From assembly GCA_049517435.1 (NCBI GenBank), contig JBEKRZ010000001.1, forward strand, positions 409-64,408: DNA of 64,000 nt. The letters are read 5' to 3'. Numbering within the stretch: position 1 is the stretch's first letter; each line of letters begins with the position of its first letter. The DNA comes from Smithella sp. Lineage in GTDB: Bacteria > Desulfobacterota > Syntrophia > Syntrophales > Smithellaceae. This document shows positions 1 through 64,000 of this stretch, piece by piece. The position numbers and the translations under genes were made by a program. The notes beneath the pieces are model-generated. The model was not told where the DNA came from. It searched no databases and worked only from the letters and a program-made list of their open reading frames with translations.

Positions 1-1
1 C

Positions 2-469
2 CCAAAGAATTTAAAAAAAATTATTGGAGACCCAGATCCGGGGACAAGGCTTTATAGAACCTGTGGTTCCGAAGAAGGTTTTTCCGATTGGTCAGATGCA
101 GTTTTTGACATTTGTTATGGTGAAGGTTGTGTTTCGCCTGGCGGGGCTGCTGGTTATGCGCGGGTATCTCGTCCCGGCATTCATAAGAAGCTTAAGTCAG
201 GAGGTTTAACTGGATTTGTATATCATGTTACTAAAGATTCATTTTTTATTAAAGGAAAGAAAAAGCTTTCTGCTAATGCAAACTTTTATTGTTTTATACC
301 TGTCAGCGAATGCAAGGCATGGGCAGAAGAATTGAATAAGAAGCGTGACAAAGCTGAATATAATAAGGAAGTAATGGGAGACGGTAATTTCGACGATAGA
401 TATTTAGACAAGCCTCCTCAGCATTTGAAGAAAAAGCTTCGTGACGAGCAAAAGAAGAAAAAGGTATAA
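2..469 (+). CDS. Partial CDS (5' end outside window): hypothetical protein of the integrated element.
   Basis: Frame 2 is open from the window edge to TAA at 467-469. It is absent from the ORF track because it has no in-window start. The translation reads ...CGSEEGFSDWSDAVFDICYGEGC...KKLRDEQKKKKV, and I recognise no family. Confidence 0.45.
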   Translation, partial: PKNLKKIIGDPDPGTRLYRTCGSEEGFSDWSDAVFDICYGEGCVSPGGAAGYARVSRPGIHKKLKSGGLTGFVYHVTKDSFFIKGKKKLSANANFYCFIPVSECKAWAEELNKKRDKAEYNKEVMGDGNFDDRYLDKPPQHLKKKLRDEQKKKKV

Positions 470-480
470 AAATTTTAGCA

Positions 481-774
481 ATGACTTTTTTAGATAAATA
501 TCCTGACCTTTTAACGGTAGACCAGATAGCAGAGATTTTAAAAGTTAAAGTTAATATGGTTTACAGATTGTGCGGTCTTGTCAAAATCAGGATTGGAAAG
601 GGCAGGGGGCTAATCCGTTACAGAAAAATTGACTTGATAAATTACATCAAGTCGAGAGAGGAGGAGGTTAATTTCGATGCAAATAAGAAAAAGGAAAGAT
701 ACCGGAAAGTGGGGCTATCAGATATGCTTTCACTCAAACAGGTACAGGCTCTCCGGCTGGAACACCAGAGATGA
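481..774 (+). CDS. Excisionase / helix-turn-helix DNA-binding protein (Xis-like).
   Basis: The N-terminal LTVDQIAEILKVKVNMVYRL... matches the excisionase-family HTH pattern. It lies immediately upstream of, and overlaps, the integrase. The 3' tail may be shorter than the ORF. Confidence 0.55.
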   Translation: MTFLDKYPDLLTVDQIAEILKVKVNMVYRLCGLVKIRIGKGRGLIRYRKIDLINYIKSREEEVNFDANKKKERYRKVGLSDMLSLKQVQALRLEHQR

Positions 775-1843
775 AGCACAAAAGGCAGCGGAAGATCATT
801 TGGGTAAACTAAGAAGGGATGCCTCATTGGCTGCTTCCGGTTCTAATATGGCCTGTGTTGACGCAGTGAATGGTTTCTTGGCTTACTCGGCTAGAATAGG
901 TAAATCAGAAAACAGATTGCGCGGTCTATATTCAAATTTTCATAGTTTTGTCTTACCTTTCTTTACAGCAGGAAAGCGGCTTAAAGATATTACTCATAAT
1001 GACATTGAATCTTTTATTGATGCTCAATTAAAGAGAGATATATCAAAGAATACTATCACTCATTACGTGACCGATCTTAATGCATTGTTGAACTGGGCTG
1101 TGAAAGAAGAGATCATAGACATAAATCCTATGAGGAAAGTTTCCAGAAAAAGAATCAAGCCGGAAAAGATCATAAAAAAGGGTTTTACTCCTGAAGAAAT
1201 AAAAAGAGCTGAATCGGCATTGGAGAAAGAAGAACTTCTATTCTTCAGATTTTTACTTTTTACTGGCGAAAGGTTAACTGAGGCTCTTTCAAGCAAATGG
1301 AGTGACATAGATTATAATAACAGGGAAATTATAATCAGGGGCACAAAGACTGAAGGTTCTTTAAGACAGCTGGAGATGGGTAAAGGACTTTATATGACTT
1401 TAAAAGGGCTGGAAGCTTATAAGACTGAATCGCCTTATATATTCCATCACGGTAACGGTGATCGAATATTGAGACGGGATAAAATGTTTAAAAAGATAAA
1501 AATGAAAACAGGGATTAAGATCACTTCAAAAGACTTGAGGGATGTTTTTGCCTCAATGATAGCGATGGGTAGTGAAAATAATAGGCCGGATGTTCAGGTC
1601 GTCAGTGAACTTCTTGGACATACGAATTTGATAACCACTAAAAAATATCTTTATTCACAGAAGGAAAAAAGAATGAAGGCTATAAGCGTATTAGATGACA
1701 TTTTTGTAACAGAAAATGGCACGGAAAGTGGCACGGACGCAAAAAAGAAGGACTCAGAAAAACTTCTAAGTCCCTGTAATTATTATGGTGGCGGTGCAGG
1801 GAATCGGACCCCGGACACTACGGATATGAGCCGTATGCTCTAA
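677..1843 (+). CDS. Tyrosine recombinase / phage-type integrase.
   Basis: It has an N-terminal AP2/arm-type-like segment (GKWGYQI...GWNTRDEAQKA), a core-binding region, and a C-terminal LLGHTNLITTKKYLY motif with the catalytic Tyr. The ORF runs into the tRNA-Met gene. Confidence 0.85.
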   Translation: MQIRKRKDTGKWGYQICFHSNRYRLSGWNTRDEAQKAAEDHLGKLRRDASLAASGSNMACVDAVNGFLAYSARIGKSENRLRGLYSNFHSFVLPFFTAGKRLKDITHNDIESFIDAQLKRDISKNTITHYVTDLNALLNWAVKEEIIDINPMRKVSRKRIKPEKIIKKGFTPEEIKRAESALEKEELLFFRFLLFTGERLTEALSSKWSDIDYNNREIIIRGTKTEGSLRQLEMGKGLYMTLKGLEAYKTESPYIFHHGNGDRILRRDKMFKKIKMKTGIKITSKDLRDVFASMIAMGSENNRPDVQVVSELLGHTNLITTKKYLYSQKEKRMKAISVLDDIFVTENGTESGTDAKKKDSEKLLSPCNYYGGGAGNRTPDTTDMSRML

Positions 1844-1862
1844 CCATCTGAGCTACACCGCC
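1786..1862 (-). tRNA. tRNA-Met (anticodon CAT; could be Ile2 if lysidine-modified).
   Basis: The reverse complement folds as a cloverleaf: acceptor GGCGGTG/CACCGCC, anticodon loop CTCATAT, encoded CCA. The T-loop reads TCCGATT, which is unusual (C where U55 is expected). Confidence 0.8.
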
Positions 1863-1946
1863 TTTGTGGTAATAAAAATTATCTCAACTTAATGAGCTTT
1901 TTATTCGTGCGACGCTATATCTAAGTGCGCAAATTTTGTCAATAAC

Positions 1947-3659
1947 TTATTGAGGAGTGTCCAACTTATAAACAACGATCACACTCCTACCACGCAGAGA
2001 AACACCGACAGATTGAACCAATGCCAGCACAATTTCCGGTTTGCCGTCATTGTCTATGTCTTTAATACAATAATCGGCTACATAGCCATTGATTTTTTTT
2101 GTTCGCCAATTTTCCGCCATTCCCATGCCATCCCATTCTAGATTATATATTTCACTGGAAGTAAAAACTTGTAGATGTTTAAAAATGCGGCCTACAGAAG
2201 ATAGGTTTTTAACGATAATAATTTCTTTTTTACCGTCTTTATTTGTATCATAAGTAAGGATGCGTAAATTGACATAAGCGCTTTTTTCCTTATCGTCATT
2301 GGCGTTTCTCTTATCAATGTTTTCGATGTAGTTATTGCTACCACCATATACATCATCACTTCTCCAGATAAGTTTATCACTGGCAAAACCAAAAGAAGAA
2401 AGTCGGCCCAAAGGTGTATTTGTTTTATTAAGAATGTATAAATAGTCCAGATCATCCAAAGCAAATATTTTTTCTCCTCCGCCGATGCCTAAATCATCAA
2501 TTGTTAGACCATAGATAGATAAGCCTAAAGGTATTTTCATTTTTTGATCGGAAACATACTTGCCATCCTTCCAGACCATTTCGTAAATTTGCGTGTTAAA
2601 AGGTTTATATGAACCGTAATCCTGTCCTAATAACAAAGGAATGCCGGATGAAGTATCGATTACACGTAAAAACCAACGGATATCCGATGCAATTTTGACA
2701 TATTTGCCATCTTTGAATTCCAATACAAAGGAATCAAGCAATGTATCATTAAGAGAAGTGACAAATATTTGCTTTTTGCCATCTTTGTTAATGTCAGCAA
2801 CATCTATCGCGATATAGTTATCGTAAGATTTTCCGGCGATTTTATCCAATAATTTTAGTTCATTACCTGCTTTCTGATATATGTAAACATTATTTTTGTC
2901 GATTGCTACCACTTCGTTTAAACCGTCATTGTTTACGTCTCCTATATCCATACCCTTAAATTCCGTGGGAATTGTTTGGCTCATCCAAAAATCTTTGCGA
3001 TTAATAAGAGGTTCGGGAGCGTTGATTAATTCAGAATTAATTACAGATGTTAATGTTCCCTTGTTACCACCGGTTTTCATTTTCGCAATTATTTGAGATT
3101 CGCGGGACAACCCCGAAGGTACTTGGGGGGTAGTGGCGGGGATGGGTGCAGGTGCGGCAACAAGCGGTGCAGTTGATGGAGGTGCTGTGCCGAGAATATG
3201 TTGAACAATACTTTGGGAAAAATCATTAATTTTAGGAATTACGTCATCAAGAGTTTGCGACTGAGTAGAAATACCGATGTCAGGTTTGGCTTTGGCAATA
3301 TCGACCAGCTTTCCGTCAATGCTGATACTGTTGCCAATTTTGGTAATGCTTCCCCAAACCACATAATCAGAATCTAATTTTTTGCCGAGATTATACACAT
3401 CAGCCGTAGTTATCCCTCTTATTTTAGATTTTTTAATCTCTTCCATGACAACGTTTTTATTGGTGACGTTGATTTTATCAGGAACGGAAATACGTGAGGA
3501 GAGCATTTCTTCTATCCCTTGTTTGATATAATCGATATTTTCTGAGCTATATAGTGTAAAAGGCAAAACGGTTACCGTGTATTTATCCTTCGCCCAAATT
3601 GAACCGGTAGCCAACAGAAAAATAACCAAACAAAATATATATTGAAAAGTTTTTCGCAT
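1947..3659 (-). CDS. Secreted FG-GAP/VCBS-repeat protein with an N-terminal signal peptide.
   Basis: It has a signal-like N-terminus (FCLVIFLLATGSIWA) and repeated DxNxDGxxE motifs (DVNNDGLNEVV, DINKDGKKQIF, DTNKDGKKEII, DIDNDGKPEIV). Confidence 0.6.
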   Translation of the reverse strand: MRKTFQYIFCLVIFLLATGSIWAKDKYTVTVLPFTLYSSENIDYIKQGIEEMLSSRISVPDKINVTNKNVVMEEIKKSKIRGITTADVYNLGKKLDSDYVVWGSITKIGNSISIDGKLVDIAKAKPDIGISTQSQTLDDVIPKINDFSQSIVQHILGTAPPSTAPLVAAPAPIPATTPQVPSGLSRESQIIAKMKTGGNKGTLTSVINSELINAPEPLINRKDFWMSQTIPTEFKGMDIGDVNNDGLNEVVAIDKNNVYIYQKAGNELKLLDKIAGKSYDNYIAIDVADINKDGKKQIFVTSLNDTLLDSFVLEFKDGKYVKIASDIRWFLRVIDTSSGIPLLLGQDYGSYKPFNTQIYEMVWKDGKYVSDQKMKIPLGLSIYGLTIDDLGIGGGEKIFALDDLDYLYILNKTNTPLGRLSSFGFASDKLIWRSDDVYGGSNNYIENIDKRNANDDKEKSAYVNLRILTYDTNKDGKKEIIIVKNLSSVGRIFKHLQVFTSSEIYNLEWDGMGMAENWRTKKINGYVADYCIKDIDNDGKPEIVLALVQSVGVSLRGRSVIVVYKLDTPQ

Positions 3660-3788
3660 ATTTATCTCCTTTTTTAATGCTGTAAATATTTATAGTGGGC
3701 GTTTCTAACATTTAAAAAGTGATAATTCAAGAATGATTTGAGAAGATAAAATCAATTGGTCAAGTTATTGATATTATAAGATTATTAG

Positions 3789-4448
3789 TTATACTTTTAG
3801 TGGGATGACGTAAAACATAACGGCGCAGAAATGACAAACGCTGCCGGTAAGGACAAATAAATGCCAAATTGCGTGATTAAATGGAAGTTTCTCCCATGCG
3901 TAGAAGATAGTTCCCAGTGTATAGGCCAGTCCACCACAGACAAGCCAGGTAAGACCATCCCCGGGTAATGTTTGAAAAAGAGGTTTAATGGCAAATATAA
4001 CCAACCAGCCCATTAAAATATAGGCAATAGTCGAGATAATCTTAAAGTGATGAACGAAAAAGATTTTGAATAAAACCCCGATTAAAGTTAGGGACCAAAC
4101 CAAAGCAAACATGCTCCAGCCCATAACCCCCCGTATAGTTACCAGAAGGAAAGGAGTATAAGTTCCGGCAATCAAAACATAAATGCAGGAATGATCCAAT
4201 ATCTTGAATACATGTTTTAAATTCGGTTTTTGAAAACTATGATAAAGAGTTGAAGCTGTGTAAAGTAAGACAAGCGTAAATCCGAAAATTGTACAACTTA
4301 TAATGTGATTTAAATTCCCATACATTATGGAGAAAACTATCAGTAGAACCAATCCGGCAATGCTGATTAAGGCTCCAATCCCATGAGTTATGCTATTGAA
4401 TATTTCTTCTAAAAAACTGTATTTTTCTATGGGTTGTGATTCAGACAT
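3789..4448 (-). CDS. Hemolysin III / PAQR family membrane protein.
   Basis: It has 7 predicted TM segments. The N-terminal EEIFNSITHGIGA and the conserved His-containing motifs (YHSF, DHSCIY, HLFV) are typical of the family. Confidence 0.8.
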   Translation of the reverse strand: MSESQPIEKYSFLEEIFNSITHGIGALISIAGLVLLIVFSIMYGNLNHIISCTIFGFTLVLLYTASTLYHSFQKPNLKHVFKILDHSCIYVLIAGTYTPFLLVTIRGVMGWSMFALVWSLTLIGVLFKIFFVHHFKIISTIAYILMGWLVIFAIKPLFQTLPGDGLTWLVCGGLAYTLGTIFYAWEKLPFNHAIWHLFVLTGSVCHFCAVMFYVIPLKV

Positions 4449-4534
4449 AAAATTTACTTCCTCAATTCTGTAAAATTATTAGGCCTTAGATTATAATTTG
4501 TCAATCTCTAATAAAAGTAATTCTGTATTAATTC

Positions 4535-4563
4535 TTGACTGATTGATAGAAATCGTAATAATA
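4535..4563 (+). promoter_or_regulatory. Candidate sigma70-type promoter for purB.
   Basis: TTGACT (4535-4540), then a 17-nt spacer, then ATAATA. It lies about 70 nt upstream of the purB GTG start. Confidence 0.35.
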
Positions 4564-4629
4564 TTAAGTTCCACAAGACGGTAAAAAGATGCCTATCATA
4601 TACAGATAAAATAATTAGAGGAGAAAAAC

Positions 4630-5931
4630 GTGATACCTAGATATTCCCGCGAGATAATGACAAAGATTTGGAGCCCGGAGAACAGATATCAAAAATGGCT
4701 GGATGTGGAAATATTAGCTTGTGAGGCAATGGCCAAGCTGGGCAAAATACCCAAAAGCGCGCTGAAGAATATTAAAGAAAATGTTTCTATTAAAGTCGAG
4801 CGTATTGATGAGATCGAAAAGACTACAAAGCATGACGTAATTTCTTTTTTAACTTCCCTGACGGAAAAAGTAGGTGAGGACGGACGTTTTATTCATATGG
4901 GTTTGACTTCTTCAGACGTGCTGGATACCGCACTCGCAGTTCAATTGAAAGAAGCGGCTGAAATCTTACTGGAAGACATTGATCGATTATTGACAGTTTT
5001 AAAGAGGAGGGCCTTCGAAAATAAGAATACTTTAATGATCGGCAGGTCCCATGGAATTCATGCGGAACCGATTACATTCGGATTGAAGATGGCATTGTGG
5101 TATCAGGAAATGCAGCGCAATTTTCGGCGTCTCGTTCAGGCCAAAGAATCTGTAAGCTTCGGTAAAATATCCGGCGCTGTTGGTACTTTTTCGTTTGTTG
5201 ATCCTTTTGTGGAGGAATATGTTTGCGGTAAGCTCGGTCTAAAGCCTGCGCCTGTGTCTTCCCAAATCATTCAGCGAGACCGTCACGCGGAATTCTTTAC
5301 AACACTCGCGATTATTGCCTCTTCGCTGGATAAATTCGCGCAGGAGATAAGACTTCTACAAAGAACGGAAGTAAGAGAAGCTGAAGAATATTTTTCTCCC
5401 GGACAGAAAGGTTCTTCAGCAATGCCACATAAACGCAATCCAATTCTTTCGGAGAATCTGTCCGGCTTAGCCAGATTGCTGCGCTCCTACGCGGTAGCTT
5501 CTCTCGAAGATATCGCTCTCTGGCATGAAAGGGATATAAGCCATTCTTCCGTGGAAAGAGTCATCGGACCGGATGCCACAATCGCTCTTGATTTTATGTT
5601 GTACAGGTTTACCAATATGATGGATAAACTGGTAATCTATCCGGAAAAAATGATTTATAATCTGAACATGACCCACGGTGTTATTTTTTCACAAATGGTT
5701 TTGTTAGCGCTCATTGAAAAAGGCACAACCAGAGAAGACGCATATGCCATCGTGCAGAATAACGCGATGAAATCCTGGCAGGAAGGTTTGGAATTCAGAG
5801 ATTTGCTGGAAAATGATTCCACCGTAACTAAGTATCTGAAGAAGAAAGAATTGGCGGCAATTTTTAATGTGAAAAATTTTCTGAAGAATTTGGATTTTAT
5901 TTTCAATCGTGTATTCAAAGACAAAGAATAA
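4630..5931 (+). CDS. purB: Adenylosuccinate lyase.
   Basis: The protein has a full-length fumarate-lyase fold. It carries the SSAMPHKRNP signature and an N-terminal RYSREIMTKIWSPENRYQKWLDVE. Confidence 0.95.
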   Translation: MIPRYSREIMTKIWSPENRYQKWLDVEILACEAMAKLGKIPKSALKNIKENVSIKVERIDEIEKTTKHDVISFLTSLTEKVGEDGRFIHMGLTSSDVLDTALAVQLKEAAEILLEDIDRLLTVLKRRAFENKNTLMIGRSHGIHAEPITFGLKMALWYQEMQRNFRRLVQAKESVSFGKISGAVGTFSFVDPFVEEYVCGKLGLKPAPVSSQIIQRDRHAEFFTTLAIIASSLDKFAQEIRLLQRTEVREAEEYFSPGQKGSSAMPHKRNPILSENLSGLARLLRSYAVASLEDIALWHERDISHSSVERVIGPDATIALDFMLYRFTNMMDKLVIYPEKMIYNLNMTHGVIFSQMVLLALIEKGTTREDAYAIVQNNAMKSWQEGLEFRDLLENDSTVTKYLKKKELAAIFNVKNFLKNLDFIFNRVFKDKE

Positions 5932-5940
5932 ATTCTATAA

Positions 5941-6081
5941 ATTTATTGTTGAAACTCCAATTCCGAAAGCGTAGCGCAGCGGAATTGGTAAGTTGAACAA
6001 TCACGCGCAGCGGTGGGTTTAATACTCAACAGCTTGCTGCGGTATCTGTTTCCGAAGCTTGCTTTGGGGTTCATACCGGTG
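5941..6081 (-). repeat. Modular hairpin repeat (BIME/REP-like family), copy 1. It overlaps the nadB stop codon.
   Basis: It runs from TTTATTGTTGAAACTCC to GGGGTTCATACCGGTGA. It contains the hairpin CCAATTCCG-(AAAGCGTAGCGCAG)-CGGAATTGG. It is homologous to the copies at 24534, 53101 and 62359. Confidence 0.85.
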
Positions 6082-7672
6082 ACTCTTTGACAATAATAGT
6101 GTCTTTTTTAAATTCATCGCATGTGTCGGGATAATCAATATTATAGTGTAGACCACGGCTTTCTTTTCTCAGAGAAGCGCTCCGGACAATTAATCGAGCT
6201 ACTGTTGTAATATTGCGCAGTTCAATAAGATCTTTTGTGACTTTGAAGTTCCAGTAATATTCATCAATCTCTCTCTGGATAAGTTCAATTCTGCGGGTCG
6301 CTCTTGCCAATCTTTTGTTCGAACGGACAATTCCGACGTAATTCCACATGCATCTTCTTATTTCATCCCAGTTATGTGTGACAACCACGCTGTCATCGCT
6401 TTCCGTTGTTCCGCTGGAATCCCACGGAGCAATGGAGGCTTCATTGTATTTTATTTTATTAAAGTCGCGGGAAATTTCCATATAGACACGATGCGAATAG
6501 ACAACAGCTTCCAGTAAAGAGTTGCTGGCCAGACGGTTTGCTCCATGCAATCCGGTGCACGATACTTCACCGCAGGCAAAAAGATTGGCAAGGGATGTCT
6601 TGCCGTAATGATCGACCAAAACTCCGCCACAAATGTAATGAGCAGCCGGTGCGATAGGAATGGGTTGTGAGGTAATGTCGATACCGTATTCCAGGCATTT
6701 ATTATAAATATTGGGAAAGCGTTTGATCAGAAAATCGCGGTCGCGGTGTGTGATATCCAGCAGAACATATTCATCTCCGGATTGTTTAATTTCCGTATCG
6801 ATTGCTTTGGCGACAATATCCCGGGGTGCAAGACTTTTCATGTGATGATATTTGTCCATAAAAGTTGATCCGTCTTTTAATTTGAGAATTCCTCCTTCAC
6901 CGCGCACGGCTTCGCTGATAAGAAAAGCTTTGGCGGCAGGATGATAAAGACAGGTGGGATGAAACTGGATGAATTCCATATTCGAAATTTGTGCGCCTGC
7001 GCGATATGCCATGGCCAGGCCGTCTCCTGTCGCAATATCAGGATTTGTTGTAATGAGATAAACCTTTCCCGCTCCACCGGTGCATAAAATTGTATATTTC
7101 GCGATGTAAGTATGAATTTCACTTTTATCTATATCCAGAACGTAAGCTCCTCGGCAATACCCGAGTTTATCGAGAGCTTCTCTTTCTATGATCAGATCAA
7201 TGCCGATGTGATTTTCGTAAATTGTAACATTTTCCAGATGAGATACTTTTTCATTCAGCGCCCGCTCAATTTCCTGACCGGTGAAGTCTTTAGCGTGTAA
7301 AACCCGCCGGCGATTGTGGCCTCCTTCACGGCCAAGATCGTAAAGATTGGGTTGTGTTTCCGATTTTGTAAAATTTACGCCCCATTCTATTAGTTCTTGA
7401 ATTCTGGGGGGGGCTTCTTTGACGATGAATTCGACCACATCTTTCTTACAAAGACCGGCGCCGCAAATCAAGGTATCCTGAATATGTTCTTCAAAGCTGT
7501 CTGTTTGATCGGTAACAGCGGCTATTCCGCCTTGAGCGTAATTTGTATTTGATTCGGTTTTTTCTTTTTTGGTTACGATAGCGACACTGCCGAGAGTCGA
7601 AACTTTAATTGCCAGACTTAATCCCGCAATGCCGCTGCCCAAAATTAAAAAATCTGTCTTAAATTCCATCAC
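6071..7672 (-). CDS. nadB: L-aspartate oxidase.
   Basis: It has an FAD-binding N-terminus (DFLILGSGIAGLSLA) and the succinate DH/fumarate reductase flavoprotein fold, at a length typical of NadB. GTG start. Confidence 0.92.
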   Translation of the reverse strand: MMEFKTDFLILGSGIAGLSLAIKVSTLGSVAIVTKKEKTESNTNYAQGGIAAVTDQTDSFEEHIQDTLICGAGLCKKDVVEFIVKEAPPRIQELIEWGVNFTKSETQPNLYDLGREGGHNRRRVLHAKDFTGQEIERALNEKVSHLENVTIYENHIGIDLIIEREALDKLGYCRGAYVLDIDKSEIHTYIAKYTILCTGGAGKVYLITTNPDIATGDGLAMAYRAGAQISNMEFIQFHPTCLYHPAAKAFLISEAVRGEGGILKLKDGSTFMDKYHHMKSLAPRDIVAKAIDTEIKQSGDEYVLLDITHRDRDFLIKRFPNIYNKCLEYGIDITSQPIPIAPAAHYICGGVLVDHYGKTSLANLFACGEVSCTGLHGANRLASNSLLEAVVYSHRVYMEISRDFNKIKYNEASIAPWDSSGTTESDDSVVVTHNWDEIRRCMWNYVGIVRSNKRLARATRRIELIQREIDEYYWNFKVTKDLIELRNITTVARLIVRSASLRKESRGLHYNIDYPDTCDEFKKDTIIVKESPV

Positions 7673-7760
7673 GTTTTCCCGTCAAATTAAGCTGATAAAA
7701 GTTTGTTTACAAATCGTCATTGCTTTTATATAGAGATTTATAATTTTTAGCAAAGAGAAA

Positions 7761-8774
7761 ATGAAAGCAGGATTTATAATGCTAGTTCTTGGAATTGAAT
7801 CATCATGTGATGAAACAGCAGCAGCAGTAATCAGCAATGGAAAGATGTGTTCTAATGTTATTGCTTCGCAAATAGCGGTTCATTCTCCATATGGCGGAGT
7901 TGTGCCCGAAATTGCCTCGCGCAAACATATTGAGGCGATCAATCCGGTATTGAAGCAGGCATTAAATGACGCCAATGTGACACTCCGGGAAATAGAAGGT
8001 ATTGCTGTAACTCGCGGTCCCGGTTTGATCGGATCTCTTTTAATCGGTTTATCAACGGCCAAGGCTCTTGCTTATGCTTTAGATATTCCTTTCGTGGGTG
8101 TCAATCATATAGAAGGGCATATAGCCGCGGCATTTCTTGCTGAAAAAGCACCGTCATTTCCTTTTATAGCTTTAGTTGTTTCCGGTGGCCATACAAATAT
8201 TTACCTGGTAAAGGATTATCACAATTTTCTATTGCTTGGTCAGACGCGCGATGATGCCGCCGGAGAAGCATTTGATAAAGGGGCCAAACTTCTTAATCTT
8301 GGTTATCCTGGTGGTGTCGTGATTGATAAAATGTCAAAAAATGGCAATCCGCAGGCATTAGTTTTTCCTCGGGCAATGAAGGATTCACCTGATTTCAGCT
8401 TCAGCGGTTTGAAAACGTCTTTGCTGATAATGTTGAAAAAACGCGGTTGCAATTTTGCGGAAAGTCAACTGCCTGATGTAGCGGCCAGCTATCAGGAAGC
8501 GATAGTAGACGTGCTGGTAGAAAAAACAATTAAAGTAACAGAAGATAATGGCATTAATAGGATAGTCGTCTGCGGCGGAGTAGCGGCCAATGGCAGGTTG
8601 CGTGAGAGGTTTACAGAGGCGACAACAACTCGCAATATGGAATTATTTATTCCCCCGGTTATATTATGTACGGATAATGCGGCAATGATTGCGGCAATTG
8701 GCGAAATTATGCTGAAAAACGGCCGAAGAGATTCGCTGGATTTAAATGCTGTGTCCCGCTGGCCTATAGCGTAG
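7761..8774 (+). CDS. tsaD: tRNA N6-adenosine threonylcarbamoyltransferase.
   Basis: It has LGIESSCDETAAAV, HIEGH and a Kae1/Gcp fold. The likely true start is the ATG at 7779 (MLVLGIESS). Confidence 0.93.
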   Translation: MKAGFIMLVLGIESSCDETAAAVISNGKMCSNVIASQIAVHSPYGGVVPEIASRKHIEAINPVLKQALNDANVTLREIEGIAVTRGPGLIGSLLIGLSTAKALAYALDIPFVGVNHIEGHIAAAFLAEKAPSFPFIALVVSGGHTNIYLVKDYHNFLLLGQTRDDAAGEAFDKGAKLLNLGYPGGVVIDKMSKNGNPQALVFPRAMKDSPDFSFSGLKTSLLIMLKKRGCNFAESQLPDVAASYQEAIVDVLVEKTIKVTEDNGINRIVVCGGVAANGRLRERFTEATTTRNMELFIPPVILCTDNAAMIAAIGEIMLKNGRRDSLDLNAVSRWPIA

Positions 8775-8811
8775 ACTTAATCTTAATCTTTTCTACACGA
8801 GAGAGATAATC

Positions 8812-9657
8812 ATGAATTCACCTAAGGAAATAATCCGTCACTACGCTATTAAACCACGCAAAAGTCTGGGACAATCATTCTTGATGGAGCAAAGCGTCAT
8901 CAGAAAAATTTCCGCAATAGCGCAGGTTACAAAAAATGATATTGTTGTGGAAATTGGAGCGGGAATTGGTATCTTGACGGAAGAGTTAGCACAGAATGCC
9001 GCAAAGCTTATTGCCGTTGAACTGGATGATAAATTAGTTGAAGTATTGAAAGATAAGTTATTGAAATATAATAATGTGCAAATATATTCCGGTGATATTT
9101 TGAAGTTTGATTTCGAAGCCATTTATAGGGGCGGGCAGCAGAAAATTAAAGTTATCGGCAATGTTCCATATAATATTTCCTCTCCGATATTATTTCATTT
9201 ATTGTCTTTCCGGAAAGTTATAGATTCCTTTGTCTTTATGCTGCAAAAAGAAGTAATTCAGCGACTGGTAGCATCCCCTGGGGGTAAGGATTATGGAGTG
9301 CCTTCCGTGATTTTACAAATGTTTGCTACAGTAGAAAAAGTTTTAGATGTTCCAGGCGGTTGTTTTTATCCCCCTCCCAAAGTAGAATCGTCAGTAATGA
9401 GAGGATTTTTTCGGGAAAGGCCTTTAGTGGAACTCGCTGATGAAGAGTTTTTTATAAGATTAGTTAGAGATTCTTTTGCGCAACGCCGGAAAATGCTGAT
9501 TAACAATTTAAAAAAATCGAAATTGCTGGAAGGAGTTTCAGGATCGTTTTTAAATGAAGTGCTAAGAATGGCCGGAATTGATGGCACACGGAGAAGTGAG
9601 ACACTCTCCATCGAAGAATTTGGATATCTAAGCAATCTTCTGAAAGGGAAGCAATAA
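8812..9657 (+). CDS. rsmA: 16S rRNA (adenine1518/1519-N6)-dimethyltransferase.
   Basis: It has SLGQSFL, a SAM-binding VEIGAGIGILT, and NVPYNISSPI. Confidence 0.92.
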   Translation: MNSPKEIIRHYAIKPRKSLGQSFLMEQSVIRKISAIAQVTKNDIVVEIGAGIGILTEELAQNAAKLIAVELDDKLVEVLKDKLLKYNNVQIYSGDILKFDFEAIYRGGQQKIKVIGNVPYNISSPILFHLLSFRKVIDSFVFMLQKEVIQRLVASPGGKDYGVPSVILQMFATVEKVLDVPGGCFYPPPKVESSVMRGFFRERPLVELADEEFFIRLVRDSFAQRRKMLINNLKKSKLLEGVSGSFLNEVLRMAGIDGTRRSETLSIEEFGYLSNLLKGKQ

Positions 9658-9737
9658 GGGAAACAAGATTTAAATGAGTATATAATGAAATTAATATCAT
9701 TCTTTCTTATCAGGCAACAAATTCAGTTACTGTTAAA

Positions 9738-11099
9738 ATGGACATTATGAGTGAAAAAATTAAAAATAAATACTTGTATATTCAGACATTTGGTTGTCAA
9801 ATGAACGTTCACGATTCGGAACAGATGGCGGCTTTGCTAGCCGGTAGCGGTTACAAACTAACCGACAATATCAAGCTGGCTGATTTAATTCTGCTCAACA
9901 CTTGCTCCATCAGGGAGAAAGCGGCACATAAAGTCTATAGTAAACTGGGAAGGATCAGCAAGCTAAAAGAACAAAATCCGGAATTGATTATTGGTGTGGG
10001 CGGTTGTTTGGCGCAGCATTTGGGAACAAAATTTCATAAAAAAGTGGGGTATCTGGACTTTGTTTTTGGTACGCACAATATTCATCGTTTGCCTCAAATG
10101 GTTGCCTCTGTCCGGAAGAAAAGGAGAAAAATTACCGAAATTGATTTTCACAAGTCTTTAAATTCCATCGGTATTTTTGCTCCACCGCAAAGCGGCGCGG
10201 TCAGTGTTTTTGTAACGATTATGCAAGGGTGCAATAATTTCTGCGCCTACTGCGTGGTTCCTTATCTGCGCGGACCGGAGATGAGCAGACCGCCTGATGA
10301 TATAATTGAGGAAATAAAAGAGCTTGCAGATTATGGCATCAGAGAAGTTACTCTTTTGGGACAAAACGTTAATTCCTATGGCAAAACACTGGCTAATGGA
10401 TTGAATTTTGCGGCTTTGATTAAAAAAATCGGCAAAATTTCTGGTATCCAACGAATCAGATTTACTACATCACATCCGCGTGACCTCTCTGATGAATTGA
10501 TCCGCTGTTTTGCCGAAGAAGAGAAATTATGCGAGCATATTCATCTGCCGGTGCAATCAGGATCAAACCGGATATTGGCATTAATGAACAGGGGCTACAC
10601 AGTAGAAGAATACATGAAAAAAGTTGATCATTTACGTAAATTGAATTCGCAGATAAGCATTACTTCGGACATTATAGTCGGCTTTCCGGGAGAAACACAA
10701 AATGATTATCAAGAAACCATTGACATGATGGAAAAAATCAGGTTTGATTCTACGTTTTCATTTATGTATTCTGAAAGAAAAGGGACTGCGGCGCAAAAGT
10801 TAGAGGGAAAAGTTGAAGAATCCGAGAAGGCAAGAAGGCTCGAACAACTGCAGATTCTACAGGATCAGCATACACTGGAAAAAAACACAGCTTTGGAAAA
10901 TAGCCGACAGGAATTATTAGTTGAAGGGGAAAGCAGGAATTCTGAGAATGATTTAATGGGAAGAACCAGTTCCTGGAGAATTGTCAATTTTAAAGGTGAA
11001 TTGGAATTGATCGGCAAATTGGTGGATGTGAAAATATCAAAAGCTTATTTACATTCGTTAAGAGGAAAATTGATTAAGGAGGTTGGTAATGTTAATTGA
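9738..11099 (+). CDS. miaB: tRNA-2-methylthio-N6-dimethylallyladenosine synthase (radical SAM methylthiotransferase).
   Basis: It has a UPF0004 domain (TFGCQMNVHDSE), a radical SAM CNNFCAYC motif, and a C-terminal TRAM domain. Confidence 0.92.
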   Translation: MDIMSEKIKNKYLYIQTFGCQMNVHDSEQMAALLAGSGYKLTDNIKLADLILLNTCSIREKAAHKVYSKLGRISKLKEQNPELIIGVGGCLAQHLGTKFHKKVGYLDFVFGTHNIHRLPQMVASVRKKRRKITEIDFHKSLNSIGIFAPPQSGAVSVFVTIMQGCNNFCAYCVVPYLRGPEMSRPPDDIIEEIKELADYGIREVTLLGQNVNSYGKTLANGLNFAALIKKIGKISGIQRIRFTTSHPRDLSDELIRCFAEEEKLCEHIHLPVQSGSNRILALMNRGYTVEEYMKKVDHLRKLNSQISITSDIIVGFPGETQNDYQETIDMMEKIRFDSTFSFMYSERKGTAAQKLEGKVEESEKARRLEQLQILQDQHTLEKNTALENSRQELLVEGESRNSENDLMGRTSSWRIVNFKGELELIGKLVDVKISKAYLHSLRGKLIKEVGNVN

Positions 11100-11589
11100 A
11101 ATGAAAGTTTCGGGATTGACCATTGATCCTATTACCAATACGCCCATCGTAATATTGAAAGATATGCAGGAGAGTAAAGCCATCCCGATCTGGATAGGTT
11201 TGTTTGAAGCCAGTGCTATTGCTACGGAACTGGGGAAAATTATTTTTCCCCGGCCGATGACCCATGATTTGTTTAACGAATTTTTGAAATCTTTAAACGT
11301 GACTGTAAATAGAATTGAGATTGTGGATATTCGCAGCAATACTTTTTTTGCTAATATTTATTTAACCAGGGAAGGGCAAGATTTTACGATTGATGCTCGT
11401 CCCAGTGATGCTATTGCTATAGCGCTACGTGCACATGCGCCGATATTTGTCGATGAAGAGGTCATTGAAAAATCGCGTAATGTTGATTTTGGGATTAAAC
11501 TCAGTGATTTAGATAAATTAAAAGATGATAAAATTAAAGAATTTCTGGAAAATCTTTCGATGGAAGATTTCGGTAAGTATAAGATGTAA
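11083..11589 (+). CDS. Bifunctional nuclease (BFN/DUF151) family protein with a UVR-like C-terminus.
   Basis: It has DPITNTPIVILKD, RPMTHDL and ARPSDAIALAL motifs. It overlaps the miaB stop, which suggests translational coupling. Confidence 0.75.
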   Translation: MVMLIEMKVSGLTIDPITNTPIVILKDMQESKAIPIWIGLFEASAIATELGKIIFPRPMTHDLFNEFLKSLNVTVNRIEIVDIRSNTFFANIYLTREGQDFTIDARPSDAIAIALRAHAPIFVDEEVIEKSRNVDFGIKLSDLDKLKDDKIKEFLENLSMEDFGKYKM

Positions 11590-11590
11590 T

Positions 11591-11760
11591 GAGTCCCAAG
11601 TTTCAGAAGCGTAGCGCACTGAAATTTGCTTGACGAATTATCCCCGAAGCGGAGTGGAGTGGGATTTGAGTCCCAAGTTTCAGAAGCGTAGCGCACTGAA
11701 ATTTGCTTGACGAATTATCCCCGAAGCGGAGTGGAGTGGGATTTGAGCCCCAAGTTTCAG
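11591..11760 (-). repeat. Tandem array (2.2 copies, 77-nt period) of modular hairpin repeat units.
   Basis: The unit GAGTCCCAAGTTTCAGAAGCGTAGCGCACTGAAATTTGCTTGACGAATTATCCCCGAAGCGGAGTGGAGTGGGATTT starts at 11591, 11668 and 11745 (the last copy is truncated). Confidence 0.9.
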
Positions 11761-11799
11761 AAGTTAAGTTAAGTTAAGTTAAGTTAAGTTAAGTTAAGT
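11761..11799. repeat. Pentanucleotide microsatellite (AAGTT), about 7.8 copies.
   Basis: The sequence reads AAGTTAAGTTAAGTTAAGTTAAGTTAAGTTAAGTTAAGT, directly abutting the 77-nt array and about 40 nt upstream of the xerC ATG. Confidence 0.95.
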
Positions 11800-11840
11800 G
11801 GCACTATCGTTATGTCTGATAACTAGCTGGTATAAATATT

Positions 11841-12758
11841 ATGGGAAACATAATTCAAGATTTTAAAATTTATTTGGAAGTGGAAAGAAATGTTTCTGCG
11901 CATACGCGAGTAGCTTATATTGCCGATATTCAGGAATTCGCCCGCTTCCTGCATAATAACAATTTTATAAAAAGCCAGTATGAAATAATTAACGTGGAGC
12001 CGGAAAATATTCGGGAATATTTAAGCTACCTGTATAGCCAAAAGGTAAAAAAAGTTACGGTTAACCGCAAGGTATCGTCACTGAGAGCTTTTTATAAATA
12101 TGTGTTACGTACCGGTAAAATTAAAAATAATCCGGCAGAAATGATCCAAACTTTAAAAACAGAAAAATATATGCCGACTTTTCTTTCTGTTGATGAAATG
12201 TTTGAGCTTCTAAAAGTACGGGATGGGAATTCAGCTTTGGGTTTGCGTAATCGTGCTATGTTGGAAATATTTTATTCTTCAGGATTGCGTCTCAGTGAAT
12301 TAGCCGGATTGGATTTAATTGATCTTGATTTTAATCAAAAACTCGTTAAGGTGAGAGGTAAAGGAAGAAAAGAAAGGATAGCTCCCATTGGCGGACCAGC
12401 CATAAAAGCTGTTCAGGAATATTTAGAAAAGATCGGAGATATAAGAAAAGATACAAATAGTGATATTTTTAAAAAACCATTATTTTTAAATGCCCGGGGT
12501 GAAAGGATAACGACAAGAAGTATTGCCCGTATAGTTAATGAAATAACCAGCAAAAGCGGTATTGGACGGAAAATCAGTCCGCATGCCCTGAGACACAGTT
12601 TTGCCACACATCTCTTAAACGCCGGAGCTGATTTGCGTTCGATTCAGGAATTACTGGGGCATGAAAGTCTTTCGACGACGCAAAAATATACAGCGGTAAA
12701 TATTAATCGCATGATGGAAATTTACGATAAAGCCCATCCACGAAATAGGAAGAGTTGA
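11841..12758 (+). CDS. xerC: Site-specific tyrosine recombinase XerC/XerD family.
   Basis: It has HALRHSFATHLL and LLGHESLSTTQKYTAV motifs. Its position upstream of hslVU mirrors the codV/xerC-hslV-hslU arrangement. Confidence 0.8.
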   Translation: MGNIIQDFKIYLEVERNVSAHTRVAYIADIQEFARFLHNNNFIKSQYEIINVEPENIREYLSYLYSQKVKKVTVNRKVSSLRAFYKYVLRTGKIKNNPAEMIQTLKTEKYMPTFLSVDEMFELLKVRDGNSALGLRNRAMLEIFYSSGLRLSELAGLDLIDLDFNQKLVKVRGKGRKERIAPIGGPAIKAVQEYLEKIGDIRKDTNSDIFKKPLFLNARGERITTRSIARIVNEITSKSGIGRKISPHALRHSFATHLLNAGADLRSIQELLGHESLSTTQKYTAVNINRMMEIYDKAHPRNRKS

Positions 12759-12785
12759 TAGCCGGGTTTTATTTGAGGAGAAAAA

Positions 12786-13370
12786 ATGAAAATAAGGAGC
12801 ACCACAATATTAGCAGTCAAGCATAATGGCAAGGTAACAGTAGCCGGTGATGGCCAGGTTACGTTGGATACTACAGTATTGAAACACGGTGCCCGCAAGG
12901 TTCGCCGTCTTTATAATGATGAAGTTATAGTAGGTTTTGCCGGTGCTACAGCGGACGCATTTACTTTATTTGACCGGTTTGATCAAAAGTTGGAGCAATA
13001 CAACGGCAATTTGCTGCGAGCAGCAGTGGAATTAACGAAAGATTGGCGGACAGACCGCGTTTTAAGACATTTAGAAGCGTTGATGATTGCCGTAAACAAA
13101 GATAAATCGCTGATTATTTCAGGTAATGGAGATGTCATTGAAGCTGACGATGATGTTATGGCCATCGGATCTGGCGGACCTTTTGCGCAGGCGGCGGCTC
13201 GCGCGCTGGTGCGTCACAGCAATCTGTCATCAACAGAAATTGCTAAAGAAGCCATGAAAATAGCGGCGGAAATTTGTATTTATACTAATGACCATGTAAC
13301 ACTGGAAGAAATAGATATTGATATGGAAGCAAAGGAAAGAAAAAACAGTAAGGATAAGGGGAAAAAGTAA
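12786..13370 (+). CDS. hslV: ATP-dependent protease subunit HslV.
   Basis: It has an N-terminal [21 protein letters not shown] with the Thr nucleophile after Met/propeptide, and a lysine-rich C-terminal tail. Confidence 0.93.
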
Positions 13371-13373
13371 AGT

Positions 13374-14768
13374 ATGTCTAATAATGGGTTAACACCCCGC
13401 GAGATAGTGGAAAAATTAGATCGGCACATAATCGGTCAGTCTGATGCGAAAAGGGCTGTAGCTATTGCGTTGCGCAACAGATGGCGGAGGCAAAACGTGC
13501 CGGAGGATCTGGCTGATGAGATTTCGCCTAAAAATATTATCATGATCGGTCCTACCGGAGTAGGTAAAACAGAAATTGCCCGCAGGTTAGCCAAATTGGA
13601 TAATTCTCCTTTTTTAAAAATAGAGGCATCCAAATTTACCGAAGTCGGCTATGTGGGACGCGACGTCGAATCCATGATCCGGGATCTGGTTGAATTGTCC
13701 CTGAATATGGTTAAATCAGAAGAGCAGGAACATGTTCGAACGAGAGCGGCGGAAATTGCGGAGGAAAAATTGCTCGATCTGTTGCTTCCTCCGCGGCCTA
13801 AAGAAAAAATGGTTAGCGATATGCTGACTAATTCCGATGAAACAGATGAAAAGGATCAACATGCTGAAGATCATGGACAGAAGCCTGATGCCACGCGGGA
13901 AAAATTAAGACACTTGCTTAAGGAAAACAAACTCGACAAGCGGTTAGTGAATCTGGAAGTTACCGAAACCAGAAGCGGCCCCATGATCGAAATATTTTCC
14001 GCCGCGGGAATGGAAGATATGGGGCTCAATGTCAGAGACATGTTAGGAAACGTATTTCCGCAAAAAAAGAAAATAAAAACGGTAAAAGTACCGGAAGCCT
14101 TGGAAATCCTGGCGGAAGAAGAAGCGCAAAAGTTAATCGATATGGATAAGGTGACGAAAACAGCGCTGGAAAGAGTTGAACAATCGGGTATAATTTTCCT
14201 GGATGAAATTGATAAGATTGTCGGCAGCGATGCATCCCATGGGCCGGACGTATCACGTGAAGGCGTGCAAAGAGATTTACTGCCAATCGTGGAAGGTTCC
14301 AACGTTAATACCCGCTATGGAATGGTCAAAACAGATCACATTCTTTTTATTGCCGCGGGCGCGTTTACTTCTTCCAAGCCTTCCGATTTGATTCCGGAAT
14401 TGCAGGGACGTTTTCCCATCCGTGTCGAGCTTGATTCGTTGGGTAAAGCAGACTTTATCCGTATTTTAACTGAGCCCAATAATGCCTTGGTCAAACAATA
14501 TACGGAAATGATGGCGACAGAAGGCCTGAAATTATCATTTACAGAGGAAGCCATAGCTTCCATTGCGGAAGTTGCGACAGTGGTCAACGAAAGAACGGAA
14601 AATATCGGCGCCAGAAGGCTCTATACAATTATGGAAACTTTATTGGATGAAATTTCTTTTGAAGCACCCGATATGCAAAAAAAAGAAATAATAATAGATG
14701 CCCAACAAGTGGAAGAAAAGCTCAATGAGATAATAGAAGATGAGGATTTAAGCCGGTACATTTTGTAA
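13374..14768 (+). CDS. hslU: ATP-dependent protease ATPase subunit HslU.
   Basis: It has [17 protein letters not shown], a Walker [16 protein letters not shown], and an AAA+ fold with an I-domain. Confidence 0.95.
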
Positions 14769-14790
14769 AAAAGAAAGTTATATTTGAACT

Positions 14791-14866
14791 TTAATCCCGA
14801 TACGCTTCGCTATCGGGATTAATTCGACTAAAAATTTTTACTTCTCCCGCAATCCTGCGGGATTGA
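14791..14866 (+). repeat. Short member of the modular hairpin repeat family, downstream of hslU.
   Basis: It contains the hairpin AATCCCGATA-(CGCTTCGC)-TATCGGGATT followed by TAATTCGAC, and a second hairpin CCCGCA-ATCC-TGCGGG. The modules are shared with 23401 and 21873. Confidence 0.6.
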
Positions 14867-14887
14867 AAAATTAAGTCTCATTAATAA

Positions 14888-15790
<903 letters not shown>

Positions 15791-15807
15791 TTAAACAATT
15801 AAAAAAG

Positions 15808-17010
15808 ATGTGTAAGAAAATGAAAGAAAAAAAAATAATGGCTTTGGCCGATGAAAACATAATGAATACTTACAAGCGCTTTCCGATAGTTTTGGTGAAA
15901 GGTTCAGGCGCAAAAGTATGGGATGCCAATGGCAAAGAATATCTTGATTTTGCCGCCGGGATAGCAGTTTGTAATCTGGGGCACTCACATCCGCAGGTAA
16001 TTGCCGCTGTAAAGGAACAGATAGAAAACTTAACGCATGTTTCCAATTTGTATTATACTGAACCGCAGGCTCAATTGGCAAAACTGCTGGTTGATAATTC
16101 TTTTGCTGATAAAGTGTTTTTCTGCAACAGCGGGGCGGAAGCAAATGAAGCGGCAATCAAGCTGGCGCGAAAATATGCCCATGAAAATATGGGACCGGAT
16201 AAATTTGAATTAATCACGATGAAGGATTCCTTTCATGGCCGGACTATGGCCACAATCACGGCCACCGGACAAGAAAAATTCCAATTTGGATTTACGCCGC
16301 TGCTGGAAGGTTTTACATATGTTCCTTTTAATGATTTACAGGCTTTGGAAGCAAAGATATCCAACAAAACTTGTGGTATAATGATAGAGCCGATTCAGGG
16401 CGAAGGCGGTGTCAACATTCCTGATGATAATTATTTAACACAAGTGCGGGAAATTTGTGATCGTCATGGGATTTTGTTAATCGTCGACGAAGTTCAAACC
16501 GGTATGGGCCGGACAGGAAAATTTTTTGCGTACGAACATTCAGGGATAAAACCGGATATTATGACATTAGCGAAAGCTTTGGGTAACGGTTTTCCCGTAG
16601 GCGCGATGCTGGCGACTGATAAGATTGCCCAAGCTTTTATTCCCGGTAATCATGCTTCTACTTTTGGCGGTAATCCTTTGGCTATGTCTGCGGCGAACGC
16701 GACTGTAAAAACGATGCTGCAGGAAGATATATTAGAGCACTGTCGGGAAATGGGCGATTATTTTTTATTACAATTAAAGAATCTGCAACAAAAACATGAG
16801 ATCATCAAAGAAGTCAGGGGAAAGGGCTTGATGCTCGCGGCACAACTAAATATCGAAAGTGGCGATATTGTAAATGAATGCCTGCAACGGGGATTACTCA
16901 TCATTTCTGCCGGCGGCAAGACGTTGCGTTTTGTTCCACCGCTGATTATTACTACTCAGGACATCGATCAAGCAACTAAAGTGCTGGACGAAGTGATGGA
17001 GGGTAAATGA
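15808..17010 (+). CDS. argD: Acetylornithine aminotransferase.
   Basis: It is a class III PLP aminotransferase with DEVQTGMGRTGK and a PLP-lysine context TLAKALGNG. The likely start is the ATG at 15838. Confidence 0.9.
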   Translation: MCKKMKEKKIMALADENIMNTYKRFPIVLVKGSGAKVWDANGKEYLDFAAGIAVCNLGHSHPQVIAAVKEQIENLTHVSNLYYTEPQAQLAKLLVDNSFADKVFFCNSGAEANEAAIKLARKYAHENMGPDKFELITMKDSFHGRTMATITATGQEKFQFGFTPLLEGFTYVPFNDLQALEAKISNKTCGIMIEPIQGEGGVNIPDDNYLTQVREICDRHGILLIVDEVQTGMGRTGKFFAYEHSGIKPDIMTLAKALGNGFPVGAMLATDKIAQAFIPGNHASTFGGNPLAMSAANATVKTMLQEDILEHCREMGDYFLLQLKNLQQKHEIIKEVRGKGLMLAAQLNIESGDIVNECLQRGLLIISAGGKTLRFVPPLIITTQDIDQATKVLDEVMEGK

Positions 17011-17915
17011 AAAAGGATTTGTTAAGCGTTTACGAACTGGAAACGGCAGATTTTGACATAATCTGGAAAAAAGCCGCCAGACTAAAGAAACTTTTGAAAG
17101 AAGGAAAAGAACACGCATCTCTCAAAGGAAAAACTTTGGGAATGATTTTTGATAAATCTTCCACCCGAACAAGGATCTCCTTTGAAGTAGGTATGTATCA
17201 GTTAGGCGGGATTGCCTTATTTTTAAATTCCCGCGATACGCAAATAGGCCGCGGTGAAAGTATTTCCGATACCGCCCGCATGATGTCACGTTATTTGAAC
17301 GGAATTATGATCAGGACATTTGCCCAGGACAGTGTGGAAGAATTTGCCCGTTGTGCTTCAATTCCGGTGATTAATGGTTTGACCGATCTTTTACATCCCT
17401 GTCAAATTCTGAGCGACTTATTTACGATAAAGGAAAAAAGGGGATCTTACGATAAGTTGAAGATAACTTATATCGGCGACGGCAACAACGTTGCCAATAC
17501 ATGGATTGAAGCGGCCGCCAGATTACCAATTGAGTTAGCATTAGCTTGTCCGGAAGGTTATGATCCGGACAAGAAAATAATGGCTAAGGGAAAAAAAGAA
17601 GCGAAAGAAGGCATTACCATTTATCGTGACCCACTGGAGGCTGCGATAAATGCCGATGTTTTGTACACTGATGTATGGGTAAGCATGGGGCAGGAATCCG
17701 AACATGAAGAAAGAAAAGAAATATTTAAGAATTACCAGATCAACAAAAAACTTTTAAAAGAAGCCAAAAAAGACGCGATTGTAATGCATTGTCTGCCGGC
17801 GCACCGTGGAGAGGAAATTTCTTCCGATGTTATCGACGGTCCTCAATCGGTTGTTATTGATCAGGCGGAAAACCGCCTGCATGTGCAAAAGGCAATTCTG
17901 GAAATGTTACTTTAG
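17007..17915 (+). CDS. argF: Ornithine carbamoyltransferase.
   Basis: It has the motifs STRTR, HPCQ and HCLPAHRGEE, and an ATGA overlap with argD. Confidence 0.93.
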   Translation: MKKDLLSVYELETADFDIIWKKAARLKKLLKEGKEHASLKGKTLGMIFDKSSTRTRISFEVGMYQLGGIALFLNSRDTQIGRGESISDTARMMSRYLNGIMIRTFAQDSVEEFARCASIPVINGLTDLLHPCQILSDLFTIKEKRGSYDKLKITYIGDGNNVANTWIEAAARLPIELALACPEGYDPDKKIMAKGKKEAKEGITIYRDPLEAAINADVLYTDVWVSMGQESEHEERKEIFKNYQINKKLLKEAKKDAIVMHCLPAHRGEEISSDVIDGPQSVVIDQAENRLHVQKAILEMLL

Positions 17916-17927
17916 GAGGAACAAAAA

Positions 17928-19142
17928 TTGTCAGCAAAAGTTAGAAAAATTGTTTTGGCTTATTCGGGTGGACTGGATACATCGGTAATTGTGCGCTGGT
18001 TGATCGAAACTTATAAATGTGAAGTTATTTGTTTTGCTGCTGATGTGGGACAGAAAGAGGAATTAACCGGCTTAAAAGAGAAGGCCATCAATACTGGAGC
18101 CAGTAAAATATATATTGATGATTTAAGGGAAGAGTTCGCGCGGGATTTTGTTTTTCCTGCACTGCGCGCCAACGCGATTTATGAAGGAACCTATCTTTTG
18201 GGTACATCTTTGGCAAGGCCGTTGATAGCCAAGAGGCAAATCGAAATAGCGAAACTGGAAGGCGCGGATACAGTATCACACGGCGCGACAGGTAAGGGTA
18301 ATGATCAGGTCCGGTTCGAACTTACTTACCTTGCTTTAAATCCGGCGATTAAAATTATCGCGGCGTGGAGAGATGATAACTGGAAATTCGATTCCAGGGA
18401 ATCAATGATTAATTATGCCGCAAAGCATAAAATTCCTATTCCGTTGACTAAATCAAAGCCTTATAGCTCTGATCGTAATCTTTTGCACATCTCGCATGAA
18501 GGAGGAATTCTGGAAGATCCCTGGGCGGAAGCACCGGAAGATATTTTTGTGCTGACTAAATCTCCTGAAGCGGCGCCGGATAAACCCACATATGTGGAAA
18601 TTGATTTTAAAAAGGGAAATCCTGTGGCTGTCAATGGGAAAAAAATGTCACCGGCAAGACTCATGGACTATATGAATACGATTGCCGGGGCCAATGGCAT
18701 TGGCCGCGTGGATATGGTGGAAAATCGTTTTGTCGGGATGAAATCAAGAGGTGTGTACGAAACTCCCGGCGGTACTGTGCTCTGGGCAGCTCATCGTGCT
18801 GTTGAATCTATTACGATGGATCGCGAAGTCATGATGATGCGTGATTCGCTGATGCCGAAATATGCCCAGCTTGCTTATAATGGTTTCTGGTATTCACCGG
18901 AAATGAAAACTCTCCAGACTTATATCGATGCAACGCAGGAAAATGTGACCGGTACCGCGCGAATGAAATTGTACAAAGGAAACTGTATTGTTGCAGGACG
19001 CAGATCGCCTTATTCTCTGTACAATGAGGCGTTTGCTACTTTTGAAAAGGATCAGGTTTATAATCAAAAGGATGCAACTGGATTCATCAAATTGAATGGA
19101 TTGCGTTTGATAATCCAAAATATATTAAGGAATAAACTCTAA
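17928..19142 (+). CDS. argG: Argininosuccinate synthase.
   Basis: It has AYSGGLDTS and [13 protein letters not shown] signatures. Confidence 0.95.
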
Positions 19143-19144
19143 CT

Positions 19145-20548
19145 ATGCGGAGAAAATGCATGGCTACCAGTAAAAAACCATGGAGTGGTCGATTTCAAAA
19201 ACCTACAGCGAGAAATGTAGAAAAATTCACATCCTCCATTCATTACGACCGGAGACTTTATCCTTACGATATCGAAGGTTCAGTTGCCCATGCCACTATG
19301 CTGGCCGAACAGAACATAATATCTAAAGATGAAGCGGTAAAGATTGTATCTGCTCTGAAAAATATTTTAAAAGATATAGAAAAAGGCAAAATTACCTTTA
19401 ATCCGGCTGACGAAGATATTCACATGGCTATAGAAAGGGAACTGATCAATCGTATTGGTGAAGTAGGAGGAAAACTTCACTCAGCAAGGAGCCGCAATGA
19501 TCAAATAGTATTAGATGTTAGGCTTTTCCTGCGGACGGAAATTAAAAATATTCTTGATCTTGTCAATAATCTGCAGGTACAGTTGATTAAAATGGCAAAA
19601 AGTGAAATTAAGACGATTATGCCCGGCTACACGCATATGCAAAAGGCTCAGCCGGTATTGCTTTCTCACTATTTTCTTGCGTTTGGAGAAATGTTTGCAC
19701 GTGACGCCCAAAGATTAAATGATTGTAAAAACAGGCTCAATGTTTTACCATTAGGCGCCGTTGCCTTAGCCGGTACGAGTTTGCCTATTAATCGCCAGCG
19801 AACGGCGAAAATATTAAATTTCCCGACAGTCAGTAAAAACAGTATGGACACGGTTGCGGACAGGGATTTCATAGCGGAATTTATTTTTGCGTCATCACTG
19901 GTAATGATGCATCTGAGCCGCTTTTGTGAAGATTTGGTTTTGTGGTCTTCGGATGAATTTGGCTTTGTTGAAATATCCGACGCCTATACCACAGGCAGCA
20001 GCATCATGCCGCAGAAGAAGAATCCCGATGTGGCGGAGTTGATCAGAGGTAAAACCGCTCGGGTTTATGGTGATCTTTTTGCGATAATGACTATTCTCAA
20101 AGGGTTACCCATGGCTTATAACCGGGACTTGCAGGAAGATAAGGAACCCCTGTTTGACGCTGTAGATACAGTAAAAGATTGTTTGGCAATCTTTACAGAA
20201 ATGATAAAATACACAAAGTTTAATGCTGCAAAGATGTATGCAGCAGCAAAGGGAGGATTTTCCATGGCGACCGATGTCGCTGAGTATCTGGTTGAAAAGG
20301 GTTTGCCTTTCCGCCGGGCGCACGAAATTGTCGGAAACATCGTCGCTTATTGCCTGAAAAATAAAAAAGAATTGGAAAATTTGACTTTAAAAGAGTATCA
20401 GAAATTTTATAAAGGATTTACTCAGGATATTCAAATAAAAATAAAACTGGAAAATGCTGTCAATTCACGTAAACATATAGGCGGAACGGCAACGGCAGCA
20501 GTGCTGGAAAGGATCAGGGAATTTGAAAAGAGTTCCGGTAAAATATAG
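19145..20548 (+). CDS. argH: Argininosuccinate lyase.
   Basis: It has WSGRF and GSSIMPQKKNPD signatures. The likely start is the ATG at 19160. Confidence 0.94.
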   Translation: MRRKCMATSKKPWSGRFQKPTARNVEKFTSSIHYDRRLYPYDIEGSVAHATMLAEQNIISKDEAVKIVSALKNILKDIEKGKITFNPADEDIHMAIERELINRIGEVGGKLHSARSRNDQIVLDVRLFLRTEIKNILDLVNNLQVQLIKMAKSEIKTIMPGYTHMQKAQPVLLSHYFLAFGEMFARDAQRLNDCKNRLNVLPLGAVALAGTSLPINRQRTAKILNFPTVSKNSMDTVADRDFIAEFIFASSLVMMHLSRFCEDLVLWSSDEFGFVEISDAYTTGSSIMPQKKNPDVAELIRGKTARVYGDLFAIMTILKGLPMAYNRDLQEDKEPLFDAVDTVKDCLAIFTEMIKYTKFNAAKMYAAAKGGFSMATDVAEYLVEKGLPFRRAHEIVGNIVAYCLKNKKELENLTLKEYQKFYKGFTQDIQIKIKLENAVNSRKHIGGTATAAVLERIREFEKSSGKI

Positions 20549-20972
20549 CATATTTGCCTGCCTGATGACGCTGATTATTTTTACTGGCTGCGGTCTGAAA
20601 GGAAATCCGATTCCCTTATCTGCGCTGTCTGATCATCGGCAGATTGTACAAAATGTGAAAGCCGTTTCATCGGGTGATGCAGTAATATTAAAATGGGATT
20701 TCTGCGATAAAGATGAAAAAATTAATTATATTGCCATCGAGAGAAGCGAAGTCGGCAGTGCCGGAAATGAATGCAAAGATTGTCCGAGGACATTCGAACG
20801 CATAGGTCTTGTGCCGGTAAAAGAGATGAGGCTGGAAAATAAAGAATTCAATATCCTTAGTTTTACTGATAAAAAAATTGTGCAGGGAAAGATATACAAT
20901 TATCGCTTAATGCTTTGTGACGATTCCGGCGTGTGCATGGAGGGATCCGCAGCAGAAATTAATTTTAAATGA
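20523..20972 (+). CDS. Putative lipoprotein (unknown function, beta-sandwich-like C-terminus).
   Basis: It has a TTG start, a signal peptide and a lipobox LIIFTGC. It overlaps the last 26 nt of argH and sits between argH and dapA. Confidence 0.6.
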   Translation: MKRVPVKYSIFACLMTLIIFTGCGLKGNPIPLSALSDHRQIVQNVKAVSSGDAVILKWDFCDKDEKINYIAIERSEVGSAGNECKDCPRTFERIGLVPVKEMRLENKEFNILSFTDKKIVQGKIYNYRLMLCDDSGVCMEGSAAEINFK

Positions 20973-20999
20973 TAAAAATATATTTAAGGAGTTTTTGTT

Positions 21000-21872
21000 A
21001 TGTTTAAGGGAGCAATGGTCGCTATTGTTACACCTTTTAAAAACGATCAGGTTGATGAGAACGCTTTGCGCGAGCTCATTGAATTTCAAATTGCCAATGG
21101 AACGGACGCTATTGTTCCTTGCGGCACTACCGGCGAATCGGCGACTCTTACCCATGAAGAACACGACCGGGTTATTGAAATTACCATTGACGCCGTAAAA
21201 AAAAGAGTGCCGGTTATTGCCGGCACAGGATCAAACAATACTGCCGAAGCTTTGCGTTTAACCAAACATGCCTACGAAGCCGGCGCCGATGGAACTCTCA
21301 TCGTCTGTCCATATTATAACCGTCCTACTCAAGAGGGGCTTTATCAGCATTTTAAGACTATTGCCGAAAGCGTTCCTATTCCGATAATACCATATAATAT
21401 CCCCAGCCGTACCGGTGTGAATCTTATGCCGGGAATGGTAGCTAAGCTGGCAAAAATAAAAAATATCGTTGGCATTAAAGAAGCATCCGGCTCTATCACT
21501 CAAATGAGTGAAATTATTAATCTATGCGATAATGATTTTGCTGTCTTATCCGGCGACGATATTTTCACTTTGCCTTTAATGGCGATTGGCGGCGCTGGTG
21601 TTATTTCTACTATCTCTAATGTGGCGCCGGCGGATATGGCAGGACTTATAGATGCGTTTGCCGCCGGTGATATGGTCAGAGCGAAAGCTCTCCATCATAA
21701 GATGAGCGCATTGATCGACGCGCTTTTTATCGAAGTTAATCCAATTCCGGTTAAAGCGGCATTGGCGCTGATGGGTAAAATAGAGTACGAATATAGATTA
21801 CCGCTTTGTAAAATGGCTGAGGCTAATTTTGAAAAGCTAAAGAACGTAATGGTTAATTATGGTTTGATTTAA
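21000..21872 (+). CDS. dapA: 4-hydroxy-tetrahydrodipicolinate synthase.
   Basis: It has GTTGESATLTHEEH, and IVGIKEASG containing the Schiff-base lysine. Confidence 0.94.
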   Translation: MFKGAMVAIVTPFKNDQVDENALRELIEFQIANGTDAIVPCGTTGESATLTHEEHDRVIEITIDAVKKRVPVIAGTGSNNTAEALRLTKHAYEAGADGTLIVCPYYNRPTQEGLYQHFKTIAESVPIPIIPYNIPSRTGVNLMPGMVAKLAKIKNIVGIKEASGSITQMSEIINLCDNDFAVLSGDDIFTLPLMAIGGAGVISTISNVAPADMAGLIDAFAAGDMVRAKALHHKMSALIDALFIEVNPIPVKAALALMGKIEYEYRLPLCKMAEANFEKLKNVMVNYGLI

Positions 21873-22052
21873 TGTGCTGTTTTGCAGAATTGTTCGCACT
21901 GCAAGCGTCAGTGCACTTTGTTGTAGTCCCACTTAGCTTCGCATGTGGGATAATTCATCCAGCAAGTTTCAGCGCGCTTCGCTTCTGAAATTTGGGACTC
22001 ATTACAACTTACAGATATTACTGTGCTGCGCTTGTAATATCTGAGTTTCATT
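21873..22052 (+). repeat. Modular hairpin repeat, filling the dapA-dapB spacer.
   Basis: The segment ...GGGATAATTCATCCAGCAAGTTTCAGCGCGCTTCGCTTCTGAAATTTGGGACTCATTACAACTTACAGATATTACTGTGCTGCGCTTGTAATATCTGAGTTTCAT is near-identical to 23451-23558. Confidence 0.85.
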
Positions 22053-22076
22053 TAAATAATTTAAGGAGATGATTTT

Positions 22077-22889
22077 ATGGTTAAAGCCGTCGTTACCGGA
22101 GCTGGTGGAAGAATGGGTGGCAAAATTATCAGCCTCATTTCCACTACGGAAGGTATCAATGTTGTAGCAGCAGTAGAAATAGCAAGGCACCCCATTGTCG
22201 GCCGTGATATAGGTCAAGGGCTGGGATTGGGTAAAACGGGTATTTTGGTTTGCGACAAATTAATCGATTGTATTGATCAGGCAGATGTTGTTATCGACTT
22301 TACAAATCATGAGACCTCTCTTAATTATTTAAAAATAGCCAACGAAAAAAATCGCGCCATTGTTATCGGCTCCACCGGATTTACTCCTGATGAAATGAAA
22401 AAAATTAAAGAATTGGCCAAAAACACACGCTGTGTATTGACTCCCAACATGAGCGTTGGCGTAAATGTGATGTTAAAAGTTCTGGAATATTGTGCGGGGG
22501 TTCTTAAAGATGATTATGATGTCGAAATTATTGAAGCTCACCATCATTTAAAAAAAGATGCTCCCAGCGGAACGGCAATGCAAATGGCGAAAGTTATCTC
22601 TGATAAATTGGGGCGCAATATGGAGGAGACCGTAGTTTATTCGCGACGAGGTTTGATTGGTGAGAGAACTAAAAAAGAAATAGGGATACAAACAATTCGC
22701 GCCGGTGATATTGTAGGTGATCATACGGTCATCTTTGGCGGAATCGGAGAGAGGCTGGAATTCACTCATCGTGCCCACAATCGCGACAATTTTGCCAAAG
22801 GAGCAATTCGCGCAGCTCAGTGGATTGTCAATCAGGAAAACGGTCTGTATGATATGCAAGATGTTTTAGGATTAAGGGATAAAAATTAA
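22077..22889 (+). CDS. dapB: 4-hydroxy-tetrahydrodipicolinate reductase.
   Basis: It has GAGGRMG for NAD(P) binding and EAHHHLKKDAPSGTA. Confidence 0.94.
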   Translation: MVKAVVTGAGGRMGGKIISLISTTEGINVVAAVEIARHPIVGRDIGQGLGLGKTGILVCDKLIDCIDQADVVIDFTNHETSLNYLKIANEKNRAIVIGSTGFTPDEMKKIKELAKNTRCVLTPNMSVGVNVMLKVLEYCAGVLKDDYDVEIIEAHHHLKKDAPSGTAMQMAKVISDKLGRNMEETVVYSRRGLIGERTKKEIGIQTIRAGDIVGDHTVIFGGIGERLEFTHRAHNRDNFAKGAIRAAQWIVNQENGLYDMQDVLGLRDKN

Positions 22890-22908
22890 AAAAAGGTTTT
22901 AATAAGAT

Positions 22909-23412
22909 TTGAACGGCATTATCTGTTATATTGGGGTTGGTTCTAATTTAGGCAACGCTTTAAAAAACTGCCAATATGCCGTTGAAAGTCTTTCCCGATC
23001 CAAAGGAATTGAGATAACAAGATTTTCGTCTTTTTATAAAACTGAGCCTGTAGGTATTGAGAACCAAAATTTGTTCATAAATGCAGTTATCGAAATTAAG
23101 ACGGTTCTTTCTGCCCATAACCTCTTCCAGTCGTTACAAAACATTGAAAAGAATATGGGCCGCGAAAGGGAAGTTAAAGGCGGCCCGAGAATTATCGATC
23201 TTGACCTCCTTTTTTACGGGCAGGAAGTCATTCAAGACGCTGATTTAATAGTACCGCATACGGAAATTCAGAAACGGCGCTTTATTTTGGAACCACTATG
23301 CGAAATAGCTTCTTATTTTATCCATCCTGCTTTTGGTGTTTCCATTCGCGGGCTGAAAGACAGGTTAAGTGATAATAAAATAGTCGAAATGATCAAAGAA
23401 TCACGGGTATAA
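22909..23412 (+). CDS. folK: 2-amino-4-hydroxy-6-hydroxymethyldihydropteridine pyrophosphokinase.
   Basis: It has the HPPK pattern (IGVGSNLG, RIIDLDLL, PHTEIQKRRFILEPL) and a TTG start. The last three codons and the stop lie inside the repeat terminus. Confidence 0.88.
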   Translation: MNGIICYIGVGSNLGNALKNCQYAVESLSRSKGIEITRFSSFYKTEPVGIENQNLFINAVIEIKTVLSAHNLFQSLQNIEKNMGREREVKGGPRIIDLDLLFYGQEVIQDADLIVPHTEIQKRRFILEPLCEIASYFIHPAFGVSIRGLKDRLSDNKIVEMIKESRV

Positions 23413-23583
23413 ACCCCAAAGCAAGCTGCGGGGTATTAAACCCTCCGCTTAGCGGGATAATTCGTCCAGCAAATTTCAGCGTGCTTCGCTTCTGAAATTT
23501 GGGACTCATTACAACTTACAGATATTACTGCACTGTGCTTGTAATATCTGAGTTTCATTAGAAATTGGAGTTTGAACAATAAA
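23401..23583 (+). repeat. Modular hairpin repeat, long composite copy.
   Basis: It starts TCACGGGTATAAACCCCAAAGCAAGC and ends GGAGTTTGAACAATAAA, with internal modules shared with 21873 and 11591. Confidence 0.9.
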
Positions 23584-23609
23584 AAATCAACCAGTAGCAG
23601 GATATTATT

Positions 23610-23870
23610 ATGTCTCGGTTTTTTGTATTTATAATATTGATTTATTTGGTGTATAGGATAATCAAAAGTATCGGGCAAACAAAGCCGGTAAAAAATGAAA
23701 ATTATCAATTTAAAGCATCGCCAGTTGGGGGAGAAGACTTAGTTGAAGATCCTGTTTGTCATACTTATGTGCCTTTGAGTCAAGCGTTTAAAAAAGAAAT
23801 ATCTGGTAATGACTATTACTTTTGCAGTAAGCTATGCAGTGAAAAATATGTATCAGGAAAAAATAAGTAA
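23610..23870 (+). CDS. Small membrane-anchored YHS/TRASH-domain protein.
   Basis: It has an N-terminal TM helix and a C-terminal DPVCHTYV...YYFCSKLCSEKY, a YHS-type metal-binding motif. Confidence 0.65.
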   Translation: MSRFFVFIILIYLVYRIIKSIGQTKPVKNENYQFKASPVGGEDLVEDPVCHTYVPLSQAFKKEISGNDYYFCSKLCSEKYVSGKNK

Positions 23871-23888
23871 ACACAATTAGGAGAATTT

Positions 23889-24545
23889 ATGAAGTTTTTT
23901 ATTGATACTGCTAATATTGAAGAAATCAAGGAAGGACTTAAGCTCGGAATGGTGGACGGTGTTACTACCAATCCATCGCTTATTGCTAAAGAGAAAAAAG
24001 GTTTTGACGTTGTTATTAAAGATATACTGAAAAATGTAAAAGGGCCGGTAAGTTTGGAAGTAATGAGTATGGAGGCAAAAGCAATGTTTGCCGAAGGCAA
24101 GAAACTTGCACGTTTGGGAAATAATGTTGTCATTAAAGTGCCTCTTTGCACTGAGGGATTGAAGGCAACAAGAATGTTTGCCGAGGCGGGTATTGATGTA
24201 AATCAGACTTTAATATTCTCTCCTTTGCAGGCGCTGATGGCGGCGAAAGCAGGCGCACGTTATGTCAGCCCGTTTGTCGGCCGTTTGGACGATATCGCTC
24301 ATGATGGTATGGAACTGGTGGAACAAATTATTACTATCTACGAAAATTATGCTTATGAAACAGAAGTCATTGTGGCCAGCATCCGCCATCCTCGGCATGT
24401 TTTGGATGCGGCTTTAATGGGCGCAGATATAGCTACAATTCCTTTTAAAGTAATAGCTCAATTGGTTCAACATCCACTAACGGAAAAAGGAATAGAAACG
24501 TTTTTAAAAGATTGGGAAAAAGTGCCCAAAAAATCACGGGTATGA
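23889..24545 (+). CDS. tal: Transaldolase (short type) / fructose-6-phosphate aldolase family.
   Basis: It has [23 protein letters not shown] and IKVP, and a length of about 218 aa typical of subfamily 3B. The last codons and the stop lie in the repeat terminus. Confidence 0.9.
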
Positions 24546-24649
24546 ACCCCAAAGCAAGCTGCGGGGTATTAACCCCTCCGCTTCGCGGGATTGTTCAACT
24601 TACCAATTCCGCTCCGCTTCGCTTTCGGAATTGGAGTTTCAACAATAAA
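24534..24649 (+). repeat. Modular hairpin repeat, short copy with both conserved termini.
   Basis: TCACGGGTATGAACCCCAAAGCAAGCTGCGGGGTATTAACCCCTCCGCTTCGCGGGATTGTTCAACTTACCAATTCCGCTCCGCTTCGCTTTCGGAATTGGAGTTTCAACAATAAA. Confidence 0.9.
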
Positions 24650-24701
24650 TTTAATCAGCGTTTTGATATTTTTTTGAAATAAATACAACAGGCGTTAAAT
24701 A

Positions 24702-25274
24702 ATGATTTCAAGACATGAAACATTCAATTTACCCAACACAATAACATTGTTGAGAGTTAGTATTGTTCCTTTTCTTTTTATCTTACTTTTAGAGCCCGGC
24801 GAATTCTGGAGCCTGACTTTAGCCATATTATTTGTTATCGCTTCGATTACCGATTTATTCGATGGTTACTTTGCCAGAAAGTACAACTTAATTACAACAA
24901 TGGGGAAATTCCTTGATCCTATTGCTGATAAACTCATAGTCAATACGGCAATGATTCTAATGATTCCTATCCATCGCATACCTGCATGGATTGTGGCCAT
25001 AACAATTATTCGAGATTTGATTGTCGACGTAATAAGAAGTATTGCTTCTTCCGAAGGAATTTATATCCAGGCCAGCAGTTTAGGTAAGCAAAAAACTTTA
25101 GCGCAAAATATAGCGGTAACCGCGCTGATGATCCATTATTCTATTTTCGGTATTGATGCTCATTTTGTTGGAACGGTAATTCTCTATATCGCTTTATTTC
25201 TTACGATTTATTCAGGCATTGATTATTTTATAAAATTTTACCAAACCACGATACAAAAAAATAATCATGACTAG
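24702..25274 (+). CDS. pgsA: CDP-diacylglycerol--glycerol-3-phosphate 3-phosphatidyltransferase.
   Basis: It has the CDP-alcohol phosphatidyltransferase motif DGYFARK...G..LDPIADK and multiple TM segments. Confidence 0.88.
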   Translation: MISRHETFNLPNTITLLRVSIVPFLFILLLEPGEFWSLTLAILFVIASITDLFDGYFARKYNLITTMGKFLDPIADKLIVNTAMILMIPIHRIPAWIVAITIIRDLIVDVIRSIASSEGIYIQASSLGKQKTLAQNIAVTALMIHYSIFGIDAHFVGTVILYIALFLTIYSGIDYFIKFYQTTIQKNNHD

Positions 25275-25434
25275 TTGCGAACATCGTGATTATTTTAAAA
25301 TGATTATACGGGGAAATAAGGATAATTGCTATAGACAAGAAGCATTATCTTGAAAATTGAAGCGATAAATAGATCAATAATTACCGGTAAAAAAATATAT
25401 CGGTTAATTTATGAGCGAGTTTTCATTATTTCTA

Positions 25435-25462
25435 TTGACAAGAGATATCTATTTGTTATATT
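25435..25462 (+). promoter_or_regulatory. Candidate sigma70-type promoter of the tRNA-Gly/tRNA-Cys pair.
   Basis: TTGACA (25435-25440), then a 16-nt spacer, then TATATT (25457-25462). It lies about 20 nt upstream of tRNA-Gly. Confidence 0.5.
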
Positions 25463-25480
25463 CAGCGCCGTTTTCAATGA

Positions 25481-25555
25481 GCGGGCGTAACTCAGCGGTA
25501 GAGTGCTACCTTGCCAAGGTAGACGTCGACGGTTCAAATCCGTTCGCCCGCTCCA
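25481..25555 (+). tRNA. tRNA-Gly (GCC).
   Basis: GCGGGCGTAACTCAGCGGTAGAGTGCTACCTTGCCAAGGTAGACGTCGACGGTTCAAATCCGTTCGCCCGCTCCA. It forms a canonical cloverleaf with a GGTTCAAATCC T-arm. Confidence 0.92.
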
Positions 25556-25565
25556 TTGATTTTAT

Positions 25566-25641
25566 GGCGGCATAGCCAAGTGGCTAAGGCAGCGGTCTGC
25601 AAAACCGTTATTCCCCGGTTCAAGTCCGGGTGCCGCCTCCA
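25566..25641 (+). tRNA. tRNA-Cys (GCA). This is the attachment site of the downstream island.
   Basis: GGCGGCATAGCCAAGTGGCTAAGGCAGCGGTCTGCAAAACCGTTATTCCCCGGTTCAAGTCCGGGTGCCGCCTCCA. The anticodon loop is CTGCAAA. Confidence 0.92.
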
Positions 25642-25705
25642 AGGATTTCAAGGAGTTGCAAGGTCATGGTACTTGCAGCCCTTTCTTTTTTGTGAAGTAA
25701 TTGTG

Positions 25706-25835
25706 AAGTAGGCACGCCTGTCAAGGTCTGATCCCAAATATCTACTGCTTTGACCTTATGGGAAGGCGCAAGATGGGAATAACGGAGGGTCATTGTCAGA
25801 GTCTTGTGTCCTAAAAGTTCTCTCTCAGAGCATTC
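25706..25835 (-). pseudogene. C-terminal remnant of a tyrosine integrase.
   Basis: The minus-strand translation ..SERELLGHKTLTMTLRYSHLAPSHKVKAVDIWDQ matches the integrase LLGH...RY.HL catalytic-Tyr box. An in-frame stop lies immediately upstream and no N-terminal part is present. Confidence 0.7.
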
Positions 25836-25992
25836 TTATAAATAAGGCAGGGTAAGATCAAAATACAACTTCCACACCTATTTTTTGCTTGCCAATAGGA
25901 TATTCAAAAACGGTTTTACAAACAATAATCCCAGTAAAACGGGGAAAAGGCCATCAACAAAAGTGATTAAAAGACTTCCTGCTAATAATTTA

Positions 25993-26244
25993 TCAGGAGT
26001 TGCGTAACTTGAGAAAAGAACCAGAATGGCTGATTCCCAAACCCCAGTATGTTATGGGGAGACGAGCAGCGATGATTGTCGTGGCACCTAAAAGCAAAAG
26101 AGCCTCAAGAGAAATCTCGATACCGACAGATTTTAACAGCACTAAGATAATGAGTAAGTTGGAGCCTTCCATTAATAAAGACTGAAGAATAATGATTATT
26201 GTCGATTTAGGATCGTATTTCTCAGTTAAAGACGTTAGCGTATC
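25993..26244 (-). pseudogene. Possible fragment of a flippase-like / UPF0104 (LPG-synthase TM region) membrane protein.
   Basis: The minus-strand translation ...LLKSVGIEISLEALLLLGATTIIAARLPITYWGLGISHSGSF resembles the family's LPxTPGGxG segment. It is bounded by stops and has no start. Confidence 0.3.
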
Positions 26245-26610
26245 CTAGATCAAAGATGGGATGTAATCCTAGCCTGTCCGTATCCTAATGAATCCTAATA
26301 AGTTTATAAACTTATCAAAACCTATCATTCAACCCCTTACAAACCATTAAGTTAAAATCCTTACTTTTTATAACTTTTTGAATATTAAGAATAAGTAAAA
26401 TTAAAAGGTAAGATAATCACTGAAAGTAAAGACTCAATTTCTTTCTGGAAACTTAACATTTTGCCAAGTAATACGCGCGTAAACGCAATCCTCAGAAAAC
26501 CTAAGTTTTCCAACATATAAAAAAGTGAGTTTATGGACGCTATAAAAAAAAATTATACGCACATTAACGAGAACCTGAAAAAACCTGAACTCAGCAAGCA
26601 CTTCTTTCTA

Positions 26611-26740
26611 TAATGTCATTTTTCTTATTTTCCCGATTCATACAATATTTCGATCAGTAATGAACACTATTCCCGCCCTACATTTTGCGGTTATTATTTT
26701 ATTGACATATAAGAAATCTTTTCTTATTGTTCGCTCATGC
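26611..26740 (+). promoter_or_regulatory. Conserved promoter-leader element, copy A (upstream of the GT-C gene at 26904).
   Basis: It is homologous by eye to 49671-49820. It includes TTGACA (26702-26707), a 17-nt spacer, and TATTGT (26725-26730). Confidence 0.55.
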
Positions 26741-26903
26741 AGGAGCAATATCTTATTAAAAATTTAGGGAAATAAGTATCAGATACCCCAATCGATACCC
26801 GTTATCTGCCCCGATCATTTACTAAAGTGGAAAAAAATGTTGATTCTACGGAATCATCCAGGTAATGACCTTGTTGAAATACTGTTTCGTTGATGAATGA
26901 GTT

Positions 26904-28568
26904 ATGCCGATGGGAAAGAAAAAAAAAGGCCGGCCGGATATAAAAGCATTGAGTCCAAAATCCCTGACTGACCATGGCCCGATACGACAGAAAAGGGCTG
27001 TTGAAGGCCACTGGGATGACAATTTCGCCATTAAATATTGTGGATACGCCTTTCTATTGGCCATTGTGGTCTTAGCTGTTTTTTTGCGAGTCTATGATAT
27101 AAGCGCCAAAGATGTTTGGTGTGACGAAGCCAATTCCGTGATTATTGCGGAGCTAAATCCTTCCGGCATCATTACCCGTATGAGCCATGATGCAAGCCCT
27201 CCACTTTATTATTTGTTATTACATTCCTGGATGTATGCCTTCGGAGAAACGGAATTGGCGTTACGTAGTTTGTCCGTTCTGTTTGGAATTTTGTTGATCA
27301 TCGCTGTTTATTTTACCGGCAAAAGAATATTCTCCGAAAAGGTGGGACTTTCTGCTGCGTTGATTGCCTCTGTGGCCCCGATTCATATCATGTATTCACA
27401 GCAAATCCGGATGTACACACTTCTGCCCCTCATGTCTCTTATGTCCATGTACTACCTGCTGCGCTTTATCCAGGAAAAGAAGATCTCCTTCCTCGCAGGG
27501 TACGGGATATTCACTATACTCAGCCTCTTCACTCATAATTATGGCATATTTCTTCTTCCCGCCCAAGCTTTATTGGTTCTACTTTTTGTGAGACAACGCC
27601 AAATGATTTTGTGGTGGTTCTTTAGTGTTGTCTGCATATGTGCTGTCTATGCCATATGGATCCCATCTCTTTCTGGTCAGATTTCGGCAGTCCCAAAGAC
27701 TGGATGGAGGGATTACTTCTGGAATCTTTACGGCTTCGGAGGATCGCTTTTCATGAGCGCTGCTTCCTTTTCTCCCGGAGGTCCGCTGCCTCCCTATGTG
27801 CCCCTCAATTCTATGCGCTGGATGCCTGTACTGCCGGTAGTTATCATGCTTTTACTACTGATAGCCAGCCTGATTCCTCTATTCAACAAAAAGTATGATC
27901 AGTGGAAAACAGGAGTTGGCTGGCTTGCCGTTTATTGTTTCATTCCTCTGATTTCCGCGGGAATTGTGTCTTATTTACACTCTAATATATACCTCCCGGG
28001 ACGCACTGACCAACTTGTTTTTCCAGCTTTCTGTCTTTTGGCAGCTGTCGGTATTCAACAGTTCCGGCCCGTTTTTCTACGGTACGCAGCAGTTACGCTG
28101 ATTATGGTTTGTTCTTTACTTACATTGTATGATTATTACAGAATCGATCTACAACAAGGGAATAAAATGATAGCGCAAACCATCAAAGAGCGTTTGGCTC
28201 CTGGTGATACAATTCTCTGTACGTCCTTGACAAGGGGATTTCTCGAATATTACCTGAGAGAGGAAAAGCCACGTCCGCATTTCTATTCGTATCCACCGGC
28301 GAAAGGGCGAAGTACAGGCGGTGAAGACGTTGCAGGGCTTCTCAAAAATCCGTGGAAACTGGACGAGCAGACAAAACTGTTGTTCAGCGAGGTCAAAAGC
28401 CATTCCTCAAGTGGACGCTGCTTCATCGTGTATGTGCCAAACGAGGTCAATAAATTTCTGGATGTGACGTTTATAACGAATGTTCCGGCTGGTCAAATAA
28501 CGAATATGGGCAGATTCAAACAATCTCTTTTTCAATTACCTGTTTATATTATTCTGGTTCATTTTTAA
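26904..28568 (+). CDS. GT-C fold membrane glycosyltransferase (ArnT/PMT, GT39/GT83-like).
   Basis: It has more than 10 TM segments, with a DEANS motif in the first periplasmic loop (VWCDEANSVIIAE) and a soluble C-terminal domain. The true start is uncertain. Confidence 0.75.
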   Translation: MPMGKKKKGRPDIKALSPKSLTDHGPIRQKRAVEGHWDDNFAIKYCGYAFLLAIVVLAVFLRVYDISAKDVWCDEANSVIIAELNPSGIITRMSHDASPPLYYLLLHSWMYAFGETELALRSLSVLFGILLIIAVYFTGKRIFSEKVGLSAALIASVAPIHIMYSQQIRMYTLLPLMSLMSMYYLLRFIQEKKISFLAGYGIFTILSLFTHNYGIFLLPAQALLVLLFVRQRQMILWWFFSVVCICAVYAIWIPSLSGQISAVPKTGWRDYFWNLYGFGGSLFMSAASFSPGGPLPPYVPLNSMRWMPVLPVVIMLLLLIASLIPLFNKKYDQWKTGVGWLAVYCFIPLISAGIVSYLHSNIYLPGRTDQLVFPAFCLLAAVGIQQFRPVFLRYAAVTLIMVCSLLTLYDYYRIDLQQGNKMIAQTIKERLAPGDTILCTSLTRGFLEYYLREEKPRPHFYSYPPAKGRSTGGEDVAGLLKNPWKLDEQTKLLFSEVKSHSSSGRCFIVYVPNEVNKFLDVTFITNVPAGQITNMGRFKQSLFQLPVYIILVHF

Positions 28569-28960
28569 CATTAATATTTGGGACATACTCTGGTCATCTG
28601 TTTATACCCGATAAATTTTATTAAAAAAGGTCGCGTTAATCTGGCTTTTAACATTCTTTAGCGTGAAGTAAAGATGCCAGGATTGCGATTATGAATATTT
28701 GATGGGATTCTCCCGCAAGTATAGGCATTCCTGCCAGTCCTGTTATCAGAAACGATAGACGATCGCCAAGTGATCGGGGCTATACTTGAACATTTGGCCT
28801 ATCCGTGTGCGACGGTATCTAGATTGCATGTATTTCCTCCATCATTTGACAATAACAAGGACCTTTACTTGCGGAACAACGGATGTCAAGAGAAGCGTCA
28901 AAACTTTAAGGTCAGGATTATACTTTACAACCACCATGATGATCTATTATTTTATTTTCT

Positions 28961-29944
28961 CTACGCTCCATCTCCACGATGCCGTAAATCAATTTCTTGA
29001 TATTTATGAGAATCTCTGGTTTCCGCCTGCCGAAATCTGATATCCTCGAGCAGGGTCCTGTTGGAGGCCAGCAAATCCGCAACAAGCGCCACCATAATCG
29101 TCTGAAAGCCCATGCCCAAAAGAACCGACGCGAGGATCAGGGACTGGATATGGCCTCCGCCATAGCCTGTAAAATAATAGTAAAGGAATCTAACTCCCAC
29201 TAAAAACCCCAGGCCAAATAAAAGCAGGCCGATCGCGGTAAAGAAACGGAAAGGCCTGTAGAGGATAAAAATCCGGACAATCGTTGTAAACGATTTGAAT
29301 ATATAAACCGGCATACTTTTAATCAGGCGTGATGGTCGCAGGTCCTGATTAACACGCACCGGGATAGAAACGACCGACATGTTTTTTAGACCGGCTTGAA
29401 TGATTGTTTCGATGGTATACGTGTAATTATTGAATACAAGAAACTGCCTTGCCGCGTTTCTGCTAAACGCTCGAAAACCACTCGTCACGTCATCAACGCT
29501 TGTCCGGCTGACAATGCGAACCACCCAGCTTCCGACCTTCTGAAGAATTTTTTTCGGCAGCGAAAAATGACTGATACTGTCAATGGGACGAGCGCCCACA
29601 ACCAGATCGGCGCTTCCGTCCAAAACCGGCCGAGTCAAGGCGGGAATATCGTCTGCACAATATTGATTGTCCGCGTCCGTATTGACAATCACATCCGCAC
29701 CGAGCCGGATACATTCGCGTATTCCACGTGTAAAAGCTCCGGCCAGCCCCCGGTTGCGGGTATGCCTGACAATATAATCCACCCCCGCTTCCTTTGCCAC
29801 TCTCACGGTATCATCGGTGCTGCCGTCGTCAATGACCAGCCATTCCACCTTGTCGAAACCGGGAACAGACCGCGGCAAAGCAGCAAGAGTAATGGGCAAA
29901 GTTTCAGCCTCATTATAACAGGGAATTTGAATAATTAGCTTCAT
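28961..29944 (-). CDS. GT2 polyprenyl-phosphate glycosyltransferase (ArnC/GtrB/DPM1-like) with C-terminal TM helices.
   Basis: It has IQIPCYNEAETL, VIDDGSTDDT, NTDADNQY and two C-terminal TM helices. It is the last gene of the long minus-strand operon. Confidence 0.8.
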   Translation of the reverse strand: MKLIIQIPCYNEAETLPITLAALPRSVPGFDKVEWLVIDDGSTDDTVRVAKEAGVDYIVRHTRNRGLAGAFTRGIRECIRLGADVIVNTDADNQYCADDIPALTRPVLDGSADLVVGARPIDSISHFSLPKKILQKVGSWVVRIVSRTSVDDVTSGFRAFSRNAARQFLVFNNYTYTIETIIQAGLKNMSVVSIPVRVNQDLRPSRLIKSMPVYIFKSFTTIVRIFILYRPFRFFTAIGLLLFGLGFLVGVRFLYYYFTGYGGGHIQSLILASVLLGMGFQTIMVALVADLLASNRTLLEDIRFRQAETRDSHKYQEIDLRHRGDGA

Positions 29945-29971
29945 TATTTCTTCCTTTTCAAGCGATAAAAA

Positions 29972-31450
29972 TTATTTCAGGGAAGACACTTTTCTTCTTA
30001 TCCATACAAAAAAATTTCTCAGCCAGATTATTTCCTGAAGTGTCAGACATTTAAACCAATAACATATTAAAAGCAGGATTGCAAAAGATCCCAAAACAGA
30101 AACTACCGGACCAGCAAAACGCATAGCATAAAACACTAAAGCAGCGGAAACGACAGCTACACCAGGTTTTAGAAGAGCAGAGCGCAGATCAATCGCGATA
30201 TAATTGCGTAATAAAAACATAAAATAAAGGGCGGTCAGAGACATCGCCGCCGCCGCGCTTATTATCGCGCCTACAGCGTTATATCTAATCGCCGCTACTG
30301 AAATGGTTAGCGCAAAAGCAATTGCCCCAAGCAACGAGCCCAGAAATATTTGCAAGTCTTTTTTCCCCGCCTGCAATACGCTGTTTAAAACCTGACGCAT
30401 TGTAAACGGAATTATCAGCCACAATACCGGCCCAATCAAATTGCCGGCCTGAGCATAACGGGCTCCGAATATTTTAACTGTCAGCCAGGGAGCAAATGCT
30501 GTGCCCAACAAGGCCATCGAGCACCCAAACAGTACCGAAAAGCGAATCATCGTTTCCGCATAAACACGGTCTTTTCCATCTCTCCTGATTGCCGACCTGC
30601 TCAGGACTGGAATAGAGGCGCCGCTCAGGGCAAGCGGAATATTGGAAAGAACAAATAAAGCCTGCATGGCCAAAGCAAGTTGTCCAAGAACATCGCCGGA
30701 AGAAGCTACATGACGAAAAAATACTAAAGGCCCCTGATAGGGAATGGCCATCAAAAGCATGGAAACTCCCAGAGGGAATCCTTGCATAAAGATACGCCTC
30801 ATATCTTTGAGTTTAACATTCAGTCGTAAAACCAGTACACGGCGATTTATTATTATCAACCCGTAAACGGCATCACAACACCAGACGAATCCATGAACCG
30901 CAACCACCGGCAGAGCTTTCTTCCAGATAAAAATTACAACAAGACCGAGGGCGATTTCCAGAGAACGAAAAATTGCTTCTTGACGTAAGGAATATTGGTT
31001 GCATTCATAGGCGGTGTAAACACTTCCTGTCCAAGCAGACAGCGAACGGCCGATTAGCGCAAAAGCAAAAACAAGGACAATAGAACGGGACGCCGGGTCC
31101 GTCTCAAAAAACAGAGAAAGAATGATGTATGCGGCGGTTGTCACAATGATTGATGCAATACTAAGAGCCAGAGTAACCGTTGCCGTATGATCGCCTTTCT
31201 GTCGGCTTCTTCCGGCATCTCTGCTTAAAACTGTCGCCATGCCCATTTTGGTAAGGGGCAGAAACAACAAATACCAGGCTATCCCATAACTTATCATGCC
31301 GTAGATTTGAGGGCCCAAAACTCTTGCAATAATAATAATATAGAAAAAGCGCGTAATAAAATACACGCCTTGCCCGCTAAGCAGGTAGATTAAGTTTCTG
31401 GCTATGGAAGCGACGCCTCGGCCATCAATTGTGGGTGTTGATTTGGGCAA
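29972..31450 (-). CDS. Polysaccharide flippase (Wzx / MOP superfamily).
   Basis: It has about 12-14 TM segments, and its N-terminus (ARNLIYLLSGQGVYFITRFF) is typical of polysaccharide biosynthesis protein family members. Confidence 0.75.
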   Translation of the reverse strand: MPKSTPTIDGRGVASIARNLIYLLSGQGVYFITRFFYIIIIARVLGPQIYGMISYGIAWYLLFLPLTKMGMATVLSRDAGRSRQKGDHTATVTLALSIASIIVTTAAYIILSLFFETDPASRSIVLVFAFALIGRSLSAWTGSVYTAYECNQYSLRQEAIFRSLEIALGLVVIFIWKKALPVVAVHGFVWCCDAVYGLIIINRRVLVLRLNVKLKDMRRIFMQGFPLGVSMLLMAIPYQGPLVFFRHVASSGDVLGQLALAMQALFVLSNIPLALSGASIPVLSRSAIRRDGKDRVYAETMIRFSVLFGCSMALLGTAFAPWLTVKIFGARYAQAGNLIGPVLWLIIPFTMRQVLNSVLQAGKKDLQIFLGSLLGAIAFALTISVAAIRYNAVGAIISAAAAMSLTALYFMFLLRNYIAIDLRSALLKPGVAVVSAALVFYAMRFAGPVVSVLGSFAILLLICYWFKCLTLQEIIWLRNFFVWIRRKVSSLK

Positions 31451-31489
31451 TTAATATTATCCTTTTTTTACTAAAATCATGGAAGCCAT

Positions 31490-32410
31490 TCAATAATAGA
31501 TTCTGCCTGATAATTTTTTCAACTTATTAATCGTTTCTCCGGAAATACAACGTCGGCTGCGCATTGCCCGAGGCCACCCCGCCAGCGCGTCTTTAACACC
31601 TTGAATAAAATAAATCAGATGCCGATGTCGAAGTGACAAGATAAAATAATATCCCCACCATAAAAACGTATACGGAACAGCATATCGCCAGGGCAGGTTT
31701 CTCAAGGCAATCCAAAACCGGCTTCGCATGCCGAAATATATCCATTTCCCCTGAATCCTCGCCTGAGGCGTTTCATAATGAATAACGGATATCGCAGAGG
31801 AACGCAAAATTTTATATCCTTTGTCCAACATGCGATAACTGAAATCCAGTTCTTCACCGATAAAAAACAGATGCTCCCAGAACATCCCTATTTTCAAAAA
31901 AATCTCACGTTTGACAGCAAAACCGGCGCCGCAGAAATAACTACACTCATAATCTTCATTGATGATTTTTTTGTCCGCTCTGGGAATGCTTTTGTATTCT
32001 TCTAAACCATCGCTAGGCTTCACAATTCTAAAGGCAATACACCCCAAACTGCTATCGGATTGTAAATACGAAACCAACCGGTTAAGTACTTCCACGTCCG
32101 CAAAAATCGCGTCGTCATCAAGAAAAACGCAGAACTCTCCTGTGGACATCTGCACGCCGTAATTTCTTCCGCCCGGAACACCAAGATTCTTACTGAGATA
32201 AAAATATCGCACATAAGGAAACATGCTTTGAACCATATCTCCCGTTCCGTCAGTTGAAGCATTATCCACCACAATAATTTCATAATCAGCGAATTTCTGA
32301 AGGAGAATAGATTCCAGACATCTCCTTAAAAGCTCCTTTCGGTTCATAGTGACCAGTATTAAGCTGATCAGAGGTTTATTCTTAATGACTTCTTTTTTGC
32401 ACTTGTTCAT
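31490..32410 (-). CDS. Glycosyltransferase family 2.
   Basis: It has ISLILVTMNR, VVDNASTDGT and FLDDDA (DxD) motifs. Confidence 0.8.
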   Translation of the reverse strand: MNKCKKEVIKNKPLISLILVTMNRKELLRRCLESILLQKFADYEIIVVDNASTDGTGDMVQSMFPYVRYFYLSKNLGVPGGRNYGVQMSTGEFCVFLDDDAIFADVEVLNRLVSYLQSDSSLGCIAFRIVKPSDGLEEYKSIPRADKKIINEDYECSYFCGAGFAVKREIFLKIGMFWEHLFFIGEELDFSYRMLDKGYKILRSSAISVIHYETPQARIQGKWIYFGMRSRFWIALRNLPWRYAVPYTFLWWGYYFILSLRHRHLIYFIQGVKDALAGWPRAMRSRRCISGETINKLKKLSGRIYY

Positions 32411-32412
32411 AA

Positions 32413-33444
32413 TTAATAAAGCAAACGGATTTTTGATTTAAAACTTAATCGAACCGCACGTGCAAAAATAATTTGCAACCAGAGCAGTGATTCCGGCAGT
32501 GAAATAAAAAAACTTAAAACACGAAGTTTCCAATCATTTCTGTTTTTACGGATAAACTCCTTAAGGCGGGCGCTACAGAATTCTTTCAGAAGAACATTTC
32601 TTTCAGAAGTATCCTGACGGATCATGCAGCGCACCCATAAGACACTTGCGTAATAGGCATGTTGACCACCAATGATTCGGCGGTATTTTTCATCTTTTAC
32701 GAAATTTAGTGTGGACAAAATCTGCCCAAACGAACGTATTCTTTCTTGTGTACCGTGAATGGATTTATCCGTCTCTAGCGAGGCATGCCTGTAACGTCTG
32801 CAATAACCTTCAAAATGCATATAACCAACACGTTGAGCCCGAATCATACACATATAAAAGAAAAAGTAATCTTCACCGGTAAGAGAATCGCCAAACTTCA
32901 GATCGTTTTCAACGATAAATTCCCGGCGATATATTTTCATGCCCGGTTGTTGAATACGCCCGCCGGTGCGCCCTATCCAATAAAGTCCCGGAGCAATATG
33001 GTTTTCATCTTTCTCATCAAGATTAAAATAAAATTTATCATACCAACGCCTTATTTTACCGTCATCTTCAAACGATCTGCCGTTGAAGATGATTATATCG
33101 CCTGCATTGCGACATATTCGATTATACGCGGTCTTTACAACATCCGCCGTAAAAACGTCATCGGAATCAAGAAACATTATATGATCAGCCTTAGCCATCC
33201 GCATGGCATCGTTTCTGGCGGCCGACGCGCCTTGATTTGCCTTGTCCAGAATAATGATTCTGTCATCTTGCTCCGAATATCGTCGAATTATTTCGAGACT
33301 TCCATCTATTGAGCCGTCATTGACGACAATAATTTCCATCTCCGGGATTTCTTGATTGATAACGGAATCAAGACATTCGGCCAGATAGGCTGCCGTATTG
33401 TAAACAGGAATAATTACGCTGACCATTGGCATCGTTTTTTTCAT
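32413..33444 (-). CDS. Glycosyltransferase family 2.
   Basis: The start is re-set to the ATG at 33444 (MKKTMPMVSVIIPVYNTAAYLAECLDSV), which forms an ATGA overlap with the upstream gene's stop. It has VVNDGSIDGS and LDSDD motifs. The longer ORF-track N-terminus lies inside the upstream gene. Confidence 0.8.
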   Translation of the reverse strand: MKKTMPMVSVIIPVYNTAAYLAECLDSVINQEIPEMEIIVVNDGSIDGSLEIIRRYSEQDDRIIILDKANQGASAARNDAMRMAKADHIMFLDSDDVFTADVVKTAYNRICRNAGDIIIFNGRSFEDDGKIRRWYDKFYFNLDEKDENHIAPGLYWIGRTGGRIQQPGMKIYRREFIVENDLKFGDSLTGEDYFFFYMCMIRAQRVGYMHFEGYCRRYRHASLETDKSIHGTQERIRSFGQILSTLNFVKDEKYRRIIGGQHAYYASVLWVRCMIRQDTSERNVLLKEFCSARLKEFIRKNRNDWKLRVLSFFISLPESLLWLQIIFARAVRLSFKSKIRLLY

Positions 33445-34442
33445 ATCGCCTCTCCACGCCGGAAATTCAATGAAGAAATATACCCGGCCGCTCTGGCAAA
33501 ATGCATCGAAACGATCAGAGCAGGAACCAACATAACAAGAATCGCTCGTTTTTTCTTTATTGCTCCTATGACTCCAGTCATCAAAGCGGCCAAGATATAA
33601 AGAACGTATGTAAAACCAAAAATAATCTTTAAGTGGGGAAGTATCACGGACGCAACGCCCAGAATGGGAGCACCAACAAACACAGCTACCAAAGTTAAAT
33701 GAGGAGCGCGATGGATACCCATTTGCCTGCATATGCGCGCCATCGCCATGTTGCGTCTTACAAATGAAGCATATGTAGTGTCGCGGCTGTGCTCCACGCG
33801 CACGTGCGGCGCATACACCACTTTTCCCCCGCGTGCCTTGATCCTTTTCGCCAATTCGACATCCTCGTGAACAGAAATGGCCGGATTAAAAATCAACCCT
33901 CCACCCGAACCATCCAATGCCACTCTTTTCGCGGCGTCCGCTATAACAGTCATATTCCAGAGCTTGGGATAATAATCTCCCCATTTCATTCGACGGTCGG
34001 ACCGTGTCCCTCCTGTTCCCATCCATGAATTCAAGACTACATCGAGGGCAAGGTCAAATTCGGAAGCGCCATCCGTCAAAAAGTCCGATCCACCTAAAAT
34101 ATAAGCATCAGGATATTCCAGAAGAGATCTTTCAACGTTTATCAGCCAATCAGAAGGACAAACGCAGTCGTCGTCTGCAAACACCCATACCTGACCATTG
34201 GCTGAAGCGCAGGCGGCATTGAGAATTTCGGAACGATTACCGCCGCAATAAATGATTTGCCATCCCCGCCCGCCAAGGTCGGATTCGGCAATGCTTTTCA
34301 TCATTTCTTTTTGACCAGCGATAATCACCTCAAACCCTCCTCCAGGCGAATTGACATTGGTCAGTGACTTTACCGCTTTGGCAAGAAATTCCCCTCCGTG
34401 ACAAACTGGCACAATAACGCTGTATCTGGAAGGATTAATCAT
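33441..34442 (-). CDS. GT2-like glycosyltransferase with a C-terminal membrane domain.
   Basis: It has YSVIVPV, FADDDC (DxD) and a VHEDVEL motif, followed by three C-terminal TM helices. Confidence 0.7.
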   Translation of the reverse strand: MINPSRYSVIVPVCHGGEFLAKAVKSLTNVNSPGGGFEVIIAGQKEMMKSIAESDLGGRGWQIIYCGGNRSEILNAACASANGQVWVFADDDCVCPSDWLINVERSLLEYPDAYILGGSDFLTDGASEFDLALDVVLNSWMGTGGTRSDRRMKWGDYYPKLWNMTVIADAAKRVALDGSGGGLIFNPAISVHEDVELAKRIKARGGKVVYAPHVRVEHSRDTTYASFVRRNMAMARICRQMGIHRAPHLTLVAVFVGAPILGVASVILPHLKIIFGFTYVLYILAALMTGVIGAIKKKRAILVMLVPALIVSMHFARAAGYISSLNFRRGEAI

Positions 34443-35557
34443 TTAACTTTTCCAATAACCTGACGTTCCACATTGCAATCATCCACAACGCTGTTTTTAT
34501 AGGTGCAGTTACGGCATAAATAAAAATCATTATTGCCGAGATTAAAGGCTTTTCGAAAATCCATTCCTGCATGGCTCTTCCATGCTTTTAAAACGCCCAT
34601 TTCGTTTATATTGCCGAAGGAATGTTTATTAAGATAATCATATTCACAGGGAATCACTTCGCCCATAGCATCCAGCGTAACACGCTTCCAGGGACGCATA
34701 CAAACAAACTGTTTTTGTTTCCTTTGAAACGTATCCTTATAATATTCATATCTCCTGTAACTGTTTTTCTCAGGAGCGTAAATTTTATCCAGATCAGATC
34801 CCGTCTTTGGGTGCATATCCACTGTTTTAAGCGTAAAATAATCCACACCAAGTTTTTGCGCTAATTCGCGCGCCTGCGGAATTTCGGACTCATTATGACG
34901 CATGACAACAAAACGCATATTGACAACCGGAGAGAGAGCGCCTTTCAATGATCGGATGCGGATAATTTTTTGAATATTCGACAAAACAATATCCAGCCGT
35001 CCACTCTGCCGGTATTGTTCGTAAGTCTTTTGCGTGGCGCCGTCCACCGCAACAACCAGGGAATCAAGCCCTGAATCAACCAGCTCTTCTGTTTGCGCAT
35101 CATCAAGTGGGACATTACCGTTGGTGCTGGTGTGCACGATAATACCTTTTCTTTTCGCGTAAGCGATCATGCGGAACAAATCGGGATTAAGAAAAGGTTC
35201 TCCCCAATTCCAGAAGATAAGCTGCAGAAGATAATCACCGCATTCGTCAATGAACCGCTGGAATGTTTCGAAAGGCAAAAGGGCGGGAGGCCTTGATTTA
35301 TTCATGGACGAAGTCAAACAAATTGGACATTTCAAATTACAGTAATTGGCCGGCTCTACCTGTGCTATTACAGGATAACCAAGAGGGTGCGCGGGCAGAA
35401 GATACTGGTTAAGACCGGCAACGAAAAAATTAGCCGCTTTACCGGAACGAATTCCGCCAGCGCTGTAAGGCAGCATCTCGAATTCAAAATCAAATTTACC
35501 TTTCAGCAGCAGTGATGGTATTTGCGGCAGCACGTCACCTAGGTTAAATATTTTCAT
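34439..35557 (-). CDS. Radical SAM protein with a C-terminal SPASM-type auxiliary cluster domain.
   Basis: It has a CNLKCPIC (CX3CX2C) motif, a GEPFLNP glycine-rich SAM motif, and a C-terminal Cys set (CMRPW...CEYD...CRNC). Its stop and start overlap the neighbouring genes. Confidence 0.8.
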   Translation of the reverse strand: MKIFNLGDVLPQIPSLLLKGKFDFEFEMLPYSAGGIRSGKAANFFVAGLNQYLLPAHPLGYPVIAQVEPANYCNLKCPICLTSSMNKSRPPALLPFETFQRFIDECGDYLLQLIFWNWGEPFLNPDLFRMIAYAKRKGIIVHTSTNGNVPLDDAQTEELVDSGLDSLVVAVDGATQKTYEQYRQSGRLDIVLSNIQKIIRIRSLKGALSPVVNMRFVVMRHNESEIPQARELAQKLGVDYFTLKTVDMHPKTGSDLDKIYAPEKNSYRRYEYYKDTFQRKQKQFVCMRPWKRVTLDAMGEVIPCEYDYLNKHSFGNINEMGVLKAWKSHAGMDFRKAFNLGNNDFYLCRNCTYKNSVVDDCNVERQVIGKVK

Positions 35558-36510
35558 TTATTTTCTCTTTTGAGCCAGGAACTCAAGTCTCTGCCGATAT
35601 ATTCCTGCAGTTTTAAAATATCATCGCGATAGAACCGCCTGAGTTGTTGTTCAATTTCCGAGTCCATGGGCAGCGGTTTTTGCATATTCATGTCGCGAAT
35701 ACGATCTCGCAGGCGAATCCATTGATCCTCGCCTAATATCGCTTTGCCAATCAAGCGAACGACTTTGTGTAGCATAGTGGTTTTATTGAAAAAATTATTT
35801 AAAAGACTCCAGCGGGGAATGCTGGAAACATTGTGTCTGCGTTGTATATGCGGAACGAAGCCGGGATCAACGTCAAGAAACGCGTATAAGGATTGAATAA
35901 ACGTAATTGCATCGCGCATAAAGTCGTCGTATATAAAAACTTTTACCCGGCTGAAATTCTCCTGAAAAGCGCGTACCTGCTGAGCATACAAGCCACCTTC
36001 CCGATATTGCCATAAAAACGAGTATTTATCCCTCCTGCGTTGTTCCTCCGCAATCAAAGCATCCTTAAAGGACAGTTTTTCGCGTCCATCCCGCACCAAA
36101 TGATTATAGGCGGAATAGGCACGTTTAACCGGATTTCTTAGAATGATAATGATCCGGGGATCACCAAGATAGCTTTTAATGGCCGGTATGGTCCGTTCAA
36201 AATAGAAAATTGTGTCCACGCTGGCCTCGCCCACCGCTTTCTTGCCGGTGTTTATTTTAAACAGTCTAACATAATCATCAAATGAACCAACGCCTCCTAC
36301 ATATTTCTTAAGTCTAGGATCCTCGTCGCCTGGACCTTTGCCCGGATTAGCCGCGCGATTGCTAAAAAAACTCGGCTCCTTAACCGGACTCATGAATACA
36401 TCAGGATGCTGCTTGAGGTAGTAGTAAAGAGACGATGTTCCGCATTTGGCAGCTCCAACAATCAGGAAGTTAGGTAGAATCAATCCGTTTTGTTTTATTT
36501 TGCTACCCAA
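35554..36510 (-). CDS. PAPS-dependent sulfotransferase.
   Basis: It has a 5'-PSB loop (VGAAKCGTSSLYYYL) and a 3'-PB region (RNPVKRAYSAYNH), typical of the Sulfotransfer_1/3 families. Confidence 0.8.
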   Translation of the reverse strand: MGSKIKQNGLILPNFLIVGAAKCGTSSLYYYLKQHPDVFMSPVKEPSFFSNRAANPGKGPGDEDPRLKKYVGGVGSFDDYVRLFKINTGKKAVGEASVDTIFYFERTIPAIKSYLGDPRIIIILRNPVKRAYSAYNHLVRDGREKLSFKDALIAEEQRRRDKYSFLWQYREGGLYAQQVRAFQENFSRVKVFIYDDFMRDAITFIQSLYAFLDVDPGFVPHIQRRHNVSSIPRWSLLNNFFNKTTMLHKVVRLIGKAILGEDQWIRLRDRIRDMNMQKPLPMDSEIEQQLRRFYRDDILKLQEYIGRDLSSWLKRENK

Positions 36511-36633
36511 TAAAAATCACCTTTCTATTTTATACTTCGGCCGCTTCGGTAAGTCAGTGATATTCCACGTAGGATCGCAGACAACCTGTTGAAAATATTC
36601 CTATCACATATTAAGTTAGGATTCAGCCATTTT

Positions 36634-38562
36634 TTATTTATTCTCGATTAATCGGGAATATTTTTTGGGGATTAAGGAATTACTGATTAGAAACTCTTCC
36701 AGCATATCAACACATTTTTGCACGTCGTATTTTTCAGTATCGATGATTAATTCCGGCGCCTCGGGAATTTCGTAGGGCGAAGTCAGTCCCGTAAAATCTT
36801 TGATTAATCCTGAGTGCGCTTTTTCATACAATCCATTCGGATCACGCCGTTGGCATTCATCAATATTACAACGAACATGAATTTCAATGAATCTTCCCTC
36901 GGGGAAAAGACTTCTCACAAAACCCCTGTCTTGTTTAAATGGCGAGATAAACGTACACAGGACAATATTGCCTTGCTCGAAAAATAATTTCGCGACTTCC
37001 CCGGCCCGGCGAATGTTTTCTTTTCTATCCGAAACGGAAAAACCAAGATCAGAACAAAGGCCGTGCCGGACATTATCGCCGTCCAACAACGCTGTTCTGC
37101 CGTTTCGATTAAACAACCTTTTTTCCAGAGCCATCGCGATTGTTGATTTACCGGAACCGGATAAGCCTGTAAACCACAGCACTACAGCCTTATGAACATT
37201 TTGCCTCTCTCTTTCGGCAAGTTCTATATTTAATCCCCGCCATATCGTATGCGGTGAATTTTTAGTTTTAGCGCCAGCGGGTTGTTCTGTTTCCACGTAG
37301 TCTTCAATATTTCTGGCGACACCTCTAATCATTCCGGCGGCAACCGTGTTGTTGGTCAGAGGATCAATCAAAATAAAACTGCCGGTAGCATGGTTTAATT
37401 TATAAGGATCAAAGAAAATCGGCGTCAGAGTGTTTATCTCGACTCTGCCGATATCATTGAGTGAAAAATTATCGGTAGTCCGGCGGTGCAACGTATCGAC
37501 ATCTATCTTGTAAATTATCCTGGTAATATGAGCTTTGACGGATCTGGTCGTGTGTTTGAGAATATATGGTTCGGCCATGGTCATGGGTTTTTCATCCATC
37601 CAGCAAATCATGGCTTCCAGGCGATTTTCAATCTGAGGCAGATTTTTCTTCCGGACAATCATATCTCCCCGGCTGACATCAACCTCATCATTCAGGGATA
37701 GAACAACCGATTGCGGACAAAAGGCTTCCCGCGACTCACCTTCATAAGTCGTTATGGATTTGACGGAAGTCGATTTACCTGAAGGCAACACGACAACTTC
37801 CTCTCCAGGAGTGATAGTTCCCGAAACGATTTTCCCCGCGAAACCGCGAAAATCAAGGTGCGGACGGATGACATACTGAACAGGGAAACGAAAGTCCACC
37901 AGATTGCGGTCCGCCGTCACATGGATGTTTTCCAGATAGTGCAGCAGAGTCGTACCGTCATACCAGGGCATTTTCTTGCTCTTGACGACAGCATTATCCC
38001 CTTTGAGAGCGGATACGGGAATATAAACAATATCGTGAATATCAAGTTTCTGGGAAAATTTTTCATACTCTTCAACAATACGGTTGAAAACATCATTCGC
38101 GTAATCAACCAGATCCATTTTGTTCACCGCGACAATCAGATGCGGAATCTGCAAAAGAGAGATAATGAATCCGTGTCTCTTCGACTGAGTTAAAACGCCG
38201 TTGCGGGCGTCGATCAAAATAACGGCGCAATCAGCCTTGGAAGCGCCCGTCACCATGTTTCTGGTGTACTGCACATGGCCCGGAGTATCGGTAATGACAA
38301 ACTTCCTTTTGGGAGTTTCAAAATAACGGTAAGCAACGTCTATTGTAATGCCTTGTTCCCGCTCCGCCGTCAATCCGTCCAGAAGATAAGCCAGCTCAAT
38401 CTCTTTTAATCCCTTTTTCCTGGAAGTTTTTTCGATTGCCGCGAACTGGTCATCATAGATGGATTTTGTTTCATATAACAATCTGCCAATCAGGGTTGAC
38501 TTGCCGTCATCAACACTGCCGGTGGTGGTAAAGCGCAGCAAAGATTTTTCGCTCGAATACAC
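36634..38562 (-). CDS. cysNC: Bifunctional sulfate adenylyltransferase subunit 1 / adenylylsulfate (APS) kinase.
   Basis: The GTPase motifs are GSVDDGKSTLIGRLL, DTPGH and NKMD. The C-terminal APS kinase has a P-loop (FTGLSGSGKST). Confidence 0.92.
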   Translation of the reverse strand: MYSSEKSLLRFTTTGSVDDGKSTLIGRLLYETKSIYDDQFAAIEKTSRKKGLKEIELAYLLDGLTAEREQGITIDVAYRYFETPKRKFVITDTPGHVQYTRNMVTGASKADCAVILIDARNGVLTQSKRHGFIISLLQIPHLIVAVNKMDLVDYANDVFNRIVEEYEKFSQKLDIHDIVYIPVSALKGDNAVVKSKKMPWYDGTTLLHYLENIHVTADRNLVDFRFPVQYVIRPHLDFRGFAGKIVSGTITPGEEVVVLPSGKSTSVKSITTYEGESREAFCPQSVVLSLNDEVDVSRGDMIVRKKNLPQIENRLEAMICWMDEKPMTMAEPYILKHTTRSVKAHITRIIYKIDVDTLHRRTTDNFSLNDIGRVEINTLTPIFFDPYKLNHATGSFILIDPLTNNTVAAGMIRGVARNIEDYVETEQPAGAKTKNSPHTIWRGLNIELAERERQNVHKAVVLWFTGLSGSGKSTIAMALEKRLFNRNGRTALLDGDNVRHGLCSDLGFSVSDRKENIRRAGEVAKLFFEQGNIVLCTFISPFKQDRGFVRSLFPEGRFIEIHVRCNIDECQRRDPNGLYEKAHSGLIKDFTGLTSPYEIPEAPELIIDTEKYDVQKCVDMLEEFLISNSLIPKKYSRLIENK

Positions 38563-39464
38563 TAGAAATATCCTTCCTTCTTTTTCTGCTCCATGGAACT
38601 GTCAGAGGTCAAGTCAATCACACGGTTTTCTCTTTCCGATTTTTTCGCGGATCCGACTTCGCCGATAATTTCATCAATTGTCGTCGCAGATGAAGAGATG
38701 GCTCCCGTGCAGGGAATGCATCCCAGAGAGCGGAAACGGCATAAAACTGTTTTTACTTTTTTTCTATCACCGGCAAAATCTCTTCCAACGGGAATGAGAA
38801 TGCCTTTTTGCATAATTACTTTCCGCTGAAGAGCGAAATAAATCGGCACAACAGGAATCTGCTCCAGTTTGATATATTCCCAGATATCCCTCTCCGTCCA
38901 GTTGCTCAGGGGAAAAACACGTATGGTCTCTCCCTCATTGATGCGGGTGTTATATATATCCCAGAGCTCAGGCCGCTGATTCTTCGGATCCCACTGCCCA
39001 AAAGAATCCCGCAATGAAAAAACCCTTTCCTTGGCGCGGGATTTTTCCTCTTCCCTTCTTGCCCCGCCGAAGGCGGCGTCAAATCCGTACTTTCTGAGAG
39101 CATCCAGAAGAGCGCCTGTTTTTAGATAACTGCAGCATTTGTCCACGCCGCTTTTTTGTGGATGACAGCCCTGGGCAATCCACTCCTCATTTCTTTCCAC
39201 AATCAGGCGTGCTCCGATTTTGCGGCATAATTCTTCACGGAATTTATACATCTCCGGGAATTTGTAACCGGTATCAATGTGCATCAAAGGGAAAGAGAAT
39301 TTGCCAGGATAAAAAGCTTTCTGAGCCAGGCGCACCATCACGCTGGAATCCTTGCCCACCGAATACAGCATCACCGGATTTTTAAACTCGGCGGCAACTT
39401 CGCGCATGATGTGGATGGATTCCGATTCTAATTGCTTCAAATATGATAGATTGAAAGAAGTCAT
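38562..39464 (-). CDS. cysD: Sulfate adenylyltransferase subunit 2.
   Basis: It has a PAPS-reductase/ATP-PPase fold ([12 protein letters not shown]) and a C-terminal ...[12 protein letters not shown]. There is a one-nt overlap with the cysNC start. Confidence 0.92.
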
Positions 39465-39506
39465 GTATATCCTATGCCGTTACTTATTGATAACTCTTAT
39501 CCCCGA

Positions 39507-40262
39507 TTATCTAATCCACACCTTATAGATGACCCACAAGCCTTCAATCAAAACCAGTACACCCAAGCCTTTTTTCAGAATTTCTTTAGAGCCTATTTTA
39601 CTTAAAGCCATCGGACCGAAAAAACCGCCAACCGCTGATCCCACACACAGAGGAACAATTAAAGAAATCGATGGTGTGCCATTGAGCAGCAACCAGAGCA
39701 AAAAACTTAAGAGACAGATAGGAGCTTCAGCAAAGTCCGTCGATCCTATCGCGCCTTTTTCCGACCTGTCTTTGAAAACAAGCTGACCTCCGGCAACGAG
39801 CGGCCCGAATCCGCCACCCGATAAAGCTTTATTAAACGCGCTGATAAAACCGAGGGCGTATATTTTTTTTGATGTCATGATTAATGTTTTCCCCGATAGA
39901 ATCATTAACGCGATTACAATAACCAAAATGGCAATGTATGTATTCAGAATTTTCGGCGAGATCGATATGGAAATAAAGACACCGATAACGCAGGCAAATA
40001 CACCAAACCATATAAGTGTAGTGGTCACGTGATAATCAATTGTGCCTGTTTGAAAATTGGCGTTTTTTAACTGGTGATGTCTATATGATGCCACAAAACC
40101 GCCGGCAGCTTGAGAAATTAATATGGCCGGAACGACACTTTTAACATCATATCCGATAAGAATCAAAAAAGGTGAAAGGACTGTTCCATACATCATGCCC
40201 AATGCGCTATCTACAAATTCCATGACCATCGCAAAAATAACTAAGTAAAATGATTCCATCAA
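39507..40262 (-). CDS. TauE/SafE (DUF81) family anion permease, a putative sulfate/sulfite transporter.
   Basis: It has about 7-8 TM segments in a duplicated 4-TM pattern with glycine-rich motifs (ALGMMYGTVLSPFL; LSGGGFGPLVAGG). It lies directly upstream of cysD. Confidence 0.6.
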   Translation of the reverse strand: MMESFYLVIFAMVMEFVDSALGMMYGTVLSPFLILIGYDVKSVVPAILISQAAGGFVASYRHHQLKNANFQTGTIDYHVTTTLIWFGVFACVIGVFISISISPKILNTYIAILVIVIALMILSGKTLIMTSKKIYALGFISAFNKALSGGGFGPLVAGGQLVFKDRSEKGAIGSTDFAEAPICLLSFLLWLLLNGTPSISLIVPLCVGSAVGGFFGPMALSKIGSKEILKKGLGVLVLIEGLWVIYKVWIR

Positions 40263-41022
40263 TATGAAACCTCCTTGGATATAAGATCGTTTTTATCGTG
40301 CCTTTCGATAGAAACCGGGTAAAGCATCATCCGTTAAATGGAAGAGCCGCAGGCTAAATCCCGGATCACAGCATGCGTCTTCATGATCGCAGAAAAGATC
40401 CTGATTCATTCTTTTCGCCATATCAACCGACCAGTAACAAAAAGGCGGCCATACACTAAAAAAAAATATAATACTTTGGAAAAGGTGGAAAATAATATCA
40501 CAAGAAGTGGTTTTTCGCGAGGCGCAAAAATTATTTCGTTTATTTTCATATAGATCAATATTCCCCCGCAAAAATTTAGTTGTTATTTTGTTATCCTGTT
40601 TCACTCAGCTCTTCAGCCGGATAACAGCCATATTATGGCAGTATTCCTTCTTAAGTTTTCCGGAACTCGTCACTCCATAGGAATAACAATAAGCTGCCAT
40701 TTTAAATGATAAAGGAAAAAGTCAGGAGTGCTTCAAAGAAAATATCAGCCGATAAAAATTCTTGGATAACTGCATGGCAATACCTCCTTGAAAAAATTGT
40801 TAAGAAAATTTCAATATTGCAACTTCACTTTTTCCGATAACCTAAATAACCTTAATACCCTGAAGGGCACCATGGGGTCACGTAGAGTCTCACATGAGTT
40901 GAAGACATAATAGCACTATTTATTTTTCTAAAAAATACACAGTATCATTTATCAAGGGAAGAAGTGCTTGTTGACTTCACTTGCAAGTCAGCAGAAGCAG
41001 TGCGATCAATGGTTACCCATTA

Positions 41023-41901
41023 CTAATCGAAATATGCGATAGATTCTCTACCAATTTGGTATCCGCACTGCCTGCAAATTGGCAGGATGAACATACCTCT
41101 TGAGACCTGCTTGCGGATATTATTAAAGCTTGACGATTCCCAAATCTCCTGAAGAGAATTTGTAATAAGACTGCCCATCACGTACTCTTCTAGTCCGTCG
41201 TGACAACAGAGTATGACGTTGCCATTTGATTTTACAACGCAGGTGTAGATTTTATCGCAGGGGGAATATTTTTTTATTACTCCAATATTATTTTTAAGTT
41301 CTTCTTTTCCTCTGCTCCAAAGAGCGAAATTCCGATAATCATCTCGCATATCTATTAATTCCATAGCTGAATATTCAGAGGCAATTTGAGCCAGTTCCAG
41401 CGCTTTCTTGTCTGAAGTGGGTTCATGAATGCTCACCATTATTTTATCCATACCAGCGGCGATAAGTTGTGACATTATCTTTTTTGTCAACAGATCACCG
41501 TTGGAAAAGATGACGACCGGGCAGTTCGGTAGATAATTTTTTACGAATTTAATAAATTCGCAGAGTCGCTTATCTAACAGAGGTTCATTATAGCTGTGAA
41601 GGGAAATCCTTCCTTTAAATCCCCAAGCTTTTAGGCTGAAGATGATACTCTGGAAAAGCTCTTCTGTCATAATTACACCTTGATTTAGCCGGGAGCAGTA
41701 CCAGCAGTGCCTATTACAGCGCCAGTCGGTCTCAATATTGATTGCTACCGGCAGATCACGACCATCATATAACCTCAAACGTATATAACGATTTTGTAGA
41801 ACTCGTCTAAGGTTATTTATGCTAGTTCTATATTTCTCTGGTAGGAATCTAAAAACCAGACGCTTAATAAATATTAATATTTTCATATCTATTTGACCCA
41901 C
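41023..41901 (-). CDS. Radical SAM protein with a Cys-rich (SPASM/twitch-like) C-terminus.
   Basis: It has a CNRHCWYC (CX3CX2C) motif and C-terminal cysteines (CDKIYTCVV...LCCHD...CRQCG). Its start overlaps the upstream radical SAM gene by 13 nt. Confidence 0.75.
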   Translation of the reverse strand: MGQIDMKILIFIKRLVFRFLPEKYRTSINNLRRVLQNRYIRLRLYDGRDLPVAINIETDWRCNRHCWYCSRLNQGVIMTEELFQSIIFSLKAWGFKGRISLHSYNEPLLDKRLCEFIKFVKNYLPNCPVVIFSNGDLLTKKIMSQLIAAGMDKIMVSIHEPTSDKKALELAQIASEYSAMELIDMRDDYRNFALWSRGKEELKNNIGVIKKYSPCDKIYTCVVKSNGNVILCCHDGLEEYVMGSLITNSLQEIWESSSFNNIRKQVSRGMFILPICRQCGYQIGRESIAYFD

Positions 41902-42794
41902 TCACTGATTTCCTGTTTGGAGCGTTCCCACTTATGACCAAATGATCGATTTCTTACATCGCAGTAGCGGCAAAATGGCTTTGGACAGATCAAAAAATTG
42001 AAAATTTCCGATGCTTTTTCCACACGATAAATATCCAGAAAATCCCCACTTTCGAGTTTCATGTTCGTTCCAAACCTCTTATTGAAATGACAAACATTCG
42101 GCGCAACAACGCATGCATAAAATTTCCCCTCCATCAACAATGGAAAAGTATTGACCTGAAAACATTCGATGAAGCTCTTTCTCGAATCTTGATGCCCCTC
42201 AATGTCCAGAGGGTTTTTGTAAGAATCTCTAGGAAAATTTTCGGTACCTTTATAATGCTCAAATATAACACCATGCGCCGCTGCGGTTTTCTTCATGGCT
42301 TTGTAATCTAAATTGATAGGGTATTTAGTATTAACAATGACGATATTTTGTTCGCGGCATATCCGCCAAAAATCTTCGTCTTGCCGGAGCAATAGAAGTC
42401 CGTTTGTTACAAGATGTATCAATGTTCCGGGAAAGAACAACCGTGTAGAAATCAATATTTCTTTTAGTTGCGGGTGTAGTAAAGGTTCGCCACCCATAAC
42501 TCCGATACGTGCAACATCTCCTTTCAGTATTTTTGACATTTGGGCAAGGTCTTTTTTTATGTCATCCAATGAAACAAATCTCTCATCTGCAATCGCGGCA
42601 AAATGCTCGCAACCTTTGCATTTAAGATTGCAATGGTCAAGAATGTTCAAAACAAAATATGACAGATGTTTTTGTGGTGTAAGGCGCTGTTTTGCGGTCT
42701 TTTTTAAATATACCTGTCGATATGTCATTTTGGAAACCAGTTTATGACTCAGAAAAAAACCGTCCAAAAATTGTCGCACCTTATGCTTGAACAT
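41889..42794 (-). CDS. Radical SAM protein.
   Basis: It has CNLKCKGC (CX3CX2C), GGEPLLHP, and a C-terminal CPKPFCRYC. Confidence 0.75.
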   Translation of the reverse strand: MFKHKVRQFLDGFFLSHKLVSKMTYRQVYLKKTAKQRLTPQKHLSYFVLNILDHCNLKCKGCEHFAAIADERFVSLDDIKKDLAQMSKILKGDVARIGVMGGEPLLHPQLKEILISTRLFFPGTLIHLVTNGLLLLRQDEDFWRICREQNIVIVNTKYPINLDYKAMKKTAAAHGVIFEHYKGTENFPRDSYKNPLDIEGHQDSRKSFIECFQVNTFPLLMEGKFYACVVAPNVCHFNKRFGTNMKLESGDFLDIYRVEKASEIFNFLICPKPFCRYCDVRNRSFGHKWERSKQEISEWVK

Positions 42795-42885
42795 AATGAC
42801 CTCTCGCTGGCGATTGACAAATAGCTTCCAATGTTGATTGTATTCCTTGTATAGCTGATACCTGTTATTTCTATGTACGAGTTTA

Positions 42886-43857
42886 TTATCCGCTTATATT
42901 TTTTAATAATTTTTTTCTTATTTTGCCCATGGCGAATTTAAAACCATTATTACGCCAGTATTGGAAAAAACCATATGATATTTTTGTCAAACTATGTGAA
43001 TCTATAAATCTTCGTAATTTTAAAGATTTTCGTTTTAATTTGTGAAGTCTAAACGGCGACTTTTTGAAATACTCATCCCATTCACGGACAAAATCACTGT
43101 CAAAATAAATCCAAGGCTTTTCATAGCTGGCCAAATGGATAATGCATGAAGCTTCTTTTATATTATCCCAAGATGAATAATTTGTTCCAAAATACTTGTT
43201 TATATAATCAAGAGTATACCCACCTCTATAATACATAAGAATATTATAACAACAATTATATATTATCGGCAATAATCTAACTTTCTTATCAAACACGATA
43301 TTGAAACAATCTTGATCCATAAAAGTCAATTTTTCCGCTGATTTGCGGTTATTAAACAATGCCATTGATGTATTGTTTTTCCTCATCAATTTAAGATTTA
43401 ACAGCATTACTCCGGAATTAAAATAATCTTTAATATGAAGATCATTATCAACCATTCCGATATCTTTGATCACTCCCGCATAATAATCATCGATGTCTGC
43501 TTCAAACAGATCGCTTAAGTCTTTTTGTATTATGACATCACCATCTAAATACAGCACTTTATCCTGATGGGGAATCAAATCCGGTAAATCAAATTTAAAA
43601 CAAGACGTAGAAGTAATGTGAATAAATTTAGGTATGTCTTCAAACTTTTTCAAAGATACTTTAATTATATGAATATCGGCTTTGCTTTCTCTGAATTCAT
43701 AGAACTTTTCTATTTCCATTTCTGATAAATCAGCGGCTATTATATAAATATCATAATATGTATCAGGATTCTTATTGCAAATCAAAGAAGTGATAGCAAC
43801 AACTGTCGGTATTACGTAATGGCTGTCGCAAATAAAAGCTACCGGAACCATTGTCAA
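42886..43857 (-). CDS. Glycosyltransferase family 8 (LPS/glycogenin-type retaining GT).
   Basis: It has an N-terminal VAFICDSHYVIPTVVAITS, a YLDGDVII (DxD) motif and FNSGVMLLN. It is the first gene of the minus-strand operon. Confidence 0.8.
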   Translation of the reverse strand: MTMVPVAFICDSHYVIPTVVAITSLICNKNPDTYYDIYIIAADLSEMEIEKFYEFRESKADIHIIKVSLKKFEDIPKFIHITSTSCFKFDLPDLIPHQDKVLYLDGDVIIQKDLSDLFEADIDDYYAGVIKDIGMVDNDLHIKDYFNSGVMLLNLKLMRKNNTSMALFNNRKSAEKLTFMDQDCFNIVFDKKVRLLPIIYNCCYNILMYYRGGYTLDYINKYFGTNYSSWDNIKEASCIIHLASYEKPWIYFDSDFVREWDEYFKKSPFRLHKLKRKSLKLRRFIDSHSLTKISYGFFQYWRNNGFKFAMGKIRKKLLKNISG

Positions 43858-44262
43858 ATAAATAACCTCATTATTTTTTAATACATAATATTATGACCTA
43901 TCGTCGATAGTTCATACCACATATTAAGTTAGAGCTCAGCAGTTTTTTGATTATTTCCGATTGTAATGTTGTGTGATCTGGGAAGATAAGGAAACATTGT
44001 TGCAGAAAGAGGTGCTTGTTTAGTTCAACTAATAGACATTAGTTTTACGTCTCTTTATCCCATAACCTTTTCCGGCCATCCATAATATAAGTGGTATAAC
44101 GCATTGTGCAAAAAAGTCGTATAATATAAGCCTGTCTGAATTATATTTTGTGACAGGGGAAAATATCAAAATAAGAGCAGATTTTTCAAAAGAACTGATG
44201 TCGCAATGTGCCACCACCACTATCATCGGTGCCGCACCATAGATTTTGAGACCATTTCTTAA

Positions 44263-44291
44263 TTGACATATAATTATAATTAACTTATATC
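44263..44291 (+). promoter_or_regulatory. Candidate promoter of the adenylation/carrier cassette.
   Basis: TTGACA (44263-44268), then a 17-nt spacer, then TATATC (44286-44291). It lies about 40 nt upstream of the 44331 ATG. Confidence 0.4.
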
Positions 44292-44330
44292 TCCTTTAAA
44301 AGTAAGTTCTTATCAAAGAATAATGATTAG

Positions 44331-45854
44331 ATGAATTGCCGTTCACTGAACAATAGTATTGAGGAAGTGATAAAGTGCACTGCTCATGCAGATCCGGCGG
44401 CAAGTGCTATAGTTTCTTCAAAATACAATCCACTTTCGTATTCGCAACTGGCTTGGCAGATCAACCACGTTGCCGGCACACTGAGCAAATCAGGAGTTAA
44501 AAATTCTACCCGTATTGCAATTGCTGTAAAAGATGCCGCGCCAGCCGCATTGGCAATCGTAGCTGTTGCGTGTTTTGCGGCGGCTGTTCCCCTGGATCAG
44601 AATCTGGCGGCGGCAGAAATTGAGATACGGCTCAAGCTTCTGAACATAGATGCAGTCTGCGTGCTTGACGGTGAAGATACTGCGACCAGACTTGTCGCCG
44701 AGAAGCATAGGATTCCAATAATCGAACTTGTACGGCAGGATAAGCACAAACTTTCATTTTCGATGTCTGTCCCGGAAATTTCAAATAAAATTCAACCGGA
44801 TGATGCCCCATTGGATGATGTGGCTGTCATTTTTCAAACATCCGGAACTACGGCAGAACCCAAATTAGTTCCGTGCTTCCACTCCACTTTGCTGGCCGCG
44901 GCCCAACGCACTTGTATGTGGTTCAACCTCAATAAAAATGATCGATGCCTGAGCATTGCGCCCCCCTATTACAGTCATGGCCTGACATTCACAATACTGG
45001 CGCCGCTTCTTTCGGGCGGCAGTGTGGCGTTTCCATCAAGTCCGAATGAGGTGAATTTAGTTGAATGGTTTGAGACGCTAAGCCCGACATGGTTCTCAGC
45101 ATCACCTACCATGCATTTGGCAATTTCTGAAAAATTAGCATCAACCTCATCAGGTCTGAAGCATCAACTCAGACTTGCCGGTTCCGGTGGAGCACAACTA
45201 CCGGAAAATGTGCGATCAAATTTACAGATGGCGCTGGGGATTCCTATTCTTGAACACTATGGCATGACGGAGGCCAGTCAGATTTCCACAAATTTGCCTC
45301 CGCCCGGGCCGTATAAATCAGGCACTGTCGGAATTCCGCCTAGTGATACCGTGATTATTGCCGGGAGCGGCGGCAATGCTTTGCCGCCAGGCCAAAAAGG
45401 TGAAATTTGGGTTCGCGGTCAAAATGTAATAAGGGAGTATTTGAATGGACCGGATTTGAACCAGACGGCTTTTTCCAATGGCTGGTTTCGGACAGGAGAC
45501 ATCGGCAGTTTTGACGAAGATGGCTTTTTAATGATTCACGACAGAATAAAGGAGCTCATCAATCGCGGCAGCGAAAAAATTTCACCATTTGAGATTGAAG
45601 CAATTATATTAAAACATCCTGATGTCTTGGAAGCTGTGGCCTTTGCCGTGCCGCACCCGCGTCTGGGCGAGGATGTGGCTGCCGCGGTAGTGTTACGCCC
45701 GGGGGCAATTTTGGATAATGTCGAATTCCGACGCTTTATGAGCGCGCATTTATCATGGAACAAAATTCCCAGACGAGTCCACATCATGGAAAGTATTCCG
45801 AAAGGCCTTGGTGGAAAGGCGCTGCGCAGAACACTAAGAGAACTTTATTCATGA
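44331..45854 (+). CDS. AMP-dependent synthetase/ligase (stand-alone adenylation enzyme).
   Basis: The ANL core motifs are present: FQTSGTTAEPKLV (A3), HYGMTE (A5), WFRTGDIG (A7) and PKGLGGKALR (A10 Lys). Confidence 0.88.
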   Translation: MNCRSLNNSIEEVIKCTAHADPAASAIVSSKYNPLSYSQLAWQINHVAGTLSKSGVKNSTRIAIAVKDAAPAALAIVAVACFAAAVPLDQNLAAAEIEIRLKLLNIDAVCVLDGEDTATRLVAEKHRIPIIELVRQDKHKLSFSMSVPEISNKIQPDDAPLDDVAVIFQTSGTTAEPKLVPCFHSTLLAAAQRTCMWFNLNKNDRCLSIAPPYYSHGLTFTILAPLLSGGSVAFPSSPNEVNLVEWFETLSPTWFSASPTMHLAISEKLASTSSGLKHQLRLAGSGGAQLPENVRSNLQMALGIPILEHYGMTEASQISTNLPPPGPYKSGTVGIPPSDTVIIAGSGGNALPPGQKGEIWVRGQNVIREYLNGPDLNQTAFSNGWFRTGDIGSFDEDGFLMIHDRIKELINRGSEKISPFEIEAIILKHPDVLEAVAFAVPHPRLGEDVAAAVVLRPGAILDNVEFRRFMSAHLSWNKIPRRVHIMESIPKGLGGKALRRTLRELYS

Positions 45855-46951
45855 ATAGTATGACACAGGAAAATTTGAGTGACGTTGCCTTGGAAAAAGA
45901 ACTTCTGGATATCTGGCGACGTGCGCTCAAGAATGAAAATTTGACTATCGATGACGACTTTTTTGAGTGCGGCGGGGATTCATTGCTCGCCATACAAGTG
46001 TTCCTGGAGACCGAGCAGCTCACAGGGAAATCATTGGCGAAATCAATAATATTCGAAACGGGCACTGTGCGGGTGTTGTTAAAGAAAATTATGTCAGCGG
46101 ATAAAATTAAGCCTCAGGTTTCCGTCCGAATAGGTTCTGTAAATGGAAAAATAATTCATTTTTTCCATGGCGACTTTGAATTTGGAGGAGTTTTCATTAA
46201 AGCTTTCTCCAAAATGCTTGGCAGCGATTACCTTATCCATGCGATAGCTCCCCATTTACCTCATGAAGGTAATATGCCGGACTCAATAGAAGATATGGCT
46301 AAAGAAAGATTGCCCAATATTATTGAAAAACAGCCTGATGGGCCGTATATGATACTTGGACACTGCAACGGGGCGCTGGTCGCATTTGAAACGGCAAGAC
46401 AACTTATTTTAATAGATAAGGAAGTAAAAGCCGTGGTAATGATCGATCCGGTAATAATGTCAGTCAGGAAGTCCGCACAGTTCATTTTTATAATCGCAGA
46501 CCTCTTTATGCGTCTGATGGGTTTTCATAAAAGCAAGCGTAACAAGCGCCTGATCTGGATCTGGAGAAAAATGGTAGGCTTGGATGGACTGACTAAAGAT
46601 AGCTGGTGTCGCGCTCTTTCCTTCTGTCAGGAGACCTGGCCTCAGAAACGAACATCGCTAAAAAAAATTCTGGAGTATATTGGCAACCACATCAATAACA
46701 AAGAACCCGACCATAAATCCGAAGAACAAAAAAATATAGACCAGCATTACAGAAATGTTTTATTAAACTATAGAACCCTTCAGCTGGACGTACCCGTGTT
46801 ATACATTTCTTTGGAATTTAGCGGATATGCGTGGCGGCGGATTGCCAGGAATACTGTTTATATTAATATATGCCGTGGAAAACACGACTTTTGGAATGAA
46901 GAATATTCACAAGACCTGTTCAATAAAATAAAGGATTTTATAAACCGCTGA
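45851..46951 (+). CDS. Carrier protein (PCP/ACP) fused to an alpha/beta-hydrolase thioesterase with a Cys nucleophile.
   Basis: The start is re-set to the ATG at 45851, giving an ATGA overlap with the ligase stop. It has a phosphopantetheine site FFECGGDSLLAIQV, a nucleophile elbow ILGHCNGALVA (Cys codon 46364-46366), and later Asp (VVMIDP) and His (RGKHDF) candidates. Confidence 0.8.
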   Translation: MNSMTQENLSDVALEKELLDIWRRALKNENLTIDDDFFECGGDSLLAIQVFLETEQLTGKSLAKSIIFETGTVRVLLKKIMSADKIKPQVSVRIGSVNGKIIHFFHGDFEFGGVFIKAFSKMLGSDYLIHAIAPHLPHEGNMPDSIEDMAKERLPNIIEKQPDGPYMILGHCNGALVAFETARQLILIDKEVKAVVMIDPVIMSVRKSAQFIFIIADLFMRLMGFHKSKRNKRLIWIWRKMVGLDGLTKDSWCRALSFCQETWPQKRTSLKKILEYIGNHINNKEPDHKSEEQKNIDQHYRNVLLNYRTLQLDVPVLYISLEFSGYAWRRIARNTVYINICRGKHDFWNEEYSQDLFNKIKDFINR

Positions 46952-46957
46952 TATATT

Positions 46958-47959
46958 ATGAATAAACTATCAAACAACCCCGTGTACGATATCAGTCTGT
47001 CATATCAAAAGACAGCAGCCATGAAAGCGGCAATTGAGTTGGATATTTTCACCAAAATTAGCGATCAAAATTTGAGTGTTGAGCAAATCTCGGATATTAC
47101 CGGCGCTTCGCTGCGCGGGGTGCGCATTCTGTGTGACTTTCTTTGCGCTATTGGTTTGCTGGAAAAAAACAAAAATCTCTATAACCTTTCGATGGAAGCA
47201 AAAAGATTTCTTGATCGGACATCGCCGCATTACATTGGCGATGTAATTGACTTTCTGGCTGCGCCGGAGATAGTCTCCATGATAACGGATGATCCGAAAT
47301 CTTATGTGATAAAGGGAGGGTCTTCCGGATTGACAAAGATTTCACCGGAGAGCCCTGTTTGGGTAAAATTCGCACGGGCAATGATTCCTTTCGCTTCTGT
47401 AGCGGCTAAGCGAACCACAGCCTACATTGCAAAAAAAGCAATGCAACCGCGCAAAGTATTGGATGTCGCGGCAGGACACGGTCTATTTGGCATAGAAGTG
47501 GCGAATGCTATAAAAGATGCTTTGGTTACGGCCATTGACTGGGAAAATGTTTTGGCAGTTGCCAGAAGAAATGCTGATTTAGCAGGAATGGCTGATCGAT
47601 ATAAAACAACAAGCGGTAATGCTTTAGAGATCGACTGGGGCGATAACTATGATCTTATTTTGCTGCCGAATATACTACATCATTTTGATCAAGATGGATG
47701 TATTCATCTGCTCGGCAAGGCGAAAGATTCTCTCTCTATCGATGGTTCTGTATTCGTGATAGATCTTATGCCAAATCCGGATCGTATATCGCCGCCGGAG
47801 CAGGCGGCCTTTGCTTTTCGGATGTTGGCAACGACTCCGTCAGGCGATGCCTATACTTGTGCCGAATATGAAACAATGGCCAGAGTTGCCGGATTGACTT
47901 TAGTAGACTCGATGCGGCTCCTGCCAACGCCGCAAACTCTGCTGGAATTTAAACTTTAG
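46958..47959 (+). CDS. Class I SAM-dependent O-methyltransferase (family 2 type, with an N-terminal dimerisation/wHTH domain).
   Basis: It has a SAM motif VLDVAAGHGLFG and acidic DWENV / LPNILHHF motifs. Its ~333-aa length is typical of small-molecule OMTs. Confidence 0.8.
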   Translation: MNKLSNNPVYDISLSYQKTAAMKAAIELDIFTKISDQNLSVEQISDITGASLRGVRILCDFLCAIGLLEKNKNLYNLSMEAKRFLDRTSPHYIGDVIDFLAAPEIVSMITDDPKSYVIKGGSSGLTKISPESPVWVKFARAMIPFASVAAKRTTAYIAKKAMQPRKVLDVAAGHGLFGIEVANAIKDALVTAIDWENVLAVARRNADLAGMADRYKTTSGNALEIDWGDNYDLILLPNILHHFDQDGCIHLLGKAKDSLSIDGSVFVIDLMPNPDRISPPEQAAFAFRMLATTPSGDAYTCAEYETMARVAGLTLVDSMRLLPTPQTLLEFKL

Positions 47960-48373
47960 ATGAGGAGAATTATGGGCATAAAAATATTCAAAGGCATTGA
48001 GAGCGCACACGATACTGACAATATATCCGGCATTAAGGGAATCTTAAGACTTTCATTCCTGGAAAAGGAATATATAAAGGGAAAATCATTTCACATTGCG
48101 TCGCACATTATAGAAGGCTCTTATATTCATAAGAAAGTGTGGAATTATTCACAGGCGCATAAGCACGACTTTGACGAAATAAACATGCTTATATCGGAAA
48201 AGTCCACTCTGAAATATAAACTGGAACTGGATGGAAAAGAGGAAGAAATCATTTCGCCCTCACTTATTTTTATCCCGGCCGGAACCACCCACCATGCCGA
48301 GCCGGTATGCGGAACGGGTATATTTCTATGCATCTATCTTGACACTGATGTCAAAGATGATGTAAAAATTTAA
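47960..48373 (+). CDS. Cupin-domain protein.
   Basis: A beta-barrel motif region (LIFIPAGTTHHAEPVCGTGIFLCIY) is present. The alternative start ATG at 47972 is preceded by GAGGAG. Confidence 0.5.
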   Translation: MRRIMGIKIFKGIESAHDTDNISGIKGILRLSFLEKEYIKGKSFHIASHIIEGSYIHKKVWNYSQAHKHDFDEINMLISEKSTLKYKLELDGKEEEIISPSLIFIPAGTTHHAEPVCGTGIFLCIYLDTDVKDDVKI

Positions 48374-48387
48374 TGGAGTAATTTTCT

Positions 48388-49509
48388 ATGGAATCCAGAG
48401 TTGTTGTTGTTCATGCGGATATTGATCCTGTAAAAGGTATTGCCCGGCCGGGACCTCACCAGATGTACAAGAACCCCCGGATATCGGTGGAGGACCGAAA
48501 GTTACCGGTGCTCCGTCCGGACGAAATTCGGGTAAAAATGATATACGCCGGCATATGCGGAACGGACGTACATCTCGTGACCACGCATCCGGATACCGGC
48601 TATATAAGATGTTCATCTCCGGCTCAAATCACCGCTGCAGGCCGGGTCATCGGTCACGAGGGCATGGGCAGAGTTCTTGAAGTAGGCTCTCAAGTCCGCC
48701 ACGTGCAGCCAGGCACTTACGTCACATTTGAGTCTATTATAGTCTGCCATTACTGCGATGAGTGCAGAAGAGGAGACTTTAATCAATGTCGTCATGCGCT
48801 GCTGCTGGGATTGGAGAAAGATGGACTCTTCGGCGATATTGTCGATGTCCCGTCCATGCTTACCCACGACGTTAGCGATATGACGGGAAGTGAAAAGGGA
48901 CGGCAGGCAGCTGCCTGTGTGGAACCGGCGAGTGTCGCTTATGTGGCCTGCCAGAACACGCATCTGAAAGCTGGAGACGTTGTTGCCATCTTTGGCGCCG
49001 GTCCTATTGGATTATTTGCCGCCATGTTGAGCAAGGCTGTTTTCGGCGCCTCCCAGGTGCACATGGTTGAACCTGTTTTGTTCCGGCGAAAACTGGCCGG
49101 AAAATGGAGCGATGAGATCTACGACATTGATGAATTCTTTAACCATGGCCCATCATCTGTTGATGTCGTAATAGAGGCATCCGGAAACATGGTCAATATC
49201 AACAGGGTATTCCGCAGATTAAATGCCAACGGACGTGTCGCTATTCTCGGCAGGAGTGGTGAGCCTCTGTCATTGGATGCAGTGGACCACATGATTACCA
49301 ACGCGGTTTCTATAATAGGGTCGAGAGGGCATCTGGGCGGCGCATTTGCAAGAATTTTGACGTTGTACCGCAATGGAATCATATCCCTTGATGCTGCTGT
49401 AACCGGCATCATCAATGGTCCGGAGAAAATTTGTGATCTTTTAATTTCTCCGAAAAAGCTTCTTGAAGAAAACTGCAAGGTTTTAGTGAACTTTGATTGC
49501 AATGAGTAA
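48388..49509 (+). CDS. Zinc-dependent medium-chain dehydrogenase/reductase (threonine/sorbitol dehydrogenase-like).
   Basis: It has a catalytic Zn region (CGTDVH, GHEGMGRV), a structural Zn motif (CHYCDECRRGDFNQC) and a Rossmann motif (GAGPIGL). Confidence 0.85.
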   Translation: MESRVVVVHADIDPVKGIARPGPHQMYKNPRISVEDRKLPVLRPDEIRVKMIYAGICGTDVHLVTTHPDTGYIRCSSPAQITAAGRVIGHEGMGRVLEVGSQVRHVQPGTYVTFESIIVCHYCDECRRGDFNQCRHALLLGLEKDGLFGDIVDVPSMLTHDVSDMTGSEKGRQAAACVEPASVAYVACQNTHLKAGDVVAIFGAGPIGLFAAMLSKAVFGASQVHMVEPVLFRRKLAGKWSDEIYDIDEFFNHGPSSVDVVIEASGNMVNINRVFRRLNANGRVAILGRSGEPLSLDAVDHMITNAVSIIGSRGHLGGAFARILTLYRNGIISLDAAVTGIINGPEKICDLLISPKKLLEENCKVLVNFDCNE

Positions 49510-49566
49510 AAACTTTTCAGTTATGTAACTAATTCTTTTAGCACCGCAATGCTGGATACTATGCTC

Positions 49567-49618
49567 CAAATAGTAATCCTCAATTCTGAAAACTACCCTT
49601 TATTGAAACTTTGTAGGT
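49567..49618 (+). repeat. Direct repeat R1, flanking the TPR GT-C gene.
   Basis: CAAATAGTAATCCTCAATTCTGAAAACTACCCTTTATTGAAACTTTGTAGGT is roughly 80% identical by eye to 51813-51864. Confidence 0.75.
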
Positions 49619-49670
49619 GAAAGAAATAATTCTGACGGTTCGCAAATCGGATTTTTATTTCTTCCTTCCT

Positions 49671-49820
49671 GTAATGTTGTTTTTCGTATTTTCCTAATTT
49701 ATACAACATTTCAATCCGTAATAAACACAATTCACGCCCAACAAATATCGTCTTCTACCTTTAACATTTTGAGGCCATTATTTCCTTTGACATGCAAGAC
49801 CGTTTTTTTTATATTGCTTA
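49671..49820 (+). promoter_or_regulatory. Conserved promoter-leader element, copy B (upstream of the TPR GT-C gene).
   Basis: It is homologous to 26611-26740, with a ~24-nt insertion. It has TTGACA (49787-49792), a 17-nt spacer, and TATATT (49810-49815). Confidence 0.55.
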
Positions 49821-49901
49821 CCATTAGAATCGATAACAAAATATAGGATATATAGGGGATTGGGTTATTCTGTTTAATTGTTACGTGGAGATTCTCTATT
49901 A

Positions 49902-51785
49902 ATGAAGAAAAAATACATTTACCTTGTCGTAATATTTTTAATAGTTGCTTCTTTTATTGCGTATTGCCGAATTTTAGGGAATGGATTTATTAATTTTGAT
50001 GACATACAATACATTACCAAAAACAATCATATTAAATCAGGCATTAATCCTGAAAGTATTAAATGGGCGTTTAGTACTGTTGATCTATACTACTGGCAGC
50101 CACTTACTTGGCTTTCGCACATGTTGGATTGGAATTTGTTTAAGGATAATGCCGGTGGCTACCACTTAATCAGTTTGCTTCTGCATATAGGCAGTGTTCT
50201 CCTTCTATTTTTCTTTTTAAACAGGACGACAAATAATATTTGGCCTTCGGCCTTCGTTGCGGCTCTTTTTGCCCTGCATCCCCTGCGGGTTGAATCCGTA
50301 GCCTGGGCCGCCGAGCGCAAAGACGTTTTAAGTATGTTTTTCGGATTAGCGAGTATTTATGCCTATGCCTGTTATGTCGAAAATTTTAAAATTTCCCAAT
50401 ATATTATTTGTTTAATATTATTTGCGTTGAGTTTGATGGCTAAACCAATGCTGGTCACTTTGCCTTTTGTTTTGTTGCTTCTTGATTATTGGCCGCTGGG
50501 CCGATGGCAAAAGGTTCTCACTCCAGTAGAAGTGCCGATAGATGCTACTGAAAGAGCACCGAAGAAAAAAGCTAAAAAGCGTAAAGCCGATTCTATTAAC
50601 GAGAAAAAAAAATTCATACCGCTGACGAGCAGTTATCAAATAATTCGCTCTCTTTTATGGGAAAAGGCGCCTTTTATTTTCTTAACCATCATTTCAAGTA
50701 TTGTGACTATCTGGGGTCAAAATAAATTCGGCGTGGTTGTTTCCATGGAAAATCTGCCCTTTTCTGCACGTGTTCAGAACGCGGTCATTTCTTATGTTTC
50801 TTATTTAGGAAAAACTTTTTGGCCGGTTGACCTGGCCATATTTTATCCATATGAATACACTTTTCCGTTCTGGAAAATCTTAGCTTCTTGCTTCATCTTT
50901 ATTGGCATTACCATTGTTGTGATTTATGCTATTAAGAAATTGCCTTTTTTATTCGTCGGTTGGTTTTTGTATTTGGGAACTCTGATTCCCGTAATTGGGT
51001 TCGTGCAGGTCGCCACACAATCGATAGCCGACCGCTTTACTTATCTACCCTCTATCGGCATTGCTGTTATGCTGGCCTGGGGTATTCCGTCTTTGATTAA
51101 GAATGAAGAAACACGCAAAAATATTTTGTTACCGGTAGGAATATTCGTCTTAGTTATCTTATCCGCTTTAACGTGGCATCAATGCGGTTATTGGAAAAAC
51201 AGTATTGAACTTTTCAGTCACACTTTGCAGGTAACAAAAGATAATGCTCAGGCGCATAACAATTTTGGCCTTGCCCTGTTTGTCGAAGGAAAAATAGAAG
51301 AGGCTATTTTTCATTATAACGAGGCCATCTGTATAAAACCGGATCGCTTATATTATTCAAACAGGGGGGATGCTTACCGTAAGTTAGGCCAGTATCAACG
51401 TGCCATCGAGGACTATAATGAAGCCATCCGCCTGAAACCGGATTTCAATGCCTACTACGACAGGGGGAATGCTTATGAGGATCTCGGTCAGCATCAACAG
51501 GCCATCGAAGATTATAATGAAGCCATCCGCCTGAAACCGGATTTCAATGCCTACTACAACAGAGGGAATGCTTACACTAAGTTAAACCAGTATCAACTTG
51601 CCTTGAAGGACTATAATGAAGTCATCCGCCTGAATCCGGATTATGCCGAAGCCTACAACAACCTGGGAGTTGTCTATTTTATACAGGGCAACAAAAATCT
51701 TGGCTGTCGTAATGCGCAAAAAGCATGTGAATTAGGAAAGTGCAAAATATTAGAAATGGTCACAGGCAAGGGGGACTGCCGTTAA
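49902..51785 (+). CDS. GT-C fold membrane glycosyltransferase fused to C-terminal TPR repeats (TMTC/PMT_2-like).
   Basis: The N-terminal multi-TM domain begins with an FDD motif (NGFINFDDIQYI). The C-terminus has 5-6 TPR units with repeated AIEDYNEAIRLKPDFNAYY. The ATG at 49902 is preferred over the TTG at 49878. Confidence 0.8.
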   Translation: MKKKYIYLVVIFLIVASFIAYCRILGNGFINFDDIQYITKNNHIKSGINPESIKWAFSTVDLYYWQPLTWLSHMLDWNLFKDNAGGYHLISLLLHIGSVLLLFFFLNRTTNNIWPSAFVAALFALHPLRVESVAWAAERKDVLSMFFGLASIYAYACYVENFKISQYIICLILFALSLMAKPMLVTLPFVLLLLDYWPLGRWQKVLTPVEVPIDATERAPKKKAKKRKADSINEKKKFIPLTSSYQIIRSLLWEKAPFIFLTIISSIVTIWGQNKFGVVVSMENLPFSARVQNAVISYVSYLGKTFWPVDLAIFYPYEYTFPFWKILASCFIFIGITIVVIYAIKKLPFLFVGWFLYLGTLIPVIGFVQVATQSIADRFTYLPSIGIAVMLAWGIPSLIKNEETRKNILLPVGIFVLVILSALTWHQCGYWKNSIELFSHTLQVTKDNAQAHNNFGLALFVEGKIEEAIFHYNEAICIKPDRLYYSNRGDAYRKLGQYQRAIEDYNEAIRLKPDFNAYYDRGNAYEDLGQHQQAIEDYNEAIRLKPDFNAYYNRGNAYTKLNQYQLALKDYNEVIRLNPDYAEAYNNLGVVYFIQGNKNLGCRNAQKACELGKCKILEMVTGKGDCR

Positions 51786-51812
51786 TTTGAAGGGGGACTC
51801 TAAAACTGATTA

Positions 51813-51864
51813 CAAATGGTAATCCTCAATTCTAACAATATCTCTTTACTGAAACTTTGTAGGT
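51813..51864 (+). repeat. Direct repeat R2, flanking the TPR GT-C gene.
   Basis: CAAATGGTAATCCTCAATTCTAACAATATCTCTTTACTGAAACTTTGTAGGT. It is followed at 51883-51899 by TGTGAAGTAATTGTGAA, which is also present at 25691-25707 next to attL. Confidence 0.75.
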
Positions 51865-51912
51865 ATAAGATTGATTTCAACTGTGAAGTAATTGTGAACC
51901 TAACAAAACAGA

Positions 51913-51960
51913 ACAAGGGGTAACAACCTCGAAGATGCTACCCCTTGTCACTTGATTTTT
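51913..51960 (+). terminator. Candidate intrinsic terminator near the island's right end.
   Basis: A 10-bp stem ACAAGGGGTA / TACCCCTTGT with a 16-nt loop, followed by CACTTGATTTTT. Confidence 0.4.
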
Positions 51961-52019
51961 CCTAATAGAAATGATAAACATTTAAGAAAAGATAAATTAA
52001 CGTTTTAATTTCCAGATAA

Positions 52020-52065
52020 CTGCAAAACCGTTATTCCCCGGTTCAAGTCCGGGTGTCGCCTCCAA
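52020..52065 (+). repeat. attR: displaced copy of the tRNA-Cys 3' part (anticodon loop to CCA).
   Basis: CTGCAAAACCGTTATTCCCCGGTTCAAGTCCGGGTGTCGCCTCCAA has one mismatch to 25597-25642. Weaker similarity continues for about 20 nt, and both copies are followed by a hairpin and a T-run. Confidence 0.9.
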
Positions 52066-52190
52066 TGATATTTGAGGAGTTTACTTACTTTTTTATGAAA
52101 GTAACTCCTTTTTTTTGAGTAGAGTCCCATCAGGCAGGAACTGGATGCTCCTTATAATAGTGAGACCAAAGCTTCATAAACAAAGTGCAT

Positions 52191-52372
52191 AACCTGAAGA
52201 TCATCTACAACTGAAGCTTGCAGGTTGAATGAATGAAACTCAAATATTACAAACATCGTACCGCAATATTTGTAAGTTGAATTCATCCCGCTAAGCAGAG
52301 GATAACGCGACCTCTCGCGAGTTACGGCGCATTCCTTCCACGGTTGGAGCAGGGGGATTCCAAGTTGCGGGA
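52191..52372 (-). repeat. Degenerate modular hairpin repeat, just outside attR.
   Basis: It contains ATGAAACTCAAATATTACAAACATCGTACCGCAATATTTGTAAGTTGAA, the reverse-complement homologue of the module at 22006-22052, plus further short hairpins. Confidence 0.6.
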
Positions 52373-52541
52373 TTAAAATAGTAACAATATTTCCTGATCT
52401 ATCAAATAAACACTAATTATAATAATACCTTAAGCTAGTTATGGAGAATTAAAATCTTTCAAGTATTTGATATTTTTTAGCCTAAAATACGCTCGTTCTC
52501 TATTCATCCTCATCAATTAATTATTCAAAAGGTATTAATTA

Positions 52542-52570
52542 TTGACTAAAGGTATAAATAATGATATAAT
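52542..52570 (+). promoter_or_regulatory. Near-consensus sigma70-type promoter of carD.
   Basis: TTGACT (52542-52547), then a 17-nt spacer, then TATAAT (52565-52570). It lies about 38 nt upstream of the carD ATG. Confidence 0.6.
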
Positions 52571-52607
52571 ATTTTTTTTATGATTCTAGAAAGGCAGGGA
52601 AAGAAGA

Positions 52608-53093
52608 ATGTTTAAAGTAGGGGATTTGGCAGTATATCCAGCTCATGGTGTCGGAGTCATTGAAGCTATTGAAAACAGGGAGGTAATGGGTAAAAAACAG
52701 CCCTTTTATGTTATGAAAATTATGGGTAACGGCATGAGAATAATGATTCCGATGATGAGTGTTAAGGCGGTCGGATTGCGTGAAATAATTTTAGAAAAGG
52801 AAATACCCAAGGTATATGAAATTCTGCGTAATAAAGACGTTACTATCGACAAGCAAACCTGGAATAAGCGTTATAGGGAATATCTCGAAAGAATAAAAAC
52901 TGGTTCAGTATTTGAAATTGCCAGCGTTTTAAGGGATTTATTTATCTTAAAAAGCGATAAGAACCTTTCCTTCGGGGAAAGAAAAATGATGGATACGGCT
53001 AAAAATTTGCTGGTCAAAGAAATCTCTGTGGCTACCAATGCTCAAGAAGCTGAAGTTGAACACGACTTGCAAATGATCTTCACAGTACAATAA
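52608..53093 (+). CDS. carD: CarD/CdnL family RNA-polymerase-binding transcription regulator.
   Basis: It has an N-terminal MFKVGDLAVYPAHGVGVIEAIE (Tudor-like RID) and a length of about 160 aa. Confidence 0.88.
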   Translation: MFKVGDLAVYPAHGVGVIEAIENREVMGKKQPFYVMKIMGNGMRIMIPMMSVKAVGLREIILEKEIPKVYEILRNKDVTIDKQTWNKRYREYLERIKTGSVFEIASVLRDLFILKSDKNLSFGERKMMDTAKNLLVKEISVATNAQEAEVEHDLQMIFTVQ

Positions 53094-53100
53094 CTCTCGC

Positions 53101-53197
53101 TTATTTGTGAAACTCCAATTCCGAAGCGGAGGGTATAATAACCCCGCAGCGTTATGCGAAACGTTTCCAAAGCTTGCTTCAGGGTTCATACCCGTGA
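53101..53197 (-). repeat. Modular hairpin repeat, short copy.
   Basis: TTATTTGTGAAACTCCAATTCCGAAGCGGAGGGTATAATAACCCCGCAGCG...CAAAGCTTGCTTCAGGGTTCATACCCGTGA. Confidence 0.85.
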
Positions 53198-53362
53198 TTT
53201 AATTCTTAACAACAGCTCTTTGAAAATTGAAAATAGGCAGATTACTTTTCCTTATTTAAGGGAAACCGTAAATTTTGCCTCCATATTTTTTTACTTGAAT
53301 ATTGTTAGTTTGAAAAAAAGCTTAATGTCGATACAAGTTAATACAATATTAATAGAAAGGAG

Positions 53363-54379
53363 GTGAGGCGGTTGATCGTTAGGGTTATCTTAATCTTGGC
53401 ATGTTCTATAAGTGGTTACGCTATTGCGTATTATACATCTGAGTCAAATTCTTATTTGATTCTTGAATCAATTGGCGGCTTTATTATTGGATTTTTGCTC
53501 GCATTATTAGTTATAAAAATTGAAAAGGACATCCGTAAATTATCTATCAAGGTTATCATTGGCGGCGTAGTAGGAATGATAGTCGGTTTGGTAATTGCTT
53601 TAATATTAGGTTTTGGTTTAAACTTTGTTAGTAAGATAAGGGATAATCAACAAACGGTTCCTTGGATTTATTTGCTAATAACAGGAATCTTCGGCTACCT
53701 CGGTCTTGTTTTAGGATCAAAAAAAGTAGAAGAATTTAATTTTCATGGTGCCGACTCTAAAATTAATCCTGATCATCGCATTCTGGATACCAGTGTAATA
53801 ATTGAAGGGAGAATCGCTGATATTTGTGACAGTGGATTTATTGAAGGGAATTTGATTGTTCCACGTTTTGTTTTGAATGAATTGCAGCTTGTGGCCGATT
53901 CTTCCGATTCGATGAAACGATTGCGGGGGAGGCGTGGGCTCGATGTCCTGAATCATATGCAAAAAATATCATCTATAAACATTGAAATAGTTGAGCAGGA
54001 TTTTCCCAAAATAAAAGGAGTGGATGGCAAACTGGTAGCTTTGGCCAAGCAGCTCAACGCTAAGCTTCTGACCAATGATTATAATTTAAACAAAGTGGCC
54101 GAATTACAGGGTATCAGGGTGCTGAATATCAATGAGTTGGCTAATGCCATGAAACCTGTTGTGCTTCCCGGAGAGCAGATGACCGTTAAAATCATTCGTG
54201 AAGGCAAAGAGTTGGGGCAGGGTGTTGCTTATCTTGATGATGGAACGATGATTATTGTTGATAATGCTCAGAAAATGCTCAACATGAATGTTAAAGTGAC
54301 AGTGACCAGTGTCCTGCAAACGACTGCCGGCCGAATGATTTTTACAGAATTAAAAGAAGCGGCAGATAAAAGGAATTAA
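53363..54379 (+). CDS. yacL: Membrane-anchored PIN + TRAM domain protein (YacL-like).
   Basis: It has 4 N-terminal TM helices, a PIN domain (ILDTSVIIEGRI...LTNDYNL) and a C-terminal TRAM. The position upstream of ispD is conserved. The start is probably the TTG at 53372, after AAGGAGG. Confidence 0.8.
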   Translation: MRRLIVRVILILACSISGYAIAYYTSESNSYLILESIGGFIIGFLLALLVIKIEKDIRKLSIKVIIGGVVGMIVGLVIALILGFGLNFVSKIRDNQQTVPWIYLLITGIFGYLGLVLGSKKVEEFNFHGADSKINPDHRILDTSVIIEGRIADICDSGFIEGNLIVPRFVLNELQLVADSSDSMKRLRGRRGLDVLNHMQKISSINIEIVEQDFPKIKGVDGKLVALAKQLNAKLLTNDYNLNKVAELQGIRVLNINELANAMKPVVLPGEQMTVKIIREGKELGQGVAYLDDGTMIIVDNAQKMLNMNVKVTVTSVLQTTAGRMIFTELKEAADKRN

Positions 54380-54425
54380 CAAAACATTAAGATTCCTTTT
54401 TAATGTTTTAAAAAAATACTAAAAA

Positions 54426-54457
54426 GGCTCGGGAAAATAATTTTCCGAGCCTTTTTT
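54426..54457 (+). terminator. Intrinsic terminator after yacL.
   Basis: GGCTCGGGAAAATAATTTTCCGAGCC followed by TTTTTT. Confidence 0.7.
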
Positions 54458-54517
54458 ATGAACTATTTCTTTTTTAAATTAAAAATGGTATCAAAGATTT
54501 AGAGTAGGAATTAATTT

Positions 54518-55714
54518 ATGAAGACAATAGCAATAATCCTCGCCGGTGGAGCAGGAAAAAGATTAAAAGCTCATGTGGCTAAACAGTATCTTTTCCTAGA
54601 TCATATGCCGGTGTTGGTCCATACTCTCAAAGTATTTCAGAAATCTAAAGTGATAGATAATATTATTTTGGCTCTGCCACCGGATGATTTGGTTTCAGTC
54701 CGGCAAGAGTTAATAGATAAATATGGCTTAACGAAAGTTACAACTATCGTTGCCGGTGGCAAGAAACGTCAGGATTCCGTGAGAAATGGTTTGGAGGCTA
54801 TTAGCGGTAAATGTGATGTAGTAGTTATCCATGACGCGGTACGGCCATTTGTTACTCAAAAATTGATTATACAGGTTGTTGCTGCCGCGAAAACAACAGG
54901 TGCGGCATCAGCCGGTGTAGAGGCCAAAGACACCATAAAAGAAACAAAAAAATATAATATGGTCGCAGCTACAATTCCCCGGCAGAATTTGTGGATGACG
55001 CAAACACCTCAGGCATTTAAGTTTGAACTTTTGAAAAAAGCATATATGACGGCCTATGATAAAAAATTTTATGGCACTGACGACGCGTCTTTGGTAGAGC
55101 GAATTGGAAAGAAAGTAAAAATGATTGAAGGTTCTTATGAAAACATTAAAATTACAACTTCCGAAGACCTGATTATGGCTGAAGCTCTGATGAAAAAGAA
55201 AATGGGAAGTAAAATTAATTCTCGCAATGGATTTGGTTATGATAGCCACAGATTTGCTTCCAACAGAAGGCTTATTTTAGGCGGCGTGAAAATTCCTTTC
55301 GATAAAGGCCTTCAGGGACATTCCGATGCCGATGCACTCACTCACGCTATTTGTGACGCGCTGCTTGGTGCGGCGGGATGCGGTGATATCGGCAGACACT
55401 TTCCCGATAGCGATCTCGAGTACAAAAATATTTCCAGCCTAATCCTTTTGGAAAAAGTAAAAAAAATAATCGAAGCAAGGGGATTTTCAATTAACAATGT
55501 TGATGCTACTGTTGTAATGGAAATGCCCAAGCTTGCGCCTTATGCCGCTCAAATGGTTTCTAATATTGCCCTTGCTTTGGATATTCCTGAAGCTTCTGTG
55601 AACATTAAAGCCAAGACAAACGAAGGCATGGGCTTTACAGGAAGAAATGAAGGAATAGCCGCATTTGCTACGGCCACATTATCAGAAGGGAAAGAAGATG
55701 GCTCTAAAGCCTAG
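54518..55714 (+). CDS. ispDF: Bifunctional 2-C-methyl-D-erythritol 4-phosphate cytidylyltransferase / MEcPP synthase.
   Basis: The IspD N-terminus has AIILAGGAGKRL. The IspF C-terminus has GYDSHRF and HSDADALTHA. Confidence 0.93.
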   Translation: MKTIAIILAGGAGKRLKAHVAKQYLFLDHMPVLVHTLKVFQKSKVIDNIILALPPDDLVSVRQELIDKYGLTKVTTIVAGGKKRQDSVRNGLEAISGKCDVVVIHDAVRPFVTQKLIIQVVAAAKTTGAASAGVEAKDTIKETKKYNMVAATIPRQNLWMTQTPQAFKFELLKKAYMTAYDKKFYGTDDASLVERIGKKVKMIEGSYENIKITTSEDLIMAEALMKKKMGSKINSRNGFGYDSHRFASNRRLILGGVKIPFDKGLQGHSDADALTHAICDALLGAAGCGDIGRHFPDSDLEYKNISSLILLEKVKKIIEARGFSINNVDATVVMEMPKLAPYAAQMVSNIALALDIPEASVNIKAKTNEGMGFTGRNEGIAAFATATLSEGKEDGSKA

Positions 55715-57137
55715 AGTGAGATTTGCGCCGTCTCCTACGGGAGAACTTCATGTAGGCAATGCGCGCACAGCACTTTTTAACTGGATGTTTGCCCGTCATC
55801 ATGGCGGTTCTTTTATCCTGCGCATCGAAGATACCGACGAATCACGCAGCGCCCTATCTTATCAGGTAAATCTGCTTAATGATTTGAGCTGGCTGGGACT
55901 GGATTGGGACGAAGGCCAACAAAAAAACGGCTCTTACGGACCTTACAAACAGAGCGAACGCCTAGATATATACAAAAAACATCTACAGAAGCTTATAGAC
56001 GCTGATTTGGTTTATCCATGCTACTGCACTGAAGAAGAACTGGAAGAAGAGCGTCAAGCGTTGATCCTAAGCAAGCGTATGCCACGTTACATGGGTAAAT
56101 GCAGAAATCTTACGATAGATGAAATAAAAAAGCTGGAAGCAGAAGGAAGAAAACATTCATTTCGCTTTAAGGTTAAGCCACAAGTCATTGAATTTGAAGA
56201 TTTAATTCGTGGGGAGATGAAATTTGAAGGGGAAGCTATCGGTGATTTCATTATTGTCCGCTCCAATGGTATGCCCGCCTACAATTTCGCTGTCGTTATT
56301 GATGATCACCTCATGGGCATTACACATGTGATCCGCGGTGAAGATCATTTATCCAATACCGCGTTGCAGATAATGCTCTACAAGGCTTTTAGTTTTGTAC
56401 CGCCTACTTTCGTACACCATTGCTTAATTCTGGGTAAAGACCGCGCCAAGCTCAGCAAACGCCACGGTTCTGTTTCTGTCGGTGAATTCCGCAAGCAGGG
56501 AATTTTACCGGAGGCACTGATTAATTATCTGGGACTTCTGGGAAGTTCTTTCACAGATGGCCGAGAAGTATTAACCCGTGAGGAAATGATTACCGGATTC
56601 GCGTTAGAGCGCGCCTCTAAAAGCGGCGCAATATTTGATGAAGAAAAACTCCACTGGCTCAACGCAATTTATATCAGAAATTGCAAAACGGAAGATTTGG
56701 TCGATCGGCTTAGACCATTTTTAGAACAGGCAGGTTATAAAACTGCCGCTATAGATGCAAAATGGCTCAATGAGGTTATTAAACTGCTAAAAACTGAATT
56801 GACTACACTTGCCGAAATCGGCAGTCACATAGACATATTTTTTGATGATAAGTACGGAATCACTGTCGAGGCAAAACAAATATTGGAGAAGGAAAACGCC
56901 GCTCAGATAGTCAAAGTGTTCGGCGAGTATATAAAAACTGCCGCTGACAATCCGCAGGAAAACTATTTAGGTGCCATTAAATACACAAAAGAAAAAACAG
57001 GTGCAAAAGGTAAGGATTTATTCATGCCCATCCGCGCGGCGCTCACGGGCAAAGTCCACGGACCGGAACTCGATAAAGTATTTGCTATTCTGGGAAAGGA
57101 TACAGTTTTAAAGAGACTGAAATCTTTTAGTGGCTAA
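55698..57137 (+). CDS. gltX: Glutamate--tRNA ligase.
   Basis: The start is re-set to the ATG at 55698 (MALKPRVRFAPSPTGELHVGNART, a HIGH-type motif). It has KLSKRHG (KMSKS) and overlaps the ispDF stop by 17 nt. Confidence 0.93.
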   Translation: MALKPRVRFAPSPTGELHVGNARTALFNWMFARHHGGSFILRIEDTDESRSALSYQVNLLNDLSWLGLDWDEGQQKNGSYGPYKQSERLDIYKKHLQKLIDADLVYPCYCTEEELEEERQALILSKRMPRYMGKCRNLTIDEIKKLEAEGRKHSFRFKVKPQVIEFEDLIRGEMKFEGEAIGDFIIVRSNGMPAYNFAVVIDDHLMGITHVIRGEDHLSNTALQIMLYKAFSFVPPTFVHHCLILGKDRAKLSKRHGSVSVGEFRKQGILPEALINYLGLLGSSFTDGREVLTREEMITGFALERASKSGAIFDEEKLHWLNAIYIRNCKTEDLVDRLRPFLEQAGYKTAAIDAKWLNEVIKLLKTELTTLAEIGSHIDIFFDDKYGITVEAKQILEKENAAQIVKVFGEYIKTAADNPQENYLGAIKYTKEKTGAKGKDLFMPIRAALTGKVHGPELDKVFAILGKDTVLKRLKSFSG

Positions 57138-57498
57138 CCACTTTTCTGTGTTTTCTTATGGCGATAGTATAAAAAATTACGTTTACAACAATTACGATCC
57201 CGCCTAATAATTGTTGAGATTCATTTGTCAAATTTTCAGGGTAGATTACAGGAATAAGATATCGAGCGATAAAGTCGCCGTTATATGAGCTCTCGCCCGC
57301 GAGCAGGCGGAAGTGATTTTCGAGCGGTGTTAGAGGACAAATCCAACCGAAGATTTCCACGACTACTCCCCAGACTGCCGCCGGAAGGTGAACAAAAGCC
57401 ATTCGCAGCCAACGGATTACCAGCAAACCGCCGCAGACAACAAACGCAATAAATAGGAAATGCGCCAGAACAATAATATTGGCAAGTAAGTTGTACAC
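57127..57498 (-). CDS. DUF2784-family small membrane protein.
   Basis: It has four TM helices. The conserved CPLTPLENHFR segment is typical of the family as I recall it. Confidence 0.6.
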   Translation of the reverse strand: MYNLLANIIVLAHFLFIAFVVCGGLLVIRWLRMAFVHLPAAVWGVVVEIFGWICPLTPLENHFRLLAGESSYNGDFIARYLIPVIYPENLTNESQQLLGGIVIVVNVIFYTIAIRKHRKVVSH

Positions 57499-57513
57499 AT
57501 CTGCCCCAAAATA

Positions 57514-59085
57514 CTAAAGAGGAATATTGTTGTGTTTCTTAGACACTCTTGTTTCTCTTTTATCTTTCAGCGCGTCCAACAGAGCTATGATTCTTTTTCG
57601 TGTGTCGCGTGGGGCGATGATTTCATCGATGATGCCCAGTGATGCGGCGAAGTATGGATTATTGAATTTTTCTTCATAAGCGGCAACAAGTTCCGCTCTT
57701 TTAGCAGTAGGATCTTTGGCAGCGGAGATTTCACTGCGGTAGATTATATTGCAGGCTCCCTCCGCGCCCATGACGGCGATCTCGGCAGTCGGCCACGCCA
57801 TTACATAATCAGCGCCTAATTGTTTGCTGCACATACCGATATATGCTCCGCCATAAGCTTTGCGGGTGATGACGGTTATTTTCGGCACTGTCGCTTCCGA
57901 ATAAGCGTGGAGAAGTTTCGCGCCGTGGCGAATTATGCCAGCCCATTCCTGATTGGTGCCCGGCATGTATCCAGGAACATCGGTAAAGGTCAAAAGAGGT
58001 ATGTTAAATGCGTCGCAGAAGCGAATAAAGCGGGCTGCCTTATCGGAAGCGTTCACATCCAGAATACCGGCGGCAAAACGGGGATTATTGGCAATGACGC
58101 CCACCGGTTTTCCCATGATACGGATGAAAACAACGATAATATTTTGCGCCCAGAGTTCGAATGGTTCAAACATTTCACCATTATCGGCAACTAATTTGAT
58201 GATTTTTTTCATGTCGTATGCGCGGTTGCCTTTATCGGGAATAATTGTATCCAGTTCCTCACAAATTCTTTCCTCGCTATCTGTGCAATCAGCCATGGGC
58301 AGGGGAGAGAGGCAGCTATCCGGCACGTAGGAGAGCAGAGTTTTTATTTTTTCAATGCAATCGGTATCATTTTCCGTGACAAAATGGCATACGCCGCTTT
58401 TTGTTGCGTGAGAAACTGCTCCGCCCAATTCATCATGCGTAACTTCTTCGCCGATTACAGCTTTGATGACATCCGGGCCGGTGATATACATATAGCTACT
58501 TCCTTTGACCATAAAAACCCAGTCGGCAAGGGCAGGGGAGTAAACAGCGCCTCCGGCTGTAGGTCCCATGATGGCTGTTATCTGCGGAATATAACCGGAG
58601 CCGATTGTGTTGCGATAGAAAATTCCACCGTAGCCTTCAAGCGAAGGAACGCCTTCCTGAATACGTGCGCCTCCCGAATCATTCAGCGCTACAAAAGGCT
58701 TTTGTGCGGCAATGGCCATGTCCATCACTTTCCAAATTTTCTTCGCGTGCATTTCGCCCAGACTGCCGCCGGAACTGGTAAAATCCTGCGCCGCAGCGAA
58801 AACAACGCGCCCGTTTACTTTGCCGAAGCCCGTAATAACGCCGTCAGATGGGATTTCTTTTTTATCCAGACCGAAGAGAGTGGATCGATGCTGAACAAAA
58901 AGCTGAACTTCCTGAAAAGTGCCCTCGTCAAAAAATAAATCCAAACGCTCACGAGCGGTAAGTTTATTAGAATCATGTTGTTTCTTGGTCTGTTTTTCAC
59001 CGCCCATTAATTTTAAGGTCTGGCTTTTTTTCTCAAAGTCGTTTATTTTGCATTGCGTTGTCGCTTTTTGTAAATCGTCACTCAT
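57514..59085 (-). CDS. Acyl-CoA carboxylase carboxyltransferase subunit (propionyl-CoA carboxylase beta / methylmalonyl-CoA carboxyltransferase 12S type).
   Basis: It has duplicated crotonase-like CT domains, an N-terminal LTARERLDLFFDEGTF, and SGGARIQEG and GGAYIGM motifs. Confidence 0.9.
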   Translation of the reverse strand: MSDDLQKATTQCKINDFEKKSQTLKLMGGEKQTKKQHDSNKLTARERLDLFFDEGTFQEVQLFVQHRSTLFGLDKKEIPSDGVITGFGKVNGRVVFAAAQDFTSSGGSLGEMHAKKIWKVMDMAIAAQKPFVALNDSGGARIQEGVPSLEGYGGIFYRNTIGSGYIPQITAIMGPTAGGAVYSPALADWVFMVKGSSYMYITGPDVIKAVIGEEVTHDELGGAVSHATKSGVCHFVTENDTDCIEKIKTLLSYVPDSCLSPLPMADCTDSEERICEELDTIIPDKGNRAYDMKKIIKLVADNGEMFEPFELWAQNIIVVFIRIMGKPVGVIANNPRFAAGILDVNASDKAARFIRFCDAFNIPLLTFTDVPGYMPGTNQEWAGIIRHGAKLLHAYSEATVPKITVITRKAYGGAYIGMCSKQLGADYVMAWPTAEIAVMGAEGACNIIYRSEISAAKDPTAKRAELVAAYEEKFNNPYFAASLGIIDEIIAPRDTRKRIIALLDALKDKRETRVSKKHNNIPL

Positions 59086-59335
59086 AAATTTCTCCTCTTC
59101 ATCTTCTTTAATAAGACCAGCGCAAATTTAGCAGCGATAATTACTAAGTGTTCAATGTTAAAAAGAAATATTTTTAATTCAGGCCAATACTAGCGTTTTT
59201 AATAAAAACTGGCAAGAAAAAATGATGAAATTTGTCAAGAGCATTATTCGGGGAACAAGAAAACATAAAACTTCTTCTTTATTTTTTTTAATAAACCGAA
59301 TAAATTCGTAAGCAAGAAAAGAATCAGGGAATAAT

Positions 59336-60073
59336 ATGCGCAACTTTAAAATGATTGTGGAATATGACGGAACAGCTTATTGCGGTTGGCAAAGGCAGGA
59401 AAACGGCACGTCAATTCAACAACTGCTAGAAGAATCGATTAAACTCATTACCGGGCAGAAAGTCGCCCTTATCGGTTCCGGCAGGACGGATGCCGGAGTG
59501 CATGCCTTAAATCAAGTAGGCAGTTTTAGATGTTCAACAAAGTTACCCGTCAACAAAATATTCATGGGAATGAACAGCGTTTTGCCGCCGGATATTGTGG
59601 TTAAAGAGTTGGAAGAAGTCGCGGATGATTTTAACGCCCTGCGTGATGCCAAAAGCAAAATTTATGTCTATAAAATATGCAATCAGCGTTTGCGTCCGGC
59701 TTTGGGACGCAATTACTTCTGGCATATTCGTTTCCCTCTCGATATCGCAAGAATGAAAAAAGCGGCCAAATTATTAATCGGCACGCATGATTTTTCCTGT
59801 TTTTGCGCCACAGGAACTGATGTTAAAGATCGCGTGCGGACAATTGTAGATGTGGAAATAAAAACCTGTGATGAGAGGCTCATTGAAATAAAAGTGGAAT
59901 CTCACGGTTTTCTAAAGTACATGGTAAGAAACATTATCGGCACTTTGGTTGAAGTTGGCAGTGGTAAACGAAAACCTGAGGAAATGAGGGTAATTATTGA
60001 ATCTAAAAACAGAAACATAGCGGGTGTCACTGCACCGGCCTGTGGTTTGTTTTTGAGGGAGGTTAAATACTAA
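59336..60073 (+). CDS. truA: tRNA pseudouridine(38-40) synthase.
   Basis: It has YDGTAYCGWQRQ and GSGRTDAGVHAL with the catalytic Asp. Confidence 0.92.
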   Translation: MRNFKMIVEYDGTAYCGWQRQENGTSIQQLLEESIKLITGQKVALIGSGRTDAGVHALNQVGSFRCSTKLPVNKIFMGMNSVLPPDIVVKELEEVADDFNALRDAKSKIYVYKICNQRLRPALGRNYFWHIRFPLDIARMKKAAKLLIGTHDFSCFCATGTDVKDRVRTIVDVEIKTCDERLIEIKVESHGFLKYMVRNIIGTLVEVGSGKRKPEEMRVIIESKNRNIAGVTAPACGLFLREVKY

Positions 60074-60075
60074 AA

Positions 60076-60927
60076 GTGAAAATATTGTTGTTCGGACATA
60101 AAGGGATGTTGGGAAGCGACCTTCTTTTAAAACTTAATATAGGGCATGAAGTTGTCGGTCTGGATAAAGAAGAAATTGATATTGTATCAGCGAGCGAGTG
60201 TAATATGGCGATTAAAGAGATAGAGCCTGATATTGTTATCAATGCCGCAGCTTATACCAATGTTGACGGATGTGAAACAGCAAAAGACGAATGCTTTGCC
60301 GTCAATGCGGAGGCAGTAAAAAATATCGCAGAAGCCTGCCGCAAAAAAAATATCCGCATCATTCATTTCAGTACGGACTATGTTTTTGACGGTGCGGCCA
60401 AACAGCCCTACAAAGAAGATCATCAATGCAATCCGATAAATACTTACGGAGCTTCCAAAATGGCAGGAGAGCGTTACCTCCGATCCCTATCTGACAACTA
60501 TATTTTGATCCGCACAGCTTGGTTATATGGGGTAAACGGGAAAAACTTTGTGCAAACGATTTTGGAAAAAGTTAAAACGACTAAAAAACTAACAGTTGTC
60601 GATGATCAAGTAGGATCACCTACCTACACGAAAGATTTAGCGGCGGCAGTAGATTTGCTGATTAAGCAAAACGCTAAAGGAATTTTTCACATAACCAATA
60701 GGGGCAGTTGCAGTTGGTTTCAATTTGCCATGAAAATATTACAGGAAGCTGGAATTCACGGTATTGACATTACACCTATCAAATCCGATCAACTCCGAAG
60801 ACCGGCGATGCGCCCTGCTTACAGCGTATTGAGTATGCAAAAATTTATTCAAACGACAGGAAAAACAATGCAGCCGTGGCAATTGGGATTACAAGATTAT
60901 CTGGAAAGTAGCAAGTTGCAAAAATAA
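60076..60927 (+). CDS. rfbD: dTDP-4-dehydrorhamnose reductase.
   Basis: It has a GTG start, a Rossmann motif (LLFGHKGMLGSDL), STDYVFDG, and a YGASK catalytic motif. Confidence 0.88.
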   Translation: MKILLFGHKGMLGSDLLLKLNIGHEVVGLDKEEIDIVSASECNMAIKEIEPDIVINAAAYTNVDGCETAKDECFAVNAEAVKNIAEACRKKNIRIIHFSTDYVFDGAAKQPYKEDHQCNPINTYGASKMAGERYLRSLSDNYILIRTAWLYGVNGKNFVQTILEKVKTTKKLTVVDDQVGSPTYTKDLAAAVDLLIKQNAKGIFHITNRGSCSWFQFAMKILQEAGIHGIDITPIKSDQLRRPAMRPAYSVLSMQKFIQTTGKTMQPWQLGLQDYLESSKLQK

Positions 60928-61010
60928 TTCATTTGCAAGCTGTGGAGATGCGCTTACTATCGAATTCACGGACGAGAGCAAACATCGACACTGCCCTTTA
61001 TATTTTGTGG

Positions 61011-61571
61011 TCAAGAGTCCTTAAGTTCATACTGGAAATAAATATCATCATCGCCCGATGAAATACTCCTGACCTTTTTCGCAACAGTTTTCTTCCCGAA
61101 AATTTTGAGGACCTGCTGAAAGTAACCCATAATAAGGTACTCGAAGTAAGTATGTTTGATTGGAAGTCCGGTGATTTTGAAATGAACGATGTTGTTCTCG
61201 AACAGTGCGGTAGGTTTACCCTCGTCAAAATAGGTCGAGTAGAGTTTAGGCATGACCGACTCGACAAACTGCTTTATATCCTTTGTGAGCAGATAAGATT
61301 TGTACGGACCTTCTGGCGACACGGCAAATTTGGCGGCTGCCTTCCCAATCGTCACGTACTGCATCATATTGTTGTTGAAAAATTCCTTAATCATCTCGTC
61401 AAGAAAAAGGATGAATTTTTCCACCGGAATGGGGGTAACGGACATAATTACATTGCTGAAAAATTTGTCCTTTGCCGTCAGTTTGGGTATAAAGGAATTC
61501 CAGCGTTCCTCGCCGAAAGCTTCGATGAGATTAGTCTTTCCTGTAAGATAGACGATGCCTTTTACGTTCAT
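61011..61571 (-). CDS. H-NOX/V4R-clan-like (DUF2378-like) small soluble protein, tandem paralog 2.
   Basis: The start is re-set to the ATG at 61571 (MNVKG...), preceded by GGGAGG. The 186-aa protein is highly similar to 61625-62185. The family assignment rests only on overall pattern (N-terminal ...FGEERW..., C-terminal SSGDDDIYFQ). Confidence 0.7.
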   Translation of the reverse strand: MNVKGIVYLTGKTNLIEAFGEERWNSFIPKLTAKDKFFSNVIMSVTPIPVEKFILFLDEMIKEFFNNNMMQYVTIGKAAAKFAVSPEGPYKSYLLTKDIKQFVESVMPKLYSTYFDEGKPTALFENNIVHFKITGLPIKHTYFEYLIMGYFQQVLKIFGKKTVAKKVRSISSGDDDIYFQYELKDS

Positions 61572-61624
61572 ATTGAAACCTCCCAAGAATGCCTATGATA
61601 GATTAAACACTATATATTTTGTGG

Positions 61625-62185
61625 TCAAGAGTCCTTTAGTTCAAACTGGAAATAAATATCATCATCGCCCGATGAAATACTCCGGACCCGTTTCGCATCA
61701 GTTTTCTTCCCGAAAACACGGAGTGCCTGCTGAAAAAAACCCATAAGAAGGGACTCGAAGTTAAAATTTTTGATTGTAAGTCCGGTGATCTTGAGATGAA
61801 CGATGTTGTTCTCGAACCGTGTGGTAACTGCACCTCCGTCATAATAGGTCGACCAGAGTTTAGGCAGCCCCGACTCGACGAACTGCTTTATATCCTTTGT
61901 GAGCAGATAAGAGTGGTACAGGCCTCCCTGCGACAGGGCAAATTTGGCGGCTACCTTACCAAACATCAAGTATGAATTTTTGTCGTTGTTGAAGTATTCC
62001 TTAATCATTTCGTCAAGAAAAAGGATGAGTTTTTCAAGTGGAACGGGGGTAATGGACATGATCACATTGCTGAAAAATTTGTCCTTCGCCGCCAACTTGG
62101 CCATGAAGGAGTTCCAGCGTTCCTCGCCGAAAGCTTCGACGACAGTAGTCTTTCCTGTAAGATAAACAGTGCCTTTTACGTTCAT
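61625..62185 (-). CDS. H-NOX/V4R-clan-like (DUF2378-like) small soluble protein, tandem paralog 1.
   Basis: The start is re-set to the ATG at 62185, preceded by GGGAGG. It is 186 aa and offset exactly 614 nt from its paralog. Confidence 0.7.
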   Translation of the reverse strand: MNVKGTVYLTGKTTVVEAFGEERWNSFMAKLAAKDKFFSNVIMSITPVPLEKLILFLDEMIKEYFNNDKNSYLMFGKVAAKFALSQGGLYHSYLLTKDIKQFVESGLPKLWSTYYDGGAVTTRFENNIVHLKITGLTIKNFNFESLLMGFFQQALRVFGKKTDAKRVRSISSGDDDIYFQFELKDS

Positions 62186-62230
62186 ATCGAAACCTCCCAA
62201 GAACACCTAAGTAGATTAAATATAGCTTAT

Positions 62231-62259
62231 ATATTATTGTGTGTTGCATGAATATGCAA
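62231..62259 (-). promoter_or_regulatory. Candidate promoter with an overlapping palindromic operator for the paralog pair.
   Basis: On the minus strand: TTGCAT (62259-62254), then a 17-nt spacer, then TAATAT (62236-62231). The -35 lies inside the inverted repeat TTGCAT-GAAT-ATGCAA (62244-62259). Confidence 0.4.
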
Positions 62260-62297
62260 GTATAATATTTATTTTGCAGAAGAGGGTGGCCATTGAT

Positions 62298-62330
62298 AAA
62301 AAAGCTTTCCACCAACAGGCAGTGGAAAGC
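62298..62330 (-). terminator. Intrinsic terminator (minus strand), downstream of the SLOG-like gene and repeat.
   Basis: A 9-bp stem GCTTTCCAC / GTGGAAAGC with a 9-nt loop, followed on the minus strand by TTTTTT. Confidence 0.65.
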
Positions 62331-62358
62331 TCGGATAATCTAATTTCAATTTTCAGGG

Positions 62359-62498
62359 TTTATTGTGAAACTCCAATTCTGAAAGCGTAGCACAGCGGAA
62401 TTGGTAAGTTGAACAATCCCGCGCAGCGAAGGGTATAATACACTGCAGCTTGCTACGGAATCTGTTTCCAAAGCCTGCTTTAGGGTTCATACCCGTGA
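62359..62498 (-). repeat. Modular hairpin repeat, full-length copy.
   Basis: TTTATTGTGAAACTCCAATTCTGAAAGCGTAGCACAGCGGAATTGGTAAGTTGAACAATCCCGCGCAGCGAAGGGTATAATACACTGCAGCTTGCTACGGAATCTGTTTCCAAAGCCTGCTTTAGGGTTCATACCCGTGA. It is collinear with 5941-6081. Confidence 0.9.
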
Positions 62499-62506
62499 TC
62501 AGCAAT

Positions 62507-63067
62507 TCATTGAGAAAAAGATCTCACGAATAATTCCTTGATCGCTTTCTTGCCGTTTTCTTCAAGGAAACGGGTTCCTGTTCCGGTGAAATGGACATGG
62601 CCTATAACAGGCTCATCTGCCTTTTTGCGTTTGACCCATTCCAATTTATTCCAGGTGAACCAATTGTTTTTCTTTTGATCAAAAACATGCAATGGTTTGT
62701 TGCATATTTTGCTGAATTCGGCGCCCCAGCCGGTGCCGCCTCTAACGGTCTTATCGTCGAGTATCGCGCCGATTACAAAAATTTCCTGACCGTTGTTGAT
62801 CTGGTACCAGATACTTTGGAGGATCTTGCGAAAAGTCTCATTATCAGTGTAACGGCGATTCATTAATTTTGACACATATTCCAGACTCACATCGCCATTC
62901 TTCAGTTCTTCGTGATTGAGGATACGCAATCCCCGTTTACGGATCATGGTATGTCCGTTAAATGTAAAATTTACTTCTTCAATTCCAAAGCTCTCCGCGT
63001 TTACGCCAAATTCCGCTTCCGCCCCCTGAGCTCCGCCACTAAAGAGTATGCAATCTTCTTTTTTCAT
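62507..63067 (-). CDS. SLOG/LOG-like Rossmann-fold protein (DprA/LOG superfamily), function unknown.
   Basis: The start is re-set to the ATG at 63067 (MKKEDCILFSGGAQGAEAEFG). The glycine motifs SGGAQGAE and RGGTGWGAE resemble the GGGxxG and PGGxGTxEE motifs of LOG/SLOG proteins. The assignment is tentative. Confidence 0.45.
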   Translation of the reverse strand: MKKEDCILFSGGAQGAEAEFGVNAESFGIEEVNFTFNGHTMIRKRGLRILNHEELKNGDVSLEYVSKLMNRRYTDNETFRKILQSIWYQINNGQEIFVIGAILDDKTVRGGTGWGAEFSKICNKPLHVFDQKKNNWFTWNKLEWVKRKKADEPVIGHVHFTGTGTRFLEENGKKAIKELFVRSFSQ

Positions 63068-63315
63068 GTTTTTCCCTTTCAAAAACTTGCTTGTTTTTAT
63101 AACATTCAGAATGCAGAACTTATATCAAAGAAACAAAATAATAGCTAATGAATTAGAGTCCATCAACCTCAACGAGCATTCTTGATTTCAACCTGCAATC
63201 TTCGACAAATGTTCCAAGTTTCCCTTTTAGAAAAAAGGGATGTATGCTATGATGATTATATCCAAATCTAGAGTCGTGATTCAAGCCAGAACAAGAAAGA
63301 ACGGTAATGGGTTAA

Positions 63316-64000
63316 ATGAACTATATTTCTTGGATCGTGTTCATAATTATAGCCTCTTATATTTTTCTAAAGGCGTCTGAACTATTTCTTCCAGAAAAGA
63401 ACCAAGAGTCTTTTAGGCAAGCATTGAAAAGTGTGGAAGACGAAGTTTGCCAGAAAGGGCCAGAAGGGACGGCACTATCTCCCATTTTTTATATGTCACT
63501 TTTTTTAGACAAATATTTGGGTAAAAAACTGGTCTCACGCCGCTCAATTTATATAGCCTCGATATTTGCTACAATATTGGTTATTTCTACCATATGGTTA
63601 ACTAACATACCTACAAATAAGGGCGATTTTTTACAAAAATCTCCTTTAAAACTCTGGGATCTTTCAATCGAAGCAACTGGAAAAATATCTACTGTATATA
63701 AAAATATGGACATTGGCGCTGGCACGCCAGAAGAATTAGAGAAACAAAGAAAGGATAGGCTTGAGAGTGAGGAAAGGCATGCATGGTTGCTAAAGCTGGA
63801 CAATTCGGGAGGAGCCTACCTTTTCTCAATTGTTCTTTTGTTATCATGCTTTGTTAGTATAGTTATTCTAAGCTCTTTAACACTTGCGATAACACGTCAA
63901 ATTTTGAGAGAAATGATTGATGCTAAAGGCTCCTGGACATTGTTTGGTGGATTCACTGTAAATGTTTTACTAGCTTTAATTATGAGTTCTTTTTTTTATT
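63316..64000 (+). CDS. Partial CDS (3' end outside window): multi-pass membrane protein of unknown function.
   Basis: The frame is open from the ATG at 63316 to the window end (228 codons) and is absent from the ORF track because it has no in-window stop. It has hydrophobic helices (WIVFIIIASYIFL, IYIASIFATILVISTIW, AYLFSIVLLLSCFVSIVILSSL) with a charged loop EELEKQRKDRLESEERH. Confidence 0.6.
   Translation, partial: MNYISWIVFIIIASYIFLKASELFLPEKNQESFRQALKSVEDEVCQKGPEGTALSPIFYMSLFLDKYLGKKLVSRRSIYIASIFATILVISTIWLTNIPTNKGDFLQKSPLKLWDLSIEATGKISTVYKNMDIGAGTPEELEKQRKDRLESEERHAWLLKLDNSGGAYLFSIVLLLSCFVSIVILSSLTLAITRQILREMIDAKGSWTLFGGFTVNVLLALIMSSFFY

Follow-up and report, generated by a model that had tools for sequence, protein, structure and literature searches.

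What are the short hairpin-rich repeats that recur between the genes of a 64-kb stretch of Smithella sp. DNA (64,000 nucleotides; hereafter the window)? A first-pass annotation had described nine such loci as a dense, intergenic family of modular mosaic hairpin repeats, BIME/REP-like in arrangement, and had not recognised the family. Reading every locus in the sequence, we found all nine present, each with the modules described, and a repeat comparison of the window ties the loci together in both orientations. A covariance model of the hairpin module, searched over the full window with filters off, returned 13 matches (E 2.6e-16 to 0.012), all 13 inside the nine loci; none falls in a gene, and none in the tRNA-Cys island (25566-52085), which had indeed been described as free of copies. 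The conserved 26-nt A end of the element occurs five times in the window at up to three mismatches, compared with 0.00 occurrences expected from shuffles. We conclude that all nine belong to one abundant and apparently undescribed family of small mobile DNA elements, which carry no genes and are assembled from hairpin modules. They insert one way at AAT^AA and are probably non-autonomous, moved in trans by a putative strand- and structure-specific enzyme.

Anatomy, loci and distribution of the family

Full copies are directional: a conserved A end, AATCACGGGTATGAACCCCAAAGCAAGC, opens the element, a Z end, GGAGTTTCA(A)C, closes it, and co-oriented hairpins lie in between in a variable chain. 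On the A side, conservation begins abruptly at AATCACG (108 copies); on the Z side it stops at ..CAC(N), followed by AATAA(A). The two ends differ and have no terminal inverted repeats (AATCACGGGTATGAACCC.. and ..CGGAATTGGAGTTTCAC), which speaks against an ordinary MITE. The A end carries small hairpins; hairpin GGGT-ATGA-ACCC lies 6 nt from one element end and a 9-bp hairpin 8-10 nt from the other. Each module consists of a 9-10-bp stem, a 12-14-nt loop with GCGNAGC on one strand, and the tail RGNYTCA. The elements are small (about 40-330 nt); lengths from 25 to 325+ nt occur with constant ends, a minimal A+Z copy being seen in L027, and relatives can hold different interiors within constant ends at one site, including ends of the rare GTTTGAAC variant. 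No head-to-tail tandems of the element were seen. The nine loci are:

5942..6085, minus strand: full composite element between convergent genes (covariance match 71.9 bits)
11587..11763, minus strand: tandem of a 77-nt unit, no A end (covariance matches 58.8 and 49.1 bits)
14791..14886, plus strand: related short unit between hslU and argB, no A end (37.4 and 20 bits)
21873..22055, plus strand: three chained hairpin modules in the dapA-dapB spacer, no A end (repeats, covariance model)
23399..23580, plus strand: full composite (179-nt insert plus shared AAT) between folK (HPPK) and a YHS-domain gene
24532..24646, plus strand: full composite (112-nt insert plus shared AAT) between a transaldolase-family gene and pgsA (67.4 bits)
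52150..52372, minus strand: module chain, no A end (covariance matches 47.5 and 21.6 bits)
53101..53199, minus strand: full-ended, internally deleted element (94-nt insert 53106-53199) after carD
62360..62500, minus strand: full composite element (covariance match 66.9 bits)

Only five of these loci, those first annotated from 5941, 23401, 24534, 53101 and 62359, bear both conserved ends; those at 11591, 14791, 21873 and 52191 are instead internal-module chains or related units. In the minus-strand full copies, the target and ends can be placed exactly: TTTATT at 5942-5947, with the Z end from 5948 and the A end at 6057-6085; TTATT at 53101-53105, with the A end at 53172-53199 and a hairpin lost by internal deletion; and TTATT at 62360-62364, with the A end at 62473-62500. 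At 11587..11763, two identical units (11590-11666 and 11667-11743) are followed by a truncated third copy (11744-11763), each unit comprising a hairpin CAAGTTTCAG/CTGAAATTTG with loop AAGCGTAGCGCA and an ATCCC..GGGAT unit; a (TTAAG)x8 microsatellite (11764-11800) lies directly after this locus. In the hslU-argB locus, a pair of small hairpins, ATCCCGATA..TATCGGGAT (loop CGCTTCGC) and TCCCGCA..TGCGGGA, is accompanied by the tail AGTCTCATTAATAAA. The 52191 locus reaches further left than first noted, to about 52150; it lies upstream of carD, just beyond the att remnant on the right of the tRNA-Cys island, and contains two big hairpins, one with a nested mini-module (AGATGATCTTCAGGTTAT), plus other small hairpins.

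To characterise the stems, 101 units were picked by loop and tail alone. Paired cells make up 94.5% of stem positions, versus 73% in shuffles and 18-52% with slid partners, and double changes that compensate each other occur at all nine stem pairs. Covariation scores 0.602 versus 0.230, a level that none of 500 shuffles reached. Structure is conserved rather than stem sequence, as had been proposed. The reading of the loop tetranucleotide GTAG as the mark of RAYT-recognised REPs is not supported: across 135 loops, the N of GCGNAGC is A in 66, T in 31, C in 28 and G in 10, so that GTAG is the N = T case of the loop motif and does not stand at the palindrome foot. Nor is the arrangement BIME-like, given that hairpins within a locus are co-oriented rather than alternating and that the composites have two different ends.

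The family is not confined to the window. A scan of public genomes found at least 114 stretches, and among the matches listed nearly all come from Smithella, Smithellaceae or Syntrophaceae MAGs; the A end turns up as well in a handful of MAGs with Bacteroidota and Planctomycetota labels. Metagenome runs cover the modules 12-75x as deeply as the unique flanks. Rfam yields only three tRNAs at gathering score in the window and nothing at E up to 1 over 21800-24700, plasmid and phage searches gave no match, and we did not find the family described in the literature searched.

Insertion target, empty sites and gene ends

The target is 5'-AAT^AA(A)-3', or (T)TTATT on the other strand, and it is entered in one orientation: every copy has the same orientation relative to this asymmetric sequence. 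Behind the Z end, AA(A) is conserved at 77-97%, while the bases ahead of the A-side AAT are near background. The target and one end of the element have the triplet AAT in common. Close relatives have clean empty sites at 3-4 of the nine window loci. In the HPPK-YHS spacer, the empty allele reads AAAGAATAAATAAT versus AAAG[AATCACG..TTTGAAC]AATAAA when filled (empty in L121, L122, L127 and L123). In the TAL-pgsA spacer, L129 has a clean empty site with identical flanks, CCCAAAAAATAAATTT, and the carD-PIN spacer has the empty allele CGCTTATT^TACTTC (empty in L120, L124 and L123; filled with other interiors in L121, L122 and L126). At all three clean empty sites, the empty allele has exactly one AAT, and the filled allele has one on each side of the insert. 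Population alleles in metagenome runs give the same joints (23398>23578 and 24531>24644, each with a three-letter ambiguity) and include empty alleles at carD as well. These empty sites show that the copies are mobile and that they insert at a defined target. The TAL-pgsA site is empty in L129 (96% identity) and filled in L028 and L121 (93-96%), implying precise loss or repeated gain. At the dapA-dapB site, L129 holds a different composite, and one metagenome run has an allele that skips 21873>22055, with 16 other letters instead.

Since the target contains TAA, stop codons are frequent landing sites. The A end supplies Ser-Arg-Val and then its own in-frame TGA (TCA CGG GTA TGA), and of 25 ORFs with 80 or more codons reading into an A end, 19 terminate at this TGA. 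Three genes in the window end in an element-supplied stop. HPPK, its own TAA displaced, is extended by Ser-Arg-Val and terminates at a TAA of the element (23410-23412); the transaldolase-family gene gains Ser-Arg-Val and the element's TGA (24543-24545); and a 533-aa ORF (6071-7672, minus strand) takes its last codons, Ser-Pro-Val, and its TGA (6071-6073) from the A end of the first locus. The 11587..11763 locus begins on the TAA stop of ORF 11083-11589, and the A end of the last locus lies 6-7 bases from the stop codon (62507-62509) of ORF 62507-63082 (minus strand). After insertion on a stop codon, the A end restores termination three codons on. Insertions at gene ends and in spacers thus survive, and those within genes are purged. 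The statement that almost every copy sits directly 3' of a gene is right for the window, where only a few bases separate eight of nine loci from the 3' end of a gene; family-wide, eight of 41 complete copies occupy divergent (promoter) spacers. In tandem spacers, 16 copies are co-oriented and 11 anti-oriented to transcription.

How the elements may move

We propose that a strand- and structure-specific enzyme acts in trans on the elements, that the hairpins are kept by selection on the element itself, and that interiors are remodelled fast by deletion, exchange and nested insertion, probably helped by the loop motif common to all modules. By analogy with the IS200/IS605-derived PATEs, an HUH-type single-strand transposase would fit the anatomy best. 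The search for such a gene that the first-pass annotation had suggested came back empty: neither a Y1 transposase ORF nor a RAYT gene was seen in about 1 Mb around 120 copies in public genomes. Among about 120 public-genome A ends there was no long A..Z element, and no cognate autonomous IS (TnpA Y1 and/or TnpB) there or in their 8-kb surroundings; viral contigs and the single metagenome match likewise gave no autonomous IS with the element's ends, and plasmids and phages yielded nothing either. Several observations run against a classical IS200/IS605 mechanism. The hairpins at the two ends do not resemble one another, mismatches carry no strand signal (27 G.T versus 32 A.C), and with four copies on the plus and five on the minus strand there is no strong replication-strand bias, in a small sample from core DNA of one GC-skew domain (uniformly positive). 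A strong bias of this kind is typical of IS608 and ISDra2. HUH Y1 elements are not known to make a target-site duplication, and the 3-nt AAT could be such a duplication, which would count against them.

The same AAT, exactly once when empty and on both sides of each insert, is what an ordinary MITE with a 3-bp duplication would show if moved by a DDE transposase (e.g., of IS5/Harbinger type). We consider this very unlikely, as the ends (CACGGGTATGAAC.. and ..GGAGTTTCAC) have a direct CAC rather than terminal inverted repeats, target conservation is one-sided, and all copies are oriented alike to an asymmetric target. Moreover, where the A-side triplet is not AAT, the Z-side triplet fails to match in 21 of 22 copies, although later mutation could account for this. 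Short identity between target and element end is also what a crossover core would leave, and folded single-strand hairpins are substrates of integron integrases; the hairpins could then be recombination sites related to attC, used by a tyrosine, serine or IS110-type recombinase via a circular intermediate with a 3-nt core ATT and the predicted junction ..CCCGTGATT|GTGAAACT... This is highly improbable: the ends have no GTTRRRY/RYYYAAC core, no cassette ORF or integrase lies beside the copies, the XerC-like gene (11841-12758) is the xerC usually found with hslVU, the junction that would be expected, CAC-AAT-CAC, does not form an inverted-repeat core, and the target information of only about 5-6 nt is far below that of IS110 bridge-RNA targets.

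Finally, the hairpins might serve the host, stabilising upstream mRNA 3' ends, modulating translation termination, or binding a nucleoid protein or gyrase in the manner of REP/BIME repeats, with mobility accounting for their origin only. E. coli REPs near stop codons affect translation and mRNA decay. The clear structural selection on stems, the gene-end position of eight of nine window copies, and metatranscriptome contigs that extend from carD into the element all agree with such a role, which we nevertheless regard as unlikely for the family, though some copies may have a host function. The tandem spacers reveal no orientation preference, eight of 41 copies sit in divergent promoter spacers, T runs follow none of the family's hairpin modules (a terminator scan flagged one terminator-like site in a repeat locus, not a family module), and presence, absence and interior vary at the same site among strains of 93-96% identity, which is unexpected for a needed regulatory part.

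Trans-mobilised, non-autonomous elements thus remain our preferred reading. We also entertain, with considerable doubt, a broader version, in which they belong to a cross-phylum superfamily of strand-specific hairpin-module elements. It would be defined by the end AATCA-N2-3-GGTATGAACCCCAAAGCARGC, which is near-unchanged in MAGs labelled Smithellaceae, Bacteroidales, Chitinophagaceae and Planctomycetales and in a 68% G+C contig. The mover would be an enzyme class not yet linked to such elements; single modules, with the ultra-stable d(GCGNAGC) mini-hairpin as their cap, would be swapped or would insert by themselves; and a stop codon would have evolved within the A end, permitting harmless occupation of stop codons.

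Comparison with known systems

Several known classes were tried and rejected. REP/RAYT elements do not fit, with GTAG in only 31 of 135 loops, in the loop and not the foot, and no inverted hairpin pairs. A TIR-MITE would require an inverted repeat between the ends, where there is none, and only the 3-nt AAT ambiguity would fit a duplication. Ends without a GTTRRRY core, in copies among housekeeping genes (dapA-dapB-folK-tal-pgsA, carD), are not integron attC sites; family hairpins followed by AGTTTCA or TAAGTTG, none flagged by the terminator scan, are not intrinsic terminators; and besides the three tRNAs no curated Rfam covariance model matches.

REP/BIME/REPIN repeats with RAYT (TnpA_REP) transposases (PMC2817692, PMC3116915, PMC3479197) are likewise abundant extragenic hairpins in mosaic clusters, often at gene 3' ends, with stems kept through compensatory change. 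Unlike them, the Smithella repeats lack a conserved GTAG or CGTC at the hairpin foot, their hairpins are co-oriented, and the elements are directional with distinct ends. The exact d(GCGNAGC) sequence, known as a physico-chemical DNA motif (PMC13037366) and not as part of a mobile element, occurs on one strand of the big-hairpin loops and of the small CCGCGAAGCGG units with N = A/T/C/G, and may by sequence form the same mini-hairpin here.

The closest analogues appear to be IS200/IS605-derived PATEs and streptococcal BOX elements. PATEs, gene-less derivatives of IS200/IS605 insertion sequences described in Haloquadratum (PMC3119063) and Geobacillus (PMC10055086), are also small, lack terminal inverted repeats, and have two different ends, each with subterminal hairpins; they share one fixed orientation at a short T-rich target (TTATT here), seamless empty alleles and high copy number in intergenic DNA. 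The Smithella elements differ in that no cognate IS with tnpA or tnpB was found, left and right hairpins are dissimilar, the interior consists of exchangeable hairpin modules in a variable chain, and the window shows no replication-strand bias (small sample). As to target duplication, which PATEs lack, the fixed target and orientation are seen, but three bases (ATT/AAT) are common to the target and the far end. The likeness to BOX is in architecture only: conserved end modules with a variable number of internal ones, in intergenic, hairpin-forming elements. BOX elements of Streptococcus pneumoniae, in another phylum, have the form boxA-boxB(n)-boxC and, like the Smithella elements, no known mobilising enzyme. 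Unlike BOX, the Smithella elements combine several stem types with one loop motif, have a defined insertion target and land on stop codons.

Hairpin modules in the window and their stem covariation

Each of the nine loci was read, and the modules claimed in the first-pass annotation are present at all nine. A repeat search in the window interconnects the loci in both orientations, and the 26-nt A end, i.e., the conserved start of the full element (TCACGGGTATGAACCCCAAAGCAAGC), occurs 5 times in the window at up to 3 mismatches, compared to 0.00 in shuffles. A covariance model built from the generic hairpin module and scanned over the whole window with filters off gave 13 matches (E 2.6e-16 to 0.012) and none inside genes. 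Since all 13 fall within the listed loci, the list is complete for the big-module type; two entries change, as the locus at 52191 now starts at ~52150 and 53101-53199 is without a hairpin. Both the A end and the opposite Z end are present at 5 loci, and the loci at 11591, 14791, 21873, and 52191 consist of internal or related units in chains. At locus 11591, a 77-nt unit is perfectly repeated in tandem, and (TTAAG)x8 follows. This microsatellite (11764-11800) abuts a truncated third 77-nt unit and lies upstream of a xerC-like gene.

As the first reading had stated, there is no copy in the tRNA-Cys island, with zero covariance-model matches between the repeats at 25597-25646 and 52020-52069. 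These repeats are a duplication (96%) of the tRNA-Cys 3' half and form both ends of the 26.4-kb island. Three relatives (L121, L122, and L127) read pgsA - tRNAs - carD, with the island absent. Within the island, a 58-nt direct repeat (83%; 49567-49624 and 51813-51870) flanks a TPR-repeat gene (49878-51785). A 300-nt direct repeat (87%; 60996-61295 and 61610-61909) represents two adjacent paralogous small ORFs:

61011-61586, minus strand, small ORF of the 300-nt repeat
61625-62206, minus strand, its adjacent paralogue

For the anatomy, copies were oriented with the conserved TCACGG end first.

Parts of the full element, in order
Part 1: AATCACGGGTATGAACCCCAAAGCAAGC, A-end side
Part 2: TTTGGAAACAGATTCCGCAGCAAGC, optional
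Part 3: TGCGGGGTATTAAACCCTCCGCTTCGCGGGAT, before the big modules
Part 4: one to several big hairpin modules
Part 5: GGAGTTTCA(A)C, then AATAA(A), Z-end side

From the element ends, the Z-to-A junction of an excised circle would read ..CCCGTGATT joined to GTGAAACT.. The big module consists of a 9-10 bp stem, a loop of 12-14 nt, and the tail RGNYTCA; of 145 units, 111 have 9-nt arms exactly 14 nt apart. Read on the other strand, the loops contain GCGNAGC (N = A 66, T 31, C 28, G 10), a motif also found in smaller units (CCGCGAAGCGG and ATCCC..GGGAT). The same motif, d(GCGNAGC), forms an extraordinarily stable mini-hairpin DNA in vitro (PMC13037366).

To analyse the stems, 135 units were selected via the loop and tail pattern only, ignoring the stems; after 33 with a mini-module nested in the region of the 5' arm and 1 containing N were removed, 101 remained. 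In these units 94.5% of cells are paired, versus 73.3% in shuffles; when the partners are slid, the figure is 18-52%. Changes occur on both sides at 9/9 stem pairs (e.g., AU 56 / CG 38, UA 62 / CG 29, AU 55 / GC 30), demonstrating that structure rather than stem sequence is kept, as had been proposed. There are 192 doubly changed cells versus 56 expected, and the covariation score for the 101 units (0.602 vs 0.230) is matched by 0/500 shuffles, with the few amplified stem types giving far fewer independent events than cells. The hairpins are thus under selection. The strand of folding gave no signal (27 G.T vs 32 A.C mismatches), and on A-end hairpins this test is confounded by a short variant of the A end.

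Insertion at AAT^AA and landing on stop codons

Across 108 copies, conservation starts sharply at AATCACG, with positions -7 to -1 at 83-96% and background further out. On the Z side, it extends through ..TTTCA(A)C(N), followed by AAT and then AA(A) at 77-97%, with background beyond. Relatives (88-100% nucleotide identity) were found through exact-protein look-ups of neighbour genes; for loci 11591 and 62359 these returned nothing on record, and for hslV only short contigs that break at repeats.

The HPPK-YHS spacer (locus 23401) is empty in four relatives (L121, L122, L127, and L123; ..AAAGAATAAATAAT..) and filled in the window, where it reads ..AAAG[AATCACG...TTTGAAC]AATAAAAAA.. The spacer between pgsA and the transaldolase-family gene (TAL-pgsA; locus 24534) is empty with identical flanks in L129 (CCCAAAAAATAAATTTAATC) and filled in the window (CCCAAAAAAT[CACGG...CAACAAT]AAATTTAATC). 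The carD-PIN spacer (locus 53101) is empty in L120, L124, and L123 (CGCTTATT^TACTTC) and filled in the window, L121, L122, and L126. Metagenome DNA contigs contain the empty-allele joints 23398>23578 and 24531>24644, each with a 3-letter ambiguity, as well as a joint 21873>22055 with 16 other letters. An empty carD allele is also present in metatranscriptome contigs; these RNA data are unstranded contigs from mixed communities, so that the elements are either co-transcribed with carD or represent contaminating DNA. The empty alleles in both relatives and populations show that the elements insert at AAT^AA in one fixed orientation, with AAT at both junctions. Matching flanking triplets, as a test for target-site duplication, are affected by ascertainment and mutation. 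The TAL-pgsA site is empty in L129, whose flanking genes are 96% identical to those of the window, and filled in L028 and L121 (93-96%), which implies that the element was either lost seamlessly or gained there more than once.

Same-site copies in relatives share their ends and differ in their interiors. In the HPPK-YHS spacer, a rare Z-end variant (GTTTGAAC) is common to the window and L129, with differing interiors, and the dapA-dapB (locus 21873), TAL-pgsA, and carD-PIN sites likewise combine the same ends with unlike interiors. Nested 20-nt mini-modules (..GTGACCTTTAGGTTAT..) are present in the loops of some copies and absent from their relatives. A deletion that joined two loop motifs (CG joined to AAGCG) accounts for the short window copy at 53101.

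The element also supplies gene ends. In both HPPK and the transaldolase-family gene, the A-end TCA CGG GTA TGA/TAA takes the place of the displaced stop, giving proteins of 167 aa (filled) versus 164 aa (empty) and 218 versus 215 aa, respectively, and a 533-aa ORF ends likewise with Ser-Pro-Val-stop.

ORFs with element-derived last codons (Ser-Arg-Val or Ser-Pro-Val) and stop
22909-23412
23889-24545
6071-7672, minus strand, the 533-aa ORF

Family-wide, of 25 ORFs with 80 or more codons that read into an A end, 19 terminate at its TGA. This frame bias arises because the target contains TAA, which in frame is a stop. The element's own stop three codons on could be either luck or adaptation.

Distribution and copy number

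When the A-end pattern was scanned against one genome per prokaryote species, at least 114 stretches matched. Among the matches listed, nearly all come from peat, fen, sediment, and digester MAGs that go under the name Smithella, Smithellaceae, Syntrophaceae, or "delta proteobacterium". The calculated number of chance matches in that database is ~4, and L005 and L048 look like such. Five further matches among those listed are genuine relatives that share the A end but not the interiors, bearing in mind that MAG labels can err on short contigs:

L088, labelled Bacteroidales
L091, labelled Bacteroidales
L092, labelled Chitinophagaceae
L066, labelled Planctomycetales, 470-kb contig
L009, contig CAZUDI010000099.1, 4640-4860, labelled Bacteriovoracaceae, 68% G+C

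In L009, the A end is followed by G+C-rich hairpins and a CCCTCCGCTGCAAGCAGCGGGAAATTCG unit, and this element looks like a composition-adapted relative of the family. In viral contigs the A end gave 0 matches and the Z-hairpin 16-mer 15, all by chance and without a model match; blastn against plasmids and phages gave no match. In peat metagenome runs holding this strain, the summed module depth is 12-75x that of unique flanks, which roughly indicates a high copy number. Short-read contigs break off at the repeats, and L152 and other short metagenome contigs of this strain begin and end inside loci 11591 and 14791; the repeats fragment assemblies.

Nature of the elements and comparison with known systems

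The link to REP elements and RAYT transposases drawn earlier from GTAG is not supported, since the tetranucleotide is not conserved and lies within the loop, and the hairpins of one locus are co-oriented. The ends are not inverted repeats, which excludes a TIR-MITE. No T run follows any family hairpin module, excluding intrinsic terminators; a terminator scan found one terminator-like site within locus 21873, which is not a family module. Relative to transcription, 41 complete copies are split into 16 co-oriented tandem, 11 anti-oriented tandem, 8 divergent, and 6 convergent, arguing against a transcription-directional element, and there is no Rfam family match.

The observations show that insertion is specific for site and orientation, that empty alleles are seamless, that the target is recognised asymmetrically, and that terminal inverted repeats are lacking; we consider it probable that this is a non-autonomous mobile element family with an AAT^AA target. 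If so, movement by an HUH-type single-strand mechanism is plausible, though somewhat less likely than not. The elements may be moved by a strand- or structure-specific enzyme acting in trans. Approximate IS200, IS608, and YafM seeds were compared by phmmer with every ORF of 70 aa or more in ~1 Mb of loci; the single match (E 0.005) lies antisense to a glycosyltransferase-like gene and is therefore spurious. Long A..Z elements, or a TnpB-like ORF directly adjoining an A end, were also looked for, and only truncated copies beside ordinary genes turned up. A metagenome scan that used the Bacteroidales-type A end yielded one match (a small element after cysK) and no autonomous copy, and no head-to-tail tandems were found.

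In peat, sediments, and digesters, Smithella-type syntrophs play a key part in degrading alkanes and fatty acids. The elements occupy a large share of their intergenic DNA, where short-read assemblies break. They add phantom codons to gene ends, and annotation pipelines will report these Ser-Arg-Val tails as protein; they can also be misread as regulatory RNAs, terminators, or attC sites. The family offers a directional hairpin element that has a defined 5-nt target, shows seamless empty alleles, and brings its own stop codon, together with fast module turnover at fixed sites. Its cross-phylum end sequence is a handle for finding the mobilising enzyme, and for asking whether d(GCGNAGC) mini-hairpins act in vivo.

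The family is real and abundant, and apparently undescribed so far, as we did not find it in the literature searched. Selfish hairpin DNA of this general kind is familiar, and the family is a variant of it; stop-codon landing, modular turnover, and an end sequence conserved across phyla are its unusual traits. Closest in anatomy are the IS200/IS605-type PATEs, gene-less derivatives that likewise have subterminal hairpins, lack inverted repeats, and sit with one end 3' of a T-rich target. Unlike in these PATEs, a cognate transposase was not found in the loci searched, the end hairpins are dissimilar to each other, and there is no replication-strand bias (4 copies on the plus and 5 on the minus strand, within DNA whose GC skew is uniform). 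A further difference is that the AAT triplet is common to the target and the element end.

Follow-up and report, generated by a model that had tools for sequence, protein, structure and literature searches.

Islands that integrate into tRNA genes betray themselves by a regenerated target gene and a displaced fragment of the original, a principle that has been described together with a class whose attP is centered on the anticodon (PMC4383910; Hudson, Lau and Williams 2015). In Islander tRNA islands, one end holds the intact regenerated tDNA and the other a displaced piece of its 3' part in direct orientation; in those of class "A" the identity block begins in the anticodon loop and extends to the 3' end, and a tyrosine integrase gene lies at the tDNA-proximal edge. 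Cis-mobilizable elements (CIMEs), in turn, are defined as elements without integration and transfer genes that retain attL and attR (PMC6323972, ICEberg 2.0).

The window analyzed here, a 64-kb (64,000-nt) stretch of DNA from an uncultured Smithella-like (Syntrophales) host, very probably carries a 26,423-bp genomic island that was put into tRNA-Cys(GCA) by a tyrosine integrase. Mobile islands of this kind are well known, and the present one is a clear but unremarkable case. Neither a functional integrase nor an excisionase nor a circular form was seen, and we infer integrase-mediated insertion from the anatomy of the locus. As in the Islander islands, there is an intact tRNA gene, a displaced fragment in the same orientation, an empty site in relatives, and a size within the usual range. 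The differences are that the host is an uncultured syntroph and that only the last ~40 homologous codons of the integrase are left. Islander looks for an integrase gene inside the island; ours holds a ~47-residue remnant and no other recombinase between the repeats, and with the integrase reduced to a stub, the Islander integrase filter would probably reject it.

Anatomy of the tRNA-Cys insertion

The target, tRNA-Cys(GCA) (25566..25641, + strand), follows a core tRNA-Gly(GCC) gene (25481..25555, +), as it does in related genomes; both were found by ARAGORN and Rfam. At this end of the island the gene is intact (66 bits in Rfam) and identical to the tRNA-Cys gene of the empty-site genome L003. 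Starting at 25597, which is tRNA position 32 and the first base of the anticodon loop (CT-GCA-AA; anticodon at 25599-25601), the sequence through CCA plus 4 nt (attL core, 25597..25646, +) recurs at a spacing of 26,423 bp (attR, 52020..52069, +) with 48 of 50 positions identical, and blastn extends the repeat to 25597-25657 versus 52020-52081 (92% over 62 columns, E = 5e-17). A first, sequence-only reading of this DNA had reported a 46-nt repeat with one mismatch (TGCCGCC versus TGTCGCC) and an att site of the anticodon-loop type, and both observations hold. The attR copy of the core (52020-52065) lies on the + strand in the same orientation as tRNA-Cys and is identical at 45 of 46 positions, the only mismatch being a C-to-T change at 52056, while the identity block, running from the anticodon loop to the tRNA 3' end, matches the anticodon-loop ("A") att sublocation, a class that Williams reportedly also treated in 2002. 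Each half of the core occurs exactly twice in the window (0 of 100 shuffles).

Behind each repeat copy stand a hairpin and a T-run of its own, as had likewise been noted. The hairpin on the attL side (25650..25690, +; -17.5 kcal/mol, z = -2.9), which would be element-borne and is now the terminator of the rebuilt tRNA-Cys, is unlike the native hairpin kept in all empty sites, and the one stranded after attR (52074..52117, +; -12.4 kcal/mol, z = -3.4) has the same sequence as in the empty site of L003 and is conserved across Smithella loci. In a synteny comparison, pgsA, tRNA-Gly, tRNA-Cys, and carD were contiguous in at least 15 related Smithella-type genomes, the nearest ones included, with the native terminator directly behind tRNA-Cys in each and the start of carD ~200-300 nt past the tRNA gene; the flanks of L003 share ~89-90% nucleotide identity with ours, and its CarD is 100% identical. 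Since relatives have empty sites and the terminator after attR is their native tRNA-Cys terminator, the block is an insertion, as the first reading had proposed. The core flanks are also as ordinary as they had seemed, with DapB, FolK, transaldolase, and PgsA on the left and CarD (52608..53093, +), a PIN/TRAM YacL-like protein, IspDF, and GltX on the right.

This anatomy suggests crossover by the integrase within the anticodon loop. The circular element would have brought along a copy of the tRNA between that loop and CCA and, behind it, a terminator of its own. Once integrated, it would have rebuilt a functional tRNA-Cys at attL and pushed the host's original 3' part, together with the native terminator, to attR. 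The 5' part of tRNA-Cys is host-derived, and the element supplied the anticodon loop onward.

Integrase remnant and candidate arm-type sites

The integrase gene would have stood at the attL edge, reading towards the tRNA. What is left of it (25620..25830, -) was recognized by tblastn with a near-full-length family member, whose only match in the window is 25823..25680 (69% identity, E = 8.5e-15). The remnant matches the C-terminal ~47 residues of family members that are ~372 aa long, and the listing of open reading frames shows its frame to be free of stops across the hairpin and into the T arm of the tRNA. The remnant's sequence, RELLGHKTLTMTLRYSHL, includes the catalytic Tyr; of the catalytic R..HxxR..H/W..Y only LLGH and RY are retained, and by itself it has no Pfam match. 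A fragment from another metagenome (L088) is 97% identical and runs on upstream exactly where the window diverges, which marks the breakpoint at 25830/25831. PF00589 matches this fragment (E = 3.8e-15) as well as the near-full-length family member (4e-32), and a search for intact homologues of the remnant recovered full-length proteins of 371-389 aa, in agreement with the earlier view that only the last ~40 codons of an integrase are left near attL. A later deletion very probably took everything upstream of residue ~316 of ~372, and the probable reason why the last ~40 homologous codons are still present is that deletions cannot enter the tRNA or its terminator. From the deletion scar to the conserved leader of the first cargo gene, the DNA (25831..26665, no strand assigned) is noncoding, contains no integrase pieces, no Rfam match at E<=1, and no meaningful open reading frames, and is not common to L089-L091. 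An intact recombinase elsewhere in the window (677-1843) is only 22% identical.

Full-length family members match 5c6k (E = 3e-20), 1aih (HP1 integrase), and XerA-type recombinases in their catalytic domain, and HP1/P2-type phage integrases, which likewise attach at a tRNA anticodon loop, have the closest solved catalytic domains. In contrast to HP1 and P2, the candidate P' pair discussed below is part of the coding sequence for the integrase tail, the N-terminal ~120 residues of the family have no Pfam or PDB match, and the element is no phage. Searches with Pfam, NCBIfam, and PHROGs found no other integrase, phage, or conjugation genes in the island and, among the cargo, no phage structural or replication genes, relaxase, or type IV secretion genes, so that by these searches the island is neither a prophage nor an ICE. 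In SSV-type partitioned (archaeal) integrases, attP lies inside the int open reading frame and int is split exactly at the att site. Such an arrangement was rejected, as the break at 25830/25831 lies ~190 nt from the att core, not at att; only the nonconserved integrase tail overlaps the core.

Two tandem 9-bp words, TTGTGAAGT (25690..25709, +), with an 11-bp period fall within the integrase tail codons T-S-Q-L-L-H-K and are candidate P' arm-type sites, and a second pair (cTGTGAAGT, TTGTGAAcc; 51881..51900, +), 120-139 nt to the left of the attR core, provides candidate P arm-type sites. TGTGAAGTA has only three exact copies in the 64 kb, all beside att cores; the region of the second pair shares a 17-nt exact match with 25691-25707, and three independent assemblies agree exactly on the sequence of the second pair. 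Wherever a family member was read as DNA, the word is duplicated with the same 11-bp period, and both copies co-vary across members, including a synonymous Leu third position; among 114 integrase protein tails, 43 carry I..Y, 43 carry A/S..H, and none a cross combination. The direct-repeat words flank the core at distances that we take, from the lambda and HP1 attP layouts, to be typical of arm sites. These word pairs near attL and attR are probably arm-type sites that the N-terminal domain of the integrase would bind.

Counting against an arm-site role, the second pair of L084 and L098 does not sit at an island end but next to an HTH_17 gene, and it is inverted.

Hotspot, alternative histories, and mobility

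Composition is a weak signal at this locus and alone would not call an island. The interior is mosaic (GC 0.30-0.50), with gene GC of 0.30-0.39 in the 41-44 kb block versus 0.41-0.49 at 27-40 kb, much as the sequence-only reading had judged by eye; profiling found GC3 slightly higher in the island (0.43 versus 0.39 in the core, p = 0.005) but codon usage no different from the core (p = 0.66). The hairpin repeats said to be missing from the interior are indeed absent there, since core-spacer repeat families occur in 0 of 7 island spacers versus 8 of 17 core spacers (Fisher p = 0.054; Poisson P(0) = 0.003). In close relatives, tRNA-Cys is an integration hotspot: among the five closest species the site is empty or holds either a P4-type island or a P4-type island plus a XerC-like stub, and these other occupants are unrelated to our island. 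The P4-type (DUF4102 / Arm-DNA-bind_3) islands of L002, L010, L012, L013, and L023 use the same target gene and the same tRNA side and, like our island, place their own terminator after the rebuilt tRNA. They differ in their integrase, which belongs to another family and reads away from the tRNA, in their 23-nt repeat, which runs from the T arm to the 3' end, and in their unrelated cargo, such as type I restriction-modification and Fic. In L005 and L088, a 23-nt P4-type attR lies directly left of a stub from the same integrase family as the remnant, an arrangement that is tandem accretion.

The island could therefore be a composite that was never one 26.4-kb mobile unit: elements may have integrated at this tRNA one after another (tandem accretion), or glycan cassettes may have recombined later within an older island. 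Besides the hotspot and the accretion in relatives, the mosaic GC and the internal 52-58-nt repeats at 36598/43911 and 49567/51813 fit such a history, as does L090, where the homologue of the last cargo gene (49878-51785) lies 1.4 kb from that of the first (26904-28568); given these neighboring homologues and the mosaic GC, the present 26.4 kb may differ from what was originally delivered. We nevertheless consider a composite unlikely, as neither a second integrase remnant nor a tRNA-Cys fragment, at up to three mismatches, was found between the repeats, the arm-word pairs occur at the two ends only, and the internal repeats, which sit in the leaders of genes, resemble promoter regions that were duplicated. 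That the region is ancestral at the locus and was lost in relatives, the repeat being a by-product of something other than insertion, is very improbable: codon usage like that of the core and cargo of Smithellaceae type would agree with it, but the combination of a displaced tRNA 3' fragment and an integrase remnant is what marks an integration event (PMC4383910), the block is missing from at least 15 genomes across the clade, and the site's other occupants are unrelated to it. Least credible, to the point of being negligible, is an assembly artifact that joined unrelated contigs at the repeated tRNA sequence. The source is metagenomic and the contig of one relative (L001) does end just past tRNA-Cys, but a single 263-kb JGI contig spans the whole island with both junctions at the expected spacing, the attL junction is repeated in a second sample (L082), and at least two more assemblies (L101, L102), made from other samples or studies, repeat the attR junction, all four assemblies examined being in the occupied state.

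The integrase-inserted island that we favor would no longer be self-mobile and, having kept both att cores, resembles a cis-mobilizable element. Judged by gene content, it shares with the CIMEs of Streptococcus and others the loss of integration and transfer genes and the retention of attL and attR, and it is CIME-like in its site, a hotspot at which relatives show accretion with other elements; it differs from them in that no ICE partner is known and the residents in relatives are P4-type islands using another tRNA sublocation. The earlier suggestion that the island is probably fixed stands insofar as no recombinase is left, but the two att cores remain intact, as do the putative arm-type sites, which fits the CIME definition, so that a cognate integrase in trans, or accretion, could move the island. 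That it is in fact still being moved in this way, by the cognate integrase of a related or adjacently integrating element, seems improbable. The attL and attR cores differ at a single position outside the anticodon loop, both putative arm-word pairs are kept, other metagenomes (L084, L088) contain integrases that share the arm word ACTTCACAA, and the loss of genes with retention of att sites is what defines a CIME (PMC6323972), but the 64-kb window holds no cognate integrase, no excisionase was found, and the four assemblies show no empty-site or circular junction.

Cargo and the host cell surface

The cargo opens with a GT-C glycosyltransferase (PMT_2 family, ArnT/PMT-like; 26904..28568, +; PF13231, E = 1.8e-13), whose homologues at 82-87% occur in other glycan contexts and which is preceded by a predicted sigma-70-like promoter (TTGACA-17-TATTGT; 26702..26730, +) conserved in homologous leaders; a similar leader precedes 49878. 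Then follow, on the - strand, a polyprenyl-phosphate glycosyltransferase-like GT2 (AglJ/PpgS/ArnC-like; 28961..29944), a Wzx-like flippase (Polysacc_synt; 29972..31450) with 61% identical homologues in syntenic Smithellaceae loci, three GT2 glycosyltransferases (31490..34442; 31490-32410, 32413-33444, and 33441-34442), a radical SAM/SPASM enzyme (34439..35557; 71% identical and syntenic in L092-L095) that in related loci is always next to the sulfotransferase, and a PAPS-dependent sulfotransferase family protein (35554..36510; Sulfotransfer_3 and Sulfotransfer_1) for which 1 of 2546 homologues is named as Smithellaceae. Next on this strand are a CysN/CysC fusion (sulfate adenylyltransferase large subunit plus APS kinase) and CysD for PAPS synthesis (36634..39464; APS_kinase 4.5e-61, GTP_EFTU 2.4e-43, PAPS_reduct 8.5e-53), a TauE/SafE-family anion permease (39507-40262), a 103-aa hypothetical protein (40293-40604) with no PHROG or NCBIfam match, and the AT-rich block (41023..43857) of two radical SAM proteins, one with SPASM, and a GT8 glycosyltransferase of GC 0.30. 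The + strand resumes with an acyl-AMP ligase, a carrier protein-thioesterase, an O-methyltransferase, a 137-aa hypothetical protein, and a Zn-dependent dehydrogenase (44331..49509), and the last gene (49878..51785) fuses a GT-C (PMT_2-like) N-terminal domain to TPR repeats, with 99-nt repeats at 51361-51657. The cargo had been described as entirely envelope and glycan chemistry, which is right for the glycan cluster but not for the acyl-AMP ligase/carrier-thioesterase/O-methyltransferase/Zn-dehydrogenase module at 44.3-49.5 kb.

Genes 28961-36510 are syntenic with chromosomal glycan loci of other Smithellaceae at 60-72% amino acid identity, and those loci have no cysDNC and no tRNA or integrase within 10 kb. 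No recognized initiating transferase, Wzy, or Wzz was found in the island, which makes the glycan product uncertain. Surface-glycan sulfation with dedicated PAPS synthesis is familiar from the rhizobial NodPQ/NodH and sulfated polysaccharide loci, where a dedicated CysD and CysN/C likewise lie near a sulfotransferase and glycosyltransferases. Compared with NodPQ/NodH, the island has another glycan scaffold and a conserved radical SAM/SPASM partner, and its cluster is carried by an integrative island, in a syntroph. By its homologies, the cargo is a predicted surface-glycan cluster of Smithellaceae type, drawn from the Smithellaceae gene pool and not from a distant donor, and its most likely effect is to alter the cell surface through the synthesis or decoration of a predicted sulfated glycan.

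Insertion into tRNA-Cys and its empty counterparts

The block between 25597 and 52069 is a genomic island integrated in a tRNA gene, well supported but of an ordinary kind, that has lost its integrase. ARAGORN and Rfam both place tRNA-Gly(GCC) at 25481-25555 and the target, tRNA-Cys(GCA), at 25566-25641. The direct repeats that bound the island, attL at 25597-25646 and attR at 52020-52069, are identical at 48/50 positions, lie 26,423 bp apart from start to start, and begin with the first base of the tRNA-Cys anticodon loop. The match was lengthened by blastn to 62 columns at 92% (E 5e-17), and the halves of its 46-nt core occur twice each in the window and in 0/100 shuffles. The sequence-only reading had described this repeat, its sole core mismatch (C to T at 52056), and a hairpin with a T-run 3' of both copies, and all of these were recovered, the hairpins by folding, as a simple terminator scan was blind to both. 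No internal tRNA-Cys fragments were found within the island, Rfam returned only tRNAs from the window at the gathering threshold and from 25640-26910 at E<=1, and the leader of the first cargo gene (i01) folds no better than shuffles.

A PgsA scan with one genome per species yielded 37 Smithella/Syntrophales loci, at least 15 of which are empty, with carD starting ~500-670 nt past the pgsA end and tRNA-Gly and tRNA-Cys between. At one empty site, L003, CarD is 100% identical to that of the window and the flanks share ~89-90% nucleotide identity. The terminator GAGGAGTTTACTT...AAGTAGCTCCTTTTTT is conserved 3' of the tRNA in all empty sites; in the window it is placed after the right-hand repeat, not after tRNA-Cys, and therefore the right-hand copy is the displaced host 3' part. 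The working tRNA-Cys is completed by element DNA, with the element's own terminator behind it. This layout matches the signature by which islands are mapped, a regenerated target with a displaced fragment, as well as the anticodon-centred class of sites that has also been described (PMC4383910). An assembly artefact is excluded, as both junctions were found again in independent assemblies, including one 263-kb contig that covers both with the expected spacing. The empty sites, the position of the native terminator, and the recurring junctions together bear out the earlier proposal of an insertion.

Two further observations concern the immediate flanks. In L082, a related locus from one sample, the sequence upstream of tRNA-Gly (1-220) is unlike that of the window while the remainder is 99.4% identical, which suggests strain-level variation just left of the tRNA-Gly/tRNA-Cys pair. 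On the right, the native tRNA-Cys terminator is separated from the carD leader by ~250 nt (52118-52370) that are missing from the empty site L003; within them, a core repeat family was matched only at 52232-52279, and the extra segment (52113-52372) folds no better than shuffles.

The integrase remnant and its paired terminal words

Beside attL, the minus strand at 25620..25830 holds the end of a tyrosine integrase, as had been claimed from the sequence; its family is XerC-like, and homologues substantiate both its identity and its decay. A near-full-length relative (L085, 374 aa with one in-frame stop), used as a probe, has its only match in the window at 25823..25680 (69% identity, E 8.5e-15). 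Scaffold L088, 525 nt long and from another study, is ~97% identical to window positions 25618-25830, matches PF00589 (E 3.8e-15), and has an integrase frame that runs on upstream where the window diverges, at 25830/25831, the deletion breakpoint. The remnant frame is open across the terminator hairpin and stops inside the tRNA T arm. Homologues were needed for identification, since Pfam returned nothing at E<=1 for the 65-aa remnant alone; complete ones are 371-389 aa long, and the catalytic domains of intact homologues resemble integrase entry 5c6k, HP1 integrase, and XerA-type recombinases. Searches found no further recombinase and no excisionase, phage, or conjugation gene between the repeats, no further XerC-like integrase pieces in the island, and no P4-type integrase remnants in the window.

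An SSV-type partitioned integrase was rejected because the break lies away from the att site. That such stubs might instead represent a conserved small protein was prompted by the best 120 word-index matches to the remnant, all of which are 50-94 aa long, a bias that is partly due to short contigs and to pseudogenes called from a conserved internal Met, with which the short open reading frames (ORFs) indeed begin. The small-protein idea was also rejected on account of homologue L084, which is a frameshifted full-length gene, of the single in-frame stop in L085-L087, and of an exhaustive search that yielded full-length family members of 340-433 aa. At E<=1e-10 the family comprises ~2500 members. 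Integrase stubs beside tRNAs were seen repeatedly (window, L005, and L096). In two other islands of this integrase family, L096 and L098, the decayed integrase lies at the end and is convergent on the tRNA 3' end: L096 (1-10388) carries type I restriction-modification, Fic, and SIR2 genes and then a 90-aa stub at tRNA-Ala, and L098 (4500-7331) carries HTH_17, HTH_3, and a split integrase at tRNA-Gly. Some family proteins (P0159, P0199, and P0122) have a CxxC...CxxC zinc-ribbon-like insertion directly ahead of the HDLRH motif.

Not noticed in the sequence-only reading was a 17-mer, TTGTGAAGTAATTGTGA, at 25691-25707 that is repeated at 51882-51898. Within the 64 kb, the 9-mer TGTGAAGTA is found in exact form only three times: as a tandem pair spaced by 11 bp immediately to the right of attL, and once more 130 nt to the left of attR, where a partial fourth copy follows. 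Read on the integrase strand, the left-hand pair is ACTTCACAA-TT-ACTTCACAA and codes for T-S-Q-L-L-H-K; it can also be written TTGTGAAGT-AA-TTGTGAAGT, and the same arm word is present in L084/L088-type integrases. Every family member readable at the DNA level has this duplicated construction with a word of its own: two tandem copies of ACTTCACAA in the window, L084, and L088, of ACTGCACAA in L085-L087, and of ACTATACAA in L096 and L098, with one mismatch in the second copy of ACTATACAA in L005. The two copies vary jointly, even where the change is synonymous, at the third base of the Leu codon (CTT, CTG, or CTA), and among 114 protein tails, which are related sequences so that the counts are not a formal probability, I..Y occurs 43 times, A/S..H 43 times, and the cross combinations 0 times.

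To judge from these sequences, the constraint on the tail words clearly acts at the DNA level. We infer that the words are putative arm-type sites for the integrase N-terminal domain, one pair (P') within the coding tail and the other (P) close to attR, with the caveat that L084 and L098 have a second, inverted word pair beside an HTH_17 gene. The inverted pairs (L084 8743-8763 and L098 4912-4932) are spaced 12 bp apart, their HTH_17 neighbor is excisionase-like, and they could serve as an operator or as an additional arm site. What seems to be a conserved peptide motif, T-x-Q-x-L-H/Y-N/K, is in reality a pair of co-evolving DNA words, and such tail words could aid the prediction of arm-type sites and of integrase specificity groups in metagenomes.

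Cargo, composition, and probable donor

Domain searches identified, in gene order along the island, a GT-C (PMT_2) enzyme (26904-28568), a polyprenyl-phosphate GT2, a Wzx-like flippase, three GT2 enzymes, a radical SAM/SPASM protein, a sulfotransferase, CysN/C and CysD, a TauE-family permease, two radical SAM proteins, a GT8 with a GC content of 0.30, then an acyl-AMP ligase, carrier protein-thioesterase, O-methyltransferase, and Zn-dehydrogenase, and finally a GT-C/TPR fusion. No NCBIfam match for the cargo attains the curated cut-off, and therefore no specific functions are assigned. The segment 28961-36510 shares synteny and 60-72% amino-acid identity with glycan loci on the chromosomes of other Smithellaceae; cysDNC is absent from these loci, and neither a tRNA nor an integrase lies within 10 kb of them. 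Sulfotransferase and radical SAM/SPASM genes are adjacent in every such locus; the sulfotransferase is followed by a 372-373-aa radical SAM/SPASM protein at 34439-36510 in the window, 10001-12072 in L092, and 10001-12063 in L094 (62-72% identity). The first cargo gene has homologues in other glycan contexts, and in L090 such a homologue lies beside one of the last cargo gene.

The predicted cargo product is a sulfated surface glycan that is made or decorated by these enzymes, with the PAPS supply carried by the island itself. It is possible, though we consider it rather unlikely, that the island is a self-contained, portable sulfated-surface-glycan cassette that uncultured syntrophic Smithella exchange to switch surface type and that is still movable via its att cores and putative arm-type sites. 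In line with such a cassette, glycan assembly, PAPS synthesis, and the conserved sulfotransferase and radical SAM/SPASM pair are all present, and both att cores survive, as do the putative arm-type sites, including the pair inside the integrase coding tail.

The GC content of the island is 0.420 versus 0.402 for the core, and median GC3 is 0.43 versus 0.39 (p 0.005); codon-usage distance to the core is no different for the island (p 0.66), with no island/core separation. The AT-rich block at 41-44 kb noted by eye was confirmed, as was the absence from the island of the repeats found in core spacers: two families of ~50-150 nt occupy 8/17 core intergenic spacers (5938-6090, 11580-11763, 21927-22052, 23393-23559, 24527-24653, 52232-52279, 53122-53200, and 62359-62499) and 0/7 island spacers. 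With composition and the cargo synteny in other Smithellaceae taken together, the donor was probably a related Smithellaceae lineage. In two other loci (L089 and L091), the leader of the PMT_2 gene homologue carries inserted elements related to the core-spacer repeats. Elsewhere in the window, ~630 nt at 60996-62241 are duplicated in tandem (85% identity), producing two paralogous ORFs of ~190 aa on the minus strand whose GC3 is unusually high (0.54-0.55).

tRNA-Cys as a shared landing pad

The five closest species differ in their state at tRNA-Cys: L003 is empty, L001, L002, and L004 carry islands with a P4-type integrase family (Arm-DNA-bind_3), and L005 has a P4-type remnant and then a stub of the window's XerC-like family. 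The P4-type islands have a 23-nt repeat that spans the tRNA from its T arm to its 3' end (L002 13860-13882) and cargo unrelated to that of the window, such as a type I restriction-modification system. The integrase pattern LLGH..Y.H found no intact integrase in related loci and overlooked the P4-type enzymes, which were found by ORF reading. In L005 and L088, the P4-type right-end repeat lies directly left of the XerC-like stub, and therefore tandem accretion has taken place. A single tRNA-Cys gene thus serves at least two integrase families as a landing pad, at two different sublocations.

Two other loci have a 7.2-kb insert between tRNA-Cys and carD (L014 10845-18052 and L034 10838-18107) with no tRNA fragment or repeat, native terminator, or integrase; from N-terminal sequences, it appears to code for a YgiQ-like radical SAM protein, an MBL-fold protein, a CopA-like ATPase, and a lipoprotein. 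Elsewhere, the window encodes an intact tyrosine recombinase of 388 aa (677-1843, plus strand; PF00589 4e-18) whose 3' end overlaps tRNA-Met (1786-1862, minus strand), a convergent layout as at tRNA-Cys, which suggests a second island extending beyond the left edge of the window.

Having lost its integrase, the island now corresponds to a cis-mobilizable element as defined in PMC6323972. Our findings on it leave the current understanding of how such islands work unchanged, and the only points of wider interest are the arm-word covariation and the portable sulfation cassette. Syntrophs depend on close contact with their methanogen partners, and the island documents horizontal exchange of cell-surface chemistry in uncultured members of this group.

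Follow-up and report, generated by a model that had tools for sequence, protein, structure and literature searches.

The occurrence of PAPS genes and sulfotransferases in a polysaccharide cluster is a published hallmark of sulfated polysaccharide synthesis (PMC11641403). A locus of this kind was found in an uncultured Smithella sp., in an analysed stretch of 64,000 nt (the window), on an island which rather probably codes for the assembly of a sulfated glycoconjugate of the cell surface and brings its own sulfate-donor supply. This glycoconjugate would most likely be a glycan linked to LPS or built on another lipid carrier. The kind of pathway is itself known, and its novelty was overstated in the first-pass annotation, as such clusters have been published; what stands is the combination with radical SAM (rSAM) enzymes, since the literature search revealed no paper joining sulfated-polysaccharide PAPS/sulfotransferase clusters with them. 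The new element is the module of sulfotransferase, rSAM/SPASM enzyme, and GT2.

The island is 26.4 kb long and is limited by a tRNA-Cys gene and a direct repeat of the tRNA 3' part (Table 1). The integrase remnant beside the tRNA was recognized by tblastn with two window integrases as queries and a 2.2-kb target (E 0.005 and 0.012); the ORF listed at this site has 57 aa (25620-25793). The bounding repeat and the decayed integrase fragment support integration of the segment at tRNA-Cys in the Smithella sp. genome, and the label "island" was well chosen. The locus is shared with relatives and not private: two related Smithella contigs, L085 and L087, have the same gene order, with DNA identity of about 80–85% and protein identity of 72–91%. 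GT8, rSAM301, cysD, cysNC, the sulfotransferase, rSAM, GT2, Wzx, GT2, and PMT_2 are common to them. Three cassettes differ: a Pst-like ABC transporter is present there for TauE, a GT4 for two GT2 genes (GT2_b is in the cassette missing from L085, at a synteny break), and rSAM292 is an insertion in the window, seen as a synteny break relative to L085.

All cluster ORFs from 28961 to 43857 are coded on the minus strand, and the coordinates, strand, and overlaps in the first-pass annotation were all verified from ORF positions. The GT2_b start at 33444 agrees with the onset of the GT2 domain and of the PRK10073 alignment. The cluster is probably not the single operon described before but more than one transcription unit, because a promoter-like element (about 40494-40520), kept in the relatives in a three-way alignment, is located in the non-coding gap. 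A leader at 40384-40562 is also kept in the relatives upstream of the anion-transporter/cysD unit (blastn block, 73% identity).

CysD scored 446 bits with PRK05253 (cut-off 195) and 438.9 bits with TIGR02039 (cut-off 396.6). The CysN-CysC fusion scored 900.7 bits with PRK05506 (cut-off 715) and has the P-loop GLSGSGKST. As annotated before, the window showed no PAPS reductase: Pfam PAPS_reduct was matched by CysD alone among the scanned ORFs (most ORFs of at least 120 aa), and tblastn with CysD as a probe revealed no PAPS reductase-like paralogue. The sulfotransferase call was upheld by the profile search (Sulfotransfer_3, 55.9 bits vs cut-off 27) and by PAPS-binding motifs, with no variation among 14 homologues in the 5'-PSB loop, the 3'-PB motif R125-P127-R130-S133, and K44-E45-P46. 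In the PDB sequence search, its nearest solved structure is the bacterial sulfotransferase 3RNL (E 3.7e-66), followed by heparan-sulfate 3-O- and N-sulfotransferases (HS 3-OST, NDST); tyrosylprotein sulfotransferase is absent from these matches. The protein, with its PAPS-binding motifs kept, resembles carbohydrate sulfotransferases. A hydrophobicity scan identified no hydrophobic segments in it or in any of the three rSAM enzymes. All enzymes were verified for the core reading, in which a self-contained unit for sulfate activation supplies a PAPS-type sulfotransferase within a glycan-assembly cluster, and the gene identities (radical SAM, TauE, cysD, cysNC, sulfotransferase, glycosyltransferases, and Wzx) are backed by Pfam or curated profile scores. 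Together, the cut-offs passed by CysD and CysN-CysC, the PAPS-binding motifs, and the lack of a PAPS reductase in the window are best explained by a sulfated glycoconjugate pathway.

In the proposed pathway, sulfate would be imported by the TauE-type permease, APS would be formed by CysD and CysN, and PAPS by the fused CysC kinase, for which homology argues strongly. As PAPS is confined to the cytoplasm, the soluble, cytoplasmic carbohydrate-type sulfotransferase would have to act before export, putting sulfate on a hydroxyl or amine group of a sugar. The translationally coupled rSAM/SPASM enzyme may act on the same residue, nucleotide-linked or lipid-linked, by removing a hydrogen atom from one of its sugar carbons; the residue would be oxidised, epimerised, or otherwise reworked. 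The adjoining GT2 would install the modified residue, and the other GT2s and GT8 would build the remainder. The lipid-linked product would be flipped by Wzx, and the pairing of families suggests that the polyprenol-phosphate GT2 and GT-C may add a further periplasmic sugar.

Table 1. Features of the Smithella sp. island, with positions in the window.
Feature	Position	Strand	Basis or remark
tRNA-Cys (GCA)	25566..25641	+	ARAGORN and Rfam
Direct repeat, left copy	25597-25646		tRNA-Cys 3' part, anticodon loop onward; repeat family D2
Tyrosine recombinase C-terminus remnant	25722..25829	-	ELLGHKTLTMTLRYSHL...; adjoins tRNA-Cys
GT-C glycosyltransferase (PMT_2)	26904..28568	+	Pfam PMT_2 51.5 bits; at least 7 hydrophobic segments
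Polyprenol-phosphate-type GT2 (AglJ/PpgS/GtrB/ArnC-like)	28961..29944	-	Pfam GT2 79.6 bits
Wzx-type flippase (Polysacc_synt)	29972..31450	-	Pfam 67.6 bits; about 12 hydrophobic segments
GT2_a, soluble	31490..32410	-	Pfam 105.5 bits; 75% identical orthologue in L085
GT2_b	32413..33444	-	Pfam 127.4 bits; PRK10073-like 131.9 bits, under cut-off
GT2_c / GT2_b	33441/33444		4-nt overlap, provided GT2_b starts at 33444
GT2_c, membrane-anchored, third module member	33441..34442	-	Pfam; 3 C-terminal hydrophobic segments
rSAM-SPASM / GT2_c	34439/34442		4-nt overlap
Radical SAM/SPASM, 372 aa, soluble	34439..35557	-	Pfam; alignment; PDB and Foldseek matches
Sulfotransferase / rSAM-SPASM	35554/35557		4-nt overlap
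PAPS-dependent sulfotransferase, soluble	35554..36510	-	Pfam Sulfotransfer_3
CysN-CysC fusion, ATP sulfurylase GTPase subunit + APS kinase	36634..38562	-	NCBIfam PRK05506
cysD / cysNC	38562		1-nt overlap
CysD, ATP sulfurylase small subunit	38562..39464	-	NCBIfam PRK05253, TIGR02039
TauE/SafE (TSUP) anion permease	39507..40262	-	Pfam 69.3 bits; about 8 hydrophobic segments
Non-coding gap, rSAM292 / TauE	40263..41022	-	760 nt; promoter-like element and leader
BtrN-like radical SAM dehydrogenase homologue, 292 aa (rSAM292)	41023..41901	-	Radical SAM/SPASM
rSAM301 / rSAM292	41889/41901		13-nt overlap
Radical SAM, 301 aa (rSAM301)	41889..42794	-	Pfam 47.2 bits
GT8, LPS alpha-1,3-galactosyltransferase-like	42886..43857	-	Pfam 124.6 bits
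Divergent set: FadD-like acyl-AMP/CoA ligase, carrier protein-thioesterase, O-methyltransferase, 137-aa protein, Zn-ADH	44331..49509	+	Pfam, NCBIfam
Second GT-C-like membrane protein	49878..51785	+	Weak PMT_2 match; C-terminal TPR domain
Direct repeat, right copy	52020..52069	+	48/50 nt identical to tRNA-Cys 3' part

Five glycosyltransferases, and not six as first counted, are encoded in 28961-43857, and two GT-C enzymes (PMT_2) lie just outside. The polyprenol-phosphate GT2 has two C-terminal membrane helices according to the hydrophobicity scan, and its NCBIfam scores were 113.6 bits for AglJ, 69 for PpgS, and 36.5 for ArnC, all under the equivalog cut-offs. ArnC orthology was rejected (cut-off 529 bits), with AglJ or PpgS as the best match. 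The periplasmic step proposed in the first-pass annotation is further supported by an adjacent, conserved GT-C enzyme, but its GT2 is no orthologue of ArnC. This GT-C gene (the first in Table 1) is convergent with the cluster, has an orthologue of 78% identity in the corresponding place of L085 and L087, and presumably codes for a periplasmic transferase using a polyprenol-phosphate sugar. GT8 scored 65.9 bits with PRK15171, under the cut-off, and its gene has GC of 0.30.

A sulfated acyl-glycolipid, loosely analogous to mycobacterial sulfolipid-1, is a possible though not a probable product instead of a polysaccharide or LPS glycan. GT2_c would then glycosylate a membrane lipid, the sulfotransferase would sulfate its sugar, and the FadD-like ligase and carrier protein-thioesterase would supply an acyl or aryl group. 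The genes of the latter two and of the O-methyltransferase are indeed inside the island, in a divergent set colinear in L085 and L087 (82% DNA identity in L085), and GT2_c is membrane-anchored, with weak similarity to GT21 (ceramide glucosyltransferase). In an Abyssobacteria locus, which has no Wzx, the module occurs together with GT21-like GT2s as well as an LPG_synthase_TM protein. The island also has no initiating phosphoglycosyltransferase or Wzy polymerase; neither these nor a chain-length regulator were found in the island or window. However, the locus has a conserved Wzx flippase, polyprenol-phosphate GT2, and GT-C enzymes, no PapA-type acyltransferase was detected, and the module in other genomes sits with Wzx, Wzy, Wzt-type ABC exporters, and LPS heptosyltransferases. 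Conserved adjacency is the one feature by which the divergent set may be linked to the glycan; the best NCBIfam match of its Zn-ADH is scyllo-inosose 3-dehydrogenase.

It is unlikely that tauE-cysD-cysNC represents general sulfate activation, serving assimilation or every PAPS need of the cell, and only happens to lie next to the glycan genes. CysNC identity of 71–88% throughout the Smithellaceae and Syntrophaceae matches is as expected of vertical inheritance, and the unit has its own conserved promoter-like region. In L086, a more distant Smithellaceae contig, cysD-cysNC is within a polysaccharide/LPS cluster and no sulfotransferase was found within 10 kb. Most module loci have no cysNC nearby: the block is kept with the module in the related Smithella contigs, but cysNC was within 10 kb in none of the 38 genome loci found via the rSAM; the PAPS linkage of the module is lineage-specific. 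Against a general role, the fused APS kinase makes PAPS, and no PAPS reductase or sulfite reductase is beside cysDNC in the four contexts examined or in the window. Furthermore, three independent contexts have cysDNC inside glycan clusters, and only 123 nt separate cysNC of the window from the sulfotransferase gene, which has the same orientation. Genes cysD-cysNC are also beside sulfotransferases in L001 and L109/L114. Besides its proposed part in the glycoconjugate pathway, cysDNC may also serve assimilation. Import of sulfate by TauE is suggested by gene position only. The TauE family is annotated as sulfite or sulfonate exporter. The Pst-family transporter at its position in the relatives scores as phosphate-type PstSCAB, with PstC and PstA above and PstS and PstB below cut-offs.

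The adjacency of sulfotransferase and SPASM rSAM is common though not invariable: the sulfotransferase is directly upstream of the rSAM in 25 of 38 assessable close orthologues (at least 50% identity) from many phyla (66%). Next to metagenomic sulfotransferases of at least 70% identity, the rSAM is directly downstream in every case with downstream sequence available; two short contigs with sulfotransferase identity of 69–71% have just a distant rSAM relative, upstream. GT2 follows rSAM in 45 of 74 relatives, GT2_c orthologues are directly downstream of it in L002, L009, and L010, and the trio stands alone in one Desulfosarcinaceae genome. GT2-rSAM/SPASM fusions were recognized in eight out of 10 long (distant) relatives tested, six also with Cupin_2. 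Sulfotransferase, rSAM, and GT2 are proposed as a portable tailoring module of many anaerobic phyla.

The 372-aa rSAM/SPASM enzyme, from a family associated with glycan clusters, has a CX3CX2C motif (C73, C77, C80) and five invariant C-terminal cysteines in the alignment. BtrN and BlsE were its PDB sequence matches, and BlsE and DesII the top Foldseek matches of its AF2 model (pLDDT 84). By sequence and predicted fold, its nearest solved relatives are the sugar-acting BtrN, BlsE, and DesII, its own family being uncharacterised; fold matches to the peptide-modifying SuiB and SkfB are almost equal to those with sugar enzymes. Maturation of a sulfated ribosomal peptide by the sulfotransferase and rSAM/SPASM, comparable to RaxX/RaxST plus a SPASM maturase and with glycosyltransferases as unrelated neighbours, is very improbable: peptide maturation is the typical SPASM role, good Foldseek matches include SuiB, SkfB, CteB, and anSME, and Sulfotransfer_3 (Pfam) alone does not set the acceptor class, but the pair has no conserved small ORF, peptidase, or exporter beside it, the rSAM is translationally coupled on either flank (sulfotransferase and GT2), just about 60 aa precede its rSAM core, relatives of it carry GT2 and cupin domains within the same polypeptide, the module neighbours elsewhere are GT2, GT4, methyltransferase, pyruvyl transferase, and Wzy genes, and the solved relatives of the sulfotransferase are carbohydrate sulfotransferases.

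Of the two other rSAM enzymes, rSAM292 matches BtrN over its full length (PDB 4M7T/4M7S, E 1.2e-26). SPASM was not matched in rSAM301 by Pfam; its PDB matches are 7WZV (E 1.2e-9) and BlsE (E 7.5e-6), and its orthologue in L085 is 77% identical.

The island, a 26.4-kb segment between tRNA-Cys and a distant repeat of its 3' part, probably encodes the assembly of a sulfated surface glycan together with a built-in supply of the sulfate donor PAPS. Its central cluster is a series of minus-strand genes without a break in the ORF map, which reproduced the strand, coordinates, gene overlaps, and 760-nt gap reported in the first-pass annotation. Every gene identity given there was confirmed by Pfam and NCBIfam, in the order GT8, two radical SAM proteins named by their length in aa (rSAM301, and rSAM292 with a SPASM domain), TauE anion permease, cysD, cysNC, sulfotransferase, radical SAM/SPASM enzyme (rSAM372), three GT2 genes (the one directly downstream of rSAM372 is GT2_c), Wzx flippase, and polyprenol-P GT2. 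The number of glycosyltransferases was corrected from six to five in this range; on either side of it lies a GT-C enzyme that belongs to PMT_2.

Positions of features on the window and on contigs carrying related loci
Feature	Contig	Position	Strand	Remark
Phage-type integrase ORF	window	677-1843	+	388 aa; overlaps tRNA-Met
tRNA-Met	window	1786-1862	-	left edge of window
tRNA-Cys	window	25566-25641	+
Direct repeat, left copy	window	25597-25646		3' 45 nt of tRNA-Cys, from anticodon loop
Direct repeat, right copy	window	52020-52069		48/50 nt identical to left copy
Central gene cluster	window	43857 down to 28961	-	uninterrupted series
Overlap	window	33441/33444	-	4 nt
Overlap	window	34439/34442	-	4 nt
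rSAM372	window	34439-35557	-	radical SAM/SPASM
Overlap	window	35554/35557	-	4 nt
52-nt repeat, two copies	window	36598-36649; 43911-43962		79% identity
Overlap	window	38562	-	1 nt
Intergenic gap	window	40263-41022		760 nt
Conserved non-coding DNA	window	40384-40562	-	~180 nt, upstream of transporter slot
Conserved non-coding DNA	L085	5256-5431		counterpart of the above
-35/extended -10-like element	window	about 40494-40520
Conserved non-coding DNA	L086	about 5400-5500
rSAM292	window	41023-41901	-	BtrN homologue
Overlap	window	41889/41901	-	13 nt
GT8	window	42886-43857	-
Zn-ADH	window	48388-49509
58-nt repeat, two copies	window	49567-49624; 51813-51870		83% identity
Pst-family ABC transporter	L085/L087	5367-9097		immediately upstream of cysD
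Pst-family ABC transporter	L086	5496-9073		immediately upstream of cysD
Pst-family ABC transporter	L004	from 20050		immediately upstream of cysD
Sulfotransferase, rSAM/SPASM, GT2	L169	9055-12141		Desulfosarcinaceae MAG
Two tandem rSAM/SPASM paralogues, GT2_c orthologue	L009	2979-5203		Smithella MAG

The Wzx flippase was recognized by Polysacc_synt (67.6 bits vs. 28.2). An initiating phosphoglycosyltransferase, Wzy polymerase, and chain-length regulator were not found among the island or other window ORFs scanned, and these may be encoded elsewhere in the genome. The polyprenol-P GT2 carries a pair of C-terminal helices, a typical trait of enzymes such as GtrB, ArnC, and DPM, and as in the GtrB/GtrC, ArnC/ArnT, and AglJ pairs it accompanies a multi-spanning PMT_2 GT-C, an arrangement kept in relatives. 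This conserved pairing supports a putative periplasmic decoration step, although the designation of the step as Arn-like was not borne out by any Arn-specific feature. The GT2 is below the equivalog cut-offs for ArnC (36.5 vs. 529 bits) and AglJ (113.6 vs. 325 bits), the GT-C enzymes match the general PMT_2 family only, and, unlike in the Arn/Gtr systems, there are no ArnA, ArnB, or ArnD genes or domains and no GtrA-type small flippase; the Arn pathway was rejected.

Protein rSAM292 is a full-length homologue (E 1.2e-26) of BtrN, a radical SAM inosamine dehydrogenase, and the best match of the Zn-ADH, below cut-off, is scyllo-inosose 3-dehydrogenase. Together they hint at cyclitol, keto-sugar, or secondary-alcohol oxidation chemistry in the island. 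The neighboring protein rSAM301 is similar to a solved radical SAM enzyme, PDB 7WZV (E 1.2e-9), whose entry bears a generic iron-sulfur name only; the literature searched contained nothing relevant on 7WZV/7WZX/7X0B, nor on 3RNL, the solved structure nearest to the sulfotransferase. The GT8 gene has a G+C content of 0.30 and GC3 of 0.28, vs. about 0.42 for the island, and its product is 82% identical to the copy on L085, a contig of a related Smithella; given the low G+C content, the gene may be of separate origin. Besides the cluster, the island carries a convergent GT-C, a divergent set (FadD-like, carrier-thioesterase, O-methyltransferase, unknown, and Zn-ADH genes), a GT-C-TPR protein, and the right repeat copy. 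With the FadD-like and carrier-thioesterase genes on one side and the flippase and GT2/GT-C pair on the other, a sulfated acyl-glycolipid as the product is rather unlikely.

ATP sulfurylase with fused APS kinase was verified, with both CysD (PRK05253, 446.2 bits vs. cut-off of 195; TIGR02039, 438.9 vs. 396.6) and the CysN-CysC fusion (PRK05506, 900.7 bits vs. 715) above curated cut-offs. The noted absence of a PAPS reductase holds for the 64-kb window, where CysD is the sole PAPS_reduct match among the ORFs scanned and a tblastn probe with CysD revealed no paralogue. No PAPS reductase-like gene was present within 10 kb in four related contexts either (L085 and L087 of related Smithella, the more distant Smithellaceae contig L086, and the further locus L001). 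Counting L085/L087 as one context beside the window, L086, and L001, cysD-cysNC lies among glycan genes and never beside a reductase in 4/4 independent contexts. Its neighbors in L086 are Bac_transf, GT2, epimerases, and a GT9 heptosyltransferase, with no sulfotransferase within 10 kb, and those in L001 are Wzx, a Wzt-type exporter, and two sulfotransferases. Several sulfotransferases are linked to PAPS genes, independently, on two metagenome contigs (L109 and L114) as well: four paralogues in ~3 kb precede cysD and cysNC and lie within 5 kb of this pair, which is 51-58% identical to that of the window.

Conversely, cysNC was within 10 kb in 0/38 genome loci retrieved through rSAM372. The physical linkage of donor supply and sulfotransferase is lineage-specific. 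The genes cysDNC may serve assimilation as well, but with glycan neighborhoods in all four contexts it is unlikely, somewhat more so than the acyl-glycolipid, that they activate sulfate for general purposes and only happen to lie beside glycan genes. Should the sulfation reading fail, the locus would be a variable region for surface polysaccharides of the ordinary kind, by chance adjoining sulfate-activation genes. Nothing relevant on Smithella sulfotransferases or sulfate assimilation was found in the literature searched.

The slot directly upstream of cysD, occupied by TauE in the window, holds a transporter in L085/L087 that scores as Pst-type (PstC and PstA above cut-offs, PstS and PstB below). 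Pst-family ABC transporters were also observed there in L086 and in the further locus L004. The Pst-family binding protein upstream of cysD in Smithellaceae is well below cut-off, and no sulfate-transporter call is possible on sequence for the Pst-type transporter of the relatives. Presence in one slot is suggestive of a role shared with TauE, nothing more; a Pst-like system may have been recruited for sulfate in Smithellaceae, which would be unusual if confirmed.

The cluster had been described as an operon but is probably not a single transcription unit. Ahead of the transporter slot, ~180 nt of non-coding DNA is kept between the window and L085, and it contains a -35/extended -10-like element recognizable also in L086. 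This stretch before the anion-transporter/cysD unit, kept across Smithellaceae, also has a leader of about 230 nt. From this conserved promoter-like DNA, the PAPS genes probably start their own transcription unit, so that at least two units are probable. The conserved stretch matched no Rfam family and may act as a leader that regulates PAPS synthesis. Three tRNAs were the only Rfam matches in the window, and its gaps contained no known riboswitch or leader. A scan for consensus promoters and terminators gave counts barely above shuffled expectation, which by themselves carry no information. A Pst-type transporter remnant in the 760-nt gap was rejected, as the tblastn match (E 1.6e-8) is no pseudogene but conserved upstream DNA that is non-coding and was translated across a stop codon. 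Copies of the 52-nt repeat immediately precede the sulfotransferase and GT8 genes and may be a shared promoter or operator. Its exact 15-nt core, CTAACTTAATATGTG (minus strand), was found only in the host organism's own sequences and not in related loci, and the repeat was rejected as a conserved regulatory element.

The sulfotransferase is a soluble protein with a Sulfotransfer_3/1 match in Pfam. Its call was upheld by this match, by the kept PAPS-binding motifs, and by solved relatives that are sulfotransferases. The 5'-phosphosulfate-binding loop (G-x-x-K-x-G-T-S/T) is represented near the N-terminus by GAAKCGTSS, in which 14 homologues all share G19, G24, T25, and S27 and nearly all share T26, and the 3'-phosphate-binding motif (R-x-P-x-x-R-x-x-S) by RNPVKRAYS, with R125, P127, R130, and S133 invariant in the same set. 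The loop aligns with that of heparan-sulfate (HS) 3-OST-3A and the second motif with RDPVTRAIS of this enzyme. Residues K44, E45, and P46 are likewise invariant in the 14 homologues, and the KEPSFF stretch is aligned to AEPHFF in 3-OST-3A; the catalytic base of HS 3-O-sulfotransferases is the Glu in their E-P-x-F-F segment. The nearest solved relative is bacterial 3RNL (E 3.7e-66), with a generic molecule name only in the PDB file, followed by heparan-sulfate 3-O- and N-sulfotransferases. With these motifs and relatives, a carbohydrate acceptor is the most economical reading. PAPS is cytoplasmic, and sulfation must therefore precede export.

The radical SAM/SPASM enzyme rSAM372 carries CX3CX2C, with C73, C77, and C80 invariant in 18 sequences, and matches Radical_SAM (55.5 bits vs. 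29.5) and SPASM (44.3 bits vs. 21.5) in Pfam. Only five invariant cysteines are present in its C-terminal part (C286, C304, C348, C351, and C361), while the full SPASM motif has seven, and they could hold one auxiliary cluster, or a partly ligated second one as well. Sequence alignment pairs its C-terminal cluster domain with the auxiliary domain of BtrN, and its core with BlsE. The best fold matches of the AlphaFold model (pLDDT 84, pTM 0.88) are BlsE and DesII. Sequence identity to BtrN, DesII, and BlsE is only 15-19%, with TM-scores of about 0.5-0.6; their substrates are aminocyclitol or nucleoside-sugar antibiotic precursors, whereas no aminotransferase or antibiotic genes are present at this locus. 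The anSME reading was rejected: there is no sulfatase domain among the island ORFs, no anSME model among the 25 best NCBIfam matches, and anSMEcpe has rank 16 only in the fold search. Peptide-modifying SPASM enzymes were nearly as good as BlsE and DesII in that search, but RiPP maturation was rejected, as rSAM372 has an N-terminal region of about 60 aa, is flanked by the sulfotransferase and GT2 with 4-nt overlaps, and has glycan enzymes as neighbors across 74 loci, and a sulfated RiPP as the product is highly improbable.

With E <= 1e-30 as the limit, an exhaustive profile-free search gave 1,187 cluster representatives for the rSAM372 family. Among the best 150 relatives, 17 exceed 600 aa in length, and 8/10 long relatives tested are GT2-rSAM/SPASM fusions (P0387, P0389, P0396, P0399, P0402, P0405, P0411, and P0436; 668-1511 aa), in which one to three GT2 domains are joined to an rSAM/SPASM domain 34-38% identical to rSAM372, with Cupin_2 also present in 6/8. 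Neighborhoods were compared in 79 loci of species-representative genomes, all MAGs, from a dozen or so phylum-level lineages. The gene downstream of rSAM372 relatives is GT2 in 45/74 loci, the others being methyltransferase, GFO/IDH/MocA oxidoreductase, pyruvyl transferase, and GT4. From these fusions and neighborhoods, the family belongs, as far as can be predicted, to glycan assembly, and they speak against a peptide as its substrate. Some cupins are epimerases or ketoisomerases of sugars, and the cupin partner hints at a keto-sugar intermediate. The family is a large uncharacterized group of probably sugar-modifying radical enzymes.

The proposed neighborhood of sulfotransferase and SPASM radical SAM proved to be often conserved, as the sulfotransferase is directly upstream on the same strand in 25 of the 38 assessable rSAM372 orthologues at >= 50% identity, 11 of these 25 loci having the full sulfotransferase-rSAM-GT2 triad. 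GT4, Wzy, acetyltransferase, GT-C, or a second rSAM copy occupies this place in the remaining orthologues. Metagenomic sulfotransferases of >= 70% identity are directly followed by rSAM in all cases with downstream sequence, while none of <= 48% identity is; on two short metagenomic contigs with sulfotransferases 69-71% identical, only a distant rSAM relative is present, upstream. The natural minimal form of the module is the three-gene unit on a 1.58-Mb contig of a Desulfosarcinaceae MAG (L169), where sulfotransferase, rSAM/SPASM, and GT2 stand alone between unrelated sensor-kinase genes. On an Abyssobacteria contig, the three genes are part of a compact cluster that also has GT21-like GT2s and another sulfotransferase. 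On the 6.4-kb contig L009 of a Smithella MAG, two tandem paralogues of the rSAM372 family precede a GT2_c orthologue, and no sulfotransferase was detected on this contig.

This widespread uncharacterized module is the most interesting element of the locus. It is tentatively proposed, at well below even odds, that sulfotransferase, translationally coupled rSAM/SPASM, and GT2 form an undescribed glycan-tailoring module in which a sugar is radically reworked and sulfated. The residue would be reworked by radical chemistry of rSAM372, e.g., anaerobic oxidation to a keto-sugar or epimerization, the cupin domains of fused relatives would handle the keto intermediate, and the same residue would be O- or N-sulfated by the sulfotransferase. 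The pair could correspond, in bacteria and independently of oxygen, to the paired steps of epimerase and sulfotransferase by which animals make glycosaminoglycans.

Several known systems resemble the locus in part. In the synechan (xss) cluster of Synechocystis PCC 6803, an oxygenic phototroph, sulfotransferases are reportedly part of a Wzx-type assembly cluster for a genetically validated sulfated exopolysaccharide; sulfate is said to be added to the repeat unit before export and, unlike in the window, no radical SAM partner is reported. In rhizobia, dedicated extra cysD/cysN/cysC copies (NodP/NodQ) supply PAPS to the carbohydrate sulfotransferases NodH/LpsS, as proposed for the window, and the acceptors are lipochitooligosaccharide (Nod factor) or existing LPS. 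The NodP/NodQ-NodH and LpsS systems are not known to have radical SAM enzymes, a flippase, or a GT-C step, unlike the window. Sulfated polysaccharide loci were described in Synechocystis (PMC8205485), Vibrio sp. KMM 8419 (PMC11641403), Cobetia marina KMM 1449 (PMC11766843), and putatively Pontiella (PMC7356697). The Vibrio polysaccharide cluster has, like the window, cysN/cysD/cysC with sulfotransferases and glycosyltransferases, the cys genes being second copies, but its export is of Kps/ABC type and its host belongs to aerobic marine Gammaproteobacteria (PMC11641403). Radical SAM enzymes, present in the window, are a term absent from that paper, and the Vibrio product has a solved structure, whereas the window locus is known from genes alone (PMC11641403). 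Considering the second cys set in that cluster, the sulfated glycoconjugate pathway is supported as a reading but not as a novel type; systems of this kind are known, and the present one occurs in a syntroph that is anaerobic and uncultured. In the literature searched, no mention of a sulfotransferase paired with radical SAM/SPASM in polysaccharide clusters and no description of GT2-SPASM-cupin proteins was found.

Smithella and relatives are syntrophs recovered from anaerobic habitats such as granular sludge. Chemical measurements revealed sulfated glycoconjugates in granular sludge of both the anaerobic and the aerobic type, with an abundance of them in the anaerobic one (PMC10483923; see also PMC7356697), and according to the authors the bacterial pathways, producers, and relevant sulfotransferases are not known (PMC10483923). 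For these glycans, the window locus offers candidate genes, a donor-supply unit, and the minimal three-gene module. If the proposed function is true, the module, present in a dozen or so anaerobic lineages, could explain part of the sulfated, glycosaminoglycan-like polymers of anaerobic granular sludge.

The island is not private to this genome, as the same locus is carried by related Smithella on contigs L085 (2.4 Mb) and L087 (255 kb). The window's gene order is present there, with O-methyltransferase, carrier-thioesterase, and FadD-like genes divergent from a cluster of GT8, rSAM301, anion transporter, cysD, cysNC, sulfotransferase, rSAM/SPASM, glycosyltransferases, Wzx, and polyprenol-P GT2, and with a convergent PMT_2 at the far end. 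Protein identity is 72-91% and DNA identity about 80-85%. Three cassettes differ between the window and L085/L087: rSAM292 vs. none, TauE vs. a four-gene ABC transporter, and two GT2 genes vs. one GT4. Such block-wise replacement is typical of surface-polysaccharide loci.

The island label stands, as tRNA-Cys at one border, the direct repeat of its 3' part 26.4 kb away at the other, and a recombinase fragment are the signature of a tRNA-integrated island. The fragment is a tyrosine recombinase C-terminus (~35 aa, with RY(S)H box) adjoining tRNA-Cys, and no intact integrase was found at the island border. The direct repeat and tRNA-Cys were not found in the 22-kb L085/L087 loci. Base composition is not atypical (G+C content of 0.421 vs. 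0.40-0.41 in the flanks, mean GC3 of 0.435 vs. 0.397) and, together with the decayed integrase, suggests that acquisition was old or intra-lineage. The nearest relatives of every gene are in Smithella, Smithellaceae, or Syntrophaceae MAGs. The flanking genes are housekeeping genes: dapAB, folK, tal, pgsA, tRNA-Gly, and tRNA-Cys on the left, and carD, a PIN-TRAM protein gene, ispDF, and gltX on the right. At the window's left edge, the integrase ORF abutting and overlapping tRNA-Met may mark one end of another integrated element, mostly beyond the window. Inside the island, the 58-nt repeat is located on both sides of the GT-C-TPR gene, which suggests that this gene was inserted separately or duplicated as a cassette.
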